DNA of 64,000 nt. Source: Minisyncoccota bacterium. Lineage in GTDB: Bacteria; Patescibacteriota; Minisyncoccia; UBA9983. Below are positions 1 to 64,000 of this stretch, in pieces. The notes under the pieces were generated by a model. The model made no database searches, was not told the origin of the DNA, and saw only the letters and a program-made list of their open reading frames with translations. How positions within the stretch are numbered: position 1 is the stretch's first letter; every line of letters starts with the position of its first letter. The stretch spans positions 12,801 through 76,800 of the forward strand of contig JBAZPC010000003.1 in NCBI GenBank assembly GCA_041648395.1, read 5' to 3'. Position numbers and translations under genes: made by a program.

Positions 1-2
1 TG

Positions 3-653
3 TTGAAAGAATTTGAGGAGGTTAGAAAAAGAGACGAATTTTTTGAGAAAGAGCTGGCTGACCTCAAGCAGGCCGTCGGCTCGCTTAAAAATCTTTTGCT
101 TGAACTTGAAGAAAAAATTGACCGGGATTTTAAAGTCGGCATAGAAAAAATAAACAAAGAATTCCAGAAATTTTTTGACGAGATGTTCGGCGGGGGAAAG
201 GCAGAATTGAGAAGAGTTGCGCCAGTAAAGAGGGTAAAAAAAGAAGACCCCGAAGACCCGACGTCCGACGTCGGGGAAGTTGAGAATGAGGAAAAAGAAG
301 AGGGCATAGAAGTTTATGTGAATCTGCCGAAAAAGAGAATTCATTCTTTGGATGCGCTTTCCGGCGGGGAGAGGGCGCTCACTTCCATCGCGTTGCTTTT
401 TGCCATGTCCCAGGTCAATCCGCCGCCGTTTTTGGTTTTAGACGAAACAGACGCGGCTCTTGACGAAGCGAATTCGCAGAAGTACGGCAAGATGCTGAAT
501 AATTTGAGCAAACAAACCCAGCTTATTGTCATCACTCACAATCGCGAAACAATGAAGCAGGCGGGGATTTTGTACGGTGTGACAATGGGCTCGGACAGCG
601 TTTCTAAAATCCTCTCCATAAAATTCACCGAAGCGGAAAAAATTGTAAACTAG
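3..653 (+). CDS. smc: chromosome segregation protein SMC, C-terminal fragment (5' end outside window)
   Basis: ABC signature LSGGERALTSIALLFA, Walker B LVLDETDAALD, D-loop/H-loop ITHNRETM. Ends with TAG stop. Confidence 0.8.
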   Translation: MKEFEEVRKRDEFFEKELADLKQAVGSLKNLLLELEEKIDRDFKVGIEKINKEFQKFFDEMFGGGKAELRRVAPVKRVKKEDPEDPTSDVGEVENEEKEEGIEVYVNLPKKRIHSLDALSGGERALTSIALLFAMSQVNPPPFLVLDETDAALDEANSQKYGKMLNNLSKQTQLIVITHNRETMKQAGILYGVTMGSDSVSKILSIKFTEAEKIVN

Positions 654-694
654 GGGTTGCTGATTATTATTTTTTAAGCTATATTTGTGTCTAT

Positions 695-985
695 ATGAAG
701 CAAGAGAAAATACGCGAACAAATTTATAAACAACTTCCTTTAATAAAGAGCAAATATAATGTAAAAAAGATTGGGGTTTTTGGCTCGTTTGTCCGAGGTG
801 AGCAAAAGAAAGGGAGCGATGTTGATATTTTGGTGGAATTTAAAAGTCCTATCGGATTTTTTGAATTTATTCGGTTGGAAAATTTCTTAAGCCACACCTT
901 ACACAAGAAAGTGGACTTGGTTTCTAAAAAATCTATCAAGCCGGCGGTTAAAAAAGAAATTATGAGAGAAGTGCAATATGTCTAA
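695..985 (+). CDS. nucleotidyltransferase-domain antitoxin (MNT of MNT/HepT pair)
   Basis: GVFGSFVRGE...GSDVDILVEF minimal nucleotidyltransferase motif. Overlaps the next ORF by 8 nt. Confidence 0.7.
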   Translation: MKQEKIREQIYKQLPLIKSKYNVKKIGVFGSFVRGEQKKGSDVDILVEFKSPIGFFEFIRLENFLSHTLHKKVDLVSKKSIKPAVKKEIMREVQYV

Positions 986-1322
986 AAGAGGAATTAAACT
1001 TTATCTCGGAGATATAAAAGATTCTATTAGAAAAATAGAAAAGTATACGCGCGGTGTTAATTTTGCTGATTTTTCAGGCGATGAAGAATTGATTGACGCG
1101 GTGGCTAGGAACATTTCTATAATAGGCGAAGCCGTCATAAATATACCCGGTGAAATAAAAACAAAAAATCCTGATGTGGCGTGGAAAGAAATAAAGGGCA
1201 TGAGGAACAAAGTCATTCATGAATATTTTGGTGTTGATGAGGAAATTTTGTGGAAAACTATTCAGGAAGATATCCCAGTGTTCAAAAAGCAAATCAACAA
1301 GCTTTTGAAGGGGATAAAATAA
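978..1322 (+). CDS. HepT-like (DUF86) RNase toxin
   Basis: Rx4HxY motif (RNKVIHEY), ~114 aa, translationally coupled to the MNT ORF. Confidence 0.7.
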   Translation: MSKRGIKLYLGDIKDSIRKIEKYTRGVNFADFSGDEELIDAVARNISIIGEAVINIPGEIKTKNPDVAWKEIKGMRNKVIHEYFGVDEEILWKTIQEDIPVFKKQINKLLKGIK

Positions 1323-1446
1323 TCATAAAATTCACCGAAGCGGGAAAGATTGTGAGTTAAGACGCTTTTGTTGATTAAAAATAAAATATAGGTTATCTTT
1401 AGATTAGAAGCTTTTAGAAACTTTTTTAAAAAAGGAGGGGATAAAA

Positions 1447-1632
1447 ATGGGTAAACAAAAAGAGATTATCGTAAAATTTGATAATCTTGTGCAGGATCAT
1501 CCTGTTATTACGGGCAAAAAAATTCCCGTATATGCTTCAGTACTTCCCAATCAGTTAGACTCGCTTAGGATGGCGGGGAAACGTGGCAGAGAAGCTGCCG
1601 GAATATTCAAAAAAAGGCTTAGTTCTTTTTAA
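1447..1632 (+). CDS. hypothetical small protein
   Basis: Strong RBS AAAGGAGGGG 7 nt upstream, followed by a terminator hairpin. Confidence 0.4.
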   Translation: MGKQKEIIVKFDNLVQDHPVITGKKIPVYASVLPNQLDSLRMAGKRGREAAGIFKKRLSSF

Positions 1633-1650
1633 AATTTAATAGGAGGTAAT

Positions 1651-1686
1651 AAAGAGGCGTAATAACCAAAAGCCTCTTTTTTATTT
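1651..1686 (+). terminator. rho-independent terminator
   Basis: AAGAGGC...GCCTCTT stem followed by a T-run. Confidence 0.5.
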
Positions 1687-1723
1687 GACTTAAAAATGCG
1701 GTTTTGCTAATATTGATTTTGTT

Positions 1724-2059
1724 ATGTTAATGATACGGCTACAGCGGACTGGAAAAAAGCATGACCCGAGTTTTCGGGTTGTTTTGATTGATTCAAGGCG
1801 CGCGGCGAGCAGCGGTTCGGTCTTGGAGATTTTGGGCGACTACAGCGCCACGAGAAAAAAATATAATCTTAACACGGAAAGAATAAAAAGTTTGATGTCC
1901 AAAGGCGCGAAAGTTTCCGACACGGTTCATAATTATTTAGTGAAAGAAAAAATAATAGGAGGCGAAAAACGCGACGTTCTTCATCACACGAAAATAAAAG
2001 CGAAGTTGGCAAAAAAAGCGCCGAAAGAAGCGGCGACACCAGCTCCAGCAACAGCTTGA
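1724..2059 (+). CDS. rpsP: 30S ribosomal protein S16
   Basis: MIRLQRTGKKHDPSFRVVLIDSR... S16 signature, with a Lys/Ala-rich C-terminal extension. Confidence 0.85.
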   Translation: MLMIRLQRTGKKHDPSFRVVLIDSRRAASSGSVLEILGDYSATRKKYNLNTERIKSLMSKGAKVSDTVHNYLVKEKIIGGEKRDVLHHTKIKAKLAKKAPKEAATPAPATA

Positions 2060-2181
2060 CAAACACATTTTTTCGTCTATAATGGAGATTAATAATTCCA
2101 GCAATTCAGGACGGTCGAACGTCCGCCCAAGGTGGACAAGCTGGAGAAGATTTATAAGATAAATTTACAGAGTTCAATACA

Positions 2182-2493
2182 ATGGCTGACATAGACAAGG
2201 ACTTTCTTGAGTTCGTCGTGAAGTCGCTCGTTGATACCCCTTCAGCAGTCAAAGTTGACCGAAAGGTTGACGAGATGGGAGTTCTCATGACTTTGAGAGT
2301 TGACCCAGCCGACATGGGCAAGATCATTGGACGCGACGGCAACACTGCCAAGGCGATCAGAACCCTTTTGAGGGTTGTGGGTCTTAAGAACAATGCCAGA
2401 GTCAATCTCAAGATTGAGGAGCCGGAAGGAAGCACGAGGCCTCCGAGGGCATCCAGGAGCGTTGACGAAGCGATAGAGGACCTAAAGATATAA
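2182..2493 (+). CDS. khpA: KH-domain RNA-binding protein (KhpA-like)
   Basis: KH motif IIGRDGNTAKAIRTLL, and the conserved rpsP-khpA-trmD neighbourhood. Confidence 0.7.
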   Translation: MADIDKDFLEFVVKSLVDTPSAVKVDRKVDEMGVLMTLRVDPADMGKIIGRDGNTAKAIRTLLRVVGLKNNARVNLKIEEPEGSTRPPRASRSVDEAIEDLKI

Positions 2494-2525
2494 TCAAAGA
2501 CGAAAAACCATGCTAATATACAAGC

Positions 2526-3194
2526 ATGGTTTTTCATTTGGTTACGATTTTTCCCGAGGCGATTAAGAGTTATTTTGACAGCTCTATTTTGAAGCGCGCG
2601 CAGGAAAAAAAAATGGTGAAAATAAAATTTTACAATCCGCGGGATTTCGCGAAAGATAAACATAAGCGGGTTGATGACAAGCCGTTTGGCGGAGGACCGG
2701 GGATGGTAATGAAGATTGAACCGCTTGTTAAAGTAATTCAATTTGTAATCTCAAAAATAAAACCTGCCCGACAGCAAGGCGGGTCTCAAAAATCAAAAAT
2801 TATTATTTTAGCGCCGACAGGAAAACAATTTACACAAAAAATGGCTCAAGATTTTGCCAAGAAATACAAAAATATTATTTTAATTTCTGGCCACTACGAA
2901 GGAATTGACGAACGAGTGGCGAAAATTTTCAAAGCGGAAAAAATTTCCGTCGGCCCATATGTTTTGACGGGCGGGGAATTGGCGGCGGGGGTTGTTATTG
3001 ACGCCGTCTCGCGCCACATCCCTGGCGTGCTCGGCAAAGCGGAATCGCTTGAAGAAAAAAGGGGAGCCCTCGGTTTACAGGTCTACACCCGGCCGGAAGT
3101 TTTCAAATGGCGCGGTAAAAAATACCGCGTGCCGAAGGTTTTATTGTCTGGCAATCACAAAAAAATAGAAGAATGGAAACGATTGACACATTAA
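2526..3194 (+). CDS. trmD: tRNA (guanine37-N1)-methyltransferase
   Basis: MVFHLVTIFPEAI..., GGGPGMVM, ISGHYEGIDERV. Confidence 0.85.
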   Translation: MVFHLVTIFPEAIKSYFDSSILKRAQEKKMVKIKFYNPRDFAKDKHKRVDDKPFGGGPGMVMKIEPLVKVIQFVISKIKPARQQGGSQKSKIIILAPTGKQFTQKMAQDFAKKYKNIILISGHYEGIDERVAKIFKAEKISVGPYVLTGGELAAGVVIDAVSRHIPGVLGKAESLEEKRGALGLQVYTRPEVFKWRGKKYRVPKVLLSGNHKKIEEWKRLTH

Positions 3195-3221
3195 TCAGTT
3201 ATAGTAAAATGGAGAAATAAT

Positions 3222-4373
3222 ATGGAAAATCTCACAAGAACACAAACTATATTCTTGGTTTTATTGGTCAGCTTCGTGGTTTCAGTTGCCACGGGTATTG
3301 TTACTGTCACCTTGGTAAATCAGGCGCCGCCGCCTCTGACCCAAAGCATCAGCAGAATAATTGAAAAAGTTATCCCGGGCGGGACACAGCAAGTACAGCA
3401 GATAATTTCCGACACGCGAGAAGAAATGATAACAAACGCCGTTAAGAATATTTCTCCCGCGGTGGTGAGCGTTATAGCCACTAAAGATGTCCCTGTTTTT
3501 GAAGAATATTATGTAAATCCTTTCGGCAACGACAGTTTTTTTAATTTTCAAATTCCTCAATATAGGCAGAAGGGAACGGAGAAGAAGCAGGTTTCCAGCG
3601 GTACGGGATTTTTCGTTTCGGCGGACGGATTTATTGTCACAAACAAACATGTGGTGCAGGACACAGAAGCGGAGTACACGGTTATCAAAAATGACGGTAA
3701 AAAAATTAATGCGAAAATTTTAGCGAGAGATTCTTTTCAAGACGTCGCTATTTTGAAAGTGGAAGGAAAAGATTTTAGTTTTATACCTTTGGGTGATTCC
3801 GGCAAAATAGAAATAGGCCAGACGGCAATTGCTATCGGCAATGCTTTGGGTGAATTTCAAAATACCGTTTCCGTCGGCATAGTGTCGGGGTTGAACAGAA
3901 ATATTGTTGCGAGCGGGGAGGACTTGCAGGGCTTGATTCAGACGGATGCCGCCATCAATGCCGGCAATTCTGGCGGGCCCCTCTTGAATTTGTCTGGTCA
4001 GGCGATCGGCATTAATACGGCCATGGCAAGCGGAGCGGAAAATATGGGTTTTGCCCTGCCGATAAATATTGCCAAAAAAGACATCCAGGACACAAAGGAC
4101 TTCGGCAAAATAAAATATCCATATCTGGGCGTAAGATATAAAATAACGGACCAAGGAGTTATTTTAACAAAAGGACAGAACGGCGAACCGGCTATTTATC
4201 CAAATAGTCCAGCGGCCAAAGCTGGCCTCAAAGAAGGAGATATTATTAAAAACGACTTATCGGCTCTTTTGAATCAGTATCGCGTGGGCGATAAAGTTGA
4301 TTTAAAAATTATTCGCGACGGGAAAGAAATAGCAATATTTATTACTCTCGAAGAGCGTCCAGAGAATCTTTAA
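3222..4373 (+). CDS. HtrA/DegP-family serine protease with PDZ domain
   Basis: N-terminal TM segment. Catalytic triad context HVV..., D..., GNSGGPLLN. C-terminal PDZ-like region. Confidence 0.8.
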   Translation: MENLTRTQTIFLVLLVSFVVSVATGIVTVTLVNQAPPPLTQSISRIIEKVIPGGTQQVQQIISDTREEMITNAVKNISPAVVSVIATKDVPVFEEYYVNPFGNDSFFNFQIPQYRQKGTEKKQVSSGTGFFVSADGFIVTNKHVVQDTEAEYTVIKNDGKKINAKILARDSFQDVAILKVEGKDFSFIPLGDSGKIEIGQTAIAIGNALGEFQNTVSVGIVSGLNRNIVASGEDLQGLIQTDAAINAGNSGGPLLNLSGQAIGINTAMASGAENMGFALPINIAKKDIQDTKDFGKIKYPYLGVRYKITDQGVILTKGQNGEPAIYPNSPAAKAGLKEGDIIKNDLSALLNQYRVGDKVDLKIIRDGKEIAIFITLEERPENL

Positions 4374-4382
4374 AAAAATAAA

Positions 4383-7109
4383 ATGCCTCCATTTGGAAAT
4401 TTTACAACTAAAGCGCAGGAAGCGGTGCGCAAAGCCCATGAAGTGGCGATTGAGCGCGGGCAGAATCATGTTGATGTGATTCATCTTTTGGCCGCTTTGA
4501 CCATGCAAGACGAAAGCATGGTTCTTTCCGTTTTGGACAAATTGCAGGTGGACGTCGTTTTTTTATCCGATTCTATTCTTGACCACATAAGCGAAACGGA
4601 AAAGTCGTCTCTACTTACGCCTTCTTACCAAATTTTTCTCACCACGGAATTGGCGAAAGTTCTTGAGGCCTCGCACAAAATAGCGAGATTCATGAAAGAC
4701 GATTACGTTTCCACCGAACACCTTTTTTTGGCCATTCTGGAAATTCCTTCAAGTGCCAGAGATATGCTCGCAAAATTCAGAATAACAAAAGAAAATACGA
4801 TGAGCGTTTTAAGCGAACTCCGCCAGGCGAATGTCACGGACGTTGATATGCCGAACAAGTCCAAAATTTTGGAAAAATATTCCAGAAATCTCACCAAGCT
4901 CGCGCGCGAAGACAAACTTGACCCGGTGATAGGAAGAGAGGGCGAAATAAAAAGAGTGATGCAAATTTTAAACAGAAGAACGAAAAATAATCCCATACTC
5001 ATCGGCGAAGCCGGAGTGGGGAAGACGGCCATTGTGGAGGGCTTGGCGCAAATGATAGCCAAGGCGGATGTGCCGGAATCGTTGCGCGACAAAGAACTTA
5101 TTTCTCTTGACCTGGGCGCTTTGGTTGCCGGAACGAAATACAGAGGAGAATTTGAAGAACGCTTAAAAACCGTGATGCGCGAGATAGAGCGCGCCAGCGG
5201 GAAAATTATTCTTTTTATAGACGAGATACACACCATTGTCGGCGCGGGCGCCGCGGAGGGAGCCATAGACGCTTCCAATATGCTGAAACCGGCGCTTTCC
5301 CGAGGGGAACTTCACGCCATCGGCGCCACCACCATAAAGGAATACCAAAAGCACATAGAAAAAGATATGGCCTTAACCAGAAGATTTCAACAGGTTTACG
5401 TTGAGGAGCCGTCGATTGATTCCGCCGTTTCAATTATGCGCGGGCTGAAGGAAAAATATGAGCTTCATCACGGCGTGAGAATTACGGATGACGCCATAAA
5501 ATCGGCCGTGAATTTTTCCAGCCGCTACATAACGGACAGATTTTTGCCGGACAAGGCCGTTGATCTCATTGACGAAGCGGCGAGCGCCATGCGCCTTGAG
5601 TTGGACAGCATGCCGGAGGAACTTGAAATAGCGCACAGGGAAATAATGAAATTGGAAATAGAAAAAGAGGCGCTAAAAAAAGAAGCGGAAGGAAAAGATG
5701 AAGCGGCGAACAAGGCGAAAAAAAGAATAAAGGAAATTGAGAAGAGTGTGAGCGATCTCAAGGAAAGAATTTTTTCGCTTGAATTAAAATGGAAAAACGA
5801 AAAGGAATCAATCGCGAACATCAGACAGCTGAAAAAAGATTTTGAAATATTTAAACTGGAAGCGGACACGGCCGAGAGAAAAGTTGATTTGGCTCGCGTG
5901 GCGGAGTTGCGCTACGGAACCTTGCCGTCTTTGGAGAAAAAAATAACGGAAGAGGAAAAGCGATTAAAAAAACTACAGATATCAAGACGCCTATTGAAAG
6001 AAGAGATAACGGAAGAAGATATCGCTGCCGTTGTTTCGCGCTGGACGGGCATTCCGGTTTCCAAAATGCTGGAGAGCGAGGCGGGCAAACTAATGAAACT
6101 TGAAGATGAATTGAGGAAAAGAGTGGTGGGTCAAGATGAAGCTATAATAAAAATCGCCAACGCCATCAGGCGTTCGCGGGCGGGAATTTCTTTTGAAGAC
6201 AGGCCAATCGGTTCGTTTATGTTTTTAGGTCCCACAGGAGTGGGGAAGACGGAGCTCGCCAAGGCCTTGGCGGAATTTATGTTTAACGACGAAAAAGCGC
6301 TCATCAGGGTTGATATGTCAGAATATATGGAACGGCACACCGTTTCCAAATTTATCGGTTCGCCGCCGGGATATGTGGGGCACGAAGAGGGAGGCCAACT
6401 CACGGAGCTTGTCCGCCATCGCCCCTACTCCATAGTTCTTTTTGACGAAATAGAAAAAGCGCATCCGGAGGTGTTCAACATCATGCTTCAAATTTTAGAC
6501 AACGGCCGGCTTACAGACGCCAAAGGCAGGCACGTTAATTTTAAAAATTCCGTTTTGATAATGACATCAAATATCGGCTCTGAATTCGTGCGCAAAATGG
6601 AAAATCTCGGTTTTGCTGTCGCTAAAAACGGCGAAGAAGAAACAGAAAAACAGCTGAAGGAAAAAATAACGCAGGCGCTTGAAGATAAGTTCAGGCCGGA
6701 GTTTTTAAACCGCTTGGACGAGATAATTATTTTCAACAGCCTCACCCACGAAAATCTCAAAAATATCGTAAAAATCCAAATCGGCATCGTTGTTAGCCAA
6801 TTGGCAAAAAAAGATATTGGTCTTGATATTTCCGACCAGGCCCTTTCTTTTTTGGTAAAAGAAGGTTATAATCCGCATTACGGCGCGCGCCCTTTAAAAC
6901 GCTTAATTCAGAATAAAATTTTGAACCAAGCGGCCAATCTCATCATTGCCGGCAAAGTTAGAGAAGGAGGAATTATTTCCGTTGATGTCAAAAACGGCGA
7001 CTTGGCGATAGAGGCCTGCCCGACGGCAAGGCGGGCGGCGGCAAAAGGCAGAGTTAGGGGTAGGTGGCGGAGTGGTCAATCGCACCAGACTGTAAATCTG
7101 GCGGCCTAA
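4383..7109 (+). CDS. clpB: ATP-dependent chaperone ClpB. The ORF reads ~50 nt into tRNA-Tyr.
   Basis: Two AAA+ modules (GEAGVGKT, GPTGVGKT), coiled-coil M domain, sensor-2 GARPLKR. Unusual GC-rich C-terminal tail. Confidence 0.85.
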   Translation: MPPFGNFTTKAQEAVRKAHEVAIERGQNHVDVIHLLAALTMQDESMVLSVLDKLQVDVVFLSDSILDHISETEKSSLLTPSYQIFLTTELAKVLEASHKIARFMKDDYVSTEHLFLAILEIPSSARDMLAKFRITKENTMSVLSELRQANVTDVDMPNKSKILEKYSRNLTKLAREDKLDPVIGREGEIKRVMQILNRRTKNNPILIGEAGVGKTAIVEGLAQMIAKADVPESLRDKELISLDLGALVAGTKYRGEFEERLKTVMREIERASGKIILFIDEIHTIVGAGAAEGAIDASNMLKPALSRGELHAIGATTIKEYQKHIEKDMALTRRFQQVYVEEPSIDSAVSIMRGLKEKYELHHGVRITDDAIKSAVNFSSRYITDRFLPDKAVDLIDEAASAMRLELDSMPEELEIAHREIMKLEIEKEALKKEAEGKDEAANKAKKRIKEIEKSVSDLKERIFSLELKWKNEKESIANIRQLKKDFEIFKLEADTAERKVDLARVAELRYGTLPSLEKKITEEEKRLKKLQISRRLLKEEITEEDIAAVVSRWTGIPVSKMLESEAGKLMKLEDELRKRVVGQDEAIIKIANAIRRSRAGISFEDRPIGSFMFLGPTGVGKTELAKALAEFMFNDEKALIRVDMSEYMERHTVSKFIGSPPGYVGHEEGGQLTELVRHRPYSIVLFDEIEKAHPEVFNIMLQILDNGRLTDAKGRHVNFKNSVLIMTSNIGSEFVRKMENLGFAVAKNGEEETEKQLKEKITQALEDKFRPEFLNRLDEIIIFNSLTHENLKNIVKIQIGIVVSQLAKKDIGLDISDQALSFLVKEGYNPHYGARPLKRLIQNKILNQAANLIIAGKVREGGIISVDVKNGDLAIEACPTARRAAAKGRVRGRWRSGQSHQTVNLAA

Positions 7110-7142
7110 CGGCCTTCGGGGGTTCAAATCCCTCCCTGCCCA
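7058..7142 (+). tRNA. tRNA-Tyr (anticodon GUA), class II long variable arm
   Basis: Acceptor GGGTAGG/CCTGCCC. Anticodon arm CCAGA-CTGTAAA-TCTGG. T arm GGGGG-TTCAAAT-CCCTC. Long variable arm. Confidence 0.8.
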
Positions 7143-7155
7143 CCCGCTTAAAAAT

Positions 7156-7329
7156 ATGAGTCAAGATAAATTAATAAAACTTCAATGCACAAAGTGCAAG
7201 CGCATCAATTACTGGTCGCGCAAAAACAAGAAAAAATCCGCCTCTGGCGGAGAGCCTCGCAAAATCGAGCTCAAGAAGTTTTGCAATTGGTGCAAAAAAC
7301 AAACACCGCACAAAGAGGCGAAGAAATAA
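7156..7329 (+). CDS. rpmG: 50S ribosomal protein L33 (zinc-ribbon type). 57 aa, absent from the ORF track because it is under 60 aa.
   Basis: MSQDKLIKLQCTKCKRINYWSRKNKK...KFCNWCKKQTPHKEAKK. Two CxxC pairs. Position after tRNA-Tyr and before tRNA-Trp. Confidence 0.65.
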   Translation: MSQDKLIKLQCTKCKRINYWSRKNKKKSASGGEPRKIELKKFCNWCKKQTPHKEAKK

Positions 7330-7341
7330 TTATTCTGAAAG

Positions 7342-8148
7342 ATGAAATTCGGTAGAAAATTTTTCGAGGAGCAAGGGCGCGAGATGGCCGATCCAGAATC
7401 TTCGGCCGAGAAGCTGTTACCTTTTCTCAAAAAAATCTCGGAAAACCTGAGAAACGAAGGAGTGCCGGTTGATGAAAATTGCAGGATTGAAATGCATGAT
7501 TTTTTCGATTTACACGGAAAAGAAACCATAGAAACTGACATTAAGAAAGTAAGGAACTTTGAAAAGAGCAAATATTCTAATATCCCAGAAAAAAGAATTG
7601 AAGAAGAAAAACAAAAAACAAACGGAGAAAAGCTAGAAATGCTAATAGTCGTTTTGTTTTCTAAATTTTTGAAGGATAAATTTATTGTGGCAAGATCTTC
7701 TCGTTATGACGATATTGAGAATGGAGTTGATACCATAATTTTAGAAAGAGAAACAGGGAAATTGGTTTGCGCTCTTGATGAGGTAGCAGACACAGAAGGT
7801 AAACAGTACCATGATAAAGTAGAAAAAATCACAAAGAAAAACAAAAAAGGAAGCAAATTGAAATATGGTTTAAAAATGGAAAACGGCAAACTGTCTAAAG
7901 GGGCAGTGGAAGGCGCGCCGATTTTCTACATAGCCCTATCGGAAAGACATCTTAATGAAGGTATAAAAAACCTATCTTTGTCATTGGAAGAAAAATCTGA
8001 TTATGAAAAAAATTTGTTCAGATATTTTACCAGTTCGCTTCAAAGCCAGTATGATTCTTTGGTTCTAGAAAAGCATGTGGACCAGTTAATAAAAAGCAGA
8101 GTGGAAACATTCAAAGAGGTTCTTGATAAATTCAAAGAAAGCAGATAA
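7342..8148 (+). CDS. hypothetical protein (268 aa)
   Basis: Intact ORF, charged and low-complexity, no motif recognised. Confidence 0.45.
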   Translation: MKFGRKFFEEQGREMADPESSAEKLLPFLKKISENLRNEGVPVDENCRIEMHDFFDLHGKETIETDIKKVRNFEKSKYSNIPEKRIEEEKQKTNGEKLEMLIVVLFSKFLKDKFIVARSSRYDDIENGVDTIILERETGKLVCALDEVADTEGKQYHDKVEKITKKNKKGSKLKYGLKMENGKLSKGAVEGAPIFYIALSERHLNEGIKNLSLSLEEKSDYEKNLFRYFTSSLQSQYDSLVLEKHVDQLIKSRVETFKEVLDKFKESR

Positions 8149-8172
8149 TCTTTATTGTATAGTGAAAATTAA

Positions 8173-8243
8173 GGGAGATTAGTTAAATGGTATAATGTTG
8201 GTCTCCAAAACCAACGTCAGGGGTTCGATTCCCTTATCTCCCG
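8173..8243 (+). tRNA. tRNA-Trp (anticodon CCA)
   Basis: Acceptor GGGAGAT/ATCTCCC. Anticodon arm TTGGT-CTCCAAA-ACCAA. T loop TTCGATT. Upstream TATAGT -10-like box. Confidence 0.8.
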
Positions 8244-9133
8244 CTAGTCCACTTTATATCTTTGTTTCTTTTAAACCAAGTCATTTGACGTTTGGCGTAT
8301 TGGCGGTTTTCTAAAATCATTTTTTCTAACATTTCTGTTTTATTAATCTTTCCTTGCAGAAACATTGCCGGATATTTGTATTCAAAACCGAGTTCATAAA
8401 GCCGTTTCCAACTTAATTTGGAGTCATGCAACCTTTTTGTTTCTTTAATTAAACCTTGCCGAAGCATTTTTTTAACCCGTTTTTCTATGCGTTTTTGCAA
8501 TTCTTTTTCCGGTAATTTAATGCCAATAAAAAGATACTGACTACTGACTACTGGATACTGACTACTAACTTTTGGCACCTTGCCAAGAGTTTTTGCTATC
8601 TCTATCGCCCTAATCAGCCGTCGCGGATTTTTTGCATCTATGTTTTTTGCCCTAATTGAATTTAACTTTTTCAGCATTTTGAATAATTTTTCCACAGGCA
8701 TTTTTTCCAGTTTCTTGCGCAATTTCCAATTTGGCGCCACTTCGGCGATTTGCATTCTACCCAGAAGAATATCAATGTAAAAACCAGTTCCGCCACAGAT
8801 GATCGGTGTTTTCCCGCGCGCTAAAATATCCGCAATCGCTTTCTCTCCACATCTTTTAAAGTCCAAGGCAGTAAAAATCTTTTTCGGCGAAGCAATATCA
8901 AGGCAATAATGTGACACGCCTTTCATTTCTTTTTTACTAATTTTCCCCGAGCCGATATTTAGCCCCTTATAAACCTGCCTAGAGTCAGCGGAAATAATTT
9001 CAGCTCGCCCTGACTTATCCCGAACATTGTTGAGGGAGCCGAGTCGAAGGGCAAACTTAACTGCCAGCTCGCTTTTACCAGAAGCAGTGGGTCCAATAAT
9101 GACGATAATTTTATCATTTGTCATTTTACGCAT
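8234..9133 (-). CDS. miaA: tRNA dimethylallyltransferase
   Basis: IIVIIGPTASGKSELAV P-loop, SADSRQVYKGLNIGSGKI. Contains an in-frame heptamer repeat tract. Confidence 0.85.
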   Translation of the reverse strand: MRKMTNDKIIVIIGPTASGKSELAVKFALRLGSLNNVRDKSGRAEIISADSRQVYKGLNIGSGKISKKEMKGVSHYCLDIASPKKIFTALDFKRCGEKAIADILARGKTPIICGGTGFYIDILLGRMQIAEVAPNWKLRKKLEKMPVEKLFKMLKKLNSIRAKNIDAKNPRRLIRAIEIAKTLGKVPKVSSQYPVVSSQYLFIGIKLPEKELQKRIEKRVKKMLRQGLIKETKRLHDSKLSWKRLYELGFEYKYPAMFLQGKINKTEMLEKMILENRQYAKRQMTWFKRNKDIKWTSGR

Positions 9134-9150
9134 ATGCTGAATTTGACTAA

Positions 9151-9987
9151 CTATTTTTGTTCAATATTTTCCAATGGACTTTTAATATTTCTAATTGCCG
9201 GATTGGTGACTTTGGTATAAAGTTGAGTCGTTCTAATATTTTGATGCCCTAATAATTCCTGCACATAACGCACATCCACACCGTTTTCTAATAAATGTGT
9301 GGCAAAACTATGGCGAAGAGAATGAAAAGTGGCGTCTTTTTGAATACCTGCCTTTTTTAATCCGTTTTCAAAAACTTTCTGTGCCGTGCGTTCCGTTAAT
9401 TTTCCTCCCCTGCCGTTCTCAAAAAAGTAATCGTCAACCGGTCTGCTTGTTGCTAAATTTATAATGTCATTTTTGAGCTTCTCGGGGAAAATAGTTATGC
9501 GGTCTTTATCTCCCTTTGCCCCCTTAATATGGATTGTTAATTCTTCAATATTTATATCTTTAATTCTCAAATTTGTTGCTTCACTAACTCGAAAACCGGT
9601 GCCATAAGATAAAGCGATAATTAATTTATGCTTCTGATTTGAAATTGCGTTTATAATATTTTCTATTTCTATCCGAGAAAGAACGACCGGAAGTTTTTTT
9701 GAAGTTTTGGCAAATTTCAAATCAACCGCAATAGCAGATTTCATTACATCGCGGTAAAAATATTTAATCGCGTTAAGATAAAGATTGATGGTTTGCGATG
9801 ATTGCCTCCTTTCCTGTTTTTCTAACAGATATTTTTTGATTACATCAATATTCGGATCTTTTCCAATGGTTCCGATAAAACGAAAAAAATCAGAAAGGCA
9901 TAAAAGGTAGCTCTTAATTGTCTTCCGGCTATAATTGCGCAATTTTAGCTCAATTTCAGTTTTTTGTAATAATTCTTGTAATTGCAT
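9151..9987 (-). CDS. tyrosine site-specific recombinase (XerC/XerD / phage-integrase family)
   Basis: C-terminal catalytic region HSLRHSFATHLLENGVDVRYVQELLGHQNIRTTQLYTKV (R..HxxR..Y). Ends with TAG. Confidence 0.8.
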   Translation of the reverse strand: MQLQELLQKTEIELKLRNYSRKTIKSYLLCLSDFFRFIGTIGKDPNIDVIKKYLLEKQERRQSSQTINLYLNAIKYFYRDVMKSAIAVDLKFAKTSKKLPVVLSRIEIENIINAISNQKHKLIIALSYGTGFRVSEATNLRIKDINIEELTIHIKGAKGDKDRITIFPEKLKNDIINLATSRPVDDYFFENGRGGKLTERTAQKVFENGLKKAGIQKDATFHSLRHSFATHLLENGVDVRYVQELLGHQNIRTTQLYTKVTNPAIRNIKSPLENIEQK

Positions 9988-10151
9988 AAAATTTATATTA
10001 TATTAAAACCAGTCGAAATTTAAGAAAATGCTATCATGTATTCGCACAATATACAAATTATAGCATATTAACAAACAATTATTCGCATAATAACGAGTTA
10101 GCTGAAATAGCAAAAAACAAAATTGGAAAAGTTATTTTTGGAAATTTTTTA

Positions 10152-10188
10152 ACAAAAAAATCCCGAGATAAAAATCATCTCGGGATTG
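10152..10188 (-). terminator. rho-independent terminator for the 10212..10574 gene
   Basis: AATCCCGAGAT...ATCTCGGGATT inverted repeat, U-run on the minus strand. Confidence 0.5.
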
Positions 10189-10211
10189 ATAATGGCTAAC
10201 CTGAACCGCGC

Positions 10212-10574
10212 CTAGATAGCGAGATAAACCTCTTTGATTGGCATTCCCTCGTAGGTGCATGGGAGGTCTTCGCGGTGAAGACGGAAAAATATTTGCCCAT
10301 CCTGCTTGGTTTCGACAAAGCCACCACCTGAAGCATACTTGTGACCATGGGTAACATCGATCACTTTCATTTCAGCGTTCAGCATACCAATCGCGACCTT
10401 GGCGTCGTACAGCTCAGAAAAGTTAGCTCCTTCTGTGGGCAAACATTTTTCCGGCGATCCGAACACTACACAGTATCCGATATCCTCGCTGATTTTTGCG
10501 AAAAATAGAAGCGTGTGCTCATCAGATACACCCTGTACTATTACAACACCCATCTTTCCAATCGTAACTTTCAT
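10212..10574 (-). CDS. hypothetical protein (120 aa)
   Basis: AGGAGG RBS, TAG stop. No recognisable motif. Followed by a 360-bp AT-rich spacer. Confidence 0.45.
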   Translation of the reverse strand: MKVTIGKMGVVIVQGVSDEHTLLFFAKISEDIGYCVVFGSPEKCLPTEGANFSELYDAKVAIGMLNAEMKVIDVTHGHKYASGGGFVETKQDGQIFFRLHREDLPCTYEGMPIKEVYLAI

Positions 10575-10938
10575 GTGTTCCTCCTATTCGTAGTTTTTTG
10601 TTAAAAAATTTCCAAAAATAACTTAGAAATCGACCTCACTAATGGCTTGTTTAATTTAAAGAGCTTTGTAGTAGTATACAAATTTTGATAGAAATGTCAA
10701 CAGTCAGTCGATTTATTTTGTTTTTTGCTACATCAGCTAACACGGCACATGCGGTTAAAAAATTTTGCGTTATTAGACACTTAAATCAAGGTTTGCAAAA
10801 TTTTTGAACCCAAATTGCGCTGACGAAATGGTAAGTTTAGTGATATAATCAAGATAGGCGATAATTAACAAATTTAATCAATAATCCACGGCGCAACTTC
10901 GCATGTGCCGATACGTTAAGTGAAATAATTAAAGCATT

Positions 10939-11937
10939 TTAATTTAATTTTTTGTTTGCGATTTCATTTAATATTTGCCATCTCCTTTTTTTCTCCTCAA
11001 TTGGCACATTGTCTTTCATTTTTGCCGCCGGGGTGCCGGGGCGGGGAGAGTATTTGCCTATATACGCCTTACTGAATTTCAGTTCCTTGAATAATTTTAC
11101 CGTATTTTGGAATTGTTCTTTTGTTTCGCCCGGAAAACCGACAATTATATCCGTTGAAATTTTTACATCTGGAATGGCCTTGCGTATTTTTTTAATTAGG
11201 TTTTTGTAATGGCTGATAGTGTATTTTCTATTCATTTTTTTAAGAATTGCGTTGTCTCCTGACTGCGCTGGCAAGTGAATTTCTCTGGAGACCTTCTTAC
11301 TTTCACTTATTGTTTTTATTAACTTATCTGAAAAATCTTTTGGATGGCTGGACATAAAATAAATTTTAAAATTGTCCGGAATATCATTAATTATTTTCAA
11401 TAATTCGGGAAAACCATATTTATAACTGTTCACATTTTGGCCCAACAGCCAAATCTCTGTTGCTTTTCCGCCAGCTGGCGGATTTACCGCGTTTTTTATG
11501 TCTTGAATTATATTTTTTGCCGGCCGCGAACGCTCGCGGCCGCGGGTGTAAGGGACCGCGCAATATGTGCAAAAATTGTCGCAACCGGTCATTATGGGAA
11601 TATAAGTGGCATTAGAATTTGAGGCGATAGGTGTTAAATCAAAATATTCATCTGGATGCCAGAATTCTATGTTTTTATTTTTAGCTAATAGTTTTTTCTT
11701 ATCTTCTTTAAGAACACATCCGGCGATAATAATTTTTTTGTTTTTTAAATTTCTAATTTTCCCATAAACTCTGTTTGTCGCTGACTGCCTTACTGAACAA
11801 GCGTTAATAACCACGATGTCCGCCGATTCCGGCTTTGCCGTCATTTTATATCCGCTCATTTCCAATTTTCTCGCTATGCGCTCGCTGTCGGCCAAATTCG
11901 CCTGACAGCCAAAAGTAATGATGTGATAGGTTTTCAT
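10939..11937 (-). CDS. MiaB/RimO-family radical-SAM methylthiotransferase (no TRAM domain)
   Basis: MTTase N-domain cysteines (FGCQAN, NACSV, AGCV). Radical SAM CDNFCTYCAVPYTRG. Start taken as MKTYHI. Contains the PPAGG palindrome. Confidence 0.8.
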   Translation of the reverse strand: MKTYHIITFGCQANLADSERIARKLEMSGYKMTAKPESADIVVINACSVRQSATNRVYGKIRNLKNKKIIIAGCVLKEDKKKLLAKNKNIEFWHPDEYFDLTPIASNSNATYIPIMTGCDNFCTYCAVPYTRGRERSRPAKNIIQDIKNAVNPPAGGKATEIWLLGQNVNSYKYGFPELLKIINDIPDNFKIYFMSSHPKDFSDKLIKTISESKKVSREIHLPAQSGDNAILKKMNRKYTISHYKNLIKKIRKAIPDVKISTDIIVGFPGETKEQFQNTVKLFKELKFSKAYIGKYSPRPGTPAAKMKDNVPIEEKKRRWQILNEIANKKLN

Positions 11938-11941
11938 TTTA

Positions 11942-12002
11942 TGCCCGGGAGAGGGGTCGAACCTCCATGGGATTACTCCCACACGATTTTGAGTCGTGCG
12001 CG
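11942..12002 (-). pseudogene. partial tRNA-Leu copy (anticodon arm through 3' acceptor strand), diverged with compensatory stem changes
   Basis: Aligns to nt ~27-85 of the adjacent tRNA-Leu(CAA). T-stem GGAGG/CCTCT and variable-arm changes are compensatory. No 5' acceptor or D arm. Confidence 0.55.
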
Positions 12003-12023
12003 CCCCGCACTAAATTTTCCCGA

Positions 12024-12107
12024 TGCCGAAGGAGGGGGTCGAACCCTCATGGAATTACTTCCACACGATTTTGAGTCGTGCGCGTCTGCCAATTCCGCCA
12101 CTTCGGC
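12024..12107 (-). tRNA. tRNA-Leu (anticodon CAA), class II
   Basis: Acceptor GCCGAAG/CTTCGGC, disc A. Anticodon arm CACGA-CTCAAAA-TCGTG. Long variable arm. T arm GAGGG-TTCGACC-CCCTC. Confidence 0.8.
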
Positions 12108-12238
12108 AAAATTAGTGCGGGGTAAATCTGCCAACCTGCCCCGTAGTTAATGCAAAGCATTATACTTCGGGGTTCCGCCACTTTCTGAATCTTAATAAAT
12201 TTGCGTTCAAAAATCAATTTTAGTATAATTCCACTATT

Positions 12239-13207
12239 ATGGCGCTTAATATAAATCCAAACGAAGGACTTAGAAAACCAATGAGCGTATTTTGGATAGA
12301 GGTTGAGAAAATTAATCCCAACCCTATGCAACCGCGTTCGGATTTTAACGAAGAACGGCTTGCTGATTTAGCGGAATCAATCAGGCAATACGGCGTGCTT
12401 CAGCCCCTCGTTGTCACAAGAAAAGAAATAGAAATTCCCAACGGCGCGAGGGTTGAATACGAACTCATCGCCGGTGAGAGGCGCCTTCGCGCCTCCAGGA
12501 TGGCAGGTCTTTTTCAAGTTCCCGTCATAATTCGCGATGACTCCGACGACAAGGTCAAGCTTGAACTTGCCATCATAGAAAATCTCCAGCGCGAGGATTT
12601 AAATCCCCTTGAACGCGCCTGGGCCTTCAAAAAATTAATTGACAGCTTTAATCTAAAGCATCACGAAGTCGGCCAGCGCGTGGGGAAAAGCAGGGTATTT
12701 GTCACCAACACTTTGAGAATTTTAAATCTGCCAGAAGAAATTCGGAAGGGATTGAGCGACGGAAATATTTCTGAAGGCCACACCCGTCCGCTTTTAATGT
12801 TAAGCGACAGAAAGGAAGACCAGATGAGATTGTTTCAAGAAATAATAAACAGAAAATTGAACGTGCGCGAGGCGGAAAACATATCAAGGAGAATTGCCGT
12901 GGAGCGAGCGAGAAGGAAAGATAATCTGCCCGACCATGAAACTAGAATTTTGGAGGAAAAATTGTCGGAAAATTTAGGAACGAGAGTGCAGATTGAACGC
13001 GACGGAGAAAAAAGAAAAATTCAAATAGAATTTTTCTCCGACGAGGAACTCCACGCCTTTTTAAAAAAAGTGATGAACACAAAAAGCGAAACTGATAATT
13101 TTTACGATGAATTTGAAAATCAAAATGAATTAGGCGAAGAAGATGTCCCAGTCGAATCAAAGCAACCGGAAGGGGAAGACGATTTAATAAATAATTTTTC
13201 TATTTGA
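12239..13207 (+). CDS. ParB/Spo0J-like partition / nuclease-domain protein (no adjacent parA)
   Basis: ParB N-domain QPLVV...IAGERRLRASRMAG, central HTH, acidic tail. Start may be the downstream MSVFWIEV. Confidence 0.7.
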   Translation: MALNINPNEGLRKPMSVFWIEVEKINPNPMQPRSDFNEERLADLAESIRQYGVLQPLVVTRKEIEIPNGARVEYELIAGERRLRASRMAGLFQVPVIIRDDSDDKVKLELAIIENLQREDLNPLERAWAFKKLIDSFNLKHHEVGQRVGKSRVFVTNTLRILNLPEEIRKGLSDGNISEGHTRPLLMLSDRKEDQMRLFQEIINRKLNVREAENISRRIAVERARRKDNLPDHETRILEEKLSENLGTRVQIERDGEKRKIQIEFFSDEELHAFLKKVMNTKSETDNFYDEFENQNELGEEDVPVESKQPEGEDDLINNFSI

Positions 13208-14635
13208 CCTCACTTTTGATTTAATTTGTTTTCTGGCGAAAGTGGTTTTGGCGTGTTTAAGCCACTCGGCGCTCGGCTTTTTGTTTTTTTGCGTTTTGAT
13301 TTCAATGATATCTCCGTTTTTTAAGGTAGTATCCAATGACACAAATTTGTGATTAATGACGGCGCCGTTGGCGCTGTTGCCGATGTCGGAATGCACGGCG
13401 TAGGCGAAATCAATCGCCGTTGAACCTTCCGGCAGGTCAATAACATCACCTATGGGTGTAAAACAAAATACCCTGTCTTTAAAAAAATCTATTCTTAATG
13501 TTTCTAAAAAATCTTTTGAACCGGAAACGCCTGCCTGCCATCCGATAAGCTGATTTACCCAGGCGAGATGGGGATGAAATTTTCCGCCTTCGTCCGGCTT
13601 GCCCGATTCCGCGTAGGCCCAGTGGGCGGCAATGCCGTGCTCGGCCTCCTCGTGCATTTTTTCCGTCCGTATTTGAATTTCTATTATTATCCCGTCCGTG
13701 GCGAAGACGGTAGTGTGCAAGCTTTGGTAGCCGTTCGGTTTCGGCGTGGCGATGTAGTCCTTTATTCTTCCTGGCAAGGGTCTCCATAATTTATGGATTA
13801 TGCCGAGGATTTTATAACAGTCCTCAATGGTTTTGACGATGATTCTTATGGCAATGAAGTCGTAAATTTTATCTATATTCATTTCCACTTCCGGCGTCTG
13901 AAGTTTCTTGAATAAGCTGTAGAGATGCTTGACCCTTGAGTCCATTTTAAAATCTTTTACGCCGTTTTTTGAAAACTCCTTTTGCAGTTCTTTTTTCACT
14001 TTTTCCAAGTCCTTTTCTTTTTCTTCATATTTTTCTTTCAGTATTTTTATGATTTCTTTGTATTCTTCCGGATGGGCGAAGGGGAATGCCAAATCTTCAA
14101 GCTCTCCTTTCAACTCTCCCATACCCAGCCGGTTTGAGAGCGGGGCGAAAATTTCCAATGTTTCCACAGCGATTCTTTTTTGTTTTTCCTTCGGCACATG
14201 CTCAAGGGTCTCCATGTTGTGAAGGCGGTCGGCTAGTTTAATAAGAACAACGCGGATGTCTTTTGCCATAGCCAAAAACATTTTGCGCAGATTTTCAACT
14301 TGCCGTTCTTCACCGCGGTATTTTAACGTGCCGAGTTTTGTGACGCCGGCGACCAAAAAAGAAATTTCCTCCCCAAATTCTTTTTTCAATTGTTTCTCGG
14401 TTATTCCCGTGTCCTCATAGATGTCGTGAAGAAGTCCTGCGGAGATTGCCTTAGCGTCAAGTTGAAGGTGGGCAAGCGTTTTGGCGGTTTCAAAGGGATG
14501 GGCGAAATACGGCTCGTCGGAAAATCTTTTTTGTCCTTCATGTGCCTGCCTTGCGAACTCAAAAGCGCGGGTAATCAGATCAATATCCGCCCTTGATGGC
14601 CTTTTCAGAATGTTGATAATTTCGTTGACATCCAT
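13184..14635 (-). CDS. short bifunctional (p)ppGpp synthetase/hydrolase, Rel/SpoT family (HD + synthetase + TGS, no ACT)
   Basis: HD motif AGLLHDIYEDT. Synthetase motif DYIATPKPNGYQSLHTTV. TGS GDVIDLPEGSTAIDFAY. Confidence 0.85.
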   Translation of the reverse strand: MDVNEIINILKRPSRADIDLITRAFEFARQAHEGQKRFSDEPYFAHPFETAKTLAHLQLDAKAISAGLLHDIYEDTGITEKQLKKEFGEEISFLVAGVTKLGTLKYRGEERQVENLRKMFLAMAKDIRVVLIKLADRLHNMETLEHVPKEKQKRIAVETLEIFAPLSNRLGMGELKGELEDLAFPFAHPEEYKEIIKILKEKYEEKEKDLEKVKKELQKEFSKNGVKDFKMDSRVKHLYSLFKKLQTPEVEMNIDKIYDFIAIRIIVKTIEDCYKILGIIHKLWRPLPGRIKDYIATPKPNGYQSLHTTVFATDGIIIEIQIRTEKMHEEAEHGIAAHWAYAESGKPDEGGKFHPHLAWVNQLIGWQAGVSGSKDFLETLRIDFFKDRVFCFTPIGDVIDLPEGSTAIDFAYAVHSDIGNSANGAVINHKFVSLDTTLKNGDIIEIKTQKNKKPSAEWLKHAKTTFARKQIKSKVRSNRKIIY

Positions 14636-14680
14636 TGTGTTGTATAGTATACTCTCTTTTAGAATAAAAATTAAGGATAT

Positions 14681-14758
14681 TGGGATGTAGCTCAGCCTGG
14701 TCTAGAGCGCCTGAACTTAAAATTCAGGAGGTCGCAGGTTCGAATCCTGCCATTCCCA
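14681..14758 (+). tRNA. atypical tRNA-like gene: anticodon UAA in a 7-nt loop on a 6-bp anticodon stem, short variable loop, T1-C72 acceptor mismatch
   Basis: D arm GCTC-AGCCTGGTCTA-GAGC. Anticodon arm CCTGAA-CTTAAAA-TTCAGG. T arm GCAGG-TTCGAAT-CCTGC. Acceptor TGGGATG/CATTCCC (6 of 7 pairs). Confidence 0.45.
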
Positions 14759-14804
14759 ACCAAACCTTTTTTAGCACATTTTAAATTTAAGTAAGGAGGG
14801 AGAA

Positions 14805-15074
14805 ATGAAGCAAAAACAAAGATTGGAGCAAAAAACCACAATGAAGCAGGAATTTGATATGACTGACATGCAAAGCGTTTGCATTGGTGCTGATGTAAAG
14901 GCACAGGAACTGATTGAAAAACATAAAGGCAACAAAGGGGAGATTGAGAAAGAAATTCTTGAAATGGAAGTTCCTAAGGGAGTTGCAGATATAAAAGATT
15001 TCAATTACCGTGAAGAAATCTGGGGGGCTGCAAAATGGCTCATATCTTACTATAAACCCGGACTGGCGACTTAG
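14805..15074 (+). CDS. hypothetical small protein (89 aa)
   Basis: RBS AGGAGGG 6 nt upstream, TAG stop, strong terminator immediately downstream. Confidence 0.4.
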   Translation: MKQKQRLEQKTTMKQEFDMTDMQSVCIGADVKAQELIEKHKGNKGEIEKEILEMEVPKGVADIKDFNYREEIWGAAKWLISYYKPGLAT

Positions 15075-15095
15075 TCGCCAGTTTTTTTTATTTTT
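15060..15095. terminator. bidirectional rho-independent terminator
   Basis: CTGGCGACT-TAG-TCGCCAG stem flanked by A-run and T-run. Serves the convergent 14805 ORF and topA. Confidence 0.55.
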
Positions 15096-17262
15096 TATGC
15101 GGGTTATAGTTTGCGCACGATTTATTTGAACACCTTTCCGGAATTGTTTTTGTCCCCTCCATCATTAGCGAGCCGCAGGTTTTGCAAACATTTCCCGTAG
15201 GCCGTGATTTCATTATGAATCTGCATTTCGGATAATTATTGCAGGAAAAAAACGGGCCGAATTTGCCGCGGCGCTCCGTGATTTCCCCTCCGCCAGCTGG
15301 CGGATTGCATTTTGGGCATTTCACCCCCGTTTTTTCTTTTGCCTCCTGCTCCGCGCTTTTTTTAATAAATTTGCATTTCGGATAATTGTTGCAGGAAATG
15401 AATTTGCCGAAACGGCCTTCGCGTTCTATTAATTTTCCTGTCGCGCACTCCGGACACGCCTCGCCTGTTTCCTTTGGCCCTTCCATTATTGAACCGTCTA
15501 TTTTACGCGCGCCGGAGCATTTTGGAAATTTCGCGCAGCTCAAAAATCTTCCGTTGCGGGAAAGTTTTATAACCATTGGCCCTCCGCAGACGGGGCATTT
15601 GTGCTCATCGCCGGCCTCACCAAGGTTCGTTATTTTCTCCGCCGTTTTTTCTTTTAATTTCACGTCTTTGGAAAACGGTCCGTAGAAGTCCTTCAGCATT
15701 TTCTCGTATTTTCTTTTCCCTTCGGCTATTTCGTCCAGCTCTTTTTCCATCTCGGCGGTGAACGAGTCGCTGATGTATTGAGCAAAATTTTGTTCCAAGA
15801 AATCGCTTACCACTTCGCCGGTGTCGGTGGGCTTCAGCGCTCTGCCTTCTTTAATGACATAACCGCGGTCGTTGATTGTTTTTATTATTGAAGCGTAAGT
15901 GCTCGGCCGGCCGATGTCTCTTTTCTCCAACTCCTTGATTAGGCCCGCCTCGGTGTATCTCGGCGGCGGCTCGGTTTGCTTCCCTTCGCTTCCAATATTC
16001 AATAACTCCAAAGATTCTCCTTTTGTCAGCTTCGGCAACTCCACATCCTCTCCGCGCGCCGCTGGATCGGCGACAAGCCAGCCAGGGAAAATCATAATAC
16101 TGCCGTTTGCGGAAAAATTTGGAATTTCTCCTTCATCTATATTGGCGCTCACTTTTGTCCGCAGAATTTTCGCGTCCGCCATCTGCGAGGCGACAGTTCT
16201 CTCCCAAATGAGTTTGTAAAGTTTTTTCTGCTCGTCGTTCGCGCCGGCGGATTTCATTCCGAAATTTGTCGGCCGTACCGCTTCGTGCGCTTCCTGCGCC
16301 GTTTTGCTTTTTGACGCGTAGGTACGTGGCAACAAAAATTCTTTTCCGAATTGTTTTTCAATCGTCGCGTAAATTTGCGGTAGCGCTTCTTTGCTGACAT
16401 TTACGCTGTCGGTTCTCATGTAAGTGATAAGACCTTGTTCGTAAAGTTTTTGGGCGACGGACATCGTGCGCGACGGCGCGTATCCCAAGCGCGAGCTGGC
16501 GGTTTGCTGGAGAGTTGAGGTAATGAACGGCGGCCGCGGCGAACGCTTTGCTTCGGTTTGGGTTACATCAACTATTTGCCATTTATTTTTTTTGGCGGCT
16601 TCAATAATTCTTTCCGTTTCTTTTTCGTTTTTTGGCTGTTCATCGCAAGTGAGAATTATTTTATCTTTATTTTCAGTGGAAAATTCTCCGCTTATTACCC
16701 AAAAATTTTCCGGAACAAAAGCGCGAATTTCGCGTTCGCGTTCCATAATTATGCGCAGGGCGGGGGATTGCACACGCCCCGCGGATAGCCCGTAACGGAC
16801 TTTTTTCCATATCAAGCCACTCAAATCGTAGCCGACCAGGCGGTCCAAAACACGGCGCGCCTCTTGCGCCTTCACTAAATCCGCGTCAATATCGCGCGGA
16901 TGTTTTATTGCTTCTTTTATCGCGCTTTCGGTAATTTCGTTAAAAACGATGCGTTTCGGTTTTTTCAGCTCACATGCTTCTTTGATGTGCCAGGCAATCG
17001 ATTCTCCCTCGCGGTCGGGGTCGGTGGCGAGAATGACTTCGCTGGCTTTCTTTGAGAGATCTTTTATTTCTCTGATGACTTTTTCTTTTCCGTGAGAGAT
17101 TTCATAGCGGGGAACAAAGCCGGCAGGGATGTCGATGGCCGTCTTGTTGCTTTTCGGCAGATCGCGAACATGCCCCACGCTGGCGCGGATAATATATTCG
17201 TCTCCCAAATATTTTGAGATTGTTTTTGTTTTTGTCGGCGATTCAACAATAACTAGTTTCAT
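15088..17262 (-). CDS. topA: DNA topoisomerase I with multiple C-terminal zinc ribbons
   Basis: TOPRIM start MKLVIVESPTKTKTISKYLG, catalytic Tyr region, C4 zinc-ribbon repeats. Contains the PPAGG palindrome. Confidence 0.9.
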   Translation of the reverse strand: MKLVIVESPTKTKTISKYLGDEYIIRASVGHVRDLPKSNKTAIDIPAGFVPRYEISHGKEKVIREIKDLSKKASEVILATDPDREGESIAWHIKEACELKKPKRIVFNEITESAIKEAIKHPRDIDADLVKAQEARRVLDRLVGYDLSGLIWKKVRYGLSAGRVQSPALRIIMEREREIRAFVPENFWVISGEFSTENKDKIILTCDEQPKNEKETERIIEAAKKNKWQIVDVTQTEAKRSPRPPFITSTLQQTASSRLGYAPSRTMSVAQKLYEQGLITYMRTDSVNVSKEALPQIYATIEKQFGKEFLLPRTYASKSKTAQEAHEAVRPTNFGMKSAGANDEQKKLYKLIWERTVASQMADAKILRTKVSANIDEGEIPNFSANGSIMIFPGWLVADPAARGEDVELPKLTKGESLELLNIGSEGKQTEPPPRYTEAGLIKELEKRDIGRPSTYASIIKTINDRGYVIKEGRALKPTDTGEVVSDFLEQNFAQYISDSFTAEMEKELDEIAEGKRKYEKMLKDFYGPFSKDVKLKEKTAEKITNLGEAGDEHKCPVCGGPMVIKLSRNGRFLSCAKFPKCSGARKIDGSIMEGPKETGEACPECATGKLIEREGRFGKFISCNNYPKCKFIKKSAEQEAKEKTGVKCPKCNPPAGGGEITERRGKFGPFFSCNNYPKCRFIMKSRPTGNVCKTCGSLMMEGTKTIPERCSNKSCANYNPHKK

Positions 17263-17296
17263 TAATTATGAAGAGTATTTCATTATTTTAATCTTG

Positions 17297-18151
17297 TCAA
17301 ATTTTGCGGATTTCGCCGCCGGATTCTTTAATGTAGCCGTTGAGTTGCATCATGGAAAGGGCAGGGCTTATTTCGTGCGCTGGCAGGTCCAGTTTTCTGA
17401 TGAGTTCGTCTTTTGACATCGGGTCAGTGAGCGCTTCCATAATTTTTTGTTCAAGAGGCGAGAGCGATTGAAGGTCTAGTTTCAAATTTTCTCCTTCGCG
17501 TACGATATCAAAGGCGTCCAAAATATCATCGGCGGAAGTGACAGGAATTGCGCCCATTTTAATTAATTTATTCGTACCTTTGGAATTTTCCTGAAAAATT
17601 GAGCCGGGCACGGCAAAAACATCTCTATTGAAATCCAGAGAAAAATTGGCGGTAATGAGCGCGCCACTTTTTTCCGGCGCCTCTATTACCAATGTGCCTC
17701 TGCACAGGCCGGCGATAATTCTGTTCCTTTGGGGAAAAGTGTGGAGTCCGGCCGGATAATCCCATGGGAATTCGGAAACAAGCGCTCCGCCGGCGCTCAC
17801 AATATCTTCTGCCAATTTTTTATGAGAATGGGGATGGAGAACTTTTTCGTCCAAGCCGGAACCGGGCACGGCAATGGTCGGCAGATTATTTTCAATTGCC
17901 GCGCGGTGGGCGATGGAGTCAATGCCAAGCGCCAATCCGCTCACGATAACGAAGCCGTAACCTCTCAACCCTTCAATAATTTTCTCGCACACCTCTTTTC
18001 CGTAATTGGAAAATTTACGCGTGCCGACAACCGCTAGCCAAATTAAATCTTCGCTTGGCAACTCGCCGATGACATACAAATCCTTCGGCGGGGAAGGAAT
18101 TTCTTTAAGTAAGGCAGGAAATTGGTTTTGTTTCAAAGTTTTTCTTTGCAT
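17297..18151 (-). CDS. dprA: DNA processing protein DprA (Smf)
   Basis: Rossmann region GLALGIDSIAHRAAIENNLPTIAVPGSGLD...AGGALVSEFP. Confidence 0.8.
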   Translation of the reverse strand: MQRKTLKQNQFPALLKEIPSPPKDLYVIGELPSEDLIWLAVVGTRKFSNYGKEVCEKIIEGLRGYGFVIVSGLALGIDSIAHRAAIENNLPTIAVPGSGLDEKVLHPHSHKKLAEDIVSAGGALVSEFPWDYPAGLHTFPQRNRIIAGLCRGTLVIEAPEKSGALITANFSLDFNRDVFAVPGSIFQENSKGTNKLIKMGAIPVTSADDILDAFDIVREGENLKLDLQSLSPLEQKIMEALTDPMSKDELIRKLDLPAHEISPALSMMQLNGYIKESGGEIRKI

Positions 18152-18271
18152 AATTACTATTCTAGCATATCAACTTAGTTTTTATTAAAATCTTTTTTAT
18201 ATCTTCCGCCAGTTAGCCAAATCACGCATATGCGGAAAATGACTAACTGAATTAGGTAAACTTGCAAAATT

Positions 18272-18733
18272 TTGGCGGAGGTGGTAGAAATTAGGGTAGA
18301 AAAAGGTATTTTAAAAAACAAAAAGGAGGATAAGATAATGTTCGGTTTAAGTGACGAAATCAGAGAACTTGAGGCAAATGCATGTCGCAAGGAACGTGTT
18401 TCTTGCGCTGATTGCGGTTATAGTTTTTGGTCTTGTTATGCTATAGGAAATTTTTGTCCTAATTGTAAATCTACCAATTTTAAATCTGTTCCATGGTGGT
18501 ATGGGAGAGATATACCGTCTTCAATCCATGGTAAAAAATTAGCAGATGGCAGAAAAGTCGTGCCAAAGTTTTTTGTGGAAGTTAGGGCAAATATCCACCC
18601 CGTAAATGGAGGCGACCCATTCCTTTCATGGTTGGAAGCAGAAAAATGGTTTAAGGACCATGGATGGGAAATAATGGGCGATGCTGAGTGGTACGCCCAT
18701 AAATATTACAGGAATAGTTTTTTTGAGAAATAA
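18272..18733 (+). CDS. hypothetical zinc-ribbon protein (153 aa)
   Basis: CADCGYSF...CPNCKS. Strong RBS AAAGGAGG. Lies in a duplicated promoter/terminator cassette. Confidence 0.45.
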   Translation: MAEVVEIRVEKGILKNKKEDKIMFGLSDEIRELEANACRKERVSCADCGYSFWSCYAIGNFCPNCKSTNFKSVPWWYGRDIPSSIHGKKLADGRKVVPKFFVEVRANIHPVNGGDPFLSWLEAEKWFKDHGWEIMGDAEWYAHKYYRNSFFEK

Positions 18734-18743
18734 AATAATAATT

Positions 18744-18782
18744 GTCCGCAGTGAAAAAATATACACTGCGGACTTTTTATTT
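18744..18782 (+). terminator. rho-independent terminator
   Basis: GTCCGCAGTG...CACTGCGGAC 10-bp stem plus TTTTT. Confidence 0.55.
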
Positions 18783-18906
18783 GCTCAAAATGTTGCAAAA
18801 ATCTGCTATCGCCTAAAATAGTAACACTTTATAAAATTTAAAATTGGGCAAACTTGCAAAAATTTTGCGGAGGTGGTAGGAATTAAGACAGAAAAATTTA
18901 CATGTA

Positions 18907-18980
18907 GCTAGGGAAGCTCAAGTGGCAAGAGCGCCAGACTCTAAATCTGGAGGTTGGCGGTTCAAATCCGCCCCCTGGCA
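18907..18980 (+). tRNA. type-I tRNA with anticodon CUA (reads UAG; putative amber suppressor, amino-acid identity unknown)
   Basis: Acceptor GCTAGGG/CCCTGGC (U3-G70), disc A73. D arm GCTC-AAGTGGCAA-GAGC. Anticodon arm CCAGA-CTCTAAA-TCTGG. Variable loop AGGTT. T arm GGCGG-TTCAAAT-CCGCC. Confidence 0.7.
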
Positions 18981-18993
18981 GCCATGCAAATAA

Positions 18994-19024
18994 AGGGCGG
19001 TTGAAATACACCGCCTTTTTGTTT
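18994..19024 (+). terminator. rho-independent terminator after tRNA(CUA)
   Basis: GGCGGT...ACCGCC stem plus TTTTTGTTT. Overlaps the track's upstream serS start, which supports the serS start at 19058. Confidence 0.5.
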
Positions 19025-19057
19025 GCTCAAAACAGGTGGATTTGGTATTATAAAATT

Positions 19058-20332
19058 ATGTTAGACATCAAATTTATCAGGGAACATTTGGATTTAGTAA
19101 AAGAGGCCGCGAGGAAAAAGCGCATTGATTTTGATGTGGATAAACTTATTGAAGTTGACGACAGGCGTTTGAAGCTTTTAAAAGAAGTTGAAGAAATGAG
19201 AGCTAGGCAAAACACGGCGAGCGATAAAATAGCGCAGATGTCGGGCGATGAAAGGCAGGATGCTATTAATGAAGTAAAAAAATTAAAAGAGGAATTAACA
19301 ACCAGCGAGGGCGCGCTGAAGATAATAGAAAAAGAATGGGAGGAAATGATGTTATTGGCGCCGAATGTGCCGGACCCCTCCGTGCCGGAAGGCGAGAGCG
19401 ACGCGGATAATGTTGAAGTGCGCAAGTGGGGCGAGCCGACAAAATTTGGCTCCCCGCCCAGGGATTTTGAACCGAAAGGCCATATTGAACTAATGGAAAA
19501 ATTAGGGCTTGTTGATTTGGAACGAGGCGCGAAGGTTGCCGGCTTCCGCGGATATTTTTTGAAAGGTGATGGCGCCATGCTCGCGTTTGCCGTTATGCAA
19601 TTCACTTTGGAAAAATTGGCGGAGCAGGGTTTTGAGCCGTTCATCGCGCCGTCGCTTGTGCGCGAAGATAGTTTTTTGGGAACGGGCTGGCTGCCGCAGG
19701 GAAAAGATGAAATTTATAAAACGCAAGACGATTTGTATTTGGCGGGAACAGCCGAAGTGCCGATGATGGGATTTCATAAAGATGAAATTTTACGCGAGGA
19801 GGATTTGCCAAAAACTTACGTCGCGTTTTCGCCGTGCTTCAGGCGGGAGGCGGGAAGCTACGGCAAGGACACGAAAGGAATTTATCGCTTGCACGAGTTT
19901 ATGAAAATTGAGCAGATTGTTTTGTGCGAGGCGGACCATCAGGAATCCGTGAAATGGCACGAGGAGATTACGCGCAATTCCGAGAATATCATGCAAGCGC
20001 TGAAAATTCCGTATCGCGTGGTGGTGAACTGCGGCGCCGACCTCGGTTTGGGGCAAGTGAAAAAATATGACATTGAGGCGTGGGTGCCGTCATGGAAGAG
20101 ATACGGCGAGACGCATTCGTCTTCTTATTTTCATGACTTTCAAACGAGGCGCCTGAATATCCGCTATAAAGACAAGGAGGGAAAAATTCGTTTCGCGCAT
20201 TCGCTAAACAACACTGCCATCGCCGTCCCGCGCATTTTAATTTCGCTTTTGGAAAACTATCAACAAAAAGACGGCACCGTCATCGTCCCTGAAGTTTTGA
20301 GAAAATATCTCGGCAAAGACATAATTTCGTAA
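19058..20332 (+). CDS. serS: seryl-tRNA synthetase
   Basis: MLDIKFIREHLDLV N-terminal coiled coil. Class II motifs FRREAGS..., GETHSSS. Confidence 0.85.
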   Translation: MLDIKFIREHLDLVKEAARKKRIDFDVDKLIEVDDRRLKLLKEVEEMRARQNTASDKIAQMSGDERQDAINEVKKLKEELTTSEGALKIIEKEWEEMMLLAPNVPDPSVPEGESDADNVEVRKWGEPTKFGSPPRDFEPKGHIELMEKLGLVDLERGAKVAGFRGYFLKGDGAMLAFAVMQFTLEKLAEQGFEPFIAPSLVREDSFLGTGWLPQGKDEIYKTQDDLYLAGTAEVPMMGFHKDEILREEDLPKTYVAFSPCFRREAGSYGKDTKGIYRLHEFMKIEQIVLCEADHQESVKWHEEITRNSENIMQALKIPYRVVVNCGADLGLGQVKKYDIEAWVPSWKRYGETHSSSYFHDFQTRRLNIRYKDKEGKIRFAHSLNNTAIAVPRILISLLENYQQKDGTVIVPEVLRKYLGKDIIS

Positions 20333-20478
20333 AAAATCGCCAAAATTCTCTTTTTAAAATCTTACCACTAGCAAGCGATCGCTTGGGAACGGTAAGATTT
20401 TTATTTGACAAAATTTGCGGGTATGATACACTCATACCAGATTTAAAATTTGAACAAAAAAAGAAAGGAGGCAAAATA

Positions 20479-20673
20479 ATGAGAAAAAGAATTATTCTTT
20501 TTGAAGAAGAGGGGTGCAAATTTAAGGCATACTTAGAAAATATTGATACTCAGAAAGTTATAAGCAGAGAGGATGGGAAAACCAAACTTGAAGCGATAGG
20601 CATGCTTGTCGTAAAACATTATAAGGACTTCGGCTTGCATGAAGTTATCAAAATTGACCCTATTCTTGAATAG
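20479..20673 (+). CDS. hypothetical small protein (64 aa)
   Basis: RBS AAAGGAGG 6 nt upstream of MRKRIILF. Terminator hairpin downstream. Confidence 0.35.
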   Translation: MRKRIILFEEEGCKFKAYLENIDTQKVISREDGKTKLEAIGMLVVKHYKDFGLHEVIKIDPILE

Positions 20674-20738
20674 TGTGTACAAGAGGCGGGGAGGATTAAT
20701 CAATACCCGCCTTTTTTATTTTTTGCTAGAATAAGTTT

Positions 20739-21530
20739 ATGCGGAAGGATATTTTGGAGTCATCCAGAAAAATGAGGCGGCAGAGGACGCTTAGAGGTTT
20801 TTCTGTTTTTGGCGCCGTTGTTTTGGTTTTAATTTTCGCTTTTGCCGGCTTGGCGCGAATTCCTTATTTTAAAATTAAAAAAGTGGCGATTGAAGGCAAC
20901 GCCACTTTAGGCAGCGAAGAATTGATGTCGGGTGTGCTCGGCGCCATGGCGGGAAATTATTTTTTCATTTTTCCAAAAAACAACATCTTACTTGCTTTAA
21001 GCGGAGAGATTGAGAAAAAAATAATAAATGAGTTTCCTCGTGTGAAATCAATTTCAATATCAAAAAACCTCCCCGACTCCCTTTCGACAAAAATAGAAGA
21101 GAGAAAATCAACAGCGCTTTTATGCAAAGACGCCGAATGCTATTTTTTGGACGAGAACGGCTTCGCTTTTGAAAAGTCGCCGTATTTTTCCGGCAATATT
21201 TTCATAAAATTTTCAGACGAAAGAGAATCCTCTACTTGGAAGTCCGGCTTCCAAGTGATTTCTGAAGAGCAATTCAAGGGGCTAATGGCGCTTATTGGTT
21301 CTGCTGCTAGAGAGGGCGTAATAGTGACAGATGTTATTTTAAAAAAAGAGGGGATTTATAATTTAAACACGCAAGAGGGGTGGCAGATTATTTTAAGCGA
21401 GAGAAACGACTTTAAAATCGCGACTGACAATTTTAAAATAACTTTGGATAACCAAATAAAAGACAAACGTTCAAAGCTCGAATACATTGATTTGCGCCTG
21501 GCGAACAAAGTTTTCTACAAATTTAAGTAA
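20739..21530 (+). CDS. FtsQ/DivIB-like cell division protein (POTRA)
   Basis: N-terminal TM, then POTRA-like IKKVAIEGNATLGSEEL... and FtsQ-type C-domain. Weak similarity only. Confidence 0.5.
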   Translation: MRKDILESSRKMRRQRTLRGFSVFGAVVLVLIFAFAGLARIPYFKIKKVAIEGNATLGSEELMSGVLGAMAGNYFFIFPKNNILLALSGEIEKKIINEFPRVKSISISKNLPDSLSTKIEERKSTALLCKDAECYFLDENGFAFEKSPYFSGNIFIKFSDERESSTWKSGFQVISEEQFKGLMALIGSAAREGVIVTDVILKKEGIYNLNTQEGWQIILSERNDFKIATDNFKITLDNQIKDKRSKLEYIDLRLANKVFYKFK

Positions 21531-21531
21531 T

Positions 21532-23268
21532 CTAGAATTTATAAATAAATATTGACGAGCCTGCTCGAGCAACCGGTTCTTTTCCTTTCAGCCAGGAATA
21601 AGTGTCATCCGGTTTTATCGTGAATCCGCGCACAGGTTTTGCTATTGAGCCCTCGCGGGCGTTGGCGGATATGGCAAACCACGAGCCGGCGGACGGCTGA
21701 CCTTTTGATGACCACCAATCCTCATATTTGTCGCCGAAATAATATTTGCCGTCGCCGCCGCCGAAATAATGCAAATCAATTTTGTTGACGCTGTTCTCGT
21801 CCATCCAATCGCGCAGCCGCTTCATATCCTGTCCCCAGTCGTAATTTGAGTCGGTGGCGATTTTATAACCGTTGGCCGTACCGCCGGCAAGAATATTGTA
21901 ATAAGAAAGATAGTAAGGATAAGTGACGATTGTTGAAATAAACATAACGGCAAGCAAAATCCCCGTGAGTATGGTTTTGTTAAATTTGGCTATCACTAGC
22001 GCCACTAAAAAATAAGCGAAGGGCAGAATCGGCATAATGTGACGATGGCCGATATTTAAATTTCCGGTGATTGATTGGAAAACGTAGAAGGCGATAAAAA
22101 ATAAACTGGCGATGATGGTAAAATTATTCTTCATCCATTCGCGCGAAAAAGTTGAGCGCCCTCCTGCGCGGGCAAGAGAAATACTTTTTATGGCAAAGAA
22201 AATGGCGATAATAGTGAGAATATGAAAAATCAAACTTTCTTTGAATAGATAAAGGGTCGGGAAATACCATGGCGTCGCTTCGGAATAAACCGTTCCCATA
22301 AAATGCGAAGCGTTTCCTCCGCCCGCGCGTTGAACCACGGAAACGACGCCGAACAAATATTCAGCCAATGGTTTCAAAACATTCGTTCTTATCATCCACG
22401 CAAACGCAGGCATTGTTTTTCTGCCTAAATTGGAAGAGAGGGTGTCGCTTATGTCTTTTATTTGCAGGTCGCTCGGATAATTCCAGACGTGAAAAATATA
22501 AACAATATAAACAAGCGCCAAAGCAATCAATCCAATCATAATTATTTTCCAGAGTAAAGATAAAATTTTTCCCCTGTTAAGAATCCACCACAGCGCGACA
22601 AGGACAAAAAATATGGGCGCCAGGATGACGGTGGAAAATTTAAAAAGCAAGGCGACGCCCAAAAGCGCGCCGGCGATAAAAACATTTCTCCACGACTGAT
22701 TTTTTAAAAAAGCCAAAAAAGAGGCGATGGCGATAAAAAATCCGAAGGCCGCCGCCATGTCCGTGGTGACGTAGCGCGAGTGGGCGATGATGGTTGGTGA
22801 CATAGTGAAAAGGAAAAGTGTGAGAAAGCCAACTTTATCTCCGTAATTTTTTCGCGTCCAATAAAACAAAATCGCGCCGAACAAAACGGCAAGCAGTATC
22901 ATAGGCAGGCGGGCGAGACGGATTATTTTATCCGCGTCATTACCCGCTCGGTATAGAAAAATCTTTCCCATATCCCATTGGCGGCTAGAAATTTTTTCGC
23001 TCCAAGTCGGAATGTTTGTCGGAAAATTAAGATTTAAAAACATAAGCGGAAGAGCGGAAATGTCTTTCATTAACGGCGGGTGTTCAGGATTGAGGCGCAT
23101 ATCTTTCTGTGTCAGATAGGAATAGCCGGCGGGGATGTGCGCCACTTCGTCAAAAGTGGCAGTTTCGTCCCAAGCGGAAAGGAACGACAGCGCGAACATC
23201 AGCGCCAGCAGGCCGCCCGCGGCGATCCGCCAGCCGGCGGATACAAAATTGTTTTTTATTTTATCCAT
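21532..23268 (-). CDS. GT-C family membrane glycosyltransferase (PMT/ArnT-like)
   Basis: ~12 predicted TM helices and a C-terminal soluble domain. Tandem with a second GT-C gene. Confidence 0.6.
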   Translation of the reverse strand: MDKIKNNFVSAGWRIAAGGLLALMFALSFLSAWDETATFDEVAHIPAGYSYLTQKDMRLNPEHPPLMKDISALPLMFLNLNFPTNIPTWSEKISSRQWDMGKIFLYRAGNDADKIIRLARLPMILLAVLFGAILFYWTRKNYGDKVGFLTLFLFTMSPTIIAHSRYVTTDMAAAFGFFIAIASFLAFLKNQSWRNVFIAGALLGVALLFKFSTVILAPIFFVLVALWWILNRGKILSLLWKIIMIGLIALALVYIVYIFHVWNYPSDLQIKDISDTLSSNLGRKTMPAFAWMIRTNVLKPLAEYLFGVVSVVQRAGGGNASHFMGTVYSEATPWYFPTLYLFKESLIFHILTIIAIFFAIKSISLARAGGRSTFSREWMKNNFTIIASLFFIAFYVFQSITGNLNIGHRHIMPILPFAYFLVALVIAKFNKTILTGILLAVMFISTIVTYPYYLSYYNILAGGTANGYKIATDSNYDWGQDMKRLRDWMDENSVNKIDLHYFGGGDGKYYFGDKYEDWWSSKGQPSAGSWFAISANAREGSIAKPVRGFTIKPDDTYSWLKGKEPVARAGSSIFIYKF

Positions 23269-24734
23269 ACTTTTATTACACCAGAAGGAACAAGCCCTTC
23301 ATCTTTTTTAAAAATATATTTGATATTTTTTTCTTTCTGATATTTTTCCAAATAAGTGTCGGTTAAAAACATAACCGTGTTGACCGACATTGGCATATTT
23401 TGATTTTCCGATTCCATGATAACGTATTTGGGCGTTTCTTTCGGCAGGGAATTAAGATAATTGGCCGTGTCGGCGGCATCTTTGGAAAAAGCGCTCGGGA
23501 CATTAGGGTTGTTTGCCCATTTTATAAAATATTGGTTGAATGTCTGAAGAGAAACAAGAGTGAATAAAATAATAACCAGAACTGCGGCCTTCTGGGGAAT
23601 TTTTTGAAGAACAGCATCAAGGCCGAGGGCGGCGAAAATCATAACGGCAGGAATAACAATAATGGCGCGCAGGGCATGCGGAATACCTTCGTTTGAAATC
23701 ATGACAGGAGCGAGGGCGAGAATAATCCATAAAACGAGTAACGCGTAACGGGGGACGAGGAATTTTTTAAAACTTATTACCAACCCTATTAAAAACAATG
23801 CCGCCACTGGCCACCAGAGTTCGGGCGCGCCGGCGAAGTTGTGCCGCCAGTTGAAATCGCCCGCCACAAAAAACATGCCAATAGTGAGGACGACATTTTT
23901 CCCAAGATCAAAGAGGGGAGTGGGGGAAGTGAAAACGGAAACCTGCGAAGTCCGGCCGAGGAACTCGCTGGGATGGACATAAAAGTAAACAGCCAGAGGC
24001 ATTACGGCGATAAAAATTCCCAGCAGAAAAATAAGTATCTCTTTAAAATATTTATCTTTTAATAAAATTATAAAAGCCGGAATCAAAAGAATTGGCATGA
24101 CGCGGTAGGCGATATAGGAATGGAAACCAAAGCCGAAAATGAGACCGGCGAAAAAAAGAGCGGCAGAGGAAATTATTTTTTTTCTGTGCAATTCCACGTG
24201 CTGTTGGGAGTGAAGCCGTTGGGCGAGAGAATCAGGAAATTCATCTTTATGGTCTTCTTTGGGAATGAGTCGCCAAAGCAGCCACAATCCCCAAACCAAA
24301 AAAAACGGCGCCATGATAGCGCGAAAACCGATGCGGGAAAAATTTATGTGCCAATAACTTGTCGCCAAAAAAAACGAAGCGAAGAGGGCGACGGACTCTT
24401 TTTTAAATAACCCTTTCGTTAAAAGATAAAGTCCGAGTATGGTAAAAATTCCAAACATCGCGCTCACGCCTCGCAACGCCCACGGCTTGTTGCCGAAAAT
24501 CTGCACGGACAGCGCCTGGATGTTTATGAACAATCCCTCGCGGCCGTTGTTTTCGGGATAAAAAACTTTGTAGTTTCCTGTGTCATTCGCTTCCAGGGTG
24601 TTTATGCCATTCACCGCCTCGTCCGAAAAAAGCCCCGGCGGGATGGTTGTTATCTGATAGAAGCGAAAAAACGCGGCAAGAGCCAAAATGGCGAACAAAA
24701 CAATCGTCCTATTTTTTCTCAACCATTCTTCCAT
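23256..24734 (-). CDS. GT39/GT83 (ArnT/PMT-like) membrane glycosyltransferase
   Basis: Start taken at MEEWLRKNRTIV. DE motif in the first loop (LFSDEAVNG). Multi-TM. Confidence 0.65.
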   Translation of the reverse strand: MEEWLRKNRTIVLFAILALAAFFRFYQITTIPPGLFSDEAVNGINTLEANDTGNYKVFYPENNGREGLFINIQALSVQIFGNKPWALRGVSAMFGIFTILGLYLLTKGLFKKESVALFASFFLATSYWHINFSRIGFRAIMAPFFLVWGLWLLWRLIPKEDHKDEFPDSLAQRLHSQQHVELHRKKIISSAALFFAGLIFGFGFHSYIAYRVMPILLIPAFIILLKDKYFKEILIFLLGIFIAVMPLAVYFYVHPSEFLGRTSQVSVFTSPTPLFDLGKNVVLTIGMFFVAGDFNWRHNFAGAPELWWPVAALFLIGLVISFKKFLVPRYALLVLWIILALAPVMISNEGIPHALRAIIVIPAVMIFAALGLDAVLQKIPQKAAVLVIILFTLVSLQTFNQYFIKWANNPNVPSAFSKDAADTANYLNSLPKETPKYVIMESENQNMPMSVNTVMFLTDTYLEKYQKEKNIKYIFKKDEGLVPSGVIKVWIK

Positions 24735-24764
24735 TGATTTATATTTTATCGTATAATTAAAACA

Positions 24765-25130
24765 ATGGAAAGCGAAATTGAATATCTTAAACAAAGGATT
24801 GCGGAGCTGGAGAAGCAGGACGTTAATAAAGAAAAGCCGGAGATAATAAAAGAGGCGATTAATGAGCATGTTGAAAAACAGCCGAAGGAGTTTTCCGGCG
24901 CGGAGCAAAAATTTTCCCAGCAGGAAATACAAGCACGCTCTCAAAAAATAAGTGAGATGAAATCGGGGGAGGCGGGACACAATGACCAGGTGGCCGAACT
25001 TCTTCAAATCGCGCATGATAAGGGAATCCTGAACGCCGTTTCTGTAGTTAGGGCGACAGACGACCCGCACCTTGAAGACGAATTTCACGACGCGCTGGTA
25101 AAATATTTCCAAAACGTTAAAAATGTTTAG
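24765..25130 (+). CDS. hypothetical coiled-coil protein (121 aa)
   Basis: Heptad-rich N-terminus. Overlaps the next gene start by 8 nt (operon). Confidence 0.4.
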   Translation: MESEIEYLKQRIAELEKQDVNKEKPEIIKEAINEHVEKQPKEFSGAEQKFSQQEIQARSQKISEMKSGEAGHNDQVAELLQIAHDKGILNAVSVVRATDDPHLEDEFHDALVKYFQNVKNV

Positions 25131-27540
25131 CTCCCAAATTTCTTTTTATATTTTTCTCTTGCTGGTATTTTTTTTAGTTGTTGTTATTCCCGCGTGGCTT
25201 TTGGCGGGCTATTTTAAAAAGAAAAAAGATATCAGCAAGGCGCTCAATCTTGTTCTCTTTGAAATAACTTTTCCCCAAACCGGCGGATTGCAGGAAGGCG
25301 AAAAGAAAAATTTCAAAGAACTGGTGGCGGCGATGGAGCAATTCTACGCCGGCATGTCTGCCTTCGGCCATTATTTCGCGCTTGAAATCGGCTTGCCTTA
25401 TTTTGGCGACGAAATAGTTTTTTACGCCGCTGTGCCCAAAGACAAAAGCCAACTTTTTGAAAAACAGGTACAAGGGCTTTATCCATTAGCAAGAACGGAA
25501 ATTAAAAAAGACGATTACAATATTTTTAGACCCCAAGGATATTCGTTCGGTACAATTATCAAATTAAAACAGAACGCAATTTTGCCGATTAAGACCTACG
25601 ACAAATTTGAACTGGACCCTCTCCAAATTATCGTCAATGTTTTTTCCAAACTGCAGAAGGAGGGCGAGGGGGCGGCGTTGCAAATTATCGTTTCTCCGTC
25701 CGACGATTCCATTATTAAAAAAGCGAAAACGGCGGCGTCCAAAATGAAAAGCGGAAAAAGTTTCAGAGAGGCAAGCCACGACAAAGGCCTGATTGGCGAG
25801 ATGATAGGTGATTTAGAAGCGGCGTTTTTTGGCAGTCCGCACAACGAGAAAAAAAATAAAGAAGAACCGAAACCAGTGGACGACGAAATAGTGAAGCTCT
25901 TGGAAAGCAAGGCGTCAAAACAGGCGATGCCGGCGAACGTCCGCCTCGTCATTTCCGCCGAAGACAAATCCAAGGCGGAACTTATTTTATCGGAATTGGA
26001 AAGCGCGTTTTTGCAGTTCAATGAAACGCAAGGGAACAGCTTTTATTTCATCCGTCCGTCCGGCCGCCGGCTCAAAAATTTCTTTCATGATTTTTCTTTC
26101 AGGATTCCCCGAAAAGACGACGCCATTCTTTTAAACACAGCCGAGCTTACTTCGCTTTTTCATTTTCCATCCGACTTCACCTCCGCCGTCGCGCCCCAGC
26201 TGAAATATTCGCGGCTGAAAGAAGCGGCGCCGCCGTTGAATCTGCCGCAGTCAGGGCTTCTTCTCGGCAAAAGCGTTTTCAGGGGCGAAGAGAAAAATGT
26301 TTTTATAAATGAAGACGACAGGCGAAGGCATTTTTACATCATCGGCCAGACGGGCACAGGCAAGTCCGTTCTGCTTAAGAATATGATTGCCCAAGACATT
26401 GAAGCGGGACGCGGTGTTTGCTTCATTGACCCGCATGGCTCCGACCTTCAGGATATTCTCTCGCGCATACCAAAAGAACGCGTTGACGATTTGATTTATT
26501 TCAATCCCGGCGATGTCCAGCGCCCGATGGGACTCAATATGCTTGAATACGACCAGAATTATCCGGAACAAAAAACTTTTATTGTCAACGAACTGCTCGG
26601 CATCTTTAATAAACTTTTTGATATGAAGACCGCCGGCGGACCGATGTTTGAACAATATTTTAGAAATGCCGTAATGCTGGTGATGGACGACCCCGCCTCT
26701 GGCAACACGCTTTTTGAAGTGAGCAGAGTTTTGAGCGACAAGGCATTCCGCGAGCTTAAATTATCAAAATGTTCCAATCCGATTACCAAATCATTTTGGA
26801 AAGAAGTGGCGGAGAAGGCGGGCGGAGAGGCGTCGCTTGCCAACATGGTGCCTTACATCACCAGCAAGTTTGATAATTTTCTTTCCAACGACATCATGCG
26901 TCCGATAATCTCGCAGGAAAAATCGGCATTCAATTTCAGAAAAGCGATGGACGAAGGAAAAATTCTGCTGGTCAATCTTTCTAAAGGGCGGCTCGGCGAC
27001 CTCAACTCAAATCTTCTCGGGCTTATCATTGTCGGCAAACTTTTGATGGCGTCATTGTCGCGCGCGGATATGGCGGAGAGCGAACGCAAAGATTTTTATC
27101 TTTACATTGACGAATTCCAAAACGTGACGACCGATTCCATCGCCACCATTCTTTCCGAGGCGAGAAAATATAAATTGGATTTAACTATCGCGCATCAATA
27201 TATCGGCCAGCTGGAAGAGAGCATCAAGAAGGCGGTGTTCGGCAACGTTGGTTCTATGGCGGCGTTTAGAATTGGTGCGGAGGACGCGGAATTTTTGAAG
27301 AATCAATACGAACCGGTTTTCAATTCTCACGACCTCCTCAACATTGATAATTACAACGCCTACCTTAAGCTTTTGGTGGAGGGTCAGACGTCGCGGCCGT
27401 TCAACATCCAAACCGTTGCGTTTAAAAAAGGCAACCCCGAGCTTGGCAAAATGATGGCGCAATTGTCGTCATCGCGCTACGGCAGGACAAAAATGGAAGT
27501 GGAAGAGGAGATAAATAAAAGATATAATATTCAGACATGA
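25123..27540 (+). CDS. membrane-anchored P-loop ATPase, VirD4/TraG/HerA(DUF87)-like, with an uncharacterised N-terminal domain
   Basis: TM helix. Walker A IIGQTGTGKS, IDPHGSD, Walker B LYIDEFQN, TIAHQYIGQL. N-terminal 300 aa paralogous to the 57406..58578 protein. Confidence 0.6.
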   Translation: MFSSQISFYIFLLLVFFLVVVIPAWLLAGYFKKKKDISKALNLVLFEITFPQTGGLQEGEKKNFKELVAAMEQFYAGMSAFGHYFALEIGLPYFGDEIVFYAAVPKDKSQLFEKQVQGLYPLARTEIKKDDYNIFRPQGYSFGTIIKLKQNAILPIKTYDKFELDPLQIIVNVFSKLQKEGEGAALQIIVSPSDDSIIKKAKTAASKMKSGKSFREASHDKGLIGEMIGDLEAAFFGSPHNEKKNKEEPKPVDDEIVKLLESKASKQAMPANVRLVISAEDKSKAELILSELESAFLQFNETQGNSFYFIRPSGRRLKNFFHDFSFRIPRKDDAILLNTAELTSLFHFPSDFTSAVAPQLKYSRLKEAAPPLNLPQSGLLLGKSVFRGEEKNVFINEDDRRRHFYIIGQTGTGKSVLLKNMIAQDIEAGRGVCFIDPHGSDLQDILSRIPKERVDDLIYFNPGDVQRPMGLNMLEYDQNYPEQKTFIVNELLGIFNKLFDMKTAGGPMFEQYFRNAVMLVMDDPASGNTLFEVSRVLSDKAFRELKLSKCSNPITKSFWKEVAEKAGGEASLANMVPYITSKFDNFLSNDIMRPIISQEKSAFNFRKAMDEGKILLVNLSKGRLGDLNSNLLGLIIVGKLLMASLSRADMAESERKDFYLYIDEFQNVTTDSIATILSEARKYKLDLTIAHQYIGQLEESIKKAVFGNVGSMAAFRIGAEDAEFLKNQYEPVFNSHDLLNIDNYNAYLKLLVEGQTSRPFNIQTVAFKKGNPELGKMMAQLSSSRYGRTKMEVEEEINKRYNIQT

Positions 27541-28172
27541 AGAAAAACGACTTAGTAATGGCTTTAGTTCTCGGCGAAGTTTGCGCTTGGTTGATGTTTT
27601 TAATAGGAAAGAATTTAGCATTGGAAAATCCGGCGATGGCGGTGGCTTTGCCGTATTTTAAGTATTTGCCGATTGTTTTTCCTGTTCTTTGCGCGCTTGG
27701 ATTGGCGGCAGCTTATTTCATCAGCAAAATAATCCCGATTGTTTATCAGCTCGGAAAATTTATTCTGGTAGGCGGAACGAATTTCCTCATTGATATGGGC
27801 GTGCTCAATTTTCTTATTTTTTACACCGGCATTTCCGCGGGCCTGCCGCAGTCGGGCTTCAAGGGAGTTTCTTTTTTGGTGGCCGTTTGGAATAGTTATT
27901 TTTTGAATAAATATTGGACATTCAAAAGGGAAACAACTGAAAGCGCGATGAAAGAATTTTCCCAATTTCTTATTGTCACACTCATCGGCTTTGCCATAAA
28001 TCTTGGCGTGGATTACGTTGCTGTTAATATGATAAACCCGCTGGGGGGAATGTTGCCGAAGACATGGGCGCAAGTGGGAGCGATAATTGCCGCCGTCACA
28101 GCGCTGGGATGGAACTTCCTTGGCTACAAATTTTTAGTTTTTGAAACGAAACCAAAAGAGGCGATAAAATAA
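27537..28172 (+). CDS. GtrA-family polysaccharide-synthesis membrane protein
   Basis: ILVGGTNFLIDMGVLNFL...NKYWTFK GtrA motifs. ATGA start/stop overlap with the upstream gene. Confidence 0.55.
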   Translation: MKKNDLVMALVLGEVCAWLMFLIGKNLALENPAMAVALPYFKYLPIVFPVLCALGLAAAYFISKIIPIVYQLGKFILVGGTNFLIDMGVLNFLIFYTGISAGLPQSGFKGVSFLVAVWNSYFLNKYWTFKRETTESAMKEFSQFLIVTLIGFAINLGVDYVAVNMINPLGGMLPKTWAQVGAIIAAVTALGWNFLGYKFLVFETKPKEAIK

Positions 28173-28178
28173 TTTTAA

Positions 28179-29225
28179 ATGAACAAATTAGCTTTATACC
28201 GAAAATACAGACCGAAGGGGTTTGACGAGGTGCTTGGACAGGACCACATCGTGAGCATCTTGAAGAACGCCGTCAAGGCGGGGCGCGTGAGCCACGCCTA
28301 CCTTTTTTCCGGTCCGCGTGGCACGGGCAAAACCAGCGTGGCGAGAATTCTGGCGAAAGAGATCGGCTGTTCCGACATTGACCTTCTAGAAATAGACGCC
28401 GCCTCCTCCCGCGGCATTGACGAAATCCGCGCTCTGCGCGACGCCACCCACTTCGTTCCCCTCCAAGGCAAGGTGAAGGTCTACATAATTGACGAAGTGC
28501 ACATGCTCACCAAGGAGGCGTTCAACGCGCTTTTGAAAACATTAGAAGAACCGCCAGAGCATGTCATTTTTATTCTTGCCACCACGGAACTGGAAAAAGT
28601 GCCGGAAACCATTATTTCCCGTTGCCAAAATTTTTCCTTCCGAAAAATTCCGGAAAATATTTTGCGGGATTCCGTTGTTTCCATTGCCAGAAAAGAGGGT
28701 TTTGATATGGATGAGGAGGCGGCGGGGCTGGTGGCGCTTTTCGCGGACGGTTCGTTCCGCGACAGCCAAGGCATGCTTGACCAAGTTTTTTCTTTGGGTG
28801 ACAAGAACCGCGACCATAAAATCACCGGCAAAGAGATAAGGGAATTTTTGGCGGTGCCGGCAGTGGAAATGGTGGAAAATTTTATCCTCTCAATAATTGA
28901 AAAGAATACAGAGAAGGGTTTGGAGATAATTCAAAAAACGGCAGAGCAAAATAATGACGCAAAAGTTTTTTTGAAGCTGATTTTGCGCGGCGTGCGCTCC
29001 TTGCTCATTTTGCGCCTCGCGCCGGGCATGCAGGAGAAGCTAAAAAAAGCGTTGGGCGAAAGGGAATTCAAATTTTTGGAAGAGCACAAAGACAAACCCC
29101 AGTCGGGCGAGATGGAAAGGGCGCTGAAAATCCTTTTGGACGCCCATGACGCGCGGTCGCGCTCCTATCTGCCTCAGCTTCCATTGGAGTTGGCGCTTAT
29201 GAGAATAACCAGCCAAGAAAATTGA
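28179..29225 (+). CDS. dnaX: DNA polymerase III subunit gamma/tau (short form)
   Basis: YRPKGFDEVLGQDH, GPRGTGKTS, IIDEVHML, SRCQ. Confidence 0.8.
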   Translation: MNKLALYRKYRPKGFDEVLGQDHIVSILKNAVKAGRVSHAYLFSGPRGTGKTSVARILAKEIGCSDIDLLEIDAASSRGIDEIRALRDATHFVPLQGKVKVYIIDEVHMLTKEAFNALLKTLEEPPEHVIFILATTELEKVPETIISRCQNFSFRKIPENILRDSVVSIARKEGFDMDEEAAGLVALFADGSFRDSQGMLDQVFSLGDKNRDHKITGKEIREFLAVPAVEMVENFILSIIEKNTEKGLEIIQKTAEQNNDAKVFLKLILRGVRSLLILRLAPGMQEKLKKALGEREFKFLEEHKDKPQSGEMERALKILLDAHDARSRSYLPQLPLELALMRITSQEN

Positions 29226-29233
29226 AATAAATT

Positions 29234-30130
29234 ATGAATATTGATTTTTTAATATCTGATTCCACTCTCAAATTTTTCGGAGCTATCCTTTTTGTTTTGC
29301 TTTTGGTGATGATTATTCTTATTGTCGCTTTGCAAAATTCAAGGAAACAAAACAGGGAACTCAAAATAAATAATTCGCGGTTGACCGAGGAAGAGAAAAA
29401 ATTCAAAGAGTTGGAAAAAACAAAGGCGGATTTCATTACCACCGTGGCGCATCAATTGAGAACGCCGTTGACCAAAATAAAATGGGCGTTTCAGGCGGTG
29501 GTAAGCGGGGAAGGGGGGAAAATAAGCGCGGAGCAGAAAAAAATCCTTCAGGTCGGAATGGAGGCGAATAATATGATGATAAAGCTGGTGAACGATTTGA
29601 TGGACATAGACAGGACAGACGACACCTACATGGGATACAATTTTGAAATCATTCCCTTGGGAATAATTATTGCCAAAGTCGTCCATGATTTTTCTTTTGA
29701 GGCGAAAGAGAAAAAAATTAATCTGGAATTTCTCATTTCCGACGAAGACACGCCGGACGTGAAAATTGACCAGGTAAAAATGGAGCTGGCGTTGAGCAAT
29801 CTTGTGGACAACGCGCTGGATTACACGCCGGAAGGCGGGGCGGTTAAAATCATTTTGGAAAAAATGGGGAATTATGCTAAGGTTTCCGTGAAAGACAGCG
29901 GGATAGGAATACCAAAAGAAGAGGCGGCGAATTTATTCACGCGCTTTTATCGGGCGAAAAACGCGGTGCGGATAAAAACGGAAGGCACGGGTTTGGGGCT
30001 TTACATTTCTAAAAACATAATAGAAGCGCACGGGGGAAAAATTTGGGTGGAGAGCCCTGCCTCGCCGAGTCAAGGCGGGGAAGAAAACAAAGGCGCGACA
30101 TTTTTCTTCACCGTGCCGTTCGCGATGTAG
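29234..30130 (+). CDS. sensor histidine kinase (HisKA + HATPase_c)
   Basis: TM helix. H-box FITTVAHQLRTPLT. N box LVDNALDYT. G boxes DSGIGIP, GTGLGLYISK. Confidence 0.8.
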   Translation: MNIDFLISDSTLKFFGAILFVLLLVMIILIVALQNSRKQNRELKINNSRLTEEEKKFKELEKTKADFITTVAHQLRTPLTKIKWAFQAVVSGEGGKISAEQKKILQVGMEANNMMIKLVNDLMDIDRTDDTYMGYNFEIIPLGIIIAKVVHDFSFEAKEKKINLEFLISDEDTPDVKIDQVKMELALSNLVDNALDYTPEGGAVKIILEKMGNYAKVSVKDSGIGIPKEEAANLFTRFYRAKNAVRIKTEGTGLGLYISKNIIEAHGGKIWVESPASPSQGGEENKGATFFFTVPFAM

Positions 30131-30181
30131 ATTTATATAAACTGGGGGACAACAAAGGACTTTGTAAAAAGTTTGTAGGTA

Positions 30182-31057
30182 TTAACTAATCGTTGAATTT
30201 TTAACTGGCCACAATTTTAAGTCTAATGAGGATACTTCTTTTTCTATTAGATTTAAATATTTTTTGAGGCCTCTTTTAGTAATAAAATCTATTATATAAA
30301 ACTCACCTAATCTCTCGGCACTTTCTTTGGCTATTTTACTATCAGGGTCAATTTTTTTTATCTCACTTACTTTATAACCACCAGTAAGACGAGAAAGCGA
30401 TGAAAAATCAAGTTTTTCATAATATGCTGGTGTTTCCAGTGCTGTTTGAAATTGTACAAGCTTTTTTTCTTTGACGATTATTTTCTTATCATAATTAGCA
30501 ACAAAAATTTTACCATTAAACAATGTGACGGGTAAGTAAATAGTAGGAACATCTTTTTTGTTGCGGGCAAACCATACTACTGCTTTTGGCAACTTGAACA
30601 CAGCCTCTGTTATTTGCAACGGTTCTATTTTTGATTTTTTACCCTTTTCTCTTCTATAAACAAGATAATTTTGTGCTAGAGAAAATTTAAAATTATATAC
30701 ATGCAAATCACTATACTCTTTGTTTTTTAAAATTTCTGTAGGAATTTCTGGCGAGTGTTTAAACTCATTATACTTACGTCGAGGGCTCTTTTGAGTGCAA
30801 ATAAAAACCCAGTCATCACCTAAATTTTGTTTACATTCAATGATAAGGTAAAGAGTGATACCATTTACCACTTTCGTGGCAATTAAATCAATTTCTCTCT
30901 TTTTTTCTTCGTCTGCGTCAAAAAAATATTGACTCGGAAAAACTTTGTATCCTTGTTTTTCTAAAAAATCTGCAGTCTCTAATTCCAAAACAAATCCGCT
31001 CTCATAGAGAAAATCAACTATTGCACTACTTTCACTTTTTTTCTTTTGTTTGAGCAT
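30182..31057 (-). CDS. hypothetical protein, possible PD-(D/E)xK nuclease fold
   Basis: EIDLIATK...LIIECKQ arrangement (D...ExK). Low-GC region next to tRNA-Gln and a GIY-YIG gene. Weak. Confidence 0.35.
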   Translation of the reverse strand: MLKQKKKSESSAIVDFLYESGFVLELETADFLEKQGYKVFPSQYFFDADEEKKREIDLIATKVVNGITLYLIIECKQNLGDDWVFICTQKSPRRKYNEFKHSPEIPTEILKNKEYSDLHVYNFKFSLAQNYLVYRREKGKKSKIEPLQITEAVFKLPKAVVWFARNKKDVPTIYLPVTLFNGKIFVANYDKKIIVKEKKLVQFQTALETPAYYEKLDFSSLSRLTGGYKVSEIKKIDPDSKIAKESAERLGEFYIIDFITKRGLKKYLNLIEKEVSSLDLKLWPVKNSTIS

Positions 31058-31086
31058 TTATTTGAATTCGTTAAAAACCTTACCAA

Positions 31087-31157
31087 CTGGGGGACATGGA
31101 TTCGAACCATGATTAACGGCTTCAAAGGCCGCTGTCCTACCATTAGACGATCCCCCA
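31087..31157 (-). tRNA. tRNA-Gln (anticodon UUG)
   Basis: U1-A72, G73. Acceptor TGGGGGA/TCCCCCA. Anticodon arm GCGGC-CTTTGAA-GCCGT. T arm CATGG-TTCGAAT-CCATG. Confidence 0.8.
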
Positions 31158-31162
31158 AAATT

Positions 31163-31411
31163 CTATATTTTTTCTAAAATACTTAATTTTTCTTTTGACC
31201 CTTTATAACTTTTTAAATATTTTTCTCTTTCCCTCGCATCCAGCCTATTCTGAAATATTTCTTTGTAAACTATTATAAATGGTGTTCTGCTTTTCGTCGA
31301 CCTTACAAAACCCTTATTATGATAATTTAATCTTATTATTAAGTCCTTGGTAATACCTACATAATAACCATTATCCTTTAAACTTTTTAAAATATAAACG
31401 TAGTAATTCAT
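31163..31411 (-). CDS. standalone GIY-YIG nuclease domain protein (YhbQ/COG2827-like)
   Basis: YYVYIL...GYYVGIT...R..H...E motif spacing. Starts 0 nt after the tRNA-Gln fragment. Confidence 0.7.
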   Translation of the reverse strand: MNYYVYILKSLKDNGYYVGITKDLIIRLNYHNKGFVRSTKSRTPFIIVYKEIFQNRLDAREREKYLKSYKGSKEKLSILEKI

Positions 31412-31454
31412 AGCTGTCCTACCATTAGCCTGCCCGGCCAGGGACGATCCCCCA
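31412..31454 (-). pseudogene. tRNA-Gln 5' fragment (nt 1 to ~29) interrupted by a 15-nt GC-rich insert CCTGCCCGGCCAGGG
   Basis: TGGGGGATCGT[insert]CTAATGGTAGGACAGC is identical to tRNA-Gln positions 1-11 and 12-27. Insert at 31429-31443. Confidence 0.55.
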
Positions 31455-31525
31455 ATATTTTCGCCTTTTTTATTTTTAACATAAATTCGCCAATTTTGCT
31501 ATAATCTGTGCTATAATAAATTTAT

Positions 31526-31921
31526 ATGACAAGTTATGTAATAAACATAGAAAAAGAGACAATAGATAATGCGAATTTTCGCAAAGTTCTTTTTACGGCA
31601 AAAAACAGCCAGCTGGTTGTTATGAGCTTGAAGCCGAAAGAAGAAATCGGCGAGGAGACGCACGGCTTGGACCAATTTTTGAGAATTGAAGAAGGGGAGG
31701 GGAAGGCGGTTTTGGACGGCGTGGAGCATGCCATCAGCGCCGGTTTCGCCGTCGTTGTTCCCGCAGGCGTGAAGCACAATATTATAAATACTTCCAGTGA
31801 AAAAGAAATGAAAATTTACACAGTTTATTCTCCGCCGAATCATCGCGACGGCGTCATGCACGCGACAAAAGAAGAGGCCGAAAAAGACGACGAACATTTT
31901 GACGGAAAAACAACAGAGTAA
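31526..31921 (+). CDS. cupin-domain protein
   Basis: Cupin motifs G(X)5HxH-like (EETHGLDQFLRIEEGEG) and PAGVKHNI. Confidence 0.6.
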   Translation: MTSYVINIEKETIDNANFRKVLFTAKNSQLVVMSLKPKEEIGEETHGLDQFLRIEEGEGKAVLDGVEHAISAGFAVVVPAGVKHNIINTSSEKEMKIYTVYSPPNHRDGVMHATKEEAEKDDEHFDGKTTE

Positions 31922-33162
31922 TGACAAAAGATAAAGAAATAAAAACAGAAGCAAATTTTTACGGACTGGGAATCGCCCCCAGTCTTTTGGATATTTTAGG
32001 AAAATCGGGATTTAAGTCGCCGACGCCGATTCAGACGCAGGCGATTCCCGTGGCGATTCAAGGCAAAGATATTGTCGGCATTGCCCAAACCGGCACAGGC
32101 AAGACATTGGCTTTCGGCATTCCCATGCTCCAGCGTTTGAATCAAATCAAGGGGCAGGGTTTGGTGGTTTTGCCGACGCGCGAGTTGGCTTTGCAGGTGG
32201 AAGAGGCGCTTATTGGAATCGGCCGCGACATAAAATTAAGGACGGCGGTGCTAATCGGCGGCGCTCCATCGGGACCGCAGAAGCGGGCCATTGCAAACAA
32301 ACCGCAAATTATTATTGCCACCCCCGGGCGGCTGATAGACCATCTCCAGCAAAAAAATATTCATCTGAATGACGTCCGAATAATTGTGCTGGATGAAGCC
32401 GACAGAATGCTGGACATGGGGTTCGCTCCGCAAATAAATCAAATTCTTCGCGTACTGCCCAAAGAGCGCCAGACCATGCTTTTTTCCGCCACTATGCCGC
32501 CGGAGATTATGAAGATGGCGGCTGGGCACATGAAGCTGCCTATTCGGGTGGAAATCGCGCCGACGGGCACAACCGTTGAAAAAGTGACCCAAGAACTTTT
32601 TATCGTATCCGGCGCGCAAAAATTCTCTCTTTTAAAAAAATTACTGGAAAGTTATTTGGGCTCGGTTCTTATTTTTTCCAGAACCAAGCATGGCGCCAAA
32701 AAAATCATGCAGCAGTTAAAGGCCGCCGGTGTCAGCGCGGCGGAAATTCATTCCAATCGCTCTTTAAACCAAAGGCGGGAAGCGTTGGCGGGATTCAAGT
32801 CGGGCAGATATCGGACGCTGGTTGCCACTGATATCGCTTCGCGAGGAATAGACGTAAGCGGTATTGAGTTGGTGGTGAATTACGATTTGCCTTCAACCTC
32901 CGATGATTACGTGCATCGCATCGGCCGCACCGCTCGCGCCGGCGCCAGCGGACACGCCATCACTTTTGCCAAACCGGATGAGTTCAGAGAAATTCGCGCC
33001 ATTGAGCGCCTTATCAGGAAAAGTTTGCCTGTATCAAAATTACCGGAACTGCCCGTCGTGCGGACAATTCCAACACCACCTTCAAATCCTCACAGGGCTA
33101 GGCCATCGTATAGCCGCCCTAAAAGAAATTTCCGCCATAGCAGATTTCGCTCAAGAAAATAA
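31921..33162 (+). CDS. DEAD-box ATP-dependent RNA helicase
   Basis: Q motif, AQTGTGKT, PTRELA, DEAD (VLDEADRM), SAT, HRIGRTARAG. Arg-rich tail. Confidence 0.85.
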   Translation: MTKDKEIKTEANFYGLGIAPSLLDILGKSGFKSPTPIQTQAIPVAIQGKDIVGIAQTGTGKTLAFGIPMLQRLNQIKGQGLVVLPTRELALQVEEALIGIGRDIKLRTAVLIGGAPSGPQKRAIANKPQIIIATPGRLIDHLQQKNIHLNDVRIIVLDEADRMLDMGFAPQINQILRVLPKERQTMLFSATMPPEIMKMAAGHMKLPIRVEIAPTGTTVEKVTQELFIVSGAQKFSLLKKLLESYLGSVLIFSRTKHGAKKIMQQLKAAGVSAAEIHSNRSLNQRREALAGFKSGRYRTLVATDIASRGIDVSGIELVVNYDLPSTSDDYVHRIGRTARAGASGHAITFAKPDEFREIRAIERLIRKSLPVSKLPELPVVRTIPTPPSNPHRARPSYSRPKRNFRHSRFRSRK

Positions 33163-33167
33163 ATTTT

Positions 33168-34991
33168 ATGGAAATTAGAAACATTGCAATTATTGCCCAT
33201 GTTGACCACGGGAAGACCACTTTGACCGACGCTTTGTTGCGCCAGACGGGCGTCGGTGAGGAAGGCGTTTCTATGGATTCAAACGCGCTTGAACTTGAGC
33301 GCGGCATTACTATTTATTCAAAAAACGCCGCGATATTTTATCCCTCGACAAGCTCGGGACGAGTCGCAACGAAAATAAATATCGTTGACACGCCCGGCCA
33401 TGCCGATTTCGGTTCCGAAGTGGAGCGTGTTTTGCGTTCTATTGATTCTGTTTTACTGGTTGTGGACGCGCAGGAAGGACCGATGCCGCAAACCCGTTTC
33501 GTTTTGAAAAAATCATTGGAACTCGGTTTGAAGCCGATTGTGGTAATAAATAAAATTGACAAGCCAGCCGCCGATCCGGCGCGATGCGAGGAGCAAGTGC
33601 TGGAATTATTTCTTGAGCTCGGCGCGACGGACGAGCAGGCGAATTTTCCTGTCGTCTATACAAACGGCCGCGCCGGAATCGCCAAGAAAAAACTGGCGGA
33701 TAAGTCGGACAATCTTGAGCCGCTTTTGGAAACAATTCTTGAACATATTCCTTCTTCTGCTAAGGCAACGGACGGCAAAGTCCTCATGCTGCAGCCGTTT
33801 AATCTCGGTTATGATAATTTTTTGGGGCGGCTCGCCGTGGGCCGTGTCCATGAAGGCGTTGTCATGCCGAATCAAAATATTTTTATTAAAAAGCCGAATG
33901 CCGCGCCCGCAACGCCTGAGCGTAGCGATGGCGGGCGGGGCGAAACGCGCGCAGGAAAACTTTCAAAAATTTTTACTTTCAAAGGGCTTCAGAGAATTGA
34001 GGCAACAAGCGCCAACGCCGGCGACATTGTTTTGGTCGCGGGACTTTCAAATATCGATATCGGCGAGACAATCACGACTGACGAAAACGCGCAGCCGCTT
34101 CCTGCCATCGCCATTGATGAGCCGACCATCGCGCTAACTTTTTTGGCGAACAATTCTCCTTTCGGCGGGCGAGAGGGAAAATTTGTGACATCACGGCAAC
34201 TGCGCGAACGTCTTGAACGCGAGCTTGAGGTTAATGTCGGACTAAAAATTGATTTCAGTGTTGCCGATAATTTTCGGGTTTTGGGCCGAGGCGAATTGCA
34301 TGTCGCGATATTGCTTGAAAATATGCGCCGCGAAGGATTTGAACTTCAGGTTTCCCAGCCGCAGGTAATCATTCGGGAAGAAAACGGCGTTAAGATGGAA
34401 CCGTTTGAAGAAGTAATAGTTGATACGCCAAGCGAATATCAAGGAGTAATAATTGAACGGCTCGGAACGCGCGGTTTTGTTTTGCAAAATATGCGCGCTC
34501 ACGACGCCAACACGCGCCTTATTTTTAGCGGGCCAACCCGGGGGCTTCTTGGTTATCGCAATCAGTTTGTCATTGATACGAGAGGCGAGGGCATTCTTGC
34601 TTCGCGTTTTACGAATTTTTCTCCATACGCGGGAGAAATAAAAAAGCGTCCGACTGGTTCCATGGTTTCCATGATTAAGGGCAAAGCGCTTGGCTACGCT
34701 TTGTGGAATTTGCAGGAGCGGGGCATGCTTTACATCGGCCCGGGCGCGGAAGTGTACGAGGGCCAGGTGATTGGCAACACGGCGAAAGGAGAGGAAATGT
34801 TTGTAAATCCAACAAAAGGAAAACAACTCACCAACATGCGGGCATCCGGTTCGGATGACGCCATAAATCTCGTGCCACCCTTTCTTCTCACTGTTGAGCG
34901 GGGGCTGGAAGTTATGGCGGAAGACGATTATTTGGAAATCACGCCAAAGAGTGTGAGATTGCGGAAACAGCATTTTACGGCAAAGAAATGA
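33168..34991 (+). CDS. typA: translational GTPase TypA/BipA
   Basis: [29 protein letters not shown]. Carries an in-frame GC-rich element ([10 protein letters not shown]). Confidence 0.9.
33903..33940. repeat. GC-rich imperfect-palindromic in-frame element (typA copy, encodes [10 protein letters not shown])
   Basis: The core CCCGCCATCGCTACGCTCAGGCGTTGCGGGCG recurs at 41671-41705 (fmt) and, with 3 substitutions and a 1-nt deletion, at 59365-59408 (mnmA). Confidence 0.8.
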
Positions 34992-36250
34992 ACTCGGAAG
35001 AAAAAATTTTTGATGTCGTTGTCGTGGGCGGCGGGCCGGCCGGAATGATGGCGGCCGGCCGGGCGGGTGAATCGGGAGCCAGCGTCGCGCTCTTGGAAAA
35101 AAATAACGCCTTGGGCAGAAAACTTTTACTGACGGGAAAAGGCAGATGCAATATCACGCGGGCGGAATTTGACCCCAAAGATATTATTAAAGAACTGGGC
35201 AAGGAAGGAGATTTTCTCCGCCACGCTTTGTCTGTTTTTGGGACAAGAGAGACGGTTGATTTTTTTGAGAAAAACGGACTGAAAACAAAAGTTGAAAGAG
35301 GTAAAAGAATTTTTCCCCAAAGCGGCGAGGCCGGCGACGTTTTAAAAATTCTAGCCGCATATTTAAAACAAAATAAAGTGAAAATGATGCTTGGCGCGGA
35401 GGTTAAGGAAATCGCGGTTGATAAAAACAAAAAAAAGATTTCAAAAATAATTTTACAAAATGGCGAAGAAATTTACGCGAAAAATTTTATCATTACGACC
35501 GGCGGGAAGTCCTATCCCGGCACCGGTTCCACTGGCGACGGCTATAGATGGATGGGAAAAATTGGCCACACTATTGTTGAAACGAGGCCGGCTTTGGTTC
35601 CCGTGGCAATCAAGGAAAGTTGGCCGAAAGTGGCGCAAGGGTTGTCTCTAAAAAATGTCGGATTATCCGTTTTTCAAAACGGCAAAAAGAAAGCCAGCCG
35701 TTTTGGGGAACTTCTTTTTACTCATTTCGGGTTAAGCGGCCCCATTGTTTTGGATTTGAGCGGGGAGATCGGCGCGCTTTTGAAAAAGGGCGCCGTTAAA
35801 TTATTTCTTGATTTGAAACCCGCGTTGGATTTTCAAACAATGGATAAAAGATTGCAGAATGATTTTTCCAAATACAGCAATAAATTTTTTAAAAATTGCC
35901 TGGATGATTTGCTCCCCAAAAAAATGATTCCGGTTATTGTTGAATTATCAGGAATTCCTGCGTTGAAGAAAGTTAACGAAATAACAAAACAGGAAAGGCA
36001 GAAATTGGTTAAGTTGTTGAAGGGACTGGAAATGACCGCTGGTTCTCTTTTGGGCATGGAGACGGCGATAATCACATTGGGCGGAGTTTCTTTGAAAGAA
36101 ATAGACGCCAAGACGATGAAATCAAAACTGATTGAAAATTTATTTTTTGCCGGAGAAATAATAAATTTACACGGCCCGACCGGCGGTTATAATTTGCAAA
36201 TTTGCTGGAGCACCGGCCGTCTCGCCGGCCAAACCGCGGGAAAAGTTTAA
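34988..36250 (+). CDS. HI0933/BaiN-family FAD-dependent flavoprotein
   Basis: FDVVVVGGGPAGMMAA dinucleotide fold, then LLLTGKGRCNIT. Confidence 0.75.
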   Translation: MNSEEKIFDVVVVGGGPAGMMAAGRAGESGASVALLEKNNALGRKLLLTGKGRCNITRAEFDPKDIIKELGKEGDFLRHALSVFGTRETVDFFEKNGLKTKVERGKRIFPQSGEAGDVLKILAAYLKQNKVKMMLGAEVKEIAVDKNKKKISKIILQNGEEIYAKNFIITTGGKSYPGTGSTGDGYRWMGKIGHTIVETRPALVPVAIKESWPKVAQGLSLKNVGLSVFQNGKKKASRFGELLFTHFGLSGPIVLDLSGEIGALLKKGAVKLFLDLKPALDFQTMDKRLQNDFSKYSNKFFKNCLDDLLPKKMIPVIVELSGIPALKKVNEITKQERQKLVKLLKGLEMTAGSLLGMETAIITLGGVSLKEIDAKTMKSKLIENLFFAGEIINLHGPTGGYNLQICWSTGRLAGQTAGKV

Positions 36251-36364
36251 ACAAACAACAACTGTTGTCGTTTGGCCTTGGAAATTACACCAAAAAGCAT
36301 CCGCTTGCGCAAACAGGAGAAGAGGTAATTTAATTATTCTTGGATTTGTGATAAAATAGAAAAT

Positions 36365-37063
36365 ATGATAATGAACTTTTTTAGAAAGGATTTAAACCTT
36401 AAAAATAGATGGTGGCACCGACTTTTGTTTGTTGCTTTTATTCTAGCTTTTGTCGTAGTTGTTGGTTTTAGTATTTCAAATATGTCGAACGATGCGCAAT
36501 TGCCGAAATATACAAAAGTCGGCATGTTGTCTGACCGCATGGATACAGAAATTCGCCTCATAGGTAATTTAGTTAAACCTGACGAAAAAATTGCCGTTCA
36601 TGAACATAATTTATACGGTTCATATCTTGGTGAAAGCTTTTATGACGGGAATGGCGGCTGGTTATTGGAACAAGAATATTATTGCTCAAAAAATATTTCT
36701 GACAAAGTTGAAGAGATTTCACGCCAAACTGGTATATATGACTATAGTGGTCCAAAAGATTACACCATCGGCGGCTCATTAGAAGATTTTAAAAAATATT
36801 TACTAAAAGTTAATGCGAATTGTGTGGACGTTAGAAAACTAGACCCTAGCGATCAAATTGGAAATGTAAAAACAGTACTTGGATGGGGACTAGAAGCAGA
36901 TGGAATGGCAGTATGGCAAGAATCGTTAATCAAATCTATTTTTGCAGTTTTGCAAACGCTATTCTTTATAGCTATCGGCTCCCTTGTTCTCTTGGTGCTT
37001 TATTATAAAGTTTTTCTTTACATCGTTTTTGGTCGCTGGAGAAACGATAAAGATAAAAATTGA
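36365..37063 (+). CDS. hypothetical membrane protein (N- and C-terminal TM)
   Basis: Extended -10 TGTGATAAAAT upstream. No motif. Confidence 0.4.
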   Translation: MIMNFFRKDLNLKNRWWHRLLFVAFILAFVVVVGFSISNMSNDAQLPKYTKVGMLSDRMDTEIRLIGNLVKPDEKIAVHEHNLYGSYLGESFYDGNGGWLLEQEYYCSKNISDKVEEISRQTGIYDYSGPKDYTIGGSLEDFKKYLLKVNANCVDVRKLDPSDQIGNVKTVLGWGLEADGMAVWQESLIKSIFAVLQTLFFIAIGSLVLLVLYYKVFLYIVFGRWRNDKDKN

Positions 37064-37145
37064 TTATAAATAACATGCCAAAAAATACAAAAAATTAACA
37101 ATTCTTTTGATAATTTTGTTGGTTTTTTGGTAGTATCTACGCTGG

Positions 37146-37604
37146 TTGAGGTTTGTTGTAAAAATCAAGAAAATTTTGGCAAGGAATATGAACGAAGAAA
37201 AACTACGACAAATTAATTTGGAGAGGATAAAGGTTTATTACGAACTTCTTATCACGGCGGTATGGGAACGATATAAGCTGTTGCCACAAATTAGCGCCCT
37301 CGCCGCAACTTTATTAATCATTGCCACTTTTAACGAGAAAGTTATTTTATTAACAAATCGTGTCCGTTTCTTGATAATCATTTTTATTTTATTAATACCA
37401 ATTAGTATTATTGGCTATCTTGTTGCTTTACATCAAGCAGAAAATCACGCAAAAAAGAAAATAAAAGAAATTACTGGTAAAGAATTACCAACAAAAAAAC
37501 AAAGCAATTTTTTTATAGCTTATCTTCCTTGGTGTATAGCAGGGATTATTTCTATACTCGTTATTTTCGTAGCTTTTTTGGTATGGCAAGGTTTTACTCG
37601 TTAA
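37146..37604 (+). CDS. hypothetical membrane protein (start may be at 37188, MNEEKL)
   Basis: Three predicted TM segments. AAGGA RBS before the 37188 start. Confidence 0.4.
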   Translation: MRFVVKIKKILARNMNEEKLRQINLERIKVYYELLITAVWERYKLLPQISALAATLLIIATFNEKVILLTNRVRFLIIIFILLIPISIIGYLVALHQAENHAKKKIKEITGKELPTKKQSNFFIAYLPWCIAGIISILVIFVAFLVWQGFTR

Positions 37605-37869
37605 ACAATTAAATTTATCCTTTTCGCAACCCATTTCGGCGAGCGAGTAGGTAATTAGGCAAAAGTAATGTTGCATTTTTCAGCGATAGCATAATTTTGC
37701 AACAATATTTATTAATCGACTTGCGATATCAGTTTTTAAAAACTCAAATCAAATTAGTCATTTTCTGCATATGCTGGATTTGACTAATCTTAATATGACC
37801 CACAAACTGACTTACGATGTCGGTTTTTTGTATTTATGGCGGGATTTTGTTATCATTTTATTTAATCTT

Positions 37870-38637
37870 ATGACCCAGGATAAAGTTTATATTTATGGAA
37901 GGCATGCCGTTGCCGAGGCGCTTAAGCGCGCGCCGAAGGCGTTGAGAAAGATATTTCTCTCATCGCCCTCCAAAGGCGGGCAAGCAGGTGCTGACGCAAA
38001 CCTAAAAGAGCTTATCCGCCAATCCGGGGTTCCGACGGTGCCGCTTGCGTCGGGAAGGGAATTGCGGGACATCAGCGGTTCAGAGGCGCATCAAGGCGTT
38101 ATTGGGCTTATATCTTTGAAGGGCTTAATGCGTCAATATGATGAATTTGCCGGCGGGCTTTCGATCAGTCCTAACACGGCGCTTGTTCTTCTTGATGAAA
38201 TTCAGGACCCGCACAATGTGGGAGCGATAATCCGCTCGGCTGCCGCTTTCGGAATTTCCGGTGTCTTAATCCCCGAACACAATCAGGCGCCAATCACTAG
38301 CGCGGTGGTGAAGGTCTCCGCTGGCATGGCATTCAGTATCCCGTTGGTTTCAATCGGCAACATTAATGGCACGGTTCGCGATTTGAAGAAGCGCGGTTTT
38401 TGGGTTCTTGGTCTTGATGGAAACGCCAAGAAATCAATCGCCGATGAATCTTTTGACACCCCGACTTTATTTATTCTCGGCAACGAAGCGAAGGGCATCC
38501 GTCAGAAAACGCGCGAACTCTGCGACGCGCTTGTTTCCATTCCGATAGACCCGAAATGCGAATCGCTGAATGTGGCGGCCTCCGCCGCCGTAGCGCTTTA
38601 CGCATGGAGCGCGAAACATGATATAATTAAGCCATGA
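37870..38637 (+). CDS. rlmB: TrmH/SpoU-family rRNA 2'-O-methyltransferase (RlmB-like)
   Basis: KVYIYGRHAVAEAL, LLDEIQDPHNVGAIIRSAAAFG, LGNEAKGIR, SLNVAASAAVALY. Confidence 0.8.
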   Translation: MTQDKVYIYGRHAVAEALKRAPKALRKIFLSSPSKGGQAGADANLKELIRQSGVPTVPLASGRELRDISGSEAHQGVIGLISLKGLMRQYDEFAGGLSISPNTALVLLDEIQDPHNVGAIIRSAAAFGISGVLIPEHNQAPITSAVVKVSAGMAFSIPLVSIGNINGTVRDLKKRGFWVLGLDGNAKKSIADESFDTPTLFILGNEAKGIRQKTRELCDALVSIPIDPKCESLNVAASAAVALYAWSAKHDIIKP

Positions 38638-39005
38638 ACATAAATATAAAAGCGACAAACATGGAGCTCACGTCGGCCATCAGAGATTTTACGGAGAAAA
38701 AAATCAGCGGACTGGGAAAATTTATCGGTCGCGATGACGACGCAATCAAAGTATTTGTGGAAGTGGGGATAACCACACGCCATCATCATTCTGGAAACAT
38801 TTTCCGCGCCGAGATTCAAATTACCGCTCCGCATATAGAGAAAGGAGTAAGAACAGAGGCGGTTGATGACGATTTGTACACGGCCATTGAAAAGGCGAAA
38901 GACGAGATGAAATTAGAGCTCACGAAAATTAAAGACAGGAAAATTTCTTTGATAAGAAGGGGAGTGAGGGCGTTTAGAAAATTCATTCCGTTTTTAGGAG
39001 AGTGA
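38634..39005 (+). CDS. hpf: ribosome hibernation promoting factor / RaiA family
   Basis: MNINIKATNMELT...IEKAKDEM typical YfiA/HPF fold sequence. Confidence 0.75.
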   Translation: MNINIKATNMELTSAIRDFTEKKISGLGKFIGRDDDAIKVFVEVGITTRHHHSGNIFRAEIQITAPHIEKGVRTEAVDDDLYTAIEKAKDEMKLELTKIKDRKISLIRRGVRAFRKFIPFLGE

Positions 39006-39011
39006 ACTAAA

Positions 39012-39626
39012 ATGAAAAACTTGATAAAAGAATTAATTTCTTCCGGGTATCTCAAGACGTCGCGGCTTATTGAGGCGTTTCAAAAAATAGACAGAAAGGA
39101 CTTTGTGCCGGAAAAAATAAAAGATGAGGCCTACATGAATTCCGCTTTGCTTATCGGCCACGGCCAAACGATTTCCCAGCCGTTGACTGTCGCTTTCATG
39201 CTGGAGTTATTGCAGCCGGAAGAGGGGAATAAAATTATGGAAATCGGCTCCGGTTCGGGATGGCAGACGGCGTTGCTGGCTTCGGCGGTGGGGGATAAAG
39301 GCAAAGTGCTTGCCATAGAACTTATTCCCGAATTGTGCGCTTTTGGAAAGAAAAATGTTTTAAAATACGATTTTATTAAAAAGGGTGTCGTTAAATTTTT
39401 CTGTTTCAATGCCGCAAAAGGCCTGCCGGAAGAAGCGCCTTTTGACAGAATAATTTCCGCCGCCTCGGCGGAAGAAATTCCCAAGGCGTGGAAAGAGCAG
39501 TTAAAAATAGGCGGAAGAATGGTTTTGCCGATAAAAGACGCTGTGTATTTGCTTATCAAAAAAAGCGAAGATAAATTTGAAGAACAAGTTTTCCCTGGTT
39601 TCGCTTTCGTGCCGTTTGTAGTATAA
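39012..39626 (+). CDS. pcm: protein-L-isoaspartate O-methyltransferase
   Basis: IGHGQTISQPLTVAFMLELL, EIGSGSGWQTALLA SAM-binding motif. Confidence 0.85.
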   Translation: MKNLIKELISSGYLKTSRLIEAFQKIDRKDFVPEKIKDEAYMNSALLIGHGQTISQPLTVAFMLELLQPEEGNKIMEIGSGSGWQTALLASAVGDKGKVLAIELIPELCAFGKKNVLKYDFIKKGVVKFFCFNAAKGLPEEAPFDRIISAASAEEIPKAWKEQLKIGGRMVLPIKDAVYLLIKKSEDKFEEQVFPGFAFVPFVV

Positions 39627-39674
39627 TAAAATTATATTATCAGAATAATATTATTAATAATTTAGTATAAATAT

Positions 39675-39929
39675 ATGCAAGACAACAAAAAAGTGATTTT
39701 GATAGCCGTGGTCGCAATAATTTTAGGGCTGGCGGGCGGATATTACGCCGGCAATTTGCAAGGCAATAAAGCGGGAATTGCTTCCGGCCGCCAGCAGGTT
39801 CTAGACGAGCAAAAGAAGGTGCAGGAGGAGGCGCTGAAAGCGGCGCAGAAAGCCGCCAATCCGTTTTCCGACGTGACGGAAAAAGCGAATCCGTTCAAAG
39901 ACGTTTATACGAATCCTTTCGCGCAATAA
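39675..39929 (+). CDS. hypothetical small membrane-anchored protein
   Basis: Single N-terminal TM, coiled-coil remainder. Confidence 0.4.
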   Translation: MQDNKKVILIAVVAIILGLAGGYYAGNLQGNKAGIASGRQQVLDEQKKVQEEALKAAQKAANPFSDVTEKANPFKDVYTNPFAQ

Positions 39930-39933
39930 AAAT

Positions 39934-41550
39934 ATGGCAAGCAAAAAATTTGCAAGCAAAAAAATATTTTTGAATGTTGCCGCTATAATTTTTTCTTTGG
40001 GAATCATCAGTGTCGCCAATGCGGTGAACCCTTTTGATATTTCCTATCCCGTGGCGGAACTGGGAAATTGTGGTTCACAGGAAGAGTGTAAGTCGTTTTG
40101 TGACAATCCCGACAATCAGGTCGCGTGCGTTGAATGGGCGCAAGGCAAGGGCTTTGTGACGGAGGGAGAAGTTAAGCGGGTCAAGGACATGAGGAGATTT
40201 GATGATGGAGCAGCGCCGATAGAGGACTTCGGCCCTAATGGGTGCAAAACCCCGCAGGAATGTGACGCGTTCTGTAAGGTTTTAGAAAACTTAAACGAGT
40301 GTTTGAGTTATAGTGTTTCTCATGGGTATATGCCTCAAGAAGAGGCGGACAAGATATTGGCAAAAGTAAACAAAGGAGGCCCCGGCGGATGCAAGGGTCC
40401 GCAGGAATGCGATACATTTTGCCGCAATCCGGAAAATATTGAGACATGTATGAACTTTGCCGTTGAGGATGGGAAAATCAGCAAAGAAGAAGCGGACTTT
40501 ATAATAACCCAGACGAAAGAATTCGGCGCCGGACATGGAAGAAAAGGGGGGGCAGGAAAATCAGGCCAACAACGCGGACCGGCGGAACCGAAAATTGACG
40601 AGCAAAAAGCGCTAAAGGTCTTAGAAGAAAAAGGCGGAGGACCGGGCGGGTGCAAATCAATGGAGGAATGCGGAAATTATTGCGGCACTCCGGAACACGG
40701 AGAAGAGTGCATGAACTTTGCCGTTGAGAACGGATTCATGCCTCCGGAGGAAATGGAAAAAGCAAAAAAAATGATGACGATGGCAGGTCCCGGCGGATGC
40801 AAAGGTCCGCAGGAATGCGACGCATATTGCAGCCAGGAAGGCCATGGCGAAGAGTGTATGAATTTTTCTCTGCAAAACGGATTAGTATCGCCTGAAGAAG
40901 GGGAGAAAATGAAGAGAGAAATGGAAATTGTCAAAAAGCTTCAAGGGGGAGGAATGTCCGGCCCGGGCGGGTGCAAGGGTCCGCAGGAATGCCAGGCTTA
41001 TTGTTCGGACCAATCTCACATGGAGGAGTGCATGAGTTTTGCCACTCAAAACGGAATGATGAACAGAGGCGATGCTAATATGAGAATGCAACAAGTGCAA
41101 GACGCGCAATCAATGATACAAATGGGAGAACAAAGCAGACAAAGATTCATGATGCCTCCTCAAGGGGGCCTGCCCGATGGCAAGGCGGGCGAAATGGGTC
41201 CGCCTCCCGAAGGATTTCGGGGATTTATGTCGCCACCGCCTGGCAGTATGCAACCACCGCCACAAGGAGGAATGCTGCCTCCGGAAGGATACCAAATGCC
41301 GCCTCAGGGAATAATGCCACCAACGACAGGAGGAGGTTTTGTTCCGCCTGGGGGATTTATACCGCCGCCATATGGCAGTATGCAGCCGCCACCGGGAATG
41401 ATGCAGCCAGCGAATATGATGCCACCGGAAGGAATGATACAGCCACCGCCGACAAATATGATACCTCCTCCGCCATCAGAACTGATGCCGTCTACTAATT
41501 TACCTGGGCTTATTCTTAAGCCGTTTCTGGATATTTTTAGGGCTTGGTAG
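39934..41550 (+). CDS. secreted/anchored cysteine-rich repeat protein with Pro/Gln/Met-rich low-complexity tail
   Basis: Signal/TM at the N-terminus. About 7 repeats of ~45 aa: GPGGCKGPQECD(A/T)(F/Y)C...E(E/T)CMNFA..NG. C-terminal PPxG/MxPP tract. Confidence 0.55.
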   Translation: MASKKFASKKIFLNVAAIIFSLGIISVANAVNPFDISYPVAELGNCGSQEECKSFCDNPDNQVACVEWAQGKGFVTEGEVKRVKDMRRFDDGAAPIEDFGPNGCKTPQECDAFCKVLENLNECLSYSVSHGYMPQEEADKILAKVNKGGPGGCKGPQECDTFCRNPENIETCMNFAVEDGKISKEEADFIITQTKEFGAGHGRKGGAGKSGQQRGPAEPKIDEQKALKVLEEKGGGPGGCKSMEECGNYCGTPEHGEECMNFAVENGFMPPEEMEKAKKMMTMAGPGGCKGPQECDAYCSQEGHGEECMNFSLQNGLVSPEEGEKMKREMEIVKKLQGGGMSGPGGCKGPQECQAYCSDQSHMEECMSFATQNGMMNRGDANMRMQQVQDAQSMIQMGEQSRQRFMMPPQGGLPDGKAGEMGPPPEGFRGFMSPPPGSMQPPPQGGMLPPEGYQMPPQGIMPPTTGGGFVPPGGFIPPPYGSMQPPPGMMQPANMMPPEGMIQPPPTNMIPPPPSELMPSTNLPGLILKPFLDIFRAW

Positions 41551-42442
41551 ATCTATTACCCCTCAAAAAATCTTCATAAAGCATTTCGTTTTTGCCTTCC
41601 GGTTTGACGCGTTTGATGGCGAGTTTACCGTCTTCTATTTCTACTTCGGTTATTATGATTCTTTTGCCGTGCCCGCCATCGCTACGCTCAGGCGTTGCGG
41701 GCGGGTTGTTTAGAAAAAAATAAGTCCCAGGCCATGGAGTTAGAGCGCGGACTTTGCGCGCGATGTTTTCCGCCGGCTCGTTCAAATTTATTAAGCTGTC
41801 TTCTTTTGTTATTTTTTTGGTGAAAGTCGCTTGGCTATGATCTTGCTCTTGCGTCTTTATTTTTCCTTCAATCCAATCGGGAATAACTTTCACAAGCAGC
41901 TCACCACCTAACTCCGCCAGTTTTTCTTCCAACTCTTTGTGATATAACTTGGAACTTAGAGCTTGGAGCTTGGAGCTTGCGACAATGTCGCCGTGGTCAA
42001 CTTCCTCGTCTATTTTTATTATCGTCACCCCCGTTTCTTCTTCATCGCTCAAAATAAATGACTGGATAGGCGAGGGACCGCGGAATTTCGGCAGAAGAGA
42101 AGGATGGACATTAAGCGCGCCGTATTTCGGAATGTTTAAAATTTCAAGAGGAATAATTTTGCCGTAATCGGCGACAATGAATAGGTCTGGCTTGAATCTT
42201 GAAACTTGAATCATGAAACTCGAATCTAGTTTATCTGGCTGGTCTAATTTTATGTTCCATGTTTTATGTTCCATGTTCCATAACTTTACCGGTGACGGCT
42301 GGAGTTCCATTTTTCTGCCTTTTGGCTTGTCGGGCGTGGTGACAACCAATTCCGGTACAAAGCCGTTCTGGCATAAAACTTCCAAAACCTTCGCGGCAAA
42401 ATCCCCGGTGCCAAAAAAAACGAATTTAACGCCGTTTTTCAT
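41537..42442 (-). CDS. fmt: methionyl-tRNA formyltransferase
   Basis: VKFVFFGTGDFAAKVLEVL. Formyltransferase core HPSLLPKFRG. Carries a GC-rich in-frame element and heptamer repeat tracts. Confidence 0.8.
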   Translation of the reverse strand: MKNGVKFVFFGTGDFAAKVLEVLCQNGFVPELVVTTPDKPKGRKMELQPSPVKLWNMEHKTWNIKLDQPDKLDSSFMIQVSRFKPDLFIVADYGKIIPLEILNIPKYGALNVHPSLLPKFRGPSPIQSFILSDEEETGVTIIKIDEEVDHGDIVASSKLQALSSKLYHKELEEKLAELGGELLVKVIPDWIEGKIKTQEQDHSQATFTKKITKEDSLINLNEPAENIARKVRALTPWPGTYFFLNNPPATPERSDGGHGKRIIITEVEIEDGKLAIKRVKPEGKNEMLYEDFLRGNRSTKP

Positions 42443-42546
42443 ATTTTTAGTATTATAAAATTTTATCAGCTTTCTTTCCTAGTGGCAAATTTTAGCAAAA
42501 AAATAAAAGAGGCTAGGTAGTCCAAGCCTCTTTTACAGACCTCCTT

Positions 42547-42909
42547 TTAATTTAATGATAAGAAAGTTTTTATGGGCCCGTAATCTCCTATATGCCCACT
42601 ATAGCCCTTATTGTCTCTAATTGTATCTAAACCGTTTCTGCTATCAACCTTTTGCCAATCGTTGTTTTCATAAAATTCTCTTGGAAGTTTCATTTTTGGT
42701 GCTTCTAACCAGGCAGTATATACATTTAGAGACTCGTGATAAGACACCTCAATAATCTCAAGTTCTTCTACCATGCACTCCAAATTCATCTTCATTCCCG
42801 CATAGACAATTGGCAGTTCTATTAATTTTCTACACAATGAATAATCGTTTTTTCTATCATCTTTTTCATTATCTGGACGAAAAATTACAATAACCCTCAT
42901 TTTATTCAC
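42547..42909 (-). CDS. hypothetical protein (120 aa)
   Basis: Strong RBS GGAGGTG. No motif. Confidence 0.4.
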   Translation of the reverse strand: MNKMRVIVIFRPDNEKDDRKNDYSLCRKLIELPIVYAGMKMNLECMVEELEIIEVSYHESLNVYTAWLEAPKMKLPREFYENNDWQKVDSRNGLDTIRDNKGYSGHIGDYGPIKTFLSLN

Positions 42910-43075
42910 CTCCCCCTCATCATTTATTTTTAAGATGCGAAAATCGCACTTTACTTTCTATAAAATAGTGTAGCAAATTACGCAACAAAAGTCAATATCA
43001 AGCAATATTATAATTGGACAAAATTCTGCTATCGCCGAAAAGTGTCCAAGTGCCAAAAAATAAATACTTTCTACT

Positions 43076-43624
43076 TTATACTTTATACTTCTCTAGAATT
43101 TCCGCTTTGTCTGTAAATATAATTCCATTTAGGTGGTCTGTTTCGTGCTGGATTATTTGCGCCAAGAGACCGGAGGCGCCACGGGTGAATTTTTTGCCGT
43201 TTTCATCATATGCTTCCACGGACAATTTATCCGCGCGTTTTACCGTGCCAAACATTCCCTCCACACTCAAACATCCTTCGCCGACAACCTGTTTCTTTTT
43301 TGATATTTTTTTAATAACGGGATTTATAAAAACCCACGGGTCGGTTTTCTCTTTCTTTTTTTGTCTCTGACGTCCGACATCGGGGCTATCAGGACTCGAT
43401 GTCGGACGTCGAGGGATGAGGGCGTTCTTATCTATAATAAAAAGGCGGACAGATTCGCCGATTTGCGGCGCCGCCAAGGCCACGCCGTTTTCCGCGAGAG
43501 ACAAAACGTCGGACATCTTCTTAATCAAGTCCTTTATTTTTTTCTCTTTAATATCCTTCACCGGCACTTCCTTCGCAATTTGCCGAAGAACCTTATTTCC
43601 TTTTTGTACGATTTTTGCAATCAT
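43076..43624 (-). CDS. def: peptide deformylase with a 14-codon palindromic insertion
   Basis: GVALAAPQIG, EGCLSVEG, HETDHLNG motifs. Insert RRPTSSPDSPDVGRQ is encoded by a 42-nt foldback. Confidence 0.85.
   Translation of the reverse strand: MIAKIVQKGNKVLRQIAKEVPVKDIKEKKIKDLIKKMSDVLSLAENGVALAAPQIGESVRLFIIDKNALIPRRPTSSPDSPDVGRQRQKKKEKTDPWVFINPVIKKISKKKQVVGEGCLSVEGMFGTVKRADKLSVEAYDENGKKFTRGASGLLAQIIQHETDHLNGIIFTDKAEILEKYKV
43369..43410. repeat. 42-nt foldback inside def: 14-bp perfect inverted repeat GACGTCCGACATCG / CGATGTCGGACGTC with a 14-nt loop
   Basis: A related 19-bp palindrome CCCGACGTC-C-GACGTCGGG lies at 257-276 inside smc. Confidence 0.8.
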
Positions 43625-43634
43625 GTTTTGTAAA

Positions 43635-45494
43635 TTATAGCAAACTTTCGGGGTCTATGTTTATTTTCCACGCCGGAGACAAGGAAGAAAGAATTTCCCG
43701 CAGTTCTTTTTGCCCGGCGGGCCAGGTGCCCTGCTCCACTTTCAATAAAATATTCCAGATGTATTTATTTTTTATTTTTGGCGTAAAAGAGGAATAACTT
43801 ATCGGCTTCCATTTGGCAAGCCGTTTTTCCAATTCATCTATGTCTTTTTTAAGCTTGGGCTTATTTTTATTTTCTCCCGTAATTTTAATGAGCAAGGAGA
43901 ACGGCGGGTAATCGGATTCCTTTCTAGACTCTATTTCCGCTCTGTAAAACCCCGAAACATTTCCCTTTATTGCCTCTTCAAACACTTTTTGCTCCGGCAT
44001 TTTTGTTTGTATGTAAAATTTTTTCTTTGCCAGCAATTTCAGTTTTATGAGAAGCTGAAAAATTTTTTCATTTATTTTGAAATCAGGCAAGGTGAAAAGG
44101 GGATCAATGGAGGCGACGGCAACAACATCAACCAGCTTGTCCGCCAGCTGGCGGAGATAAGAAAACATTATTTCCGTTCCTATTAAAATTGCCCCGGGTG
44201 TTGCCAAAAAACTATCCGCTATTTCTCTACCTTGTTTTTCCGTTTTTATGGCGTCGCTGTCCATTATAAATATCTTTGCTTGCGGGAATGATTTCTTTAT
44301 TTCCTCGGCTGTTTTTCTTATACCTGCGCCATATTCTTCAAGTTTCCAGCTTTGGCAGGAAGGACATTTTTCAGGTGTAATAGTTTCTTTCAGGCATTTA
44401 TGGCAAAGCCACACTCCGCCAGCTGGCGGATTTCCTTCTTTTTTATGAAGGACAAGCGGCGATTCGCATTTTTCGCATAAAACAGGACGGGAACAGTCTT
44501 TGCACACCGTGATGGGCGAATACCCCCGCCGGTTGGAGAATAAAATTATTTTTTCTTTTTTTTCTACGGCCTCGCCGATTTTCTTTTTCAATTCGTCTTC
44601 GCCGATTACCGCCTGCTCAATTTCCGAAAAAATTCTCCGACCGGCCGTGAAGTTATTTCTATGGCAAGTTTCCGCTCTCAAAACGACATCTCCGAAAATA
44701 AGGCGAACCCCTCTTTTTTGAGCGATGAATTCCGCCACTTTTCTCACGTCAATGTACGGTCTAGTTTGAAGCTTGTAAAAAGGCGAGCTTTCTTTGTCTA
44801 TTATCAAAGTACCGATGTCTTCTCTAGGTAAAGAAAGAAACGACCTAGTGGTGGCTATAAGAAGCGGATGTTCTTCTTTTAAGGCGAAAGACCATAACTC
44901 TTTTATTTTTTTCTTTTTTAATCCGAAGTGCATTACTATGGCGTACCTTTCTATACCCTTTTGCAGTTCAGGAAAAATATTTTCCATATCGGCCGCCGTC
45001 GGCAGGCAGAGAAAAATGGAACGATTCCTAGCAAATTCTTCACGGGTGATTCTTTTGTAATATTGGATTCTTTCTTCTCTGTCTCCCTGAAAAAGAACGG
45101 TCTCGTGATATTTATTCGCGCCGGCGTCTGATTCCGTTTGGCTAGAATTTGACGCCGCCGGGTCTTCCAAAATTATTTGAGGCACAAGATCTTTAATGAC
45201 TGACCCGACCGGCGCTAGAAAATAATTTGATATCCCCTTGCACGCTTCCATAAATTTCGGCAAAAGAAATTTTTCTGCCTTTACCGTTTTTATTGATTTG
45301 AGAGAAAAATCCGCCCGGCGCAAATCCGTTTTCGCCGTTCTCAATTCCTGCGAGGAGACGACTATGGCCGGAATTATTTTTTTGCGCACCGGCACTGTGA
45401 CCAAAGCGCCCGCTTCAATGTTTTTTGAAGTGAAATAAGAGAGGTTTTCCCTAAAAACTCCTTTAGTAATCGGCACGACACTTAGAATCCTCAT
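43635..45494 (-). CDS. priA: primosomal protein N' (PriA helicase)
   Basis: Helicase motifs (GVTGSGKT-like, DEEH), Cys4-Cys4 zinc-binding region CKDCSRP...CEKC...CHKC...CPSC. PPAGG palindrome between the Cys pairs. Confidence 0.85.
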   Translation of the reverse strand: MRILSVVPITKGVFRENLSYFTSKNIEAGALVTVPVRKKIIPAIVVSSQELRTAKTDLRRADFSLKSIKTVKAEKFLLPKFMEACKGISNYFLAPVGSVIKDLVPQIILEDPAASNSSQTESDAGANKYHETVLFQGDREERIQYYKRITREEFARNRSIFLCLPTAADMENIFPELQKGIERYAIVMHFGLKKKKIKELWSFALKEEHPLLIATTRSFLSLPREDIGTLIIDKESSPFYKLQTRPYIDVRKVAEFIAQKRGVRLIFGDVVLRAETCHRNNFTAGRRIFSEIEQAVIGEDELKKKIGEAVEKKEKIILFSNRRGYSPITVCKDCSRPVLCEKCESPLVLHKKEGNPPAGGVWLCHKCLKETITPEKCPSCQSWKLEEYGAGIRKTAEEIKKSFPQAKIFIMDSDAIKTEKQGREIADSFLATPGAILIGTEIMFSYLRQLADKLVDVVAVASIDPLFTLPDFKINEKIFQLLIKLKLLAKKKFYIQTKMPEQKVFEEAIKGNVSGFYRAEIESRKESDYPPFSLLIKITGENKNKPKLKKDIDELEKRLAKWKPISYSSFTPKIKNKYIWNILLKVEQGTWPAGQKELREILSSLSPAWKINIDPESLL

Positions 45495-45495
45495 T

Positions 45496-46329
45496 TTACG
45501 GAAGTTGTATCTTTATTAATGCGTCCTCGTCCAGAATGTAAATAGAAGAGCTGTTTTTGTAAGTAATGAATATCGGGTCTTTTCCTTTATAAATCGGCTG
45601 TTTGGATTGCCCGCCCCTCTTGTCTATTTCCATGGCGAAGATGCCGTTTTGATAGGCGACGATGATGGCGTCTTTTCTTCCCGGATAGAAGTCCGCGTTT
45701 TTTATCTGACTTGGTGATTTAAATACAAGATTTTTACTTGTCTCCAGATAATAAGGCCGGGAATTTTCATCTCCGTTCCACTCAACCCAGATTCCGTTTT
45801 CTTTCCGGTTCCACCACAACTTTTGGCGGTCTCGGCTCACCAACCTTTCAATGGTCGTCGTTGATGTTGAAGAAATTTTCTTCGTTCCTTTTATTATGTT
45901 GTAGATATCGTCGTATTCGGTTTTTTGGAGAGGAGAAAAATTTTCGCGTTTTACAATTTCTCCGTCAATTTCTTTCGGCAGAAGCAATGCGCGAGCCTCG
46001 GCCACCATCTGGCTTTTGACTTCCATTTTTTTTGACCACGGCCAATATCCGTCTTTGGCTATCAAAATTGAATAAGTGTTCGGGCGCAGGCCGGAAAGAT
46101 AGAGGCCGCTCTGAATGATATTCGTTTCTTTTTCCAGCTTGTCGTTGACGAAAATTTGCGCGCCGGAAACAGGCGAGGCGACATAAAGCCCGCCGGTTTT
46201 TTTAAGCGTCCAGTTTGAGCCAAGCCGGTAGCCGTTGGAATAAAGAAGAACAACCGGTGCCGCGGCTAAAAAGACCAAAACGCAGATTATCAAAGCCATT
46301 CTCCTTTTCCCGATAGTAAGTCCTCCCAT
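45496..46329 (-). CDS. PEGA-domain membrane-anchored protein
   Basis: N-terminal TM. PEGA-like segment SGAQIFVNDK...YSILIAKDGYWPW. Confidence 0.5.
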   Translation of the reverse strand: MGGLTIGKRRMALIICVLVFLAAAPVVLLYSNGYRLGSNWTLKKTGGLYVASPVSGAQIFVNDKLEKETNIIQSGLYLSGLRPNTYSILIAKDGYWPWSKKMEVKSQMVAEARALLLPKEIDGEIVKRENFSPLQKTEYDDIYNIIKGTKKISSTSTTTIERLVSRDRQKLWWNRKENGIWVEWNGDENSRPYYLETSKNLVFKSPSQIKNADFYPGRKDAIIVAYQNGIFAMEIDKRGGQSKQPIYKGKDPIFITYKNSSSIYILDEDALIKIQLP

Positions 46330-46377
46330 AATCCCTTAATTTTTGCAAAAAAACGGAAAAAAGTAAATAATAGCATT

Positions 46378-47700
46378 ATGCATAGTTATATTGTTGACGG
46401 CGGAAGGAGGTTGAAGGGGAGCGTGACGATTAACGCTTCCAAGAATTCGGCAACGGCGATTTTAATCGCCTCGCTTTTGAATGAAGGAAAAACGACCATC
46501 AAAAATCTTCCAAAGATAGAAGAGGTCTTTAGAATCATAGAAGTGCTGGAAAGCATCGGCGTAAAAACGGAATGGAAGGGCAGGGCGCTTGAAATCATTC
46601 CACCTAAAAATTTTTCTATAAATAAAATAAACGTGGAGGCGGCGCAGAAGACGCGGAGCGTCGTGCTTCTGATCGGCGCCTTGGCGCGCAAGCTGAAAAA
46701 ATTTTCCTTGCCCGACTCCGGCGGCTGCAAACTTGGCCGGCGCACCATAATGCCGCACATTTACGCTTTGGAGGACTTCGGTATAAAAATAAGCTCATCC
46801 TGCGACAAGCTGGACATAGACGCTTCAAAAATAAAACCGGCGAAAGAAATAATAATGTACGAATCAGGCGACACGGCCACGGAAAACGCCATCATGATTG
46901 CCTCCATAATTCCACAAAAGACGATTATTAAATTCGCTTCCGCGAATTACCAAGTGCAGGATTTGTGCTACTTTTTGAAAAAATTAGGAGTGAAGATAAA
47001 GGGGATTGGCGCGACTACATTGGAAATTATTGGCAGAAAAAAATTAAATCAAGACATTGAATATTATCTTACGGAAGATCCGGTGGAATCAATGCTTTTT
47101 ATTTCCGCGGCAATAGTGACAAAATCATCCATTATTCTTAAAAGATGTCCCATGGAGTTTTTGGAGCTGGAGCTTTTCAAGTTGAAAAAGATGGGATTTA
47201 AGTTTAAAATAACAAAGGAATACAAAGCGAGAAACGGCTTCAACCGGCTGGCGGACATAAAAACTTTTCCTTCCAAACTTGTCGCGCCGGTGGAAAAAAT
47301 TTACGGCCGTCCTTTTCCCGGAGTGAACATAGACAATCTGCCGTTCTTTGTACCCATTGCCACCCAGGCGAAAGGCGAGACGCTCATTCACGATTGGGTT
47401 TACGAAAATCGCGCGATTTATTACGCAGAACTGAATCGCTTGGGCGCGAACATAAGATTGGCTGACCCGCACCGCGTTTTCATAGAGGGGCCGACAAAAC
47501 TAAGAGCAGCGGAAATTACGTGTCCATTCGCTCTTCGTCCATCGGCGATAATTCTAGTGGCGATGCTCGCAGCCAAAGGAAGGTCAATACTAAAAAATAC
47601 TTATACTATTGAGAGAGGATATGAAGATTTGTGCGGAAGATTTAGAAAATTAGGAGCGATGGTTGAAAAAAAGAAAGCGAATATTGAATTTTTGGAGTAA
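46378..47700 (+). CDS. murA: UDP-N-acetylglucosamine 1-carboxyvinyltransferase
   Basis: EPSP-synthase fold. MHSYIVDGGRRLKGSVTINASKNSATAILIASLL. Catalytic Cys region KLGRRTI (Cys to Asp-type variant context). Confidence 0.85.
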   Translation: MHSYIVDGGRRLKGSVTINASKNSATAILIASLLNEGKTTIKNLPKIEEVFRIIEVLESIGVKTEWKGRALEIIPPKNFSINKINVEAAQKTRSVVLLIGALARKLKKFSLPDSGGCKLGRRTIMPHIYALEDFGIKISSSCDKLDIDASKIKPAKEIIMYESGDTATENAIMIASIIPQKTIIKFASANYQVQDLCYFLKKLGVKIKGIGATTLEIIGRKKLNQDIEYYLTEDPVESMLFISAAIVTKSSIILKRCPMEFLELELFKLKKMGFKFKITKEYKARNGFNRLADIKTFPSKLVAPVEKIYGRPFPGVNIDNLPFFVPIATQAKGETLIHDWVYENRAIYYAELNRLGANIRLADPHRVFIEGPTKLRAAEITCPFALRPSAIILVAMLAAKGRSILKNTYTIERGYEDLCGRFRKLGAMVEKKKANIEFLE

Positions 47701-47764
47701 AAATGTTAAGGTGAAGATGGAAAGTAAGATTGAAAATTGAAAATTAAATAAGGAGGATTTAGAG

Positions 47765-48313
47765 ATGAAATTCATTACCCCGATTTTACACAAGGAACAA
47801 ACTGGTTTAGCTAAATTCTGCGACGATGTTACACAACTCTTCTTAAGATGGATGAACAACCCGGCAGTTTACAGGTTTTTAGGAGACAGAGAGATTACTT
47901 TTTATTCTATAAGAGATGCCCAAAACCATGTTATGGCCATAGAAAAGGAGTCGCTTTTAATAGTGGCTAAAGAAGAAGATGTATGGATACCTATTGGCTA
48001 CATCTGTCTAAATCTCAGACCAAGACACAAAATTGCGAACTTTACCATCGTAATTGGTGAAGAAAAATTTAGGGACAAAGGGCATGGCAAAACGGCAACG
48101 AGTTTAACACTGACTTATGCGTTTAAACAACTCGGATTGTTTGCTGTTCACCTTGTTGTTTCTAAAAACAATCAAAATGCGATAGCCGTGTATGAGAAAA
48201 CCGGTTTCAAGGTTTGCGGAATTAGACATGGAGCTAGAATGGAAGACGGCGAGAGAACTGACGAGATTTTGATGGAGTGTACCCAAGATATGTATTATAA
48301 TAGGAGGCGATGA
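47765..48313 (+). CDS. GNAT family N-acetyltransferase (RimJ/RimL-like)
   Basis: Acetyl-CoA binding region RDKGHGKTATSLTLTYAF... Confidence 0.7.
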   Translation: MKFITPILHKEQTGLAKFCDDVTQLFLRWMNNPAVYRFLGDREITFYSIRDAQNHVMAIEKESLLIVAKEEDVWIPIGYICLNLRPRHKIANFTIVIGEEKFRDKGHGKTATSLTLTYAFKQLGLFAVHLVVSKNNQNAIAVYEKTGFKVCGIRHGARMEDGERTDEILMECTQDMYYNRRR

Positions 48314-48984
48314 GTATGATAAAGCCGATTGTAAACTATATTCTTTGGCTCATGGGAATAAGAAAAATCTTACCCCAAAAGTTTGTGAACAGAGTTGTTG
48401 TGGAAGAAAACAGGGAGGGTTTGGTGCAGGTATGCGAAACCGCGCGTCTCAAAATAAGCAAATACTACCCGGGAATTCCAAAACTTAGGAAGGAGGTTGT
48501 TAGGCGTCTCGCAACGGTTGCTGATAGTCTTCCGAACGAATATCTTATTATTTTGGCAGAGGGCTTCCGTTCATTGGAACGTCAAAAAGAACTGTGGAAT
48601 GAGCAGTATGCCAAGATAGAAGGGGAAAATCCTGAACTATCATCCTCGGAAATAGACAGAAGGACTCGACTTTTTGTCGCTAAACCAGTAAACGGATATG
48701 GTGGCCATCAGACTGGCGGCGCTGTTGACGTAACGCTTGGCGACAAAAACAGCAAAGAGTTATTTCTTGGCACGAAAATGCACGAGTGCTCGTCGAAGAC
48801 CGTAATCGACTCAAAAGGCATCAGTTCTGAAGCCAAAAATCTGAGAGCAATTCTTCTTGAAGCCATGCGCTCAGCCGGGTTCGTAAACTATCCTGGTGAG
48901 TGGTGGCATTTTTCCTACGGGGACAGATTATGGGCGGCATATAGTTGTTTCAAAAAATGCCAATACGGTCCAGTCAGGGAGTAA
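48310..48984 (+). CDS. peptidase M15 (VanY-like D-Ala-D-Ala carboxypeptidase)
   Basis: HQTGGAVDV, EWWHFSYGD zinc-binding motifs. Confidence 0.7.
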   Translation: MSMIKPIVNYILWLMGIRKILPQKFVNRVVVEENREGLVQVCETARLKISKYYPGIPKLRKEVVRRLATVADSLPNEYLIILAEGFRSLERQKELWNEQYAKIEGENPELSSSEIDRRTRLFVAKPVNGYGGHQTGGAVDVTLGDKNSKELFLGTKMHECSSKTVIDSKGISSEAKNLRAILLEAMRSAGFVNYPGEWWHFSYGDRLWAAYSCFKKCQYGPVRE

Positions 48985-49062
48985 GTGGGGGGTTCATTGC
49001 GAACCCCTCTTTTTAATTTGCAAAAAACGAAGGAAAAGTTTAGAGTGGGAATAAAGAATACT

Positions 49063-50076
49063 ATGGCGTTTTTTATAAAAAAAATTGGAATTGATTTGGG
49101 AACGGCGAACACGCTGGTTTTTTTGCCGGGCCAAGGCGTGATTCTGAACGAGCCGTCCGTGGTTGCCATTTCCGTGCCTGACAATAAAGTTTTGGCAGTG
49201 GGCGACGAGGCGAAAGTTATGATAGGAAAAACACCCGACAACATTATCGCTTATCGGCCGATGAAAGACGGAGTGATAGCCGACTATCGCGTGACAGAGG
49301 TGATGCTCAAATATTATATTTCCAAAGCGCTGGGCAAATGGAATATCCTGAAGCCGGAGGTTATGATTTCCGTGCCGGCGGGCGTGACGTCCACCGAAAG
49401 GCGCGCGGTCGTTGAGGCGGCAATGAAAGCGGGAGCGAAGGCGGCCTACGTGGTAAAAGAGCCGATTTTGGCGGCCATCGGCGCCGACATTCCTATCTAC
49501 GAGCCGTCGGGACATATGATTGTGGACATCGGCGGAGGCACGACGGACGCGGCTGTTATTTCGCTTGGCGGAATCGTGGCGTCCACATCCGTGAAAGTGG
49601 CGGGAAATAAAATTGACCAGGCGATTGCCGATTACATCAAAAAAACTTTTAATCTCGCCATTGGCGAAAAGACAGCAGAAGAAATAAAAATAAAAATCGG
49701 CTCGGCGGTGCCAGTGGAAGACGAACTCACTTATAAAATAAAAGGAAGAGATTTTTTGACGGGACTCCCGCGAAGCACGGACATCACGACGAACGAAATT
49801 GTCAAAGCGATTGAGAGCGAACTTAGGGAGATGATGAAGGCGATAAAAGTCGTTCTTCAAAACACTCCGCCGGAACTTTCCTCCGACATTATAGATAACG
49901 GCATTACCATGACAGGCGGCACTTCTCTTTTGCGCAACATGGACGAGTTGGTCTACCGCGCGACAGGCGTGAAGGCAAGAATCGCCGAAGACGCTTTGCT
50001 CTGCGTGGCAAAGGGCACCGGCGTGGCGTTGGAACACCTGGACACTTACAAAAAGAGCATCATCGCGAAGAGATAA
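49063..50076 (+). CDS. mreB: rod shape-determining protein MreB
   Basis: IGIDLGTANTLVF, DIGGGTTDAAVIS actin-fold phosphate motifs. Confidence 0.85.
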   Translation: MAFFIKKIGIDLGTANTLVFLPGQGVILNEPSVVAISVPDNKVLAVGDEAKVMIGKTPDNIIAYRPMKDGVIADYRVTEVMLKYYISKALGKWNILKPEVMISVPAGVTSTERRAVVEAAMKAGAKAAYVVKEPILAAIGADIPIYEPSGHMIVDIGGGTTDAAVISLGGIVASTSVKVAGNKIDQAIADYIKKTFNLAIGEKTAEEIKIKIGSAVPVEDELTYKIKGRDFLTGLPRSTDITTNEIVKAIESELREMMKAIKVVLQNTPPELSSDIIDNGITMTGGTSLLRNMDELVYRATGVKARIAEDALLCVAKGTGVALEHLDTYKKSIIAKR

Positions 50077-50863
50077 GTTTTTTCAAGATTTTTATATCTT
50101 CCGTTACTTCCGGATAATCGGTCTCGCAGATGAGGTCGTTTTTTTGTTTTTTGGCGAAGGCGGCGATTTGCGCGAAACCCTCCATGCCGATTTTTCCTTT
50201 GCCGATGTGCTCATGCCTGTCTTTGCGCGAGCCGAGGTCGGTGGCGCTGTCGTTGGCGTGGATGAGTTTTATGTTTTTGAAGTTAATGCTGCCGGATTTC
50301 CAATCATAACCGGAAGCGAAGCCGTGTTGAGTGTCCAAGCAGATGCCGGCAAGAGCGGGCGATTTTATTTTACTTAAAATTTCTTCAATTTCTTTTATAT
50401 CCGCGCCAATTATTTTTCCCGCGCCGGCGGAATTTTCAATGAGTAACTTCGCGCTCCCATTGTATCCGTCCAAAACTTTTTCCAAACCCTCTATTACTTT
50501 TTTTATTGCTTCTGCGTTTTCCATTTCCTTTGCCGAGCCGAGATGGGTCATGACGTATTTCGCGCCAAGCAGGGAAGCGCGCTCCAGTTCTGTTCTAATC
50601 GCGCTTATTGAACCATATCTTATCCTGTTATCGGTGGAGGCGAGATTTATATAATAGGGCGCGTGGATGTAGACATCGTGTAACCCGTAACGTGTAACGC
50701 GTAACTTGAAATTTTTTACAACTTCTGGAGTGAGCTCCTGACCGCTTCCGCCCTGTGGCGGGCGGGAAAAAATCTGCATCACCTCGCAACCCAACTCTCG
50801 CGCCATCTTTGGCGCGTTCTCAATCCCTCCCCGTATGGACACATGACAACCAACTCGTGTCAT
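50060..50863 (-). CDS. nfo: endonuclease IV (AP endonuclease family 2)
   Basis: HAPYYINLAS, LIENSAG, ICLDTQHGFASG, HANDS metal-binding motifs. Contains a heptamer repeat tract. Confidence 0.85.
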   Translation of the reverse strand: MTRVGCHVSIRGGIENAPKMARELGCEVMQIFSRPPQGGSGQELTPEVVKNFKLRVTRYGLHDVYIHAPYYINLASTDNRIRYGSISAIRTELERASLLGAKYVMTHLGSAKEMENAEAIKKVIEGLEKVLDGYNGSAKLLIENSAGAGKIIGADIKEIEEILSKIKSPALAGICLDTQHGFASGYDWKSGSINFKNIKLIHANDSATDLGSRKDRHEHIGKGKIGMEGFAQIAAFAKKQKNDLICETDYPEVTEDIKILKKLISSR

Positions 50864-50903
50864 AATGTTTGTAATTATAACTCAATTTTGTTATTTTGTT
50901 TTT

Positions 50904-51926
50904 ATGTCATTAAGTATTGGTATTGTTGGGCTTCCTAATGTCGGTAAAAGTACGCTTTTTAAGGCGTTGACGAAGAAACAAGTTGATATTGCTAATTATC
51001 CTTTTTGCACTATTGACCCGAATGTCGGCGTGGTGCAGGTGCCGGACCCTAGACTTGCCAAACTCTCGGAGTTTAGCAAGTCGGGCAAGACGGTGCCGGC
51101 AGCCATTGAATTTGTGGACATCGCCGGTTTGGTGAAAGGCGCGGCGGAAGGGGAGGGGCTGGGAAATAAATTTTTGTCGCACATTCGCGAAGTGGACGCC
51201 ATCTGCGAAGTGGTGCGCGCGTTCAAGAATGACAACATCATTCACGTTCACAATAAAATTGACCCGGAAAATGACATCGGAGTTATTGAAACGGAACTTA
51301 TTCTTGCTGATTTGGAAACAGCGACAAAACGACTGGGAACCTTGGAAAAAGAGGTGCGTTCGCTGGACAAGGAGGCGATCAAGAAACAGGAAATCGTAAA
51401 AAAAATTAAAGCGGGGCTGGAGGCGGGGAAGCCGGCAAGGGGAATTGTTTCTCCTGACGAATTTATTTTAGTAAAAGATTTGCAACTACTTACTTTTAAG
51501 CCGATTCTTTATGTTTACAATGTTTCTGGTGATGAACCGACGCCCGGCGTCGGTTTAAAGCTAGATATTAAAACAGAAGAGGATTTAATGGACATGAGCG
51601 AAGAAGAAAAAAAAGAGCTGGGCGTGGAAAGCAATATTGATAAATTAATTATAGAAGCGTATAAATTACTCGGCCTGATGACTTTTTTCACGACGGGCGA
51701 GGATGAGAGTCGCGCGTGGACGGTCAAAATCGGTTCAACGGCGCCGGAGGCGGGCGTCGCCATTCACACCGACTTCAAGGAAAAATTTATCCGCGCCGAG
51801 GTGATAAATTGGCAGGATTTGCTCAACGCCGGATCCTACGCCGCCGCGCGCGAAAAAGGCCTCATCCGCACCGAGGGCAAAACTTATGTCGTCAAAGACG
51901 GGGATGTGATAGAGTTTAAAATATGA
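50904..51926 (+). CDS. ychF: ribosome-binding ATPase YchF
   Basis: GIVGLPNVGKSTLF, DIAGLVKGA, C-terminal TGS GDVIEFK. Confidence 0.85.
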   Translation: MSLSIGIVGLPNVGKSTLFKALTKKQVDIANYPFCTIDPNVGVVQVPDPRLAKLSEFSKSGKTVPAAIEFVDIAGLVKGAAEGEGLGNKFLSHIREVDAICEVVRAFKNDNIIHVHNKIDPENDIGVIETELILADLETATKRLGTLEKEVRSLDKEAIKKQEIVKKIKAGLEAGKPARGIVSPDEFILVKDLQLLTFKPILYVYNVSGDEPTPGVGLKLDIKTEEDLMDMSEEEKKELGVESNIDKLIIEAYKLLGLMTFFTTGEDESRAWTVKIGSTAPEAGVAIHTDFKEKFIRAEVINWQDLLNAGSYAAAREKGLIRTEGKTYVVKDGDVIEFKI

Positions 51927-52183
51927 AAATAATTGAAATTTTAGCATTAATAGCCGGTGTTGCCATGAGTTTCGCCAGTTATCCGCAGATATTTAAAATT
52001 TATAAGGCAAAAAGCGCACAAAATATTTCTTTAATCACATTTAGCATTTTTTTATTTGGATGCATTATTTGGATAATTTATGGCGTGAGTATTAAAAATC
52101 AACCGATAATTTTGAGTTATTCTATTGGACTACTTGGAAATTCAGGAGTTTTATTAGGGATACTAAAATTTAAGCGTTCATGA
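51923..52183 (+). CDS. SemiSWEET / PQ-loop family small membrane transporter
   Basis: 86 aa, three TM helices, SYPQIFKIY PQ motif. Confidence 0.6.
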   Translation: MKIIEILALIAGVAMSFASYPQIFKIYKAKSAQNISLITFSIFLFGCIIWIIYGVSIKNQPIILSYSIGLLGNSGVLLGILKFKRS

Positions 52184-52755
52184 AACAAAAAAATATTATT
52201 CAATTACTAGAATTGTTGTCTGAACTGGACGGATTAAAAAATATACAAAGGCTTAGTCCTGTAAAAGGAAGAAAATTAGCGGAAAACGATGCAGAACATA
52301 CATGGCATACACTAATGTGGTTTTTGCTTTTAGAGCCGTTTTTAGAAAAGAAAATAAATTCTGAAAAAATTTTAAAAATGATTTTAATTCATGATTTGCC
52401 GGAAATTTATACAGGAGATATAGTGGCTTTTTCTAAAAACCATACCCATACTAAAAAAGAACATGAAGGGGCCAAAAAAATATTCAAAAAATTTCCCAAA
52501 CAAATAAATAAAAAATACTTAAATTTATGGAAAGAATTTGAAAGCAACAAAACAAAAGAAGCAAAAATTGCGAAAGCATTAGATAAACTTCAGCCGCTTT
52601 TACAGCACACAGAACTGGAATGGAAAGGGTGGAAATGGACGAAAGAAAGTATAAAAGTTGTAGAAAAAAACAAAAGAAACCATATTGAATTTAATAATAC
52701 TCTTTTGGATATCTATGAGTATTTGATAAAAAGAGCCCACAAAATATCAAAATAA
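52180..52755 (+). CDS. HD-domain phosphohydrolase (YfbR-like)
   Basis: AEHTWHT...ILIHDLPEIYTGD HD motif. Confidence 0.65.
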   Translation: MKQKNIIQLLELLSELDGLKNIQRLSPVKGRKLAENDAEHTWHTLMWFLLLEPFLEKKINSEKILKMILIHDLPEIYTGDIVAFSKNHTHTKKEHEGAKKIFKKFPKQINKKYLNLWKEFESNKTKEAKIAKALDKLQPLLQHTELEWKGWKWTKESIKVVEKNKRNHIEFNNTLLDIYEYLIKRAHKISK

Positions 52756-52864
52756 TCACCCAATCCCTATTCTACCTAAAAAGGCCGATCGGCCCACAGA
52801 GGGAGAATGGGAAAAATAAAAAAGCTAACGGAAAAACCATTAGCTTTTTAGCGCACCCAGAAAA

Positions 52865-53104
52865 TTATTTTAAAAGAAGTCCACCGAGTTTTTCTCCACT
52901 TAATTCGTACTCGATTTGCGACTTGTAAATTTCTTCATCTTTGTTGGTGGGGATAGATGCGAGAGCAACCATGTATCCCAAAAGATATGATCTTCTCGCT
53001 CTGAGAACTTTTATTTCCTCGGCAATGCGCTCTTTTTTTGTTCTTTTTTGATCAAGAATAAAACCAAGAGCAAGTAAAACGATGCCTATAAAAATAATCT
53101 CCAT
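52865..53104 (-). CDS. hypothetical small membrane protein
   Basis: N-terminal TM. RBS GGAGG. Confidence 0.35.
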   Translation of the reverse strand: MEIIFIGIVLLALGFILDQKRTKKERIAEEIKVLRARRSYLLGYMVALASIPTNKDEEIYKSQIEYELSGEKLGGLLLK

Positions 53105-53131
53105 AACGACCTCCTATTTTACTGTTAATCT

Positions 53132-53211
53132 GCAAGATTTTATCCCACCAAGGCAAGATTTTATCCCACCAAGGCAAGATTTTATCCCACCAAGGCAAGA
53201 TTTTATTCTGC
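53132..53211. repeat. intergenic 21-nt tandem repeat GCAAGATTTTATCCCACCAAG, 3 perfect units plus 1 partial
   Basis: Units at 53132-53152, 53153-53173, 53174-53194, partial 53195-53211. Lies in the divergent promoter region between 52865(-) and 53286(+). Confidence 0.75.
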
Positions 53212-53285
53212 GATGAGTATAGCAAATTGTCAAAAAAAGTCAAGGGTTTTGTAAAAAAGTTATAACAAGAGTATAATATCGTCAT

Positions 53286-53834
53286 ATGAAAAACATAAAA
53301 AAATGGGTATTGGCAATTTCTATTGTAGTCGTTTTGAACTTATTTTTTAATTACGGAATCTATACATTTTATAAAAATCCAAAATTTGAAAATTTTTGCA
53401 AACCGGAATTAAACAGCAATTTTTACACAACGAGGCAAGCATGTGAAGCGGTTGGCGGTTTATGGAATGAAAATTTTCCAAAAGCTGTTCCGATGCCGGC
53501 GGCTCCCGCTGAAAATGTCCGAACGGGAAATATCCAAACCGGCTATTGCGACGTTTATCACACCTGCCAGAAAGATTTCAATAAAACTGAAGCTATTTAC
53601 AACAGAAATGTTTTTATTATTTTAGTGCCACTCGGATTAATTTCTCTAGTAGTGGGATTACTGATGGGAATTTCTGGAGCCGTTTCAACAGGGCTCTCCT
53701 TCGGCGGTATTTTGTCCATGATAATCGGCTCCATAAGATATTGGTCTGACATGAATGATTACTTGAGGTTCGGTTTGCTCGGAGTGGCGCTTATTATTCT
53801 CATCTGGCTGGGTATCAGAAAATTCAAGGATTAG
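53286..53834 (+). CDS. hypothetical membrane protein
   Basis: N-terminal TM, Cys-containing ectodomain, two C-terminal TMs. Confidence 0.4.
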   Translation: MKNIKKWVLAISIVVVLNLFFNYGIYTFYKNPKFENFCKPELNSNFYTTRQACEAVGGLWNENFPKAVPMPAAPAENVRTGNIQTGYCDVYHTCQKDFNKTEAIYNRNVFIILVPLGLISLVVGLLMGISGAVSTGLSFGGILSMIIGSIRYWSDMNDYLRFGLLGVALIILIWLGIRKFKD

Positions 53835-53838
53835 AAAA

Positions 53839-56352
53839 ATGAATCCGTACAGCCATAAAAAAATTGAAAAGAAGTGGCAAAAGTATTGGGAGAAAAATAA
53901 ACTTGACCAGGCGAAAGATTTTTCCAAAAGGCCTAAATATTATTGTCTCGTAGAATTTCCTTATCCGTCGGGAGACGGCTTGCATGTAGGCCACACTCGA
54001 AGCTATACTGCCATGGATATAATTGCCCGCAAAAGAAGAATGCAGGGCTACAACGTGCTTTATCCCATGGGCTGGGACGCTTTCGGTTTGCCGACGGAAA
54101 ATTACGCTATTAAAAAAGGAGTTCACCCAAGCGTTATTACAAAAAAGAATACAGATAATTTTAGAAGGCAATTAAAATCATTAGCTTTTTCTTTTGATTG
54201 GAGCAGGGAAATAAATACTACCGACCCGAAATATTATAAATGGACGCAGTGGATATTTTTGCAGCTTTTTAAGAAGGGCTTGGCGTACAAGCATAAAATG
54301 CCGATAAACTGGTGCTTGTCTTGCAAAGTCGGTTTGGCGAACGAGGAGGTGGTGGACGGCAAGTGCGAGCGTTGCGGGGGGCAGACGGAAAAAAGGGAAA
54401 AAGAGCAATGGATGTTGGCCATAACGAAATACGCCGACCGGCTAGATAAGGATTTGGATCCGCCAGCTGGCGGATTAGATTATCTGGAAAAAATAAAAAT
54501 CCAGCAGAGAAATTGGATAGGGAAATCAGAAGGAGCGGAGATTGAATTCAAGATTCAAGATTCAAGTTTCAAGTTTCAAGTTTTTACCACACGCGTTGAT
54601 ACTATTTTTGGTTGCACTTATGTAGTTGTTGCGCCCGAGCATGAGATAATCTCAAAACTAAAATCGCAAATATTAAATCTGAGCGAAGTTGAAAAATATA
54701 TTAATGAAGCGAAAAGAAAATCAGACCTGCAAAGGACGGAATTGCAAAAAGAAAAAACTGGCGTTGAATTGAAGGGCATGAAAGCCATTAATCCTTTCAA
54801 TAATGAAGAAGTGTCGGTGTTTGTGGCGGACTATGTTTTGGGGCATTATGGCACAGGCGCGGTAATGGCCGTCCCCGCGCACGACGAACGCGATTTTGAA
54901 TTCGCGAAGAAATATGGATTACCGGTGCGGCAATCGGTCGCCAGAAATTCTAATTTCTTAAGGACGGACGACGAGGGAAATCCTACGAAATCAGAAATTT
55001 CTGGCTCCCTTAGTGAGTGTTTTGTTGAAGATGGCGTCCTTGCTGATTCCGGCCAGTTTTCCGGCCTGACTTCTGCCGAGGCGTGCGGGGAGATGGTGAA
55101 ATGGCTGGAGGAAAAGAAGTTGGGGAAAAAAGTGGTTAAATTTCACTTGCGCGACTGGGTTTTCTCCCGCCAGCATTATTGGGGCGAGCCGATACCGATA
55201 GTGAATTGTCCAAAATGCGGCCTAGTACCGGTGCCGGAAAAAGATTTGCCGGTAAAATTGCCTGATGTAAAAAAATACGAACCGACTGACACGGGCGAAT
55301 CGCCGTTGGCGGCTATTTTAAAATGGGTGAATGTAAAATGCCCGAAGTGCAAAGGTCCGGCAAAAAGGGAAACCGACACCATGCCAAACTGGGCGGGATC
55401 GTCTTGGTATTATCTCGCATATTTAATGCTCGAAAATAAAAAATCAAATCTCAAAAATCAAAAATATGTTTGGGATAAGAAAAAATTAAAATATTGGATG
55501 CCCGTTGATTGGTACAACGGCGGAATGGAGCACACAACTTTGCATTTATTATATTCACGATTTTGGAATAAATTTTTATTTGACATCAAGGCGGCGCCGA
55601 CAAGCGAGCCGTATAAAAAAAGAACTTCGCATGGAATGATACTTGGACCGGACGGAGAGAAGATGTCCAAGTCGCGCGGCAATGTGATAAATCCGGACGA
55701 TATGGTTTCCGCTTATGGCGCAGACGCTTACCGTTTGTACCAAATGTTTATGGGGCCGTTTGATCAAGCGATACCATGGGACCCGAAAGGCATTGAAGGC
55801 ACGAGTAGGTTTTTGGGAAGAGTGTGGAAGTTGTTATCAGCCGTCAGCTATCAGTCGTCAACCAAAGAGCAAAAGCTGAAAGCTGAAAGCGGAAAGCTGA
55901 AGACTTTATTGCACAAAACCATCAAAAAAGTTTCTGAAGATATTGAAAGCATGCGGTTCAACACAGCTGTCAGTTCACTCATGATTTTATCAAACGAGAT
56001 GGAGAAACAGGAAGAAATACTGACTACTGATTACCTAATACTGGTTACTCTTTTAAGTCCTTTTGCTCCTCATATCTGCGAAGAAATTTGGAGCAAGCTT
56101 GGTAACAAAAAATCAATCTTTTTGGAAAAATGGCCGAAGTTTGATTCCCAAAAAATAAGAGAAGATAGTTTTGAATTGGTGATGCAAGTGAACGGCAAAG
56201 TGAGAGACAGGTTTGAGGCGCCGACGGATATTTCCGAAAATGACGCCATGTTATTGACATTGAAACGCGAAAATGTTAAAAAGTGGATAGGCGATAAACA
56301 AGTCAAAAAAGTCATATTTATCCAAAATAAGCTGATAAATTTAATAGCATAA
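53839..56352 (+). CDS. leuS: leucyl-tRNA synthetase
   Basis: HVGHTRSYT (HIGH), KMSKS. Editing domain. Carries the 18-bp palindrome and two heptamer tracts. Confidence 0.9.
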   Translation: MNPYSHKKIEKKWQKYWEKNKLDQAKDFSKRPKYYCLVEFPYPSGDGLHVGHTRSYTAMDIIARKRRMQGYNVLYPMGWDAFGLPTENYAIKKGVHPSVITKKNTDNFRRQLKSLAFSFDWSREINTTDPKYYKWTQWIFLQLFKKGLAYKHKMPINWCLSCKVGLANEEVVDGKCERCGGQTEKREKEQWMLAITKYADRLDKDLDPPAGGLDYLEKIKIQQRNWIGKSEGAEIEFKIQDSSFKFQVFTTRVDTIFGCTYVVVAPEHEIISKLKSQILNLSEVEKYINEAKRKSDLQRTELQKEKTGVELKGMKAINPFNNEEVSVFVADYVLGHYGTGAVMAVPAHDERDFEFAKKYGLPVRQSVARNSNFLRTDDEGNPTKSEISGSLSECFVEDGVLADSGQFSGLTSAEACGEMVKWLEEKKLGKKVVKFHLRDWVFSRQHYWGEPIPIVNCPKCGLVPVPEKDLPVKLPDVKKYEPTDTGESPLAAILKWVNVKCPKCKGPAKRETDTMPNWAGSSWYYLAYLMLENKKSNLKNQKYVWDKKKLKYWMPVDWYNGGMEHTTLHLLYSRFWNKFLFDIKAAPTSEPYKKRTSHGMILGPDGEKMSKSRGNVINPDDMVSAYGADAYRLYQMFMGPFDQAIPWDPKGIEGTSRFLGRVWKLLSAVSYQSSTKEQKLKAESGKLKTLLHKTIKKVSEDIESMRFNTAVSSLMILSNEMEKQEEILTTDYLILVTLLSPFAPHICEEIWSKLGNKKSIFLEKWPKFDSQKIREDSFELVMQVNGKVRDRFEAPTDISENDAMLLTLKRENVKKWIGDKQVKKVIFIQNKLINLIA
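54458..54475. repeat. 18-bp perfect palindrome ATCCGCCAGCTGGCGGAT inside leuS (encodes DPPAGG)
   Basis: Self-complementary. Related copies at 11468-11483, 15289-15304, 44415-44430, 62793-62809. Confidence 0.85.
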
Positions 56353-56368
56353 GAAAATAAACAATATA

Positions 56369-57403
56369 ATGGTTATTCTTTCGTTCAACCCAAAAGACGT
56401 TAATAAGAATTTAACCTCTGTTTTAAACGACAGAGCGAGAGACATAATTCTCCAGCGTTACGGCATGGCCAAGTCGCCGGAAAGAAAAACCCTTGAGGCT
56501 ATCGGCCAGGTTTACGGCATCACCCGCGAGAGGGTGAGGCAGCTTGAGAATTTCGCCCTTAATTCCATCAGACAGAGCAAAAATTTTTCAACCCAAGAAG
56601 ACGCGTTGGCGGAGCTGAACGATTATATCTCAAAAAAAGGAGGCCTTTTGTCAGAACAAGATATTCTTAATGAGTTATCAGATAATGGAGACCAGTATAC
56701 TAAAAATAATATTTACTTTTTGCTTGTTCTCGGAGACGATTTCAAAAAAATAAAAGAAGACGATTATTTCAACCATCGCTGGACGACTAACGAAGGCAGA
56801 GCGCAAAAAATCCACGAAGTTTTAGACAAGCTCCATAAAAAAGTCAAAGAAGATATTTTATTGGCAGAGAAGGAAATAATTTCCATCACGCAAGATTATG
56901 CGAAAGATGTTATGGGAGAAAAGACAAAAGACGACATTGTCCGTTCCTGGCTCAATATGTCAAAAGTGGTTGATAAAAATGTTTTAGGAGAATGGGGAAA
57001 TGTAAAATCGTCAAACATTCATCCGCGAGGTGTGCGCGATCTCGCCTTTACGGTTTTGAGAAAAAACGGATCGCCCATGCACTTCAGTGAAATAACAAAA
57101 GCGATATCCGAAATTTTTCCTAAAAAAGCGCACCCTGCCACCGTTCACAATGAACTCATCAAAGATTCGCGTTTCGTTCTTGTCGGACGCGGCATGTATG
57201 CCCTGAAAGAATGGGGATACGCTTCAGGCACGGTTCGCCAGATAATCAAAAGTATTCTTAAGTCATCCGGACCCCTCACAAAAGAGGAAATTATAAAGAA
57301 AGTCCTGAAAGAACGATACGTGAAAGAAAACACCATTTTGGTAAATTTGCAAAACAGCAAATATTTTAAGAGAAATAAAAACGGCGCTTATTCAGCTGTT
57401 TAA
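56369..57403 (+). CDS. sigma-70 region-4-like HTH domain protein (344 aa)
   Basis: LNDRARDIILQRYGM...TLEAIGQVYGITRERVRQLEN resembles sigma70 r4. Remainder unknown. Confidence 0.5.
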   Translation: MVILSFNPKDVNKNLTSVLNDRARDIILQRYGMAKSPERKTLEAIGQVYGITRERVRQLENFALNSIRQSKNFSTQEDALAELNDYISKKGGLLSEQDILNELSDNGDQYTKNNIYFLLVLGDDFKKIKEDDYFNHRWTTNEGRAQKIHEVLDKLHKKVKEDILLAEKEIISITQDYAKDVMGEKTKDDIVRSWLNMSKVVDKNVLGEWGNVKSSNIHPRGVRDLAFTVLRKNGSPMHFSEITKAISEIFPKKAHPATVHNELIKDSRFVLVGRGMYALKEWGYASGTVRQIIKSILKSSGPLTKEEIIKKVLKERYVKENTILVNLQNSKYFKRNKNGAYSAV

Positions 57404-57405
57404 TT

Positions 57406-58578
57406 ATGCCAGCTTTTATTCAGGATATTTTTATTTTAACCAAGGGTTTTTTATTTGAGAATTGGTATTTCTTTTTACCGCTTTTTCTAACCCTTGTTTT
57501 TTGGGATTTTTGGGTAAATTATATTAGGACCAAATTTATTTATAATCTCAAATGGACCACTTTGGAAGTGAAATTGCCGAGGGAAATAACAAAGAGTCCG
57601 CGGGCGATGGAGATTGTCTTAAATATGTTCCATCAAACAAAGGATGGAAATTTTTGGGAAAAATATTGGTTAGGATTTTTGAGGCCGTGGTTCAGCTTGG
57701 AAATAGTCGGCATCAACGGAGAAATTCATTTTTTTATTTGCACTCAATCGTTTTTTAGAAATCTTATTGAGGCGCAGATTTACGCCCAATATCCGGAAGT
57801 GGAAATCGTGGAAGTTGAAGATTATTCCAAAATGGCTTTTACGGAAGGCCTTGGCACAGAATGGGGATGTTTTGGGACGGAGTTTGAACTTATAGCGGAA
57901 GATGCTTATCCCATAAGAACTTATGTTGATTACGGCCTTCATGAGACATTGACTAAGGAAGAGCAAAAGAGCGATCCTATGACCTCCTTTATTGAGCTTC
58001 TCGGCTCTTTGAAAGAAGGGGAGAATATTTGGTTTCAAATTTTAATACGAGCGACAAAAAAGGAATGGAGAGATGAAGGCAAGGCGCTGATTGACGAAAT
58101 AATGGAGAGAGGTAAAAAACTTGCTGAAGGGGAACAGGCGAAAAAATTATCTTCTGGCGAGATAGAAATAATAAAAGCAATTGAGCGCGACGTCTCTAAG
58201 CTTGGCTTTGACGTGGGGATAAGGGCGCTTTATCTTGCCAGAACAGATAAATTTAATGCCATAAATATTTCATCAATAATAGGTTCAATGAAGCAATATA
58301 ATGCCGTGAATTTAAACGGCTTTAAGCCGGCGCGCGCAACTTCTTTGGACTATTGGTGGAGATTGAAAAAGTGGCGGGAGCCAAGAATGAAAATAAAAAT
58401 GATGGATGCCTATAGAAAGCGCTCGTATTTTTATGTGCCTTATTCGCGCAAGCCGTTTGTTTTAAACACCGAAGAGTTGGCGACGATTTTTCACTTCCCG
58501 GGCAGGGTGGCAGAAACCCCGACCTTCGGCAGGATTGAAGCGAAGAAGGGCGAACCGCCGGCGGGCTTGCCCGTATAG
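57406..58578 (+). CDS. membrane protein paralogous to the N-terminal domain of the 25123..27540 ATPase
   Basis: Shared blocks FSLEIVGINGEIHFF / FALEIGLPYFGDEIVFY, and FVLNTEELATIFHFPG / ILLNTAELTSLFHFPS. Confidence 0.5.
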   Translation: MPAFIQDIFILTKGFLFENWYFFLPLFLTLVFWDFWVNYIRTKFIYNLKWTTLEVKLPREITKSPRAMEIVLNMFHQTKDGNFWEKYWLGFLRPWFSLEIVGINGEIHFFICTQSFFRNLIEAQIYAQYPEVEIVEVEDYSKMAFTEGLGTEWGCFGTEFELIAEDAYPIRTYVDYGLHETLTKEEQKSDPMTSFIELLGSLKEGENIWFQILIRATKKEWRDEGKALIDEIMERGKKLAEGEQAKKLSSGEIEIIKAIERDVSKLGFDVGIRALYLARTDKFNAINISSIIGSMKQYNAVNLNGFKPARATSLDYWWRLKKWREPRMKIKMMDAYRKRSYFYVPYSRKPFVLNTEELATIFHFPGRVAETPTFGRIEAKKGEPPAGLPV

Positions 58579-58602
58579 GATAGGGATTGCCTGTTTAAAA
58601 TA

Positions 58603-59253
58603 ATGTTTTCAATTTCAAGGATACAAACAATTATTGCTGTTCTTTTCCTCTGCGCTCTGATTTTGCCGGGTCTGTTTTATCGTTTGTTTTTTAGGGAAGA
58701 TATCCAAATATTGGCTCCTCAAATAAGAATTACTATTCCTGAGGGTTATACCACAAAAGACATCGCGGAACGCTTGAAAAATTTCAGAAATTTTAACAAA
58801 GAAGAATTTTTAAAAATTGCCGAAGATAAAGAAGGATATTTATTCCCAGACACTTATTTTTTTACCAGCAAGGAAATGCCGGAAGAAATTATAGAAAAGA
58901 TGGAAAATAATTTTAAAGTGAAAGCCGGCGATGTTCAAAAAGATATTCTCATAATGGCGTCCATCATAGAAAAAGAAGCGCGCAACAAAGAAGATAGGAG
59001 AATTATCTCCGGTATTTTATGGAAACGATTGAAAATAAATATGCCCTTGCAGGTGGATGTCAGTTTGTACACTTATGACAATAAAGGTCTTCCTCCAATG
59101 CCGATTTGCAATCCCGGGCTGGATGCCATAGACGCGGCAAAAAACCCTGTTGATTCAAAATATTGGTATTATCTTTCCGACAAAAAGGGTGTGACCCACT
59201 TTGCCAGAACTTTTGAAGAGCATAAGCGGAATAGGGCAAAATATGGCATCTAA
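58603..59253 (+). CDS. mltG: endolytic murein transglycosylase MltG (YceG-like)
   Basis: N-terminal TM. YceG motifs GYLFPDTYFF, E...MASIIEKEA. Confidence 0.75.
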   Translation: MFSISRIQTIIAVLFLCALILPGLFYRLFFREDIQILAPQIRITIPEGYTTKDIAERLKNFRNFNKEEFLKIAEDKEGYLFPDTYFFTSKEMPEEIIEKMENNFKVKAGDVQKDILIMASIIEKEARNKEDRRIISGILWKRLKINMPLQVDVSLYTYDNKGLPPMPICNPGLDAIDAAKNPVDSKYWYYLSDKKGVTHFARTFEEHKRNRAKYGI

Positions 59254-60376
59254 AAAACTGAAAGTTTTTGTGGGGATGAGCGGGGGCGTGGACTCTTCTG
59301 TGGCGGCTTTGCTTTTACAAAAACAAAATTATGACTTGGTTGGCTGTTTTATAAAGGGCTGGTACCCGCCCGCCTTCGCAAGCTCAGGCGTTGCGGGCGG
59401 GCCCGCTGGTTTTTATTGTTCCTGGAAAGAAGACAGGCGTGACGTCATGCGCGTGTGCGCCAAGCTCGGCATTCCATTCATCACCATTGATGCGGAAAAA
59501 GAGTATAAGCGCGACGTGGTTGATTACATGCTGCGCGAATACAAGGCGGGACGGACGCCGAATCCCGACGTAATGTGCAATAAAAACATCAAGTTTGGAA
59601 TTTTTTTAAAAAAAGCGCTGGCGATGGGGGCGGATTACATAGCCACAGGGCATTATGTGAAAATTGAAAATTGTAAATTGAAAATTGCTCATGATTTAAA
59701 CAAAGACCAATCTTATTTTCTTTGGACGCTTACGCAAAAGCAATTAAAATACTGCCTTTTTCCGATTGGCGATTTATCAAAACCGCAGGTAAGGGAATTG
59801 GCGAGAAAAAATAATTTGCCCACGGCGGAAAAAGACGAAAGCATGGGTGTTTGTTTTATCGGCGAATTCCCGATGGCGGATTTTCTTAAGAAATATATAA
59901 AAACAAAAAAGGGGAAAGTGGTTACAACAGAGGGGAAGATTATCGGCGAACATGAAGGCGTGATGTTTTATACTATCGGTCAACGTCATGGTTGGGGCGG
60001 GCTTGCCCGCCGAAGCTTTAGCGAAGGCGGGGTGCCGTATTATATCGTGGCAAAAGACATTAAGAAAAATTTAATTATAGTAGCGGATAAAGCGAGCGAG
60101 GAAAATTTTTACAAAAAAGAAGTGGAAATAGAAAATGTAAATTGGATTTCCGGGAAAACGCCACTTGGAAACTTAGTTTCCAAGTTATACAAAGCGCGTA
60201 TTAGATACCGCCAGCCGTTGCAAAATTGCCGCATTAAAATTACAAAAGATGAGAAAAATCAGCGATCGCATAATTATCGAATCTTTTTTACTAGGCCACA
60301 AAGGGCGGTAACCTCGGGTCAGTCGTTGGTTTTGTATGACGGGCAAACAATGCTCGGCGGAGGGATTATAAAATAA
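59243..60376 (+). CDS. mnmA: tRNA-specific 2-thiouridylase MnmA
   Basis: VFVGMSGGVDSSVAA PP-loop. Catalytic Cys context. Carries a GC-rich element and a heptamer tract. Confidence 0.85.
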   Translation: MASKKLKVFVGMSGGVDSSVAALLLQKQNYDLVGCFIKGWYPPAFASSGVAGGPAGFYCSWKEDRRDVMRVCAKLGIPFITIDAEKEYKRDVVDYMLREYKAGRTPNPDVMCNKNIKFGIFLKKALAMGADYIATGHYVKIENCKLKIAHDLNKDQSYFLWTLTQKQLKYCLFPIGDLSKPQVRELARKNNLPTAEKDESMGVCFIGEFPMADFLKKYIKTKKGKVVTTEGKIIGEHEGVMFYTIGQRHGWGGLARRSFSEGGVPYYIVAKDIKKNLIIVADKASEENFYKKEVEIENVNWISGKTPLGNLVSKLYKARIRYRQPLQNCRIKITKDEKNQRSHNYRIFFTRPQRAVTSGQSLVLYDGQTMLGGGIIK

Positions 60377-60452
60377 GTTGCAAAAAACTGGATAATTTGG
60401 TAGGAATAAAAACAGAAAGAAGCTTAAAAATTTCAAATAAGAAGGAGGATGT

Positions 60453-60887
60453 ATGGTAAAATTGATTGTTTTGGAAACGGATACAACAGAGGAAAACCTT
60501 TTCTTTAACTTAGTCAGCCGCGGGAGATGGGATAGGCCTTATTATTTTTCGGTGGACAATTACGACTGGAGCAAAGGAGTAGTCACTTTTTCAATGCTTT
60601 GCTGTTCGCCGTCGCCTGTAATGAAAGTGGGTATTGCTGGAAATCTGATTGTAACGAGTGAAAAATGTATTGAAGAATTAAAGGATTGGTTGAAAGAATG
60701 GGGCGTACAATCAAGAAAGAAAATGACAAGGTCTTTCTTAGAACCAGCAAAAGCTCAGACCTTTCACAAAAAGTTAAGAGAAGAAGTTTCCGAAAAAGAA
60801 AGGCAAAAGGCAGGAGAAAGGGTTGCAAAAAGGATCAAAAGTTTTCTAAGTGCGGTAGATGAGGACCTTTTGGCAATGTGCAGATAA
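60453..60887 (+). CDS. hypothetical protein (144 aa)
   Basis: RBS AAGGAGG. Upstream promoter-like motif related to the 18258/18849 copies. Terminator downstream. Confidence 0.4.
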   Translation: MVKLIVLETDTTEENLFFNLVSRGRWDRPYYFSVDNYDWSKGVVTFSMLCCSPSPVMKVGIAGNLIVTSEKCIEELKDWLKEWGVQSRKKMTRSFLEPAKAQTFHKKLREEVSEKERQKAGERVAKRIKSFLSAVDEDLLAMCR

Positions 60888-60960
60888 AGGCGATTTTGTA
60901 AAAGCGGGGAGATGATATCAAGCCGCTTTTTATTTTTTGTATTTTATTTATAATACTCTT

Positions 60961-62676
60961 ATGACTTCCCATGAAATTCGTGAAAAATTCTTAAAGTTTT
61001 TTGAGGAAAAAGGGCATGCGGTTATTCCGTCTGCCTCTTTGATTCCTTCGGAAACAGACCCAACTGTGCTTTTTACCACTGCCGGCATGCACCCGTTGGT
61101 GCCTTATCTTTTAGGTGAGGAACATCCAGGCGGGAAGCGCGTGGCGAATTCGCAAAAATGCATCCGCACGGGCGACATAGACGAAGTGGGCGATGAAAGC
61201 CATCTCACTTTTTTTGAAATGTTGGGAAATTGGTCATTTGGGGACTATTTTAAAAAAGAAGCGATTGAATGGAGCTGGGAGTTTTTAACGGATAAAAAAT
61301 GGCTGGGGATTGATAAAAATAAATTAAGCGTGACGGTTTTTGAAGGCGACTCAAACGCCCCGCGCGATGAAGAATCGGCGCAAATTTGGCAGTCACTCGG
61401 CGTGCCAAAAGAAAAAATTTTTTATAAAGGAAAAGAAGATAACTGGTGGGGGCCGGCGGGCGCGACAGGGCCGTGCGGACCATGCACGGAAATGTTTATA
61501 GATAATATGGAGGTGTGGAATGACGTTTTTATGCAATACAACAAAACGGCGGATGGCAGTTTTGAACCACTCAAGCAAAAACCTGCCCGCAATGCTACGC
61601 ATAGCGTTGCAGGCGGGAATGTTGATACGGGGATGGGGCTGGAAAGAATCGCCATGGTGATACAGGGCGTCAATTCAGTTTACGAAACGGATTTGTTTGC
61701 GCCGATAATAAATAAAATAGAAAAGCTATCAGCAAACAGCTATCAGCTATCAGCTAAATCTTATCGCATTATCGCCGACCATATTAAGGCGAGCGTATTT
61801 ATAATTGCCGACGGGGTGATGACGTCCAATACAGGTAAAGGATATGTTTTACGTCGCTTAATAAGGCGCGCGGTAAGACACGGAAAATTATTGGGTATAG
61901 AAAAAGATTTTACAAAAGAAATTGCCGAGGTTGTTGTTGAAATTTATAAAGAACATTATCCAGAGGTAAAGAATAACGAATCAAGAATTATGAATGAATT
62001 GGAAAAAGAGGAAAAGAAATTTAAAGAGACATTAGAAAAAGGTCTGAAAGAATTTGAAAAAGGAACGGAACCATTTATTCTTTTTACGACCTTCGGTTTT
62101 CCGTTTGAATTAACCCAAGAGTTGGCAAAGGAAAAGGGGATTAAAATTGATATTGAAAATTTTAATGAGCAATTAAAAGCTCATCAACAGCTTTCCCGCA
62201 CGGCTTCCGTGGGTATGTTTAAGGGCGGGTTGGCGGACGCGGGTGAGATGACCACAAAATATCATACTGCCACGCATTTGCTTTTGGCGGCGTTAAGAGA
62301 GATTTTAGACGGGGATATAATTCAAAAAGGGAGTAATATCACAGCCGAGCGTTTGCGTTTTGATTTCAATTATCCGCAAAAAATAACAGACGAGCAGATT
62401 AAAAAAATTGAGGACTTAGTTAATGAAAAAATTCAGGAAAAAATTCCGGTGGAAATGATTGAATTGCCGAAAGAAGAAGCGTTGAAGGCGACCAAGTCGT
62501 CTTTTGATGAAGGTAAATACGGAGATATTGTGAAAGTTTATAAAATAGGAAATTTTAGCGTGGAATTGTGTGGCGGACCCCATGTCGCCAATACCGGCGA
62601 ACTCGGCCGTTTTAAAATCACCAAAGAAGAAGCGTCTTCTGCGGGCGTGCGGAGAATCAAGGCGGTATTGGAGTAA
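60961..62676 (+). CDS. alaS: alanyl-tRNA synthetase, short form (catalytic + editing core, no C-terminal domain)
   Basis: MTSHEIREKFLKFFEEKGH, class II motifs, editing HxxxH...CGGPH. Contains a heptamer tract. Confidence 0.85.
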   Translation: MTSHEIREKFLKFFEEKGHAVIPSASLIPSETDPTVLFTTAGMHPLVPYLLGEEHPGGKRVANSQKCIRTGDIDEVGDESHLTFFEMLGNWSFGDYFKKEAIEWSWEFLTDKKWLGIDKNKLSVTVFEGDSNAPRDEESAQIWQSLGVPKEKIFYKGKEDNWWGPAGATGPCGPCTEMFIDNMEVWNDVFMQYNKTADGSFEPLKQKPARNATHSVAGGNVDTGMGLERIAMVIQGVNSVYETDLFAPIINKIEKLSANSYQLSAKSYRIIADHIKASVFIIADGVMTSNTGKGYVLRRLIRRAVRHGKLLGIEKDFTKEIAEVVVEIYKEHYPEVKNNESRIMNELEKEEKKFKETLEKGLKEFEKGTEPFILFTTFGFPFELTQELAKEKGIKIDIENFNEQLKAHQQLSRTASVGMFKGGLADAGEMTTKYHTATHLLLAALREILDGDIIQKGSNITAERLRFDFNYPQKITDEQIKKIEDLVNEKIQEKIPVEMIELPKEEALKATKSSFDEGKYGDIVKVYKIGNFSVELCGGPHVANTGELGRFKITKEEASSAGVRRIKAVLE

Positions 62677-62695
62677 AAATGTTATAATTCAACCA

Positions 62696-63880
62696 ATGAG
62701 TTTTTTAGGAAAAAAGAAGGATGAAATTATTGCCGTCATAAATATCGGCAGCGCTTCGGTTAGCGGAATGATGGTAAAAAAATCGGCCGGCAATCCGCCG
62801 GCTGGCGGAGCCGAAATAATAACCAGCGCCAAAATTCCAGTAAACTTTCTAGCAGATGTGGATTATGCCGCCTTTTGGCGATGCACTTGCGACTCGCTTA
62901 AAAAAGTCATTGATAAATTGCTGGTTGGTTATCCAAAAGGCCCCGATAAAGTTCTTTGTGTTTTTTCGCCTCTTTGGGGAATTTCCCAGACAAGGGTGAT
63001 AAGAGTGAGGAGGGAGGAACCGTTCACGGCGACTCAAGAATTTCTGGATGAACTTATTGATAACGAAATAAAAATTTTTCAAGCCCAATGGCACAATAGA
63101 ATCCCGTATCTGAAAGACGATTCAGAGCTGGTTGAGAAAGAAATAATCAAAACAACTTTAAACGGCTACAGCGTAAAAAATCCGTTTGGCAAAAAAGCAA
63201 AAAAGATGGATGTTTTTGTACATTTGAGTTTGGTAGTAAGGGGGGCGAAGGACTCTATCCAAAAATATTTTTTTGATAATTTTGGAGATGTGCTGGTTGT
63301 TTTCCATACCTTGCCTTTTGTTGTTTTTTCCTCGCTGAAAGGCATAATAAACGCGGAGGAGGGATTCCTTTTTTCCGACATCGGCGGAGAGACAAGCGAC
63401 ATCTCTCTCGTGCGTAAAAATATTATTGAAGAAACTTTGACCTTTCCGCGCGGGAGGAATTTTTTAATAAGAAACATAGCCAAAGAATTTAAAACTTTCA
63501 TTGATGAGGCAAAATCGCTTCTGGCGAGCTTTAGGAAGGGAGATTTAAACAAAGCGTCTTCTGATAAAATTTCAGCAGTCATAAACGCCGCTCAAGCAGA
63601 ATGGTGCGGATTTGCGGAAAAGGCGCTGGGGGAAATTTATCAAAATTCGCCGTTACCGATGGCTTTTATAATGGTAAGTGACGAAAATGTCGGACAGGAA
63701 TTTTCCGAATGCGCCAAGAACGAATCTTTCGCGAAATTCACCGTCCTCGGCAAGCCGTTTGATGTAAAACAAATTTCCGCCGACGCCTTAAAACACAACT
63801 TCAAATTCAAGCGCAGCTTTGCGCAAGACAACGACGTCTTCCTGATGCTCATCTCCCTCTTCGCCGACAAAAATTTGTAA
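62696..63880 (+). CDS. actin-like ATPase, FtsA/PilM-like
   Basis: VINIGSASVSG and DIGGETSDISLV phosphate motifs. Contains a PPAGG element variant. Confidence 0.5.
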   Translation: MSFLGKKKDEIIAVINIGSASVSGMMVKKSAGNPPAGGAEIITSAKIPVNFLADVDYAAFWRCTCDSLKKVIDKLLVGYPKGPDKVLCVFSPLWGISQTRVIRVRREEPFTATQEFLDELIDNEIKIFQAQWHNRIPYLKDDSELVEKEIIKTTLNGYSVKNPFGKKAKKMDVFVHLSLVVRGAKDSIQKYFFDNFGDVLVVFHTLPFVVFSSLKGIINAEEGFLFSDIGGETSDISLVRKNIIEETLTFPRGRNFLIRNIAKEFKTFIDEAKSLLASFRKGDLNKASSDKISAVINAAQAEWCGFAEKALGEIYQNSPLPMAFIMVSDENVGQEFSECAKNESFAKFTVLGKPFDVKQISADALKHNFKFKRSFAQDNDVFLMLISLFADKNL

Positions 63881-64000
63881 AGGTGTAGAAAAACACGAAA
63901 AATAGCACAAAAAATAACACAGAAATAAATTTTCAATGCAAAGTATCCCCTAACCATTGCTATCGCATCGTATAGGTGATAGTATGAGTTAGTATGAAGT

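Follow-up and report, generated by a model that had tools for sequence, protein, structure and literature searches.

Organization of the tRNA-Gln locus

The window, meaning the whole 64,000-nt stretch of Minisyncoccota contig JBAZPC010000003.1 that was analysed, carries on its minus strand, in this order, nt 1-12 of a tRNA-Gln, a 15-nt GC-rich insert (H), nt 13-27 of the same tRNA, an 82-aa GIY-YIG ORF, a 5-nt gap, an intact tRNA-Gln(UUG) and a 291-aa ORF (Table 1). The original prediction, made from the letters and a list of open reading frames, had placed this set of features at the same minus-strand coordinates, and the sequence itself, ARAGORN, Rfam and Pfam confirmed its presence there, with some corrections. 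The fragment is present and split by a 15-nt insert as described, but covers nt 1-27 only instead of nt 1 to ~29. It had been reported to abut the GIY-YIG ATG without a spacer, whereas a single base (T, 31412) intervenes, and the string quoted for the insert (31442..31428) was that of the plus strand, shifted by one base. The stop codon of the GIY-YIG ORF is separated from nt 1 of the complete tRNA-Gln(UUG) by 5 nt (AATTT), as predicted, and both ARAGORN and Rfam called this tRNA. The 28-mer of the fragment had no second match in the window and none in shuffled sequences. The low-GC patch was likewise recovered in the composition profile, with ~29-34% GC across ~30180-31520 compared to 42-52% in the flanks.

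Table 1. Features of the tRNA-Gln locus in the window.
Feature	Position	Strand	Evidence or remark
Displaced tRNA-Gln 5' fragment, part a (nt 1-12), TGGGGGATCGTC	31443..31454	-	identical to intact tRNA nt 1-12, 297 nt downstream
H, 15-nt GC-rich imperfect palindrome CCTGGCCGGGCAGGC, between fragment nt 12 and 13	31428..31442	-	
Fragment part b' (tRNA-Gln nt 13-27), TAATGGTAGGACAGC	31413..31427	-	identical to intact tRNA
Stand-alone GIY-YIG nuclease-domain ORF, 82 aa	31163..31411	-	Pfam PF01541
Intact tRNA-Gln(UUG), CCA not encoded	31087..31157	-	ARAGORN (31086-31158); Rfam tRNA 66.2 bits
12-nt direct repeat TGTCCCCCAGTT, proximal copy (tRNA 3' end + 2 nt)	31085..31096	-	
291-aa AT-rich ORF, N-terminal PD-(D/E)xK-like core (D57, E74, K76)	30182..31057	-	
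12-nt repeat TGTCCCCCAGTT, distal copy, at low-GC patch end; preceded by small hairpin ACAAAGTCCTTTGT	30140..30151	-	
Promoter-like site ATTACA-18-TATTAT, ~58 nt upstream of fragment	31513..31542	-	consensus scan, 9/12 matches
Low-GC patch (~30% GC) holding tRNA and both nuclease cassettes	30140..31520	.	composition profile

An AGGA motif in part b', 5 nt ahead of the ATG, is a possible ribosome-binding site, and the promoter-like site upstream of the fragment is a candidate promoter for a transcript that would span fragment, ORF and tRNA. This match is weak, as is a second one inside the GIY-YIG ORF (31300-31272). The GIY-YIG and 291-aa ORFs are the only long ORFs in the patch, the remaining open frames being of 43-46 aa and overlapping the tRNA. 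Profile searches gave neither of the two a match to an integrase family, and PADLOC matched neither, so a defence system was rejected. Rfam searches at permissive E-values (window locus and L016) and a gathering-threshold search of the whole window returned tRNAs only. An intron or other known RNA was therefore rejected, including the degenerate intron considered earlier, with no ribozyme found by Rfam and an intact tRNA lying downstream.

A minimal GIY-YIG protein

The prediction of a standalone GIY-YIG domain was borne out. The 82-aa ORF matched Pfam PF01541 (E=5e-14, 52.7 bits; cut-off 22.6) with residues 2-72 on profile positions 1-74 of 78, and the catalytic-type residues Y6, Y17, G19, R27, H31, N32 and E63 were invariant in 33 homologues. 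Close homologues numbered 157, for the most part from Patescibacteria, and the wider family comprised 5798 representatives of 50%-identity clusters (E<=0.001), homologues having lengths of 80-90 aa. Classical sequence-specific homing endonucleases (I-TevI, Seg proteins) require a separate DNA-binding domain; none was found in the 82-aa protein, of which the catalytic domain alone spans residues 2-72. Minimal prokaryotic GIY-YIG proteins have been grouped in the Slx1 cluster (PMC1564403).

Recurrence of the architecture in CPR bacteria

The same architecture was found at no fewer than 27 loci in many CPR lineages, upstream of tRNA-Gln(UUG), tRNA-Gln(CUG) or tRNA-Glu(CUC) (L001-L017, L020, L022, L027, L034, L043, L051, L060, L323, L324 and the window locus). 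About ten more loci were visible via mis-annotated N-terminal extensions that translate part a, H and part b' (DRPWPGRLMVG...). Gene callers often extended GIY-YIG ORFs through the tRNA fragment in this way (N-terminal DRPWPGR...) or into the tRNA. The ORF and the intact tRNA were 0-15 nt apart or overlapped. The tRNA 5' part was duplicated in all occupied loci, and the fragment's acceptor stem equalled that of the adjacent tRNA in 22 of 25 loci representing 14 acceptor types (6% under random pairing; 0 of 10000 permutations), L014 being a locus where the fragment differs from its neighbour. In the other loci part b' followed the local tRNA for 12-27 nt and then diverged near the start codon, and it was Glu-like at tRNA-Glu loci. 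Between lineages the ORFs were only 60-75% identical. Given this old divergence, the identity of the fragment to the local tRNA does not stem from a single recent event and needs continued within-lineage homing, gene conversion or selection.

Targets of the three kinds (UUG, CUG and Glu-CUC) were intermixed inside GIY-YIG clades, where clades come from a neighbour-joining tree on 80 residues and taxon labels from MAGs, both being weak evidence. The closest relative of the window's protein (L323; 76% aa identity) is encoded next to pyrG, at a tRNA-Gln(CUG) whose acceptor stem differs, and the gene neighbourhoods of occupied loci were unrelated. Further GIY-YIG relatives, duplicating their targets in the same manner, occurred at tRNA-Lys, -Met and -Pro and within a protein-coding gene, at its 5' end.

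Most comparable sites were empty. Among 120 CPR tRNA-Gln(UUG) loci with the same anticodon arm, ~110 had no GIY-YIG gene or H within 600 nt. L080 and L096, relatives with a 72%-identical cupin neighbour, were empty too. Where dnaX and tRNA-Gln are syntenic, the end of dnaX lay -15 to +60 nt from the tRNA at empty loci, compared to a gap of 330-397 nt, the size of the cassette, at the occupied loci L173, L014, L012 and L043. The best flank identity between an occupied and an empty locus was 70-77% at the nucleotide level, with no isogenic pair found, so the insertion boundaries are approximate. Vertical syntenic conservation was rejected by the empty sites and the differing neighbourhoods. A GIY-YIG gene fixed next to tRNA-Gln without variability or fragment, the pattern that the original prediction held would speak against it, was not seen, since ~110 of the 120 loci are empty and the fragment is present at every occupied one. 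Its proposal of a small mobile insertion around a homing-endonuclease-type gene, targeting and regenerating tRNA-Gln, is thus supported by the comparison of loci.

Several loci displayed repetition and decay. L006 contains tandem arrays and an internally deleted ORF copy, the leftmost units of L005 and L022 are degenerate, L056 is truncated and L060 frameshifted, and L014 and L130 hold full-length pseudo-tRNAs interrupted by H. The resident tRNA-Gln of L130 (acceptor TGCGGGG/CCCCGCA) is interrupted in its D-arm by the GIY-YIG ORF together with a different intact tRNA-Gln (acceptor TGGGAGA/TCTCCCA), with ~7 nt duplicated and three GC hairpins within the dead tRNA pieces.

The H hairpin

In 26 of 27 loci H separated nt 12 of the tRNA from nt 13, a position common to two D-arm types (GTC/TAAYGG and GCC/AAGYGG, the slash marking the site) and to three tRNA species. 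It lay upstream of the ORF and without exception on the sense strand, mostly 12-24 nt from the ATG. Its arms were identical in 22 of 23 loci, with an identity of 99.4% compared to 41% at codon position 3 and 69% at positions 1+2 of the ORF. H is the most conserved part of the whole architecture and no incidental mini-element. The insert had been said to resemble other GC-rich mini-elements of the window; this did not hold, as H is absent elsewhere in the window with 2 mismatches allowed and the other GC palindromes differ in sequence, and a window-wide repeated mini-element was rejected. H was also not found outside a GIY-YIG/tRNA context in 1.2 Mb of fetched CPR DNA, and Rfam gave no match to it. 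H is doubled in P0009, and it also exists in nested or long forms; the long-form variants align poorly, with little clean covariation.

Viral contigs contained no GIY-YIG relatives. They gave 120 matches to the H 15-mer, all without tRNA-fragment context and all but one in DNA of >=45% GC, which for these reasons look like chance; a phage-borne element was rejected.

The conservation of H suggests a cis element of the cassette under strong constraint, a view that belongs to the homing-type reading set out below and is on balance probable with it. Most likely it would be the nuclease's own recognition structure, either a DNA hairpin or cruciform, or an RNA operator ~15 nt before the start codon. 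The proposed role is an argument from conservation only, since the folding energies of the H leader were unremarkable compared to shuffles (Z-scores -1.5 to 0, not significant).

The 291-aa ORF and the 3'-side repeat

The predicted AT-rich 291-aa ORF with a D...ExK signature proved real, with D57, E74 and K76 invariant across a rare 13-member family. Pfam scores for UPF0102/YraN (18.6 bits) and NERD (15.7 bits) were both below cut-offs, and a sequence match in the PDB was 3fov (E=0.08). The AlphaFold model (pLDDT 74.8) reached 90-97 in an N-terminal alpha/beta core with the motif on its strands. Its best Foldseek matches in the PDB (AF1548, the R2 restriction-like endonuclease domain, Hjc, MspJI, Cas4 and I-Ssp6803I) were all PD-(D/E)xK nucleases, though weak (E 0.015-0.2, ~65 residues).

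The two ORFs are adjacent, as had been pointed out, but appear to be separate units. No homologue of the 291-aa ORF was found at other GIY-YIG loci, and its homologues lie mostly away from tRNAs and GIY-YIG genes, in unrelated contexts, so it was rejected as a regular partner of the GIY-YIG cassette. Its GC content was below that of the flanks in each genome context examined, and in L319 a tRNA-Gln-like 3' fragment precedes the homologue. The tRNA 3' end TGTCCCCCAGTT, repeated at 31096-31085 and 30151-30140, bounds the ORF. Downstream repeats of a tRNA 3' end also occurred in L004, L016 and L173, whereas upstream and reverse-complement controls had no such repeats. Within the reading that we favour on balance, the 291-aa ORF would be a second, independent nuclease cassette that entered this tRNA at its 3' end and duplicated 12 nt of that end.

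A putative homing-type cassette and alternative readings

The reading we favour, with modest confidence, is a compact selfish nuclease cassette of homing type that would target the D-arm of tRNA-Gln/Glu genes in CPR bacteria (Patescibacteria) and rebuild the tRNA, H being a cis element that it cannot do without. The minimal Slx1-like GIY-YIG nuclease would cut tRNA-Gln/Glu gene DNA at or near the D-stem/D-loop junction (between nt 12 and 13), and the break would be repaired off an occupied allele, copying in H, nt 13-27, the ORF and a replacement for nt 1-12; in cross-lineage events the ORF and a whole tRNA would be copied in. An intact tRNA would thereby be re-formed on the downstream side, the old 5' part staying behind upstream as a dead remnant. 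With the target restored, further rounds and hence tandem arrays could follow, and recombination between repeats may give ORF-less pseudo-tRNAs interrupted by H. H would ruin the target site that the leftover fragment repeats, and would interrupt a direct repeat able to delete the ORF. Lying between the original tRNA position and the tRNA, the ORF is probably co-transcribed with an essential tRNA. The anatomy is read directly from the loci; from it we infer cleavage near nt 12 and 13 (solely from the constant position of H), mobility and the later steps. Homing does not typically leave an uninterrupted target behind, as this scheme does with the intact tRNA. A strict model in which the element carries part b' does not predict the Glu-like b' at tRNA-Glu loci.

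Taken by itself, the 27-nt duplication in the window could reflect replication slippage, a chance tandem duplication of the tRNA 5' end next to an unrelated small gene and with an unrelated GC insertion. Such an origin has practically no probability, and is already refuted, as more than 27 independent loci, with 14 acceptor stems, repeat the three-part layout and its H at one and the same nucleotide. A single island is a more serious, if unlikely, alternative. The low-GC patch at ~31412..30152, with the GIY-YIG ORF, tRNA-Gln and 291-aa ORF, would be one immigrant unit in a resident tRNA-Gln. The ends of the resident gene would then be the nt 1-27 fragment (with H) and the distal TGTCCCCCAGTT, and the functional tRNA would have been imported, an idea we also think unlikely. 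The patch spans exactly the distance from fragment to distal repeat, the resident tRNA of L130, of another acceptor type, is split around an ORF and a foreign tRNA, the L014 fragment is unlike the adjacent tRNA, and a tRNA-Gln-like 3' fragment stands ahead of the 291-aa homologue in L319, all as an island would have it. In the window, however, the fragment equals the intact tRNA over all 27 nt and nothing marks the tRNA as foreign. The scattered contexts of the 291-aa homologues, their absence from other GIY-YIG loci and the independent 3'-side insertions with their own tRNA-end repeats (L004, L016, L173) also argue against one unit.

A further alternative, which we hold to be rather improbable, is a hairpin-dependent transposon, where the GIY-YIG protein would be a structure-specific nickase mobilising GC-rich hairpins like H into loops or junctions of hairpin DNA, the ORF being autonomous and solo hairpins MITE-like. 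Each subfamily has its own palindrome beside, enclosing or following the ORF: H in that of tRNA-Gln/Glu, CCTCGGCC..GGGCGAGG in L173 and L130, CCCGCCTTGACTCG..CGAGGCAGG in L162 and L092, TCCGCCC..GGGCGGA at tRNA-Lys, TCCGCCAAAAGGGCGGA at tRNA-Met and, in non-CPR bacteria, a 12-14-nt inverted repeat CCCTGTTAAATA..TATTTAACAGGG around a 277-bp unit. Insertion points are loops or junctions (between nt 7 and 8, between nt 12 and 13, the anticodon loop). Signs that H behaves independently are its double (P0009), nested and long forms, the three hairpins within the dead tRNA remnants at L130 and a solo L162-type hairpin within the window's histidine-kinase gene. Slx1-family enzymes, with which minimal prokaryotic GIY-YIG proteins are clustered (PMC1564403), are structure-specific. 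Against this stand the confinement of H to the GIY-YIG/tRNA context in the 1.2 Mb of CPR DNA, the scarcity of clear covariation in its long forms and a partial tRNA duplication that hairpin insertion alone leaves unexplained. GIY-YIG enzymes, moreover, act by DNA hydrolysis and are not known to perform strand transfer. A broader and speculative proposal is somewhat less improbable, though still unlikely: the ~80-aa Slx1-like GIY-YIG proteins and their cognate GC-rich or inverted-repeat hairpins may form an unrecognised class of hairpin-dependent, nuclease-only mobile elements that insert in loops or junctions of structured DNA (tRNA cloverleaves, hairpins, gene 5' ends) and rebuild the target by terminus duplication. 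H would be the recognition structure of the nuclease and the left end of the element, and the mini-palindromes in CPR genes their non-autonomous offspring. Lastly, the GIY-YIG gene could be a domesticated module with a host function tied to tRNA-Gln/Glu, its leader and H forming a regulatory or decoy RNA matched by selection to the local tRNA; we give this little credence. For the leader, an autoregulatory operator, a tRNA mimic or an inhibitor like those of type III toxin-antitoxin systems could be envisaged, with as little weight. The constrained spacing of H to the ATG would suit such a module, as would the co-variation of the fragment with the local tRNA in spite of old ORF divergence, and the extreme conservation of H would fit a protein- or RNA-bound site. 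An Slx1-like GIY-YIG domain is also found fused to TrmH, which methylates G18 in the D-loop, and involvement in RNA metabolism has been brought up as a possibility (PMC1564403). The gene is, however, absent from most tRNA-Gln loci, has no PADLOC match, occurs as arrays and as deleted, truncated and frameshifted copies, and its relatives at tRNA-Lys, -Met and -Pro and a gene 5' end follow the same pattern of duplication. No characterised GIY-YIG enzyme is known to act on anything but DNA, which also counts against it.

Comparison with known systems

The putative homing-type cassette resembles tRNA-integrating islands and prophages (attL/attR) in that direct repeats of a tRNA segment flank foreign low-GC DNA and the tRNA is regenerated. 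Unlike these, the two cassettes are of 0.3 and 0.95 kb with one nuclease each and no integrase, and the GIY-YIG cassette, unlike integrases, uses the tRNA 5' end. Group I introns with homing endonucleases in tRNA genes of bacteria (such as the tRNA-fMet intron, which encodes I-Ssp6803I) are similarly nuclease-driven and land in a conserved tRNA gene. The cassette differs from them in having no ribozyme, in lying in the D-arm and not the anticodon loop, and in a tRNA restored via duplication, not splicing. I-Ssp6803I is among the weak fold matches of the neighbouring 291-aa ORF.

Hairpin-dependent elements include REP/RAYT, IS200/IS605 ends, integron attC sites, yeast mitochondrial GC clusters and Rickettsia palindromic elements. 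By analogy, H may be likened to these, being a short palindrome, imperfect at a conserved mismatch and variable at its apex, that goes with a single enzyme family and is conserved far above the silent sites of the neighbouring gene. The GC-rich palindromes inserted in frame within genes of an AT-richer genome suggest the same comparison. Unlike such elements, H is single-copy and confined to the tRNA fragment, and in contrast to IS200/IS605 and REP/RAYT the sole enzyme is a GIY-YIG hydrolase domain, with no HUH (Y1) transposase or tyrosine recombinase.

T4 SegB is a GIY-YIG homing endonuclease within a tRNA gene cluster that recognises a conserved T-psi-C stem-loop motif of tRNA genes, cleaves the endonuclease-less allele and is inherited together with flanking tRNA markers (PMC2330249). 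Like SegB and the Seg family, the cassette is a free-standing GIY-YIG gene among tRNA genes with a sporadic distribution among relatives. SegB is a phage protein with extra DNA-binding regions, whereas the cassette protein is a bare 82-aa catalytic domain in bacterial chromosomes, and no Seg element has been described in which a conserved hairpin splits a duplicated 5' part of the target tRNA. Mitochondrial mORFs carry a replacement gene terminus while the native terminus persists as a displaced duplicate, as in Allomyces atp6 and Glomus atp6, atp9, cox2 and nad3, with LAGLIDADG or, in atp9, GIY-YIG nucleases (PMC3630166). L130 carries an equivalent replacement, a whole tRNA. The cassette is nevertheless the mirror image of an mORF, displacing the 5' instead of the 3' end, and it targets a tRNA gene of a CPR bacterium where mORFs target protein-coding genes. 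Its duplicate mostly matches the functional copy exactly instead of having diverged, and a conserved GC hairpin is added.

Implications for CPR bacteria and GIY-YIG proteins

Full-text literature searches turned up nothing on GIY-YIG cassettes at tRNA-Gln genes, on H or on the inverted-repeat units of 277 bp, and this layout, recurring in dozens of ultra-small (CPR) bacteria, appears undescribed so far. Stand-alone ~80-aa GIY-YIG proteins (COG2827/Slx1-like) are very common in bacteria, and the family would gain a concrete, testable role as the engine of tiny selfish tRNA-gene cassettes. Biochemical work could take the near-invariant 15-nt hairpin as a candidate recognition site, and it may be usable as a minimal structure- or site-specific nuclease tool. 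CPR bacteria have tiny genomes with mostly single-copy tRNA genes. If the homing-type reading is true, they would tolerate a parasite placed between a tRNA and its promoter, one that can carry or rebuild the essential gene it interrupts.

The tRNA-Gln locus

Reading of the minus strand together with ARAGORN, Rfam and the ORF list bore out every element of the original prediction, which had placed a GIY-YIG nuclease gene between a tRNA-Gln 5' fragment and an intact tRNA-Gln, next to a PD-(D/E)xK-like ORF. The fragment is made of two exact copies of stretches of the intact tRNA, split by a GC-rich imperfect palindrome (H), and the fragment 28-mer had no further match in the window and none in shuffles. 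A single base separates the fragment end from the start of the 82-aa GIY-YIG ORF, whose stop codon lies 5 nt before tRNA-Gln nt 1. The encoded protein is identical to an annotated protein of a Candidatus Paceibacterota MAG, which places the host among the CPR/Patescibacteria, and its catalytic residues are invariant among homologues. The stretch from the fragment to the 291-aa ORF forms a patch of ~30% GC in a background of 42-52% GC. The fragment with H and the GIY-YIG ORF, beside the intact tRNA, is termed the cassette below, and tRNA loci with or without it occupied or empty.

A 24-codon upstream ORF (peptide MLKIKKAKILGDRPWPGRLMVGQL, then a stop) spans the tRNA fragment and H and terminates in an ATGA overlapping the GIY-YIG start codon, so translational coupling could be possible; several database proteins have this peptide as an in-frame fusion with the nuclease. 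Elsewhere in the window, a tRNA with anticodon CUA could be an amber-suppressor-type tRNA.

Features of the tRNA-Gln locus and other elements of the window
Feature	Position	Strand	Basis
tRNA-Gln fragment, exact copy of nt 1-12	31454..31443	-	sequence match to intact tRNA
H, 15 nt, CCTGGCCGGGCAGGC, between the two fragment blocks	31442..31428	-	
tRNA-Gln fragment, exact copy of nt 13-27	31427..31413	-	sequence match to intact tRNA
24-codon upstream ORF	31408-31482	-	
82-aa GIY-YIG ORF	31411..31163	-	PF01541, 52.7 bits, E=5e-14
Intact tRNA-Gln(UUG)	31157..31087	-	ARAGORN, Rfam
291-aa ORF, downstream of tRNA-Gln	31057..30182	-	
12-nt direct repeat of tRNA 3' end, TGTCCCCCAGTT, bounding the 291-aa ORF	31096-31085 and 30151-30140		
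Palindrome CCCCGCCTTGACTCGGCGAGGCAGGG	30054-30085	-	
Histidine-kinase gene	29234-30130		
CCGCCAGCTGGCGG, exact copies	11468-11481, 15290-15303, 44141-44154, 44416-44429, 54460-54473		
CCGCCAGCTGGCGG, variants	23227-23240, 62795-62808, 7238-7250, 39457-39471		
tRNA, anticodon CUA	18907-18980	+	Rfam 65.6 bits; ARAGORN label 'Pyl'

Recurrence of the cassette and conservation of H

Relatives of the 82-aa protein were sought in one genome per species, resulting in 74 loci. At ~24 of these, nearly all the closest relatives included, a same-strand tRNA begins within ~20 nt of the ORF end (92 nt in the exceptional L006). The tRNAs are Gln-UUG, Gln-CUG and, twice, Glu-CUC, and the tRNA-adjacent loci carry the labels of many different CPR classes. 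Their upstream regions always display the same leader, consisting of tRNA nt 1-12, H, nt 13 to ~27 and the ATG. About 10 further loci show up as database proteins with mis-called N-termini that translate this leader (DRPWPGRLMVG...), one of which (P0009) carries two tandem copies of H.

H sits exactly between tRNA nt 12 and 13 in 26 of 27 loci (the window, L323 and L324 counted), and does so in two D-arm contexts (GTC/TAAYGG and GCC/AAGYGG, slash at the insertion point); at L051 it occupies the anticodon loop instead. The short form is the 15-mer of the window, and in the long forms (30-34 nt) the arms CCTGGCC and GGGCAGGC are retained and a variable inner hairpin is added. The intermediate form at L324, CCTGGCC-GGGCAGGC-CCGTCCGC-GGGCAGGC, suggests that the short form was derived by slippage between repeated 3' arms. 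Across 23 loci the mean pairwise identity of the H arms was 99.4%, compared to 69% at codon positions 1+2 and 41% at codon position 3 of the ORF, which makes H far more constrained than any other sequence here. H had no match in Rfam.

Empty and occupied tRNA-Gln genes

The original prediction had read the locus as a mobile insertion, and comparison of tRNA-Gln loci for presence or absence of the cassette supports this reading, the cassette being sporadic. A metagenome scan with the D-arm/anticodon-arm of the window tRNA-Gln as query gave 120 tRNA-Gln(UUG) loci, ~110 of them with neither a GIY-YIG gene nor H within 600 nt upstream. L080 and L096, whose cupin neighbour is 72% identical to that of the window, have clean empty tRNA-Gln genes. 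More divergent GIY-YIG genes were found at six of the 120 loci (L079, L092, L127, L130, L162, L173), all preceded by an interrupted tRNA fragment with GC-rich palindromes other than H, located at nt 7/8 or 12/13 wherever the fragment is that of tRNA-Gln.

The upstream neighbour of tRNA-Gln is frequently dnaX, which at empty loci ends -15 to +60 nt from the tRNA. At four occupied loci (L173, L014, L012, L043) the distance is 330-397 nt, equal to the cassette length, and at occupied dnaX loci the fragment stands where the tRNA stands at empty ones. The placement of dnaX directly before tRNA-Gln is a widespread CPR synteny (L075-L194; e.g., L156, L158, L170, L103); at L156 and L158 the dnaX frame enters the tRNA by 15 nt and ends at the D-loop TAA, like many GIY-YIG ORFs.

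The closest relative of the window's GIY-YIG protein (L323; 76%) lies beside pyrG and a tRNA-Gln(CUG) with another acceptor stem, and its fragment again matches its local tRNA. In a neighbour-joining tree, weak evidence because it is based on only 80 residues, the GIY-YIG clades follow D-arm type, with UUG, CUG and Glu-CUC targets and short and long H intermixed.

Fragments match the local tRNA

In 22 of 25 loci the fragment and the tRNA beside it have identical acceptor parts, although 14 acceptor types are represented. Random pairing would give a match in 6%, and the observed value was reached in 0 of 10000 permutations. Because the ORFs diverged long ago, one recent event cannot explain this match, which suggests that homing, gene conversion or selection continues within lineages.

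Two of the exceptions are L130 and, with a similar mismatch, L014. At L130 (740-1265) an intact tRNA-Gln is followed downstream by an interrupted one, whose 3' end (...CCCCGCAG) pairs with the piece found upstream, TGCGGGG.... The acceptor stem of the intact tRNA beside the ORF (TGGGAGA/TCTCCCA) differs from that of the resident (TGCGGGG/CCCCGCA), and the resident tRNA-Gln was therefore split in its D-arm by a unit of a GIY-YIG ORF and a second tRNA-Gln. The junctions show a duplication of ~7 nt, and three GC-rich hairpins are inserted in the dead pieces, at nt 7/8, at nt 12/13 and in the anticodon loop. At L014 (2725-2850) a 13-nt perfect inverted repeat, TCCTGAACAAAAC ... GTTTTGTTCAGGA, lies on both sides of the intact tRNA-Gln, with the GIY-YIG stop codon within its left arm; since the repeat flanks the tRNA, pairing of its arms could give a long hairpin with the tRNA in its loop.

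Arrays and decayed copies

Both arrays and decayed copies are present among these loci, and may be read as traces of a selfish life cycle. Three tandem units stand at L006, two of which share the same internal ORF deletion, and L005 and L022 have degenerate units upstream of an intact one; the copy at L056 is truncated and that at L060 frameshifted. Full-length pseudo-tRNAs with H at nt 12/13 and without the ORF occur at L014 and L130, as would be expected of recombination between fragment nt 13-27 and the corresponding stretch of the intact tRNA. Many GIY-YIG ORFs enter the tRNA, taking as stop the TAA of GTCTAA or the TAG of GTAGCC.

At L324 (150-3700) three small GIY-YIG genes lie within 6 kb, beside tRNA-Gln, tRNA-Pro and tRNA-Ala. 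The first comes with the canonical H leader, at tRNA-Gln(CUG), another, of an inverted-repeat type, lies immediately 3' of tRNA-Gln(CUG), and the last stands between tRNA-Pro and tRNA-Ala after a 4-fold 22-nt tandem repeat and a tRNA-like fragment carrying its own hairpin.

The 291-aa ORF and the tRNA 3' side

The 291-aa ORF belongs to a rare family (13 homologues) with invariant D57, E74 and K76. Profile matches to YraN/UPF0102 and NERD were sub-threshold, and the top PDB matches of its AlphaFold model (pLDDT 74.8) were exclusively PD-(D/E)xK nucleases, all weak (E>=0.015). Of the TGTCCCCCAGTT copies that bound the ORF, the distal one lies at the end of the low-GC patch. Short non-coding insertions directly after tRNA-Gln at L004 (tRNA end +108), L016 (+193) and L173 (+150) each have a 15-18-nt repeat of the tRNA 3' end after them, with no such repeats in upstream or reverse-complement controls, and the tRNA-Gln 3' end is therefore also an insertion hot spot.

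Homologues of the 291-aa ORF were AT-richer than their surroundings wherever examined; only one (L319) adjoins a tRNA fragment, and none lay beside a GIY-YIG gene in the contexts examined. We read the 291-aa ORF as a putative second, independent nuclease cassette on the tRNA 3' side. That the whole low-GC patch, tRNA included, arrived as one unit, as at L130, is a less probable alternative.

The wider GIY-YIG family and other palindromes

The family comprises 5798 representatives of 50%-identity clusters at E<=0.001, nearly all of 80-140 aa. The more distant relatives repeat this pattern at other targets: L018 has a tRNA-Lys target with a repeated 3' end, L067 and L071 a tRNA-Lys fragment split by TCCGCCC..GGGCGGA, and the Bacteroidetes locus L058 a tRNA-Met target with TCCGCCAAAAGGGCGGA and tandem ORFs. 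At L047 (~2400-2860; Maribellus sp.) a GIY-YIG cassette is flanked by a 41-nt duplicate of a protein-coding gene's 5' end (MKKTILVTGGAGFI...), apparently the same target-regenerating logic as at tRNAs, applied to the first codons of a protein gene.

In most non-CPR relatives the ORF stands between the arms of a 12-14-nt perfect inverted repeat, CCCTGTTAAATA..TATTTAACAGGG, together making up a unit of ~277 bp (L019, L021, L024, L026, L028-L033, L035, L036, L038, L039, L041, L045, L046, L050, L061-L063, L068-L070, L074). The hosts are mostly non-CPR bacteria (Desulfobacterales, Bacteroidetes and others), the ORF stop codon lies inside the right arm, and some loci have extra nested left arms; at L324 the arms form a hairpin just 3' of the ORF instead of enclosing it. 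Taken together, the distant relatives and the inverted-repeat units show the pairing of a nuclease ORF with a cognate palindrome to be general.

The likeness of H to other GC-rich mini-elements of the window, suggested by the original prediction, did not hold, as the CCGCCAGCTGGCGG palindromes differ from H. This 14-nt palindrome, often with T...A flanks, has five exact copies and close variants in the window, and all six sites compared with the ORF map (the exact copies and the variant near 62795) fall within long ORFs. They resemble either in-frame GC-rich mini-insertions, much like the Rickettsia palindromic elements, or a repeated coding motif. A further GC-rich palindrome, CCCCGCCTTGACTCGGCGAGGCAGGG, lies in frame within the histidine kinase's C-terminal ATPase domain (peptide PASPSQGG) and is of the same sequence family as the hairpin splitting the tRNA fragment before the GIY-YIG genes of L162 and L092; this family has only three true copies, plus one unrelated match, in 1.2 Mb of fetched DNA.

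Proposed mechanism and known systems

We propose that the predicted nuclease cleaves the DNA of tRNA-Gln/Glu genes where the D-stem meets its loop, and that repair off an occupied allele would copy in H, nt 13-27, the ORF and a replacement nt 1-12, or alternatively the ORF and a whole tRNA. Copying would re-form the tRNA, allowing further rounds and hence arrays, and the GIY-YIG ORF would be transcribed together with the tRNA. H may be the cognate structure of the nuclease, and may also inactivate the spare target in the leftover fragment and interrupt a repeat able to delete the ORF. Weak points of this mechanism are that the 82-aa protein is a bare catalytic domain without a DNA-binding module, that a regenerated target is atypical for homing, and that the Glu-like nt 13-27 of fragments at tRNA-Glu loci would not be predicted if this stretch were strictly carried along.

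A group I intron, an integrase island and an HUH hairpin element were rejected for the cassette, there being no ribozyme, no integrase and the wrong enzyme, respectively. The cassette comes closest to two known systems. T4 SegB, a GIY-YIG homing endonuclease encoded within a tRNA cluster, recognises a tRNA motif (PMC2330249), and mobile endonuclease ORFs of mitochondria bring a replacement gene terminus with them (PMC3630166). A 2006 superfamily survey singled out the minimal stand-alone Slx1-like GIY-YIG domains of prokaryotes and assigned them no mobile-element role (PMC1564403), and our literature search found no description of the GIY-YIG/tRNA cassette architecture. We rate the cassette as a probable homing-type nuclease cassette with target duplication, a variation on a kind already known, with a smaller but real probability that it stands for a new class of mobile elements dependent on hairpins.

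Follow-up and report, generated by a model that had tools for sequence, protein, structure and literature searches.

How does the same G+C-rich palindrome come to be read through in three unrelated genes, typA, fmt and mnmA, of one 64,000-nucleotide stretch of DNA (the window)? In our view all three are likely copies of a DNA-mobile mini-element, a hairpin of 36–39 bp with a stem of G+C only, which is widespread in Patescibacteria (CPR). Its mobility is deduced from the comparative patterns described below.

The host genes were assigned by similarity to solved structures: typA/bipA (33168–34991, plus strand; E 3.6e-177 to BipA structures), fmt (41537–42442, minus strand; E 4e-47 to Met-tRNA formyltransferase structures) and mnmA (59243–60376, plus strand; E 2.9e-90 to MnmA structures). 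For mnmA, P0121 matches exactly; for typA, P0001 is named TypA of a Candidatus Paceibacterota MAG. With borders set by empty-site alignments, each ±2 nt from alignment ambiguity, the hairpin insert occupies 39 nt in typA (33900–33938, plus strand; GCCGC + 32-mer + GG), 39 nt in fmt (41669–41707, minus strand; AACCC + 32-mer + AC on the coding strand) and 36 nt in mnmA (59366–59401, minus strand), the first two encoding 13 residues each. The 32-mer, GCCCGCAACGCCTGAGCGTAGCGATGGCGGGC, occurs exactly twice in the window, at 33905–33936 (plus strand) and 41671–41702 (minus strand), and no exact recurrence of a 32-mer is expected (100 dinucleotide shuffles). As the first-pass annotation of this DNA had noted, the two copies share orientation and frame relative to coding and give the same 10-residue peptide. 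The mnmA insert is a short-loop variant, antisense to the gene, and encodes PPAFASSGVAGG; its copy of the core (59368–59398, minus strand within the plus-strand gene) is indeed reversed, 1 nt shorter and read as P-P-A-F-A-S-S-G-V-A-G-G, and it carries two substitutions, close to the three first counted.

As DNA, the insert strands fold into hairpins at −15 to −16.6 kcal/mol (z −2.5 to −3.3), and the element forms an island of about 75–80% G+C in a window of 42% G+C. The GCCCGC/GCGGGC arms described earlier are present but longer than claimed: by consensus the palindrome reads CCC-GCCCGC...GCGGGC-GGG, i.e. 9-bp arms made of G+C. In both main variants of the hairpin, five of the six frames lack stop codons. 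The openness in both orientations that had been taken as a hallmark of selfish DNA is real, but it is weak evidence, because stop codons are rare in G+C-rich DNA. The three window copies point both ways inside one skew domain.

At the typA, fmt and mnmA sites, orthologues with 79–85% DNA identity are empty, being shorter by exactly 39, 39 and 36 nt, respectively: L074 and L075 for typA (84–85% identical), L160/P0242 for fmt (79%) and L076/P0122 for mnmA (82%). All three inserts keep the reading frame and add 12–13 residues. Because close orthologues have clean empty sites, these are true insertions and not a native motif, and the earlier suggestion of a selfish palindromic repeat in coding regions that is read through is borne out at all three positions. 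Among the matches listed, 119 of the 120 TypA proteins nearest to the window's have no such insert, nor does any of the 119 other Fmt homologues. A 13-residue gap faces the TypA insert in BipA structures, and MnmA structures also lack the inserted segment. A native conserved protein motif and an assembly or chimera artefact, the two readings that the first-pass annotation had named as fatal to its own, are already refuted by the empty sites and deserve next to no credence; moreover, many laboratories have produced assemblies with the element, more than 70 independent ones in all, and it occupies orthologous mnmA sites in separate samples. No consistent target-site duplication was found in the three empty-site comparisons, which left only 1–3 nt of ambiguity, and the hairpin thus lacks the flanking duplication of MITE type; neither these comparisons nor the flanks of the copies contained a clear target motif. 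In AlphaFold models the TypA insert falls in a 12-residue segment between two beta strands (residues 246–257) and the MnmA insert in coil (residues 45–55), both with pLDDT below 50, which places the two inserts in low-confidence loops of the predicted structures.

The mnmA site is filled in several lineages. The same insert lies at the same position in L077, L078 and L079, and the filled alleles (P0121, P0124, P0125 and P0161) are polyphyletic and interleaved with empty ones, the nearest mnmA relative being empty. Across filled alleles the insert varies at 1 of 36 sites, compared with a mean of 15.2 and a minimum of 8 variable sites in the other 36-nt windows of mnmA (n = 733); the insert is thus nearly invariant within genes that are 66–84% identical in DNA, with a divergence of up to 33% in mnmA. 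This pattern suggests recurrent occupancy or a high turnover of the site, although selection acting on the sequence itself could account equally well for the near-invariance.

Is the hairpin a peculiarity of this genome? A census with a single strict pattern of 24 specified bases returned 76 further copies in 73 loci beyond the window's three, i.e. 79 copies in 74 sequences, and nearly all of them belong to the CPR, spread over many of its classes; MAGs labelled Gammaproteobacteria, Verrucomicrobiae, Margulisiibacteriota and Bdellovibrionales, on provisional taxonomy, also carry the element. Whether the genes are unrelated or the lineages far apart, the copies are near-identical, and they are dispersed singly without an array layout. 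Nineteen copies, the window's three included and at least 16 of them outside it, lie inside Pfam-verified genes, among them those for LigA, TopoI, DnaX, UvrD, LeuRS, ArgRS and MurB. In LigA, LeuRS, TopoI and UvrD, Pfam domains flank the insert on both sides, so these copies are in frame. The impression gained from the window that the hosts are translation-associated does not extend to other genomes, where replication, repair, cell-wall and amino-acid-synthesis genes also hold the hairpin. The hairpin is used in both orientations and in four frames. In the verified genes one orientation strongly prevails (17:2), a bias that weakens to p 0.024 once a single reverse frame is taken as harmless. 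Pairs of copies within a genome share the same variable part in 26 of 33 cases (6.2 expected), and such genome-specific variants point to amplification within genomes.

These data bear on the possibility that the hairpin is kept for a host or transcript function, as a protein-binding DNA site, an mRNA-stability or pausing RNA hairpin or a useful protein loop, and thus reflects selection instead of ongoing mobility. The single variable site in mnmA, the consensus conserved across CPR and the orientation bias all fit such a function, and a comparable argument was made for yeast GC42, in which substitutions are concentrated in loops (PMC4478555). We nevertheless regard it as unlikely: nearly all listed TypA and Fmt homologues and the nearest mnmA relative do without the insert, hosts and insert positions are unrelated, either orientation and four frames are tolerated, diverged copies exist, genome-specific variants are better explained by amplification, and the orientation bias is open to the milder reading given above.

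As for how a mobile hairpin might travel, viral contigs and plasmids gave no matches to it, and a phage or plasmid vector was discarded on these grounds. A known RNA family or CRISPR repeat was likewise rejected, as no array was present and no curated model matched (Rfam gave no match at gathering score, only chance-level ones with E 0.35–0.52). The hairpin arms are inverted repeats, and a non-exhaustive look saw no IS beside the copies.

The only gene that recurrently adjoins the hairpin encodes a GIY-YIG nuclease, with the hairpin on one side of the gene only. Here, the two are part of a cassette in which a 5' tRNA fragment split by the hairpin is followed by a single-domain GIY-YIG gene and then by an intact tRNA. 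The window's only cassette has the same architecture, but another hairpin than the typA/fmt/mnmA family: on the minus strand, a 5' tRNA-Gln fragment (31413–31454) is interrupted by a different GC hairpin, CCTGGCCGGGCAGGC (31428–31442), and is followed by an 82-aa GIY-YIG gene (31163–31411; Pfam PF01541, E 5e-14) with an intact tRNA-Gln(TTG) directly downstream (31086–31158; ARAGORN and Rfam). None of the three window copies of the hairpin adjoins a GIY-YIG gene. The layout of tRNA fragment and hairpin was found at 6 of 10 GIY-YIG ORFs (genome loci and window). In 80 metagenome loci picked by GIY-YIG similarity only, a GC hairpin lay at most 110 nt upstream of 52 of 83 GIY-YIG ORFs, as against 13 of 258 controls (5%; p 2e-27), in a sample of one nuclease subfamily, since the query set was seeded from genes adjoining the hairpin; the locus search used a four-sequence alignment. 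A family-profile match was nearby in 51 of 86 GIY-YIG ORFs, and a split 5' tRNA copy surrounded the insert in 39 of 57. Tandem cassette units were present in L010 and L034. The encoded proteins, of about 80 aa, consist of the catalytic domain only, without a DNA-binding domain, and in their alignment the columns of Tyr, Arg, His and Glu are conserved; among solved structures, UPF0213 proteins and SLX1 come closest to them. Neither the CPR-wide spread of the family nor its tie to these cassettes is visible from the letters of the window alone.

Within the tRNA fragments the hairpin entry points vary (positions 8–9 and 16–22), and no single cleavage site emerges. A tRNA intron or insert, suggested by several copies that seemed to lie in tRNA D-loops, was considered and dropped: when the element was deleted, ARAGORN recovered a tRNA only in L029, the others being 5' fragments. 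RNA-level excision therefore need not be invoked. The L029 locus is a probable pseudo-tRNA beside an intact copy. Insertion into pre-existing hairpin loops was also rejected, as flank complementarity did not exceed what shuffling gives (6 runs of at least 5, 2.4 expected, shuffle maximum 9).

Could the hairpin be REP-like, moved as single-stranded DNA by a Y1 transposase (RAYT or IS200/IS605-type), with the GIY-YIG link incidental? REP/BIME sequences with RAYT are imperfect palindromes of 20–40 bp in many copies per genome (PMC3733652), and the size and imperfect palindrome of the hairpin agree with this, as does the lack of a target duplication, a feature of IS200/IS605. The forward strand also lies on the G-rich strand in 47 of the 59 loci with strong skew. 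Against this, REPs are extragenic with a GTAG or CGTC head, whereas at least 19 hairpin copies are verified within genes, and the element has CCC/GGG ends, with neither such a head nor a conserved 4–5-nt target beside it; the window's three copies, though in a single skew domain, point in opposite directions, and the only recurrent neighbour gene is GIY-YIG. We therefore hold this origin to be quite improbable. A replication-strand bias as such was set aside: the forward strand follows the G-rich skew in 55 of 79 copies, but this is inseparable from coding-strand composition and at odds with the three window copies.

Mobilisation of the hairpin probably proceeds via GIY-YIG-linked break repair. 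The in-gene hairpins would be solo offshoots of the GIY-YIG/tRNA cassettes. DNA breaks, made by the SLX1/UPF0213-like nuclease or arising otherwise, would be mended with a hairpin copied in from another locus by way of short C/G-run microhomology, which would leave no target duplication, and the survivors would be insertions that keep the frame, in tolerant loops, with harmless peptides. In the cassette, the hairpin may also split a direct repeat of about 25 nt, which would guard the nuclease gene against deletion. More tentatively, we speculate that hairpin and 80-aa protein might constitute a minimal CPR mobile system, in which the structure-specific nuclease acts on or installs the hairpin. 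Such a system would colonise tRNA genes via the conserved D-arm and, throughout the radiation, release solo hairpins by which loops of essential proteins are remodelled.

The hairpin resembles both the Rickettsia palindromic elements (RPEs) and the yeast mitochondrial GC clusters, and is distinct from both. RPEs (Ogata et al. 2000) are palindromic repeats lying in frame within unrelated housekeeping genes in a reduced genome; translation makes them into additional peptide segments that the protein fold accommodates, and no transposase is known for them (PMC10969869). The CPR hairpin is likewise palindromic and in frame in unrelated protein genes, as its empty sites and uninterrupted ORFs show. 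It differs in size, host range, composition and context: RPEs measure about 100–150 bp and are confined to Rickettsia (RPE families 1–10), whereas the hairpin has 36–39 bp, occurs CPR-wide (the window host being a Paceibacterota MAG), is a G+C island against a genomic G+C content of 42% and is tied to GIY-YIG/tRNA cassettes. Yeast GC clusters include an optional in-frame cluster in var1 and undergo break-linked conversion. Clusters such as GC42 are mobile hairpins of 30–50 bp, G+C-rich within an A+T-rich genome; their variants are strain-specific, their stem is constrained, and they are present or absent at homologous sites (PMC4478555). Short, G+C-rich and filled or empty at the same sites, the CPR hairpin shares these traits; however, it is bacterial and not mitochondrial, lacks the AG target duplication of the mostly intergenic GC42, has many copies in genes and belongs to a family that adjoins GIY-YIG, whereas PMC4478555 describes no recurrently adjacent nuclease gene for the yeast clusters.

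The cassettes in turn recall phage T4 SegB, a free-standing GIY-YIG homing endonuclease gene in a tRNA gene cluster (PMC2330249). In both, a GIY-YIG gene is located among or beside tRNA genes, with the pattern expected of spread by break and repair. The CPR proteins are distinct in being only about 80 aa long, limited to the catalytic domain and closest to UPF0213 and SLX1, and the duplicated 5' tRNA fragment with its GC hairpin has no SegB counterpart in the portion of PMC2330249 consulted. As with homing-linked DNA, some lineages carry the insert at an mnmA site that their close relatives have empty, but the endonuclease gene is linked to the family at the tRNA cassettes and not to the window's three copies.

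The CPR are the most genome-reduced free-living bacteria, and their proteins hold many unexplained inserts. Here, selfish DNA would have written loops of 12–13 residues into essential proteins, which bears on the annotation and modelling of CPR proteins. In the literature searched we found no description of the hairpin for CPR, also when its sequence and peptides were used as text. From the first account of the Rickettsia RPEs onwards, we know of no mechanism proposed for coding-region palindromes; an abundant nuclease with a single GIY-YIG domain, its gene bordered by this hairpin, provides a candidate, and the cassette link hints at a possible role for UPF0213 GIY-YIG proteins. Conserved across CPR, the hairpin could also serve as a lineage marker, and it points to a likely cause of wrongly called tRNA genes and of assembly breaks.

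Finally, a family-profile search with nhmmer for diverged relatives returned two candidates in the window. One, a weak candidate at 6157–6184 (minus strand; E 0.32), is a partial or decayed relative in frame in ORF 4383–7109. The other is a sister-family hairpin, CCTGCCCGCAATGCTACGCATAGCGTTGCAGGCGGG, at 61582–61617 (minus strand; E 0.36), in frame in ORF 60937–62676 with the peptide KPARNATHSVAGGN, and near-identical matches of this hairpin lie at the GIY-YIG cassettes L156, L148 and L152.

The G+C-rich hairpin in typA, fmt and mnmA is an insertion in all three genes. The host ORFs (typA, 33168-34991, plus strand; fmt, 41537-42442, minus strand; mnmA, 59243-60376, plus strand) strongly match solved structures of BipA, Fmt and MnmA, respectively, and are also exact database proteins of a Candidatus Paceibacterota MAG. 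The closest TypA orthologues (87-88% protein and 84-85% DNA identity) have exactly 39 nt fewer at the insert site, reading KKPN-G/K-ETR where the window has 21 residues; the Fmt orthologue P0242 (79% DNA identity) likewise lacks exactly 39 nt, and the nearest MnmA relative, P0122 (82% DNA identity), exactly 36 nt. The Fmt insert was present in 0 of 119 other homologues examined, and the empty-site comparisons at typA, fmt and mnmA revealed no consistent target duplication. Because the three copies are insertions relative to close orthologues, the segment is neither a native motif nor an assembly error, the two alternatives to the selfish coding-region palindromic repeat proposed in the first-pass annotation. 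AlphaFold models built from orthologue alignments of TypA and MnmA predict the inserts to be low-confidence coil, although the domains around them are modelled with confidence: in MnmA, whose model has a mean pLDDT of 86, residues 45-55 score below 50, and in TypA, residues 246-257 connect two strands of domain II (237-241 and 260-264). Each of these two genes carries a second G+C-rich insert, in typA a 21-nt block at ~33340-33365 (PSTSSGR) missing from the orthologue DNA of L074 and L075, and in mnmA, at ~59990-60020, GLARRSFSEGG, which corresponds to another stretch of pLDDT below 50 (residues 251-262).

The 32-mer GCCCGCAACGCCTGAGCGTAGCGATGGCGGGC occurs in two exact copies in the window (33905-33936, plus strand; 41671-41702, minus strand), where none is expected by chance, and in typA and fmt it is read in the same orientation and frame as one ten-residue peptide. 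The mnmA copy, a variant shorter by 1 nt, lies on the opposite strand relative to coding and is read through as PPAFASSGVAGG. The copies, their orientations and their peptides had been noticed from the sequence alone; the palindrome was also recognized, but its extent was understated, as the flanks of all copies (CCC on the left, G-[G/C/A]-G on the right) give G+C arms of 9 bp. The element folds into a hairpin as DNA or RNA (DNA, -15 to -16.6 kcal/mol; z of -2.5 to -3.3). Two variants dominate, with the loops ...GAGCGTAGCGATG... (29 copies) and ...GAGCTTGCGATG... (18 copies), and each leaves five of the six frames open. Other short repeats also lie within ORFs of the window. The mini-palindrome TCCGCCAGCTGGCGGA is found inside six (11467-11482, 15289-15304, 23226-23241, 44140-44155, 44415-44430 and 62790-62810), mostly read as NPPAGG and once each as SAGWRI and LRQLAD; ASPAGG stands in four TypA orthologues (P0032, P0034, P0039, P0047) in the loop that holds the window's typA insert. 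The CCTGCCCGAYGGCAAGGCGGG family is read in three frames in three ORFs (KPARQQGGS, CPTARRAA and LPDGKAG; 2761-2785, 7013-7037 and 41167-41191).

Is the element confined to these three genes? A single scan of species-representative genomes with the pattern GCCCGCAACGCCTGAGC-N6-12-GGCGGGC yielded 73 loci, nearly all of them in MAGs spread over many lineages of Patescibacteria (Saccharibacteria, Woese-, Berkel-, Vogel-, Moran-, Doudna-, Buchanan-, Komeili-, Gottesman-, Nomura-, Levyi- and Taylorbacteria). Around 16 of the loci bear different, unverified labels (Gammaproteobacteria, two Verrucomicrobiae, one Margulisiibacteriota and one Bdellovibrionales). The ~13 loci from MAGs labelled Gammaproteobacteria have 37-44% G+C, and a 62% G+C MAG labelled Verrucomicrobiae has two copies of a private variant, GTAGCGAGGCGGGC (L003 1452-1482, L061 328-362). 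Within Pfam-domain ORFs we found 16 copies in these loci, some in C-terminal tails, and 19 with the window's three. The hosts are PolX, an NAD-dependent ligase (two copies), PrmC, ArgRS, a second MnmA match with a different site, FemAB, MurB, topoisomerase I, DnaX, UvrD, LeuRS, a CAP-domain protein, IlvC, ScpB, a methyltransferase and a Wzy-like protein. The hosts thus belong to housekeeping genes at large, not specifically to translation. The two ligase copies lie ~1.1 kb apart (L015 4050-6587, plus strand), and the UvrD-like helicase (L049 86-3487, minus strand) also contains an intein. The GCCCGCAACGCC strand is sense in 17 of the 19 verified cases, read as one ten-residue peptide in nine and as another in eight; this bias has a p of 1e-5 against a 2-in-5 open-frame expectation, but of only 0.024 if one reverse frame is taken to be equally harmless. 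No Rfam family matched the element, nor did viral or plasmid sequences.

Several patterns suggest that the element is mobile. Copies within a genome are homogeneous: the variable part is identical in 26 of 33 within-genome pairs, where 6.2 are expected and 5000 shuffles gave at most 17. Intact copies are accompanied by diverged ones. Occupancy of the mnmA site is patchy. The same 36 nt occupy this site in P0124, P0125 and P0161 as well, and in a neighbour-joining tree filled alleles are scattered among empty ones: the sisters of the window's gene and of P0125 are empty, and P0161 is distant and adjoins an empty allele. Across the four genes that carry it, the insert varies at one site in 36; 733 other 36-nt windows of mnmA vary at 15.2 sites on average and at 8 or more in every case. 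Either the element has reached this site repeatedly and recently, or its nucleotide sequence is strongly constrained.

The element family is physically associated with cassettes of a small GIY-YIG nuclease gene and a tRNA. Several copies first looked like insertions in the D-loops of tRNAs, but what they interrupt are 5' tRNA fragments; only in L029, which has an intact duplicate alongside, does removing the element recover a tRNA. Downstream of such a fragment, an ~80-aa ORF has its ATG within ~20 nt, and an intact tRNA of matching type comes after it; this arrangement is seen in L010 (two tandem units), L034 (three fragments), L060 and L045 (element reversed). The window has such a cassette 2.4 kb upstream of the typA insert (31086-31454, minus strand), with a 5' tRNA-Gln fragment split by CCTGGCCGGGCAGGC, a hairpin differing from the family in typA, fmt and mnmA, an 82-aa GIY-YIG gene and an intact tRNA-Gln(TTG). 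The cassette ORFs encode GIY-YIG catalytic domains (PF01541, E 1e-12 to 1e-16) in which Tyr, Arg, His and Glu columns are invariant. Among solved structures they come closest to the single-domain UPF0213 proteins and to SLX1, a structure-specific nuclease.

With the nuclease as its only seed, a metagenome search gave 80 loci. A tRNA lies directly downstream of 59 of 86 GIY-YIG ORFs (19 isoacceptor types), and a G+C-rich hairpin at most 110 nt upstream of 52 of 83, at a median of 21 nt from the ATG; control windows had one in 13 of 258 cases (p 2e-27). The element-family profile matched near 51 of 86 ORFs, often with E of 1e-9 to 1e-12. In 39 of 57 cases the 5' end of the tRNA is present as a copy split by an insert of 27-74 nt (71% G+C; median length 42 nt), with splits clustered at tRNA positions 8-9 and 16-22. 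The full-length cassette hairpin is CCCGCCCGCAACGCCTGAGCAAGC-N4-6-GCTTGCGATGGCGGGCGGG, and the 32-mer of the window, like the variant 1 nt shorter, is a form of it with a short loop. Not every fragment matches the resident tRNA (those of L119 and L120 do not), so the fragment travels with the cassette.

The data establish insertion with the frame kept, a position in loops, a wide distribution, homogeneity within genomes, patchy occupancy of sites and the association with GIY-YIG/tRNA cassettes. As a mechanism we infer that solo hairpins are copied into broken DNA via microhomology of short C/G runs; the insertion points neighbour CCC at the empty mnmA site and GG at the typA and fmt sites. The GIY-YIG nuclease may make the breaks, selection would retain only harmless in-frame loop insertions, and the cassette hairpin may interrupt a direct repeat of ~25 nt that would otherwise delete the nuclease gene. 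A simple site-specific cut is disfavoured because the entry positions in tRNA fragments vary and the flanks of the copies contain no target motif. That a GIY-YIG gene can lie among tRNA genes has a precedent in T4 SegB (PMC2330249). Rickettsia RPEs also insert in frame into unrelated genes (PMC10969869), but differ in size and host. Yeast mitochondrial GC clusters behave alike, being short G+C hairpins that are mobile and whose stems are constrained (PMC4478555), although the AG duplication of GC42 is missing here, as are the extragenic location and head tetranucleotide of REPs and the target duplication of MITEs. Our literature search, which included sequence and peptides as text, found no description of the element in CPR; it left most subscription papers uncovered, and an earlier description is possible. 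The first observation is real, and its interpretation as a selfish repeat is supported. The element is best classed as a new form of coding-region palindromic selfish DNA, a known kind, tied unexpectedly and testably to a small nuclease gene.

In L060, ~150 nt upstream of the GIY-YIG ORF (5217-5489, minus strand), an older tRNA-Thr fragment bears two further hairpins, CCCGCCCGCCAAGACTTCGCTTTGGCGAGTCGGGCGGG and GGCCTGCCTACCAACACCTACGGTGTAGCGATGGTGGGGGC, which suggests stacked rounds of insertion. The half-site GCCCGCCCGCCTCGCCTGAGCGAG directly precedes tRNA-less GIY-YIG ORFs in L092, L137, L139, L141, L144, L147 and L157, apparently at the end of another ORF. Elsewhere in the window, a tRNA with anticodon CTA (18907-18980, plus strand), labelled Pyl by ARAGORN and scored as a normal tRNA by Rfam (65.6 bits), could be amber-reading. 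The ORF at 39934-41550 is repetitive at 40230-41471, with five Cys-rich units of at least 49 nt (GPGGCKGPQECD..C) and a PPG/MQPP run, and contains one CCTGCCCGATGGCAAGGCGGG element. A perfect intergenic tandem repeat (53132-53206) has ~3.5 copies of the 21-nt unit GCAAGATTTTATCCCACCAAG. Two conserved intergenic motifs recur, one at 9116-9150, 18212-18246 and 37753-37787 and one at 18259-18302, 18851-18894 and 60375-60418; of the two, ATTAGTCATTTTCTGCATATGCTGGATTTGACTAA is palindromic and AACTTGCAAAA...GGTAGGAAT promoter-like in appearance.

Follow-up and report, generated by a model that had tools for sequence, protein, structure and literature searches.

Helicobacter Hcp (Sel1-like) proteins are secreted and built from tandem short alpha-helical repeats, each consisting of two helices with two Cys that form one inter-helix disulfide. 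Gram-positive wall-spanning proteins contain a signal peptide, binding domains, a Pro-rich wall region and a C-terminal LPXTG/sortase anchor. Very small disulfide-stapled helical units are present in the Euplotes raikovi pheromones and in the small Tims and CHCH proteins, which have twin Cx3C/Cx9C hairpins. As for the phage spanins, Rz1 o-spanins carry a Pro-rich segment, and Rz i-spanins have a TM helix and a coiled coil. We analyzed a pair of adjacent genes, located in a 64-kb stretch of DNA that is referred to below as the window, whose products share features with these proteins.

Patescibacteria (CPR) account for a large share of bacterial diversity, and their envelope and host contact are almost undescribed beyond type IV pili. 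The gene pair represents a large family, without a name, that is found only in Patescibacteria and is most likely a cell-surface component.

The large gene and its repeat array

The ORF of the large protein (39934..41550, + strand) is intact; it runs from ATG to TAA and encodes 538 aa plus the stop. The product is 100% identical to the NCBI protein 'MAG: hypothetical protein WC587_01545 [Candidatus Paceibacterota bacterium]'. The analysis confirms the four-Cys repeat protein with a Pro-rich tail that a sequence-only reading had described at these positions. Its layout consists of a Sec-type signal, six Cys repeats, a Pro/Gly/Met/Gln tail and an amphipathic C-terminal peptide.

The Sec-type signal peptide (39934..40023, +; aa 1-30) has a basic n-region (MASKKFASKK), a hydrophobic core with a max KD19 of 2.13, and a cleavage-type site between ANA and V, at which we infer cleavage from the AXA rule. 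The twin arginine (RR) of a Tat signal is absent from the N-terminus (MASKKFASKKIF...). A signal-like N-terminus is found in 236 of the 245 family members, in line with the secretion proposed earlier. The predicted mature protein opens with the conserved motif (V)NPFDISYP (40024..40050, +), which runs into repeat 1 with the consensus NPFDIxYPIxELGNC (alignment A3).

Six repeats were counted instead of the approximately seven first proposed, and they recur every 49-58 aa, or after 87 aa where the linker separates repeat 3 from repeat 4, instead of every 45 aa or so. The proposed Cys spacing, C-x5-C-x3-C-x(n)-C, holds for 24/24 Cys of the protein, all of which are in a strict C-x5-C-x3-C-x8-C arrangement (n = 8). 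All repeats are on the + strand. Repeat 1 (40051..40194; aa 40-87; Cys 46/52/56/65) has the ELGNC variant, and is followed by repeat 2 (40225..40368; aa 98-145; Cys 104/110/114/123) and repeat 3 (40372..40515; aa 147-194; Cys 153/159/163/172), which contains the conserved helix EDGKISKEEADFI. The linker (40516..40632, +) contains a disordered Gly/Lys/Arg-rich stretch at aa ~199-214, where the AlphaFold2 pLDDT is <50 (residues 199-214), and then a conserved helix, PKIDEQKALKVLEE (alignment A3), predicted at residues 223-233. The array ends with repeat 4 (40633..40776; aa 234-281; Cys 240/246/250/259), repeat 5 (40780..40923; aa 283-330; Cys 289/295/299/308) and repeat 6 (40954..41097; aa 341-388; Cys 347/353/357/366).

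The Cys motif is not a product of chance, because, when all 64 kb of the window were translated in six frames, its exact form was found in the ORF of the large protein only. At the DNA level, identity between copies of the repeat is only 61-88%; the array thus dates back to old duplications and was not created by the assembly. In 54 six-repeat homologues (39-87% identity), 24/24 Cys are invariant. Between distant homologues, repeats that occupy equivalent positions are 46-60% similar, compared with 38% among the repeats within one protein, which shows that the six repeats are ancient and that each is conserved at its own position. The gene pair (about 1,900 clusters at 50% identity) is very strongly constrained: 835 out of 835 repeat instances retain all four Cys.

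Distribution, predicted fold and probable cysteine pairing

The repeat profile finds 1,925 clusters (50% identity), 1,663 of them at E<=1e-10, and every named match belongs to Patescibacteria. One match in a Clostridia MAG (L023) proved to be a false positive, a Cys-free DUF2680-like repeat protein that shares one short peptide pattern. No relatives were found on viral contigs (IMG/VR), and a viral origin is therefore unsupported. A minority of the relatives have Kazal or Laminin_G_3 (ConA-like lectin) domains appended, the Kazal domains being extra C-terminal modules (P0104, P0051); Pfam gave no Kazal match for the large protein of the window. It is the accessory domains of this minority that suggest that the family may have an adhesive role.

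A match of the repeats to a known domain family, which would have counted against the sequence-only reading, was not found in any search. Pfam (whole protein, E<=10; 38 two-repeat fragments, E<=1), NCBIfam, PADLOC and PHROGs gave nothing significant for the large protein, nor did the PDB sequences when searched with the large protein and with a single-repeat profile, so that the assignment of a known domain failed. Foldseek against the PDB gave no significant match to the predicted structure, and literature searches for a cysteine-rich repeat family of CPR found no description. The family therefore lacks a Pfam or NCBIfam model and a detectable structural relative in the PDB, and its module of 50 aa (pLDDT>90) is a tractable target for defining a new domain family.

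AlphaFold2 models show three helices per repeat, with a mean pLDDT of 79 for residues 1-410 and of 92 for a two-repeat model (repeats 2-3), and each repeat is predicted with high confidence to be a three-helix unit. In these models the GPGGC loop contains C1, helix A carries C2 and C3 at a distance of one turn, and helix B carries C4. Like Hcp, the large protein would thus be an exported protein of tandem short helical repeats that are, by our reading, disulfide-locked between helices. However, it has three helices and four Cys per unit (C-x5-C-x3-C-x8-C), occurs in Patescibacteria only, and comes with three further elements: the Pro-rich tail, the C-terminal peptide and the partner gene. Pfam found no Sel1 or TPR match with the whole protein (E<=10) or with the 38 two-repeat fragments (E<=1), and Foldseek against the PDB retrieved no Hcp/SLR structure and no alpha/alpha-repeat that superposes.

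Other small helical units show partial likeness to the repeat. In common with the Euplotes pheromones, small Tims and CHCH proteins, it is a small helical unit with Cys on its helices and a Cx3C on one helix, but the Cys pattern and the probable connectivity are different, and here six units follow one another in tandem within an exported protein of a bacterium. The matches to E_raikovi_mat are sub-threshold (best E=0.013, 6/38 fragments). Helix B, the loop and helix C, with the pattern 'G-x-[IM]-[ST]-x-E-E-A...', resemble SHOCT-like, DUF2680 (YckD) and SPP1 GP23.1 domains, matches to which recur in 20-31 of the 38 fragments, all below the curated cut-offs. Those domains lack the Cys framework, and the likeness is limited to a helix-capping motif of ~20 residues.

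A secreted effector that acts on host or competitor cells, either as an antimicrobial of the defensin or toxin type or as an inhibitor of proteases, could also be read from sub-threshold matches to families of small disulfide-rich proteins, and the Kazal protease-inhibitor domains of some relatives would fit such a role. The AtDEF-like match (PF25052) reaches 22.8 bits versus a cut-off of 25 and covers residues 8-70, i.e. the signal peptide and repeat 1, while Toxin_2 and gamma-thionin match two-repeat fragments at E>=0.018. However, all of these matches are below curated cut-offs and mirror the spacing of the Cys and the presence of a signal peptide; the repeats are predicted to be all-alpha, in contrast to CS-alpha/beta defensins; PADLOC gave no matches; and the protein of the window has no Kazal domain. 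Moreover, its anchor-like C-terminal peptide, membrane partner and single-copy housekeeping context (see below) argue for a cell-associated protein. We regard an effector function as very improbable.

Cys pairing could not be read from degenerate full repeats, as none exist, and half-repeats in the tails were used instead. Such half-modules keep only C3+C4 in 11 proteins and only C1+C2 in 5 proteins, 6-Cys variants of the repeat gain an extra C-x9-C pair, and the mature Cys count is even in 238 of the 245 family members (97%). From the half-repeats and the positions on the helices we infer two sequential disulfides per repeat, C1-C2 and C3-C4. These would be sequential staples and not a knot or a Cys4 metal site, because the half-repeats keep either C1+C2 or C3+C4 and the Cys counts are even. 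Hence, of the disulfide-knotted ectodomains that had been suggested, the disulfides are upheld by the paired gain and loss of Cys and by the even counts, but the knot does not agree with the predicted sequential pairing.

Disulfide-stabilised ectodomains are our best reading of the repeats because Cys are gained and lost in pairs, the mature counts are even, some relatives contain Kazal domains, and CPR bacteria are reported to have MdbA/VKOR machinery. Indeed, these bacteria are enriched in an MdbA-like oxidoreductase, often adjoining VKOR (10.1101/335083). Genes for Dsb, MdbA or VKOR were not found within the 64-kb window. With its signal, its conserved, even and paired Cys, and the oxidising machinery of its lineage, the large protein has the features of a disulfide-bonded exported protein whose bonds are predicted. 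The family may thereby offer a route to extracytoplasmic disulfide use in ultra-small, probably anaerobic bacteria.

The same four invariant Cys could instead serve in metal binding or buffering, as had been suggested at first. The four thiolates of a repeat, assisted by the N or H at position 16, would coordinate a single Zn(II) or Cu(I) ion or else a small cluster, and the Met-containing tail would be a Cu(I) 'Mets' element. The thiols could converge, with C2 and C3 one helical turn apart and C4 on the adjacent helix, and position 16 is occupied mainly by N (57% of the repeats) and H (40%). However, Asn occurs there more often than His, two-Cys half-modules persist alone, and extra Cys arrive in pairs. 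In addition, the signal is of the Sec type and without a twin arginine, so that no pre-loaded cofactor would be exported; CxxC, CxxCH or MxxM regularity was not found in the large protein; and in relatives disulfide-dependent Kazal domains are part of the same polypeptides. The Met content of the tail, which also bears on this alternative, is considered in the next section.

The tail and the C-terminal peptide

The low-complexity Pro/Gly/Met/Gln tail (41134..41487, +; aa 401-518) is a putative extended wall-spanning spacer. Its 118 residues include 36 P and 16 M in addition to G and Q, which confirms the Pro-rich low-complexity tract noted before, and the whole protein contains 39 Met. Short DNA repeats are present inside the stretch that encodes the tail. 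Across the family the median tail is 176 aa long and has 16% Pro, and the median Met content of the tails is 4.3% (interquartile range 1.3-7.6%). A Pro-rich putative spacer is therefore a family-wide trait, and Met-richness is lineage-specific, on which ground a copper 'Mets-motif' role of the tail was rejected. Thus, although the window protein itself is Met-rich, this is not a property of the family, and together with the half-modules and the Sec-type signal it makes metal-binding repeats a decidedly unlikely alternative to disulfide-stabilised ectodomains.

The tail is followed by a conserved, amphipathic and hydrophobic end-piece (41488..41547, +; aa 519-538, ...PSTNLPGLILKPFLDIFRAW). The conserved amphipathic core of this C-terminal peptide, LPGLILKPFLDIFRAW, comprises about 16 aa (aa ~523-538). 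The peptide has a hydrophobic moment of 0.55 and a max KD19 of 0.94 (family median 0.88). Both its length and its hydrophobicity fall short of a classical TM helix, and anchoring to the membrane through it is a speculative possibility. When all ORFs of the window and of the homologous loci were screened, the HMM of the C-terminal motif matched Cys-repeat proteins only. A general sorting signal has therefore no support, the motif being confined to the Cys-repeat family within the sampled DNA.

With its cleavable signal, repeated ectodomain, Pro-rich spacer and hydrophobic C-terminal end, the large protein resembles Gram-positive surface proteins. However, in contrast to sortase substrates it has no LPXTG, NPXTG or LAXTG motif, and its C-terminal peptide does not have the format of a TM helix plus a basic tail. 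Regular-expression searches of the large protein for LP.T[GAS], NP.TG and LA.TG gave no hits, and an NCBIfam scan (E<=10) for C-terminal sorting domains (PEP-CTERM, GlyGly-CTERM, PGF-CTERM and others) returned zero families, so that the sortase-type anchoring on which the sequence-only reading had touched did not materialize. A sortase gene was not found in the window either.

The small partner gene and the proposed surface module

A small gene (39675..39929, +) encoding 84 aa precedes the large gene with a gap of 4 nt. Neither this conserved gene 4 nt upstream nor the conserved amphipathic C-terminal peptide of the large protein had been mentioned in the sequence-only reading. The small protein has an N-terminal TM helix with a Gly-zipper-like GLAGGYYAG, followed by a charged helix, and its C-terminal part carries the NPF motif three times (ANPF..ANPFKDVYTNPFAQ), the last two copies being invariant. 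In the window and in 23 of 23 distinct homologous loci (21 of the first sets plus two further divergent loci), the small gene immediately precedes the Cys-repeat gene and shares its strand; the adjacency is independently confirmed by NCBI locus tags. The small-protein family (53-124 aa) is found in Patescibacteria only, and no fusions of the small and large proteins were found in it. The conserved adjacency suggests that the two proteins may interact.

The gene pair has some likeness to the phage Rz/Rz1 spanins, in which one of two adjacent genes likewise encodes a small membrane protein (type II) whose charged helix lies next to the membrane, and the other a partner with a Pro-rich segment. 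In PHROGs, the small protein weakly matches 8 Rz-like families (best E=6e-6, most ~1e-3); these matches involve at most 5/18 members per family and cover only the TM helix and the charged helix, and may reflect composition. In contrast to spanins, the pair is at a chromosomal housekeeping locus, and its large partner has 538 aa, is not a lipoprotein (no lipobox) and has no PHROG match; phage context was not found in the window. Moreover, as Patescibacteria/CPR have been reported to lack an outer membrane (10.1101/335083), a spanin-type function would probably not apply.

These data also bear on the possibility that the repeats are a peptide-recognition scaffold, whose modules would bind the NPF motifs of the partner, and the protein's own N-terminal NPF, to form a multivalent envelope-spanning tether by analogy with EH-domain/NPF pairs or i-/o-spanins. 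The invariance of the partner's last two NPF motifs, the strict synteny of the pair, the frequent NPF(D/E)I start of the mature large protein, the recurrent if weak resemblance of the partner to Rz-like i-spanins, and the Pro-rich segment of the large protein, as found in o-spanins, are all compatible with such a tether. However, the N-terminal NPF of the large protein is only semi-conserved (variants NIF, SPF, GPL and ANL), and the weak spanin matches and the reported lack of an outer membrane count against it as well. We therefore consider this scaffold unlikely. We would likewise give little credence to its most far-reaching form, in which the pair would be an envelope organiser or host-contact device universal in the sampled patescibacterial lineages. 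Its modules would then be a new NPF-binding peptide-recognition fold, and the Pro stalk and a new amphipathic anchor would fix the distance between head and membrane, in a monoderm 'spanin-like' tether for envelope architecture or host attachment.

On the whole, we lean towards the large protein being the large subunit of a two-gene, Patescibacteria-specific envelope or surface module, most likely a structural scaffold or an adhesive surface component, a reading to which we give slightly better than even chances. After export and signal cleavage, two sequential disulfides would lock each repeat, with C1-C2 capping helix A and C3-C4 stapling the A-B hairpin, and these bonds would be made by oxidoreductases of the MdbA/VKOR type reported in CPR bacteria. 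The six modules would form a stable head, which is acidic (pI 4.7), and the Pro-rich tail would span the wall zone as an extended spacer. The large protein would be kept at the membrane by its amphipathic C-terminal helix of the small-xxx-small type, for which the Gly-zipper TM helix of the small protein, translated together with it, is a plausible packing partner; the NPF tail of the small protein may in addition touch the head. Some lineages would have added lectin (ConA-like) or Kazal modules to this scaffold. If this ordinary reading of a structural surface protein is true, the gain will be mainly one of annotation, which is useful but conceptually not surprising. The proteins might also be of use in the cultivation or imaging of CPR cells, as surface markers or handles.

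The genes around the pair in the window (HPF, PCMT, Fmt, Def, PriA) are housekeeping genes and offer no functional clue. At other loci the neighbours vary (Fmt/HPF, TopA, SLT with T2SS-E/F and pilin, RsgA/PCMT, glycosyltransferases), and deriving a function from neighbours other than the small partner therefore had no outcome. This housekeeping, vertically inherited context suits a core envelope role and an epibiotic adhesin equally well. A promoter consensus scan called no site in the AT-rich spacer upstream of the small gene (39627..39674, +); by inspection alone, this spacer contains TATAAT-like boxes and is a putative promoter of the two-gene unit.

Architecture and family of the large protein

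The gene at 39934..41550 (+) is present as the sequence-only reading described it, running from ATG to TAA, and its 538-aa product is 100% identical to NCBI 'MAG: hypothetical protein WC587_01545 [Candidatus Paceibacterota bacterium]'. The protein is exported and extremely well conserved; its six helical repeat modules are followed by a Pro-rich tail and a C-terminal peptide that is itself conserved. The Sec-type signal consists of MASKKFASKK, a hydrophobic core (max KD19 2.13) and an 'ANA|V' cleavage-type site; a twin arginine was looked for in this signal and is absent. With a pI of 4.7, the mature head (aa 31-400) is acidic; of the 118 tail residues (aa 401-518), 36 are Pro and 16 are Met. 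The protein ends in an amphipathic, hydrophobic stretch of ~16 residues, LPGLILKPFLDIFRAW (hydrophobic moment 0.55; max KD19 0.94, below that of a normal TM helix). All 24 Cys are located within six copies of C-x5-C-x3-C-x8-C; the four-Cys repeat thus holds, with six copies instead of the ~7 first counted. Typical proteins of the window contain 0-6 Cys, and when the whole window was translated in all six frames, the exact pattern was seen in this ORF only. The period is 49-58 aa, except for the step of 87 aa from repeat 3 to repeat 4, which spans a linker. At the DNA level the copies are 61-88% identical, too divergent for an assembly artefact, and the array thus stems from old duplications.

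The repeats match no known domain family with an assigned function and no PDB fold. Pfam gave nothing above cut-off for the large protein, the AtDEF-like (22.8 bits, cut-off 25) and SPP1_GP23-1 (20, cut-off 27) matches being sub-threshold, and zero matches were obtained with NCBIfam (E<=10), PHROGs, PADLOC and a PDB sequence search. A profile built from a diverse set of 82 single repeats retrieved just Ku70 SAP (E=1.6) from the PDB sequences. When 38 two-repeat fragments were scanned one by one for motif-level similarity, recurrent sub-threshold similarities were observed: the segment 'G-x-[IM]-[ST]-x-EE-A', covering helix B, the loop and helix C of the predicted three-helix unit, resembles SHOCT-like, DUF2680 and GP23.1 hairpins, and the spacing of the Cys comes close to that of defensin, scorpion-toxin and Euplotes-pheromone models. 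A pattern scan also retrieved a signal-peptide protein of Cys-free repeats '...AVEEGKLTQEEADEKLAELEERLENGDF' from a Clostridia MAG (L023; JANQMT010000123.1, 3803..4567, +), which we rejected as a false positive, only the repeat-3 helix-capping motif being in common. The capping motif of this Cys-free protein suggests a wide occurrence of the B-loop-C half as a helical hairpin of the DUF2680/SHOCT type.

A word-indexed search revealed at least 1,475 relatives, all unnamed. Among the matches listed, those labelled with an organism (Paceibacterota, Parcubacteria, Niyogibacteria, Staskawiczbacteria, Pacebacteria, Gracilibacteria) all belong to the Patescibacteria (CPR), so that the family is restricted to this lineage in all named matches; no relatives were found on IMG/VR viral contigs. 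An exhaustive HMMER search of 1.84 billion cluster representatives with a single-repeat profile yielded 1,925 proteins at E<=1e-3, of which 1,663 reached E<=1e-10 and 1,116 E<=1e-30, which indicates that the repeat is essentially confined to the multi-repeat architecture. Six repeats are present in 76/120 best homologues (range 4-12). The 24 Cys are all invariant in 54 six-repeat members (39-87% identity), and all four Cys were found in 835/835 HMM-detected repeats, the consensus of 758 repeats being GPGGC[KR][SG]xEEC-xA[YF]C-xxPE[NH]xEEC-xxFAxxxG[LF][MI][SP]xEEA. Repeats of the window protein show 46-60% similarity to the same position in distant homologues versus 38% to their sister repeats; the six-repeat array is therefore older than the divergence of these lineages, with every position individually constrained.

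Some long members carry additional modules after the repeats: Laminin_G_3 (ConA-like lectin) domains in P0155, P0236 and P0239, Kazal domains in P0104 and P0051, and a long Cys/Pro/Thr-rich extension in P0124. The Laminin_G_3 sub-lineage also has an N-terminal extra domain, '...GLFTLT(M/I)..PQGI(Q/K)EFSL.P...', that recurs embedded in the tail of P0050, and another sub-lineage has added one to three Kazal domains. Such appended modules fit a family that would be displayed outside the cell and open to decoration with binding modules.

Cysteine pairing in the repeats

Disulfide-knotted or metal-binding ectodomains had been proposed for the repeats. Indirect evidence favours disulfide ectodomains without the knot, metal binding being less likely. 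Signal-like N-termini are found in 236/245 family members, and 238/245 have an even number of Cys in the mature protein, including members with many Cys outside canonical repeats, both of which argue for disulfides. The tails of 11 homologues contain degenerate half-repeats with only the third and fourth Cys (e.g., RGDYCSDPAHFEECRGP, QQRDDFCSKPENAEQCRQ), the nearest other Cys being beyond 14 residues; modules with only C1 and C2 are present in 5 homologues (e.g., PPCNSPEECAAL, GPGGCRTTEECVKFG), and 3 homologues have 6-Cys repeats with an extra C-x9-C pair from the end of helix B to the start of helix C. These variants show that Cys come and go in pairs, and since the co-surviving pairs are C1-C2 and C3-C4, each module would contain two sequential disulfides, i.e., staples and not a knot.

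The same pairwise survival fits poorly with a single Cys4 site, as a thiolate metal-binding protein would have. The Met-rich tail might hint at Cu(I) binding, but Met-richness is specific to the lineage of the window protein (family tails: median 4.3% Met), whereas the ~16% Pro of the tails is a conserved trait, which again favours disulfides over metal. Disulfides are further favoured by the Kazal domains of some relatives, themselves disulfide-requiring, and by the machinery reported for CPR: Méheust et al. found an MdbA-like thiol-disulfide oxidoreductase family to be enriched in these bacteria, with the CxxC conserved in 92% of members and the genes frequently adjoining VKOR (10.1101/335083). 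Counting against disulfides, no Dsb, MdbA or VKOR genes were detected in the 64-kb window.

The small partner gene and the C-terminal peptide

The large gene is obligately paired with a small gene encoding an NPF-tailed membrane protein. In the window, this 84-aa ORF of an unannotated type (39675..39929, +) is separated by 4 nt from the large gene downstream (junction TAA-AAAT-ATG) and is preceded by an AT-rich spacer with TATAAT-like boxes. Its product contains a Gly-zipper-like TM helix (GLAGGYYAG; max KD19 2.39), a charged helix and the C-terminus ANPF...ANPFKDVYTNPFAQ, with three NPF motifs. A gene of the same type is located directly upstream on the same strand in 21/21 distinct homologous loci (gap -8 to +193 nt), while the other neighbours vary, and independent confirmation of the adjacency comes from NCBI locus tags (A2358_02870 beside 02875; ABIG87_02840 beside 02835). 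In 18 small-protein sequences, the last two NPF motifs do not vary. A profile search retrieved 42 relatives of 53-124 aa; those labelled are all Patescibacteria, and no fusions were found among the 42.

Downstream of the two most divergent small proteins pursued, a Cys-rich exported protein is again encoded, in one case (L025) a classical multi-repeat member. The other pair (L024, 4001..7839, +, on a Yanofskybacteria-type contig) combines an 81-aa small protein having NP[FL] motifs (NPF/NPL) with a 1,197-aa protein containing one canonical GPGGC repeat, divergent Cys-helix modules, a very long region rich in Pro, Ser, Thr, Tyr and Cys, and a C-terminal peptide of hydrophobic character. Wzy_C/TPR, PMT and glycosyltransferase genes flank this pair. 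Weak recurrent matches of the small protein to eight 'Rz-like spanin' PHROG families (best E=6e-6) involve at most 5/18 members per family and cover only the TM and charged helices; we therefore treat the likeness to Rz-like i-spanins as one of architecture, probably not of homology.

Nearly all complete members of the large-protein family end in a ~15-aa amphipathic small-xxx-small hydrophobic peptide, usually terminated by R or K (e.g., GVILGPFLDIFR, GLIIDPFLNIFK, LLGNLVNAFLNLFR). It contains no LPXTG-type motif and matched none of the NCBIfam sorting-signal models. Because its HMM, run against every ORF of the window and of the loci collected, matched only Cys-repeat proteins, the peptide looks, within this limited sampling, like a family-specific anchor or docking element and not a general sorting tag.

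We infer a structural or adhesive surface role for the large protein, whose tail would act as an extended spacer and which would be anchored via the C-terminal amphipathic helix and/or the small partner. The rivals of this model are a thiolate metal-binding protein, a tether based on NPF-peptide recognition, which would be a narrower and more novel form of the model itself, and an effector or inhibitor that is secreted. The protein is a kind of surface protein whose domain, end-piece and partner are all new, and its interest lies in family size, conservation, restriction to a single lineage and tractability, not in a demonstrated new mechanism.

Genomic surroundings of the pair

The window, part of a Paceibacterota genome, is of an ordinary housekeeping character. 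The pair is preceded by genes for a SpoU methylase, HPF and PCMT and followed by Fmt, Def and PriA; HtrA, FtsQ, YceG, PMT-type glycosyltransferases, GtrA and others are also encoded in the window. Fmt (methionyl-tRNA formyltransferase; 41537..42442, -) is convergent with the large gene, their 3' ends overlapping by 14 nt (41537..41550); a similar convergent overlap of 23 nt is seen at the homologous locus L001. The window and a Pacebacteria MAG share the gene order HPF - small - large - Fmt - Def - PriA despite just 43% identity between the large proteins, which indicates that the pair has been inherited vertically.

Two adjacent large membrane proteins of 578 and 618 aa (21532..25112, -) both match PMT_2, the dolichyl-phosphate-mannose-type glycosyltransferase family, and are candidates for glycosylating envelope proteins; the L024 pair likewise has a PMT gene nearby. 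They are followed by a gene for an 805-aa VirD4/TraG-type coupling-ATPase-like protein (25123..27540, +; signatures T4SS-DNA_transf, TrwB_AAD_bind and TraG-D_C), which may be part of the type IV secretion system described for Patescibacteria in recent literature, and by one for a GtrA-family membrane protein (27537..28172, +). A bona fide tRNA (18907..18980, +; Rfam tRNA, 65.6 bits), labelled 'tRNA-Pyl' by ARAGORN, has a CUA anticodon that would read amber (UAG) and may be a suppressor tRNA; nevertheless, 6 of the 52 window ORFs surveyed end in TAG (34 in TAA, 12 in TGA). A short ORF with three exact tandem copies of KILPWWD (53052..53285, -), a small intergenic DNA tandem repeat, is probably non-coding. 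Finally, two small overlapping ORFs of 96 and 114 aa (695..1322, +) contain GVFGSFVRGE...DVDILV, a motif typical of MNT proteins, and presumably, as judged by eye, represent a candidate nucleotidyltransferase/HEPN-type toxin-antitoxin pair.
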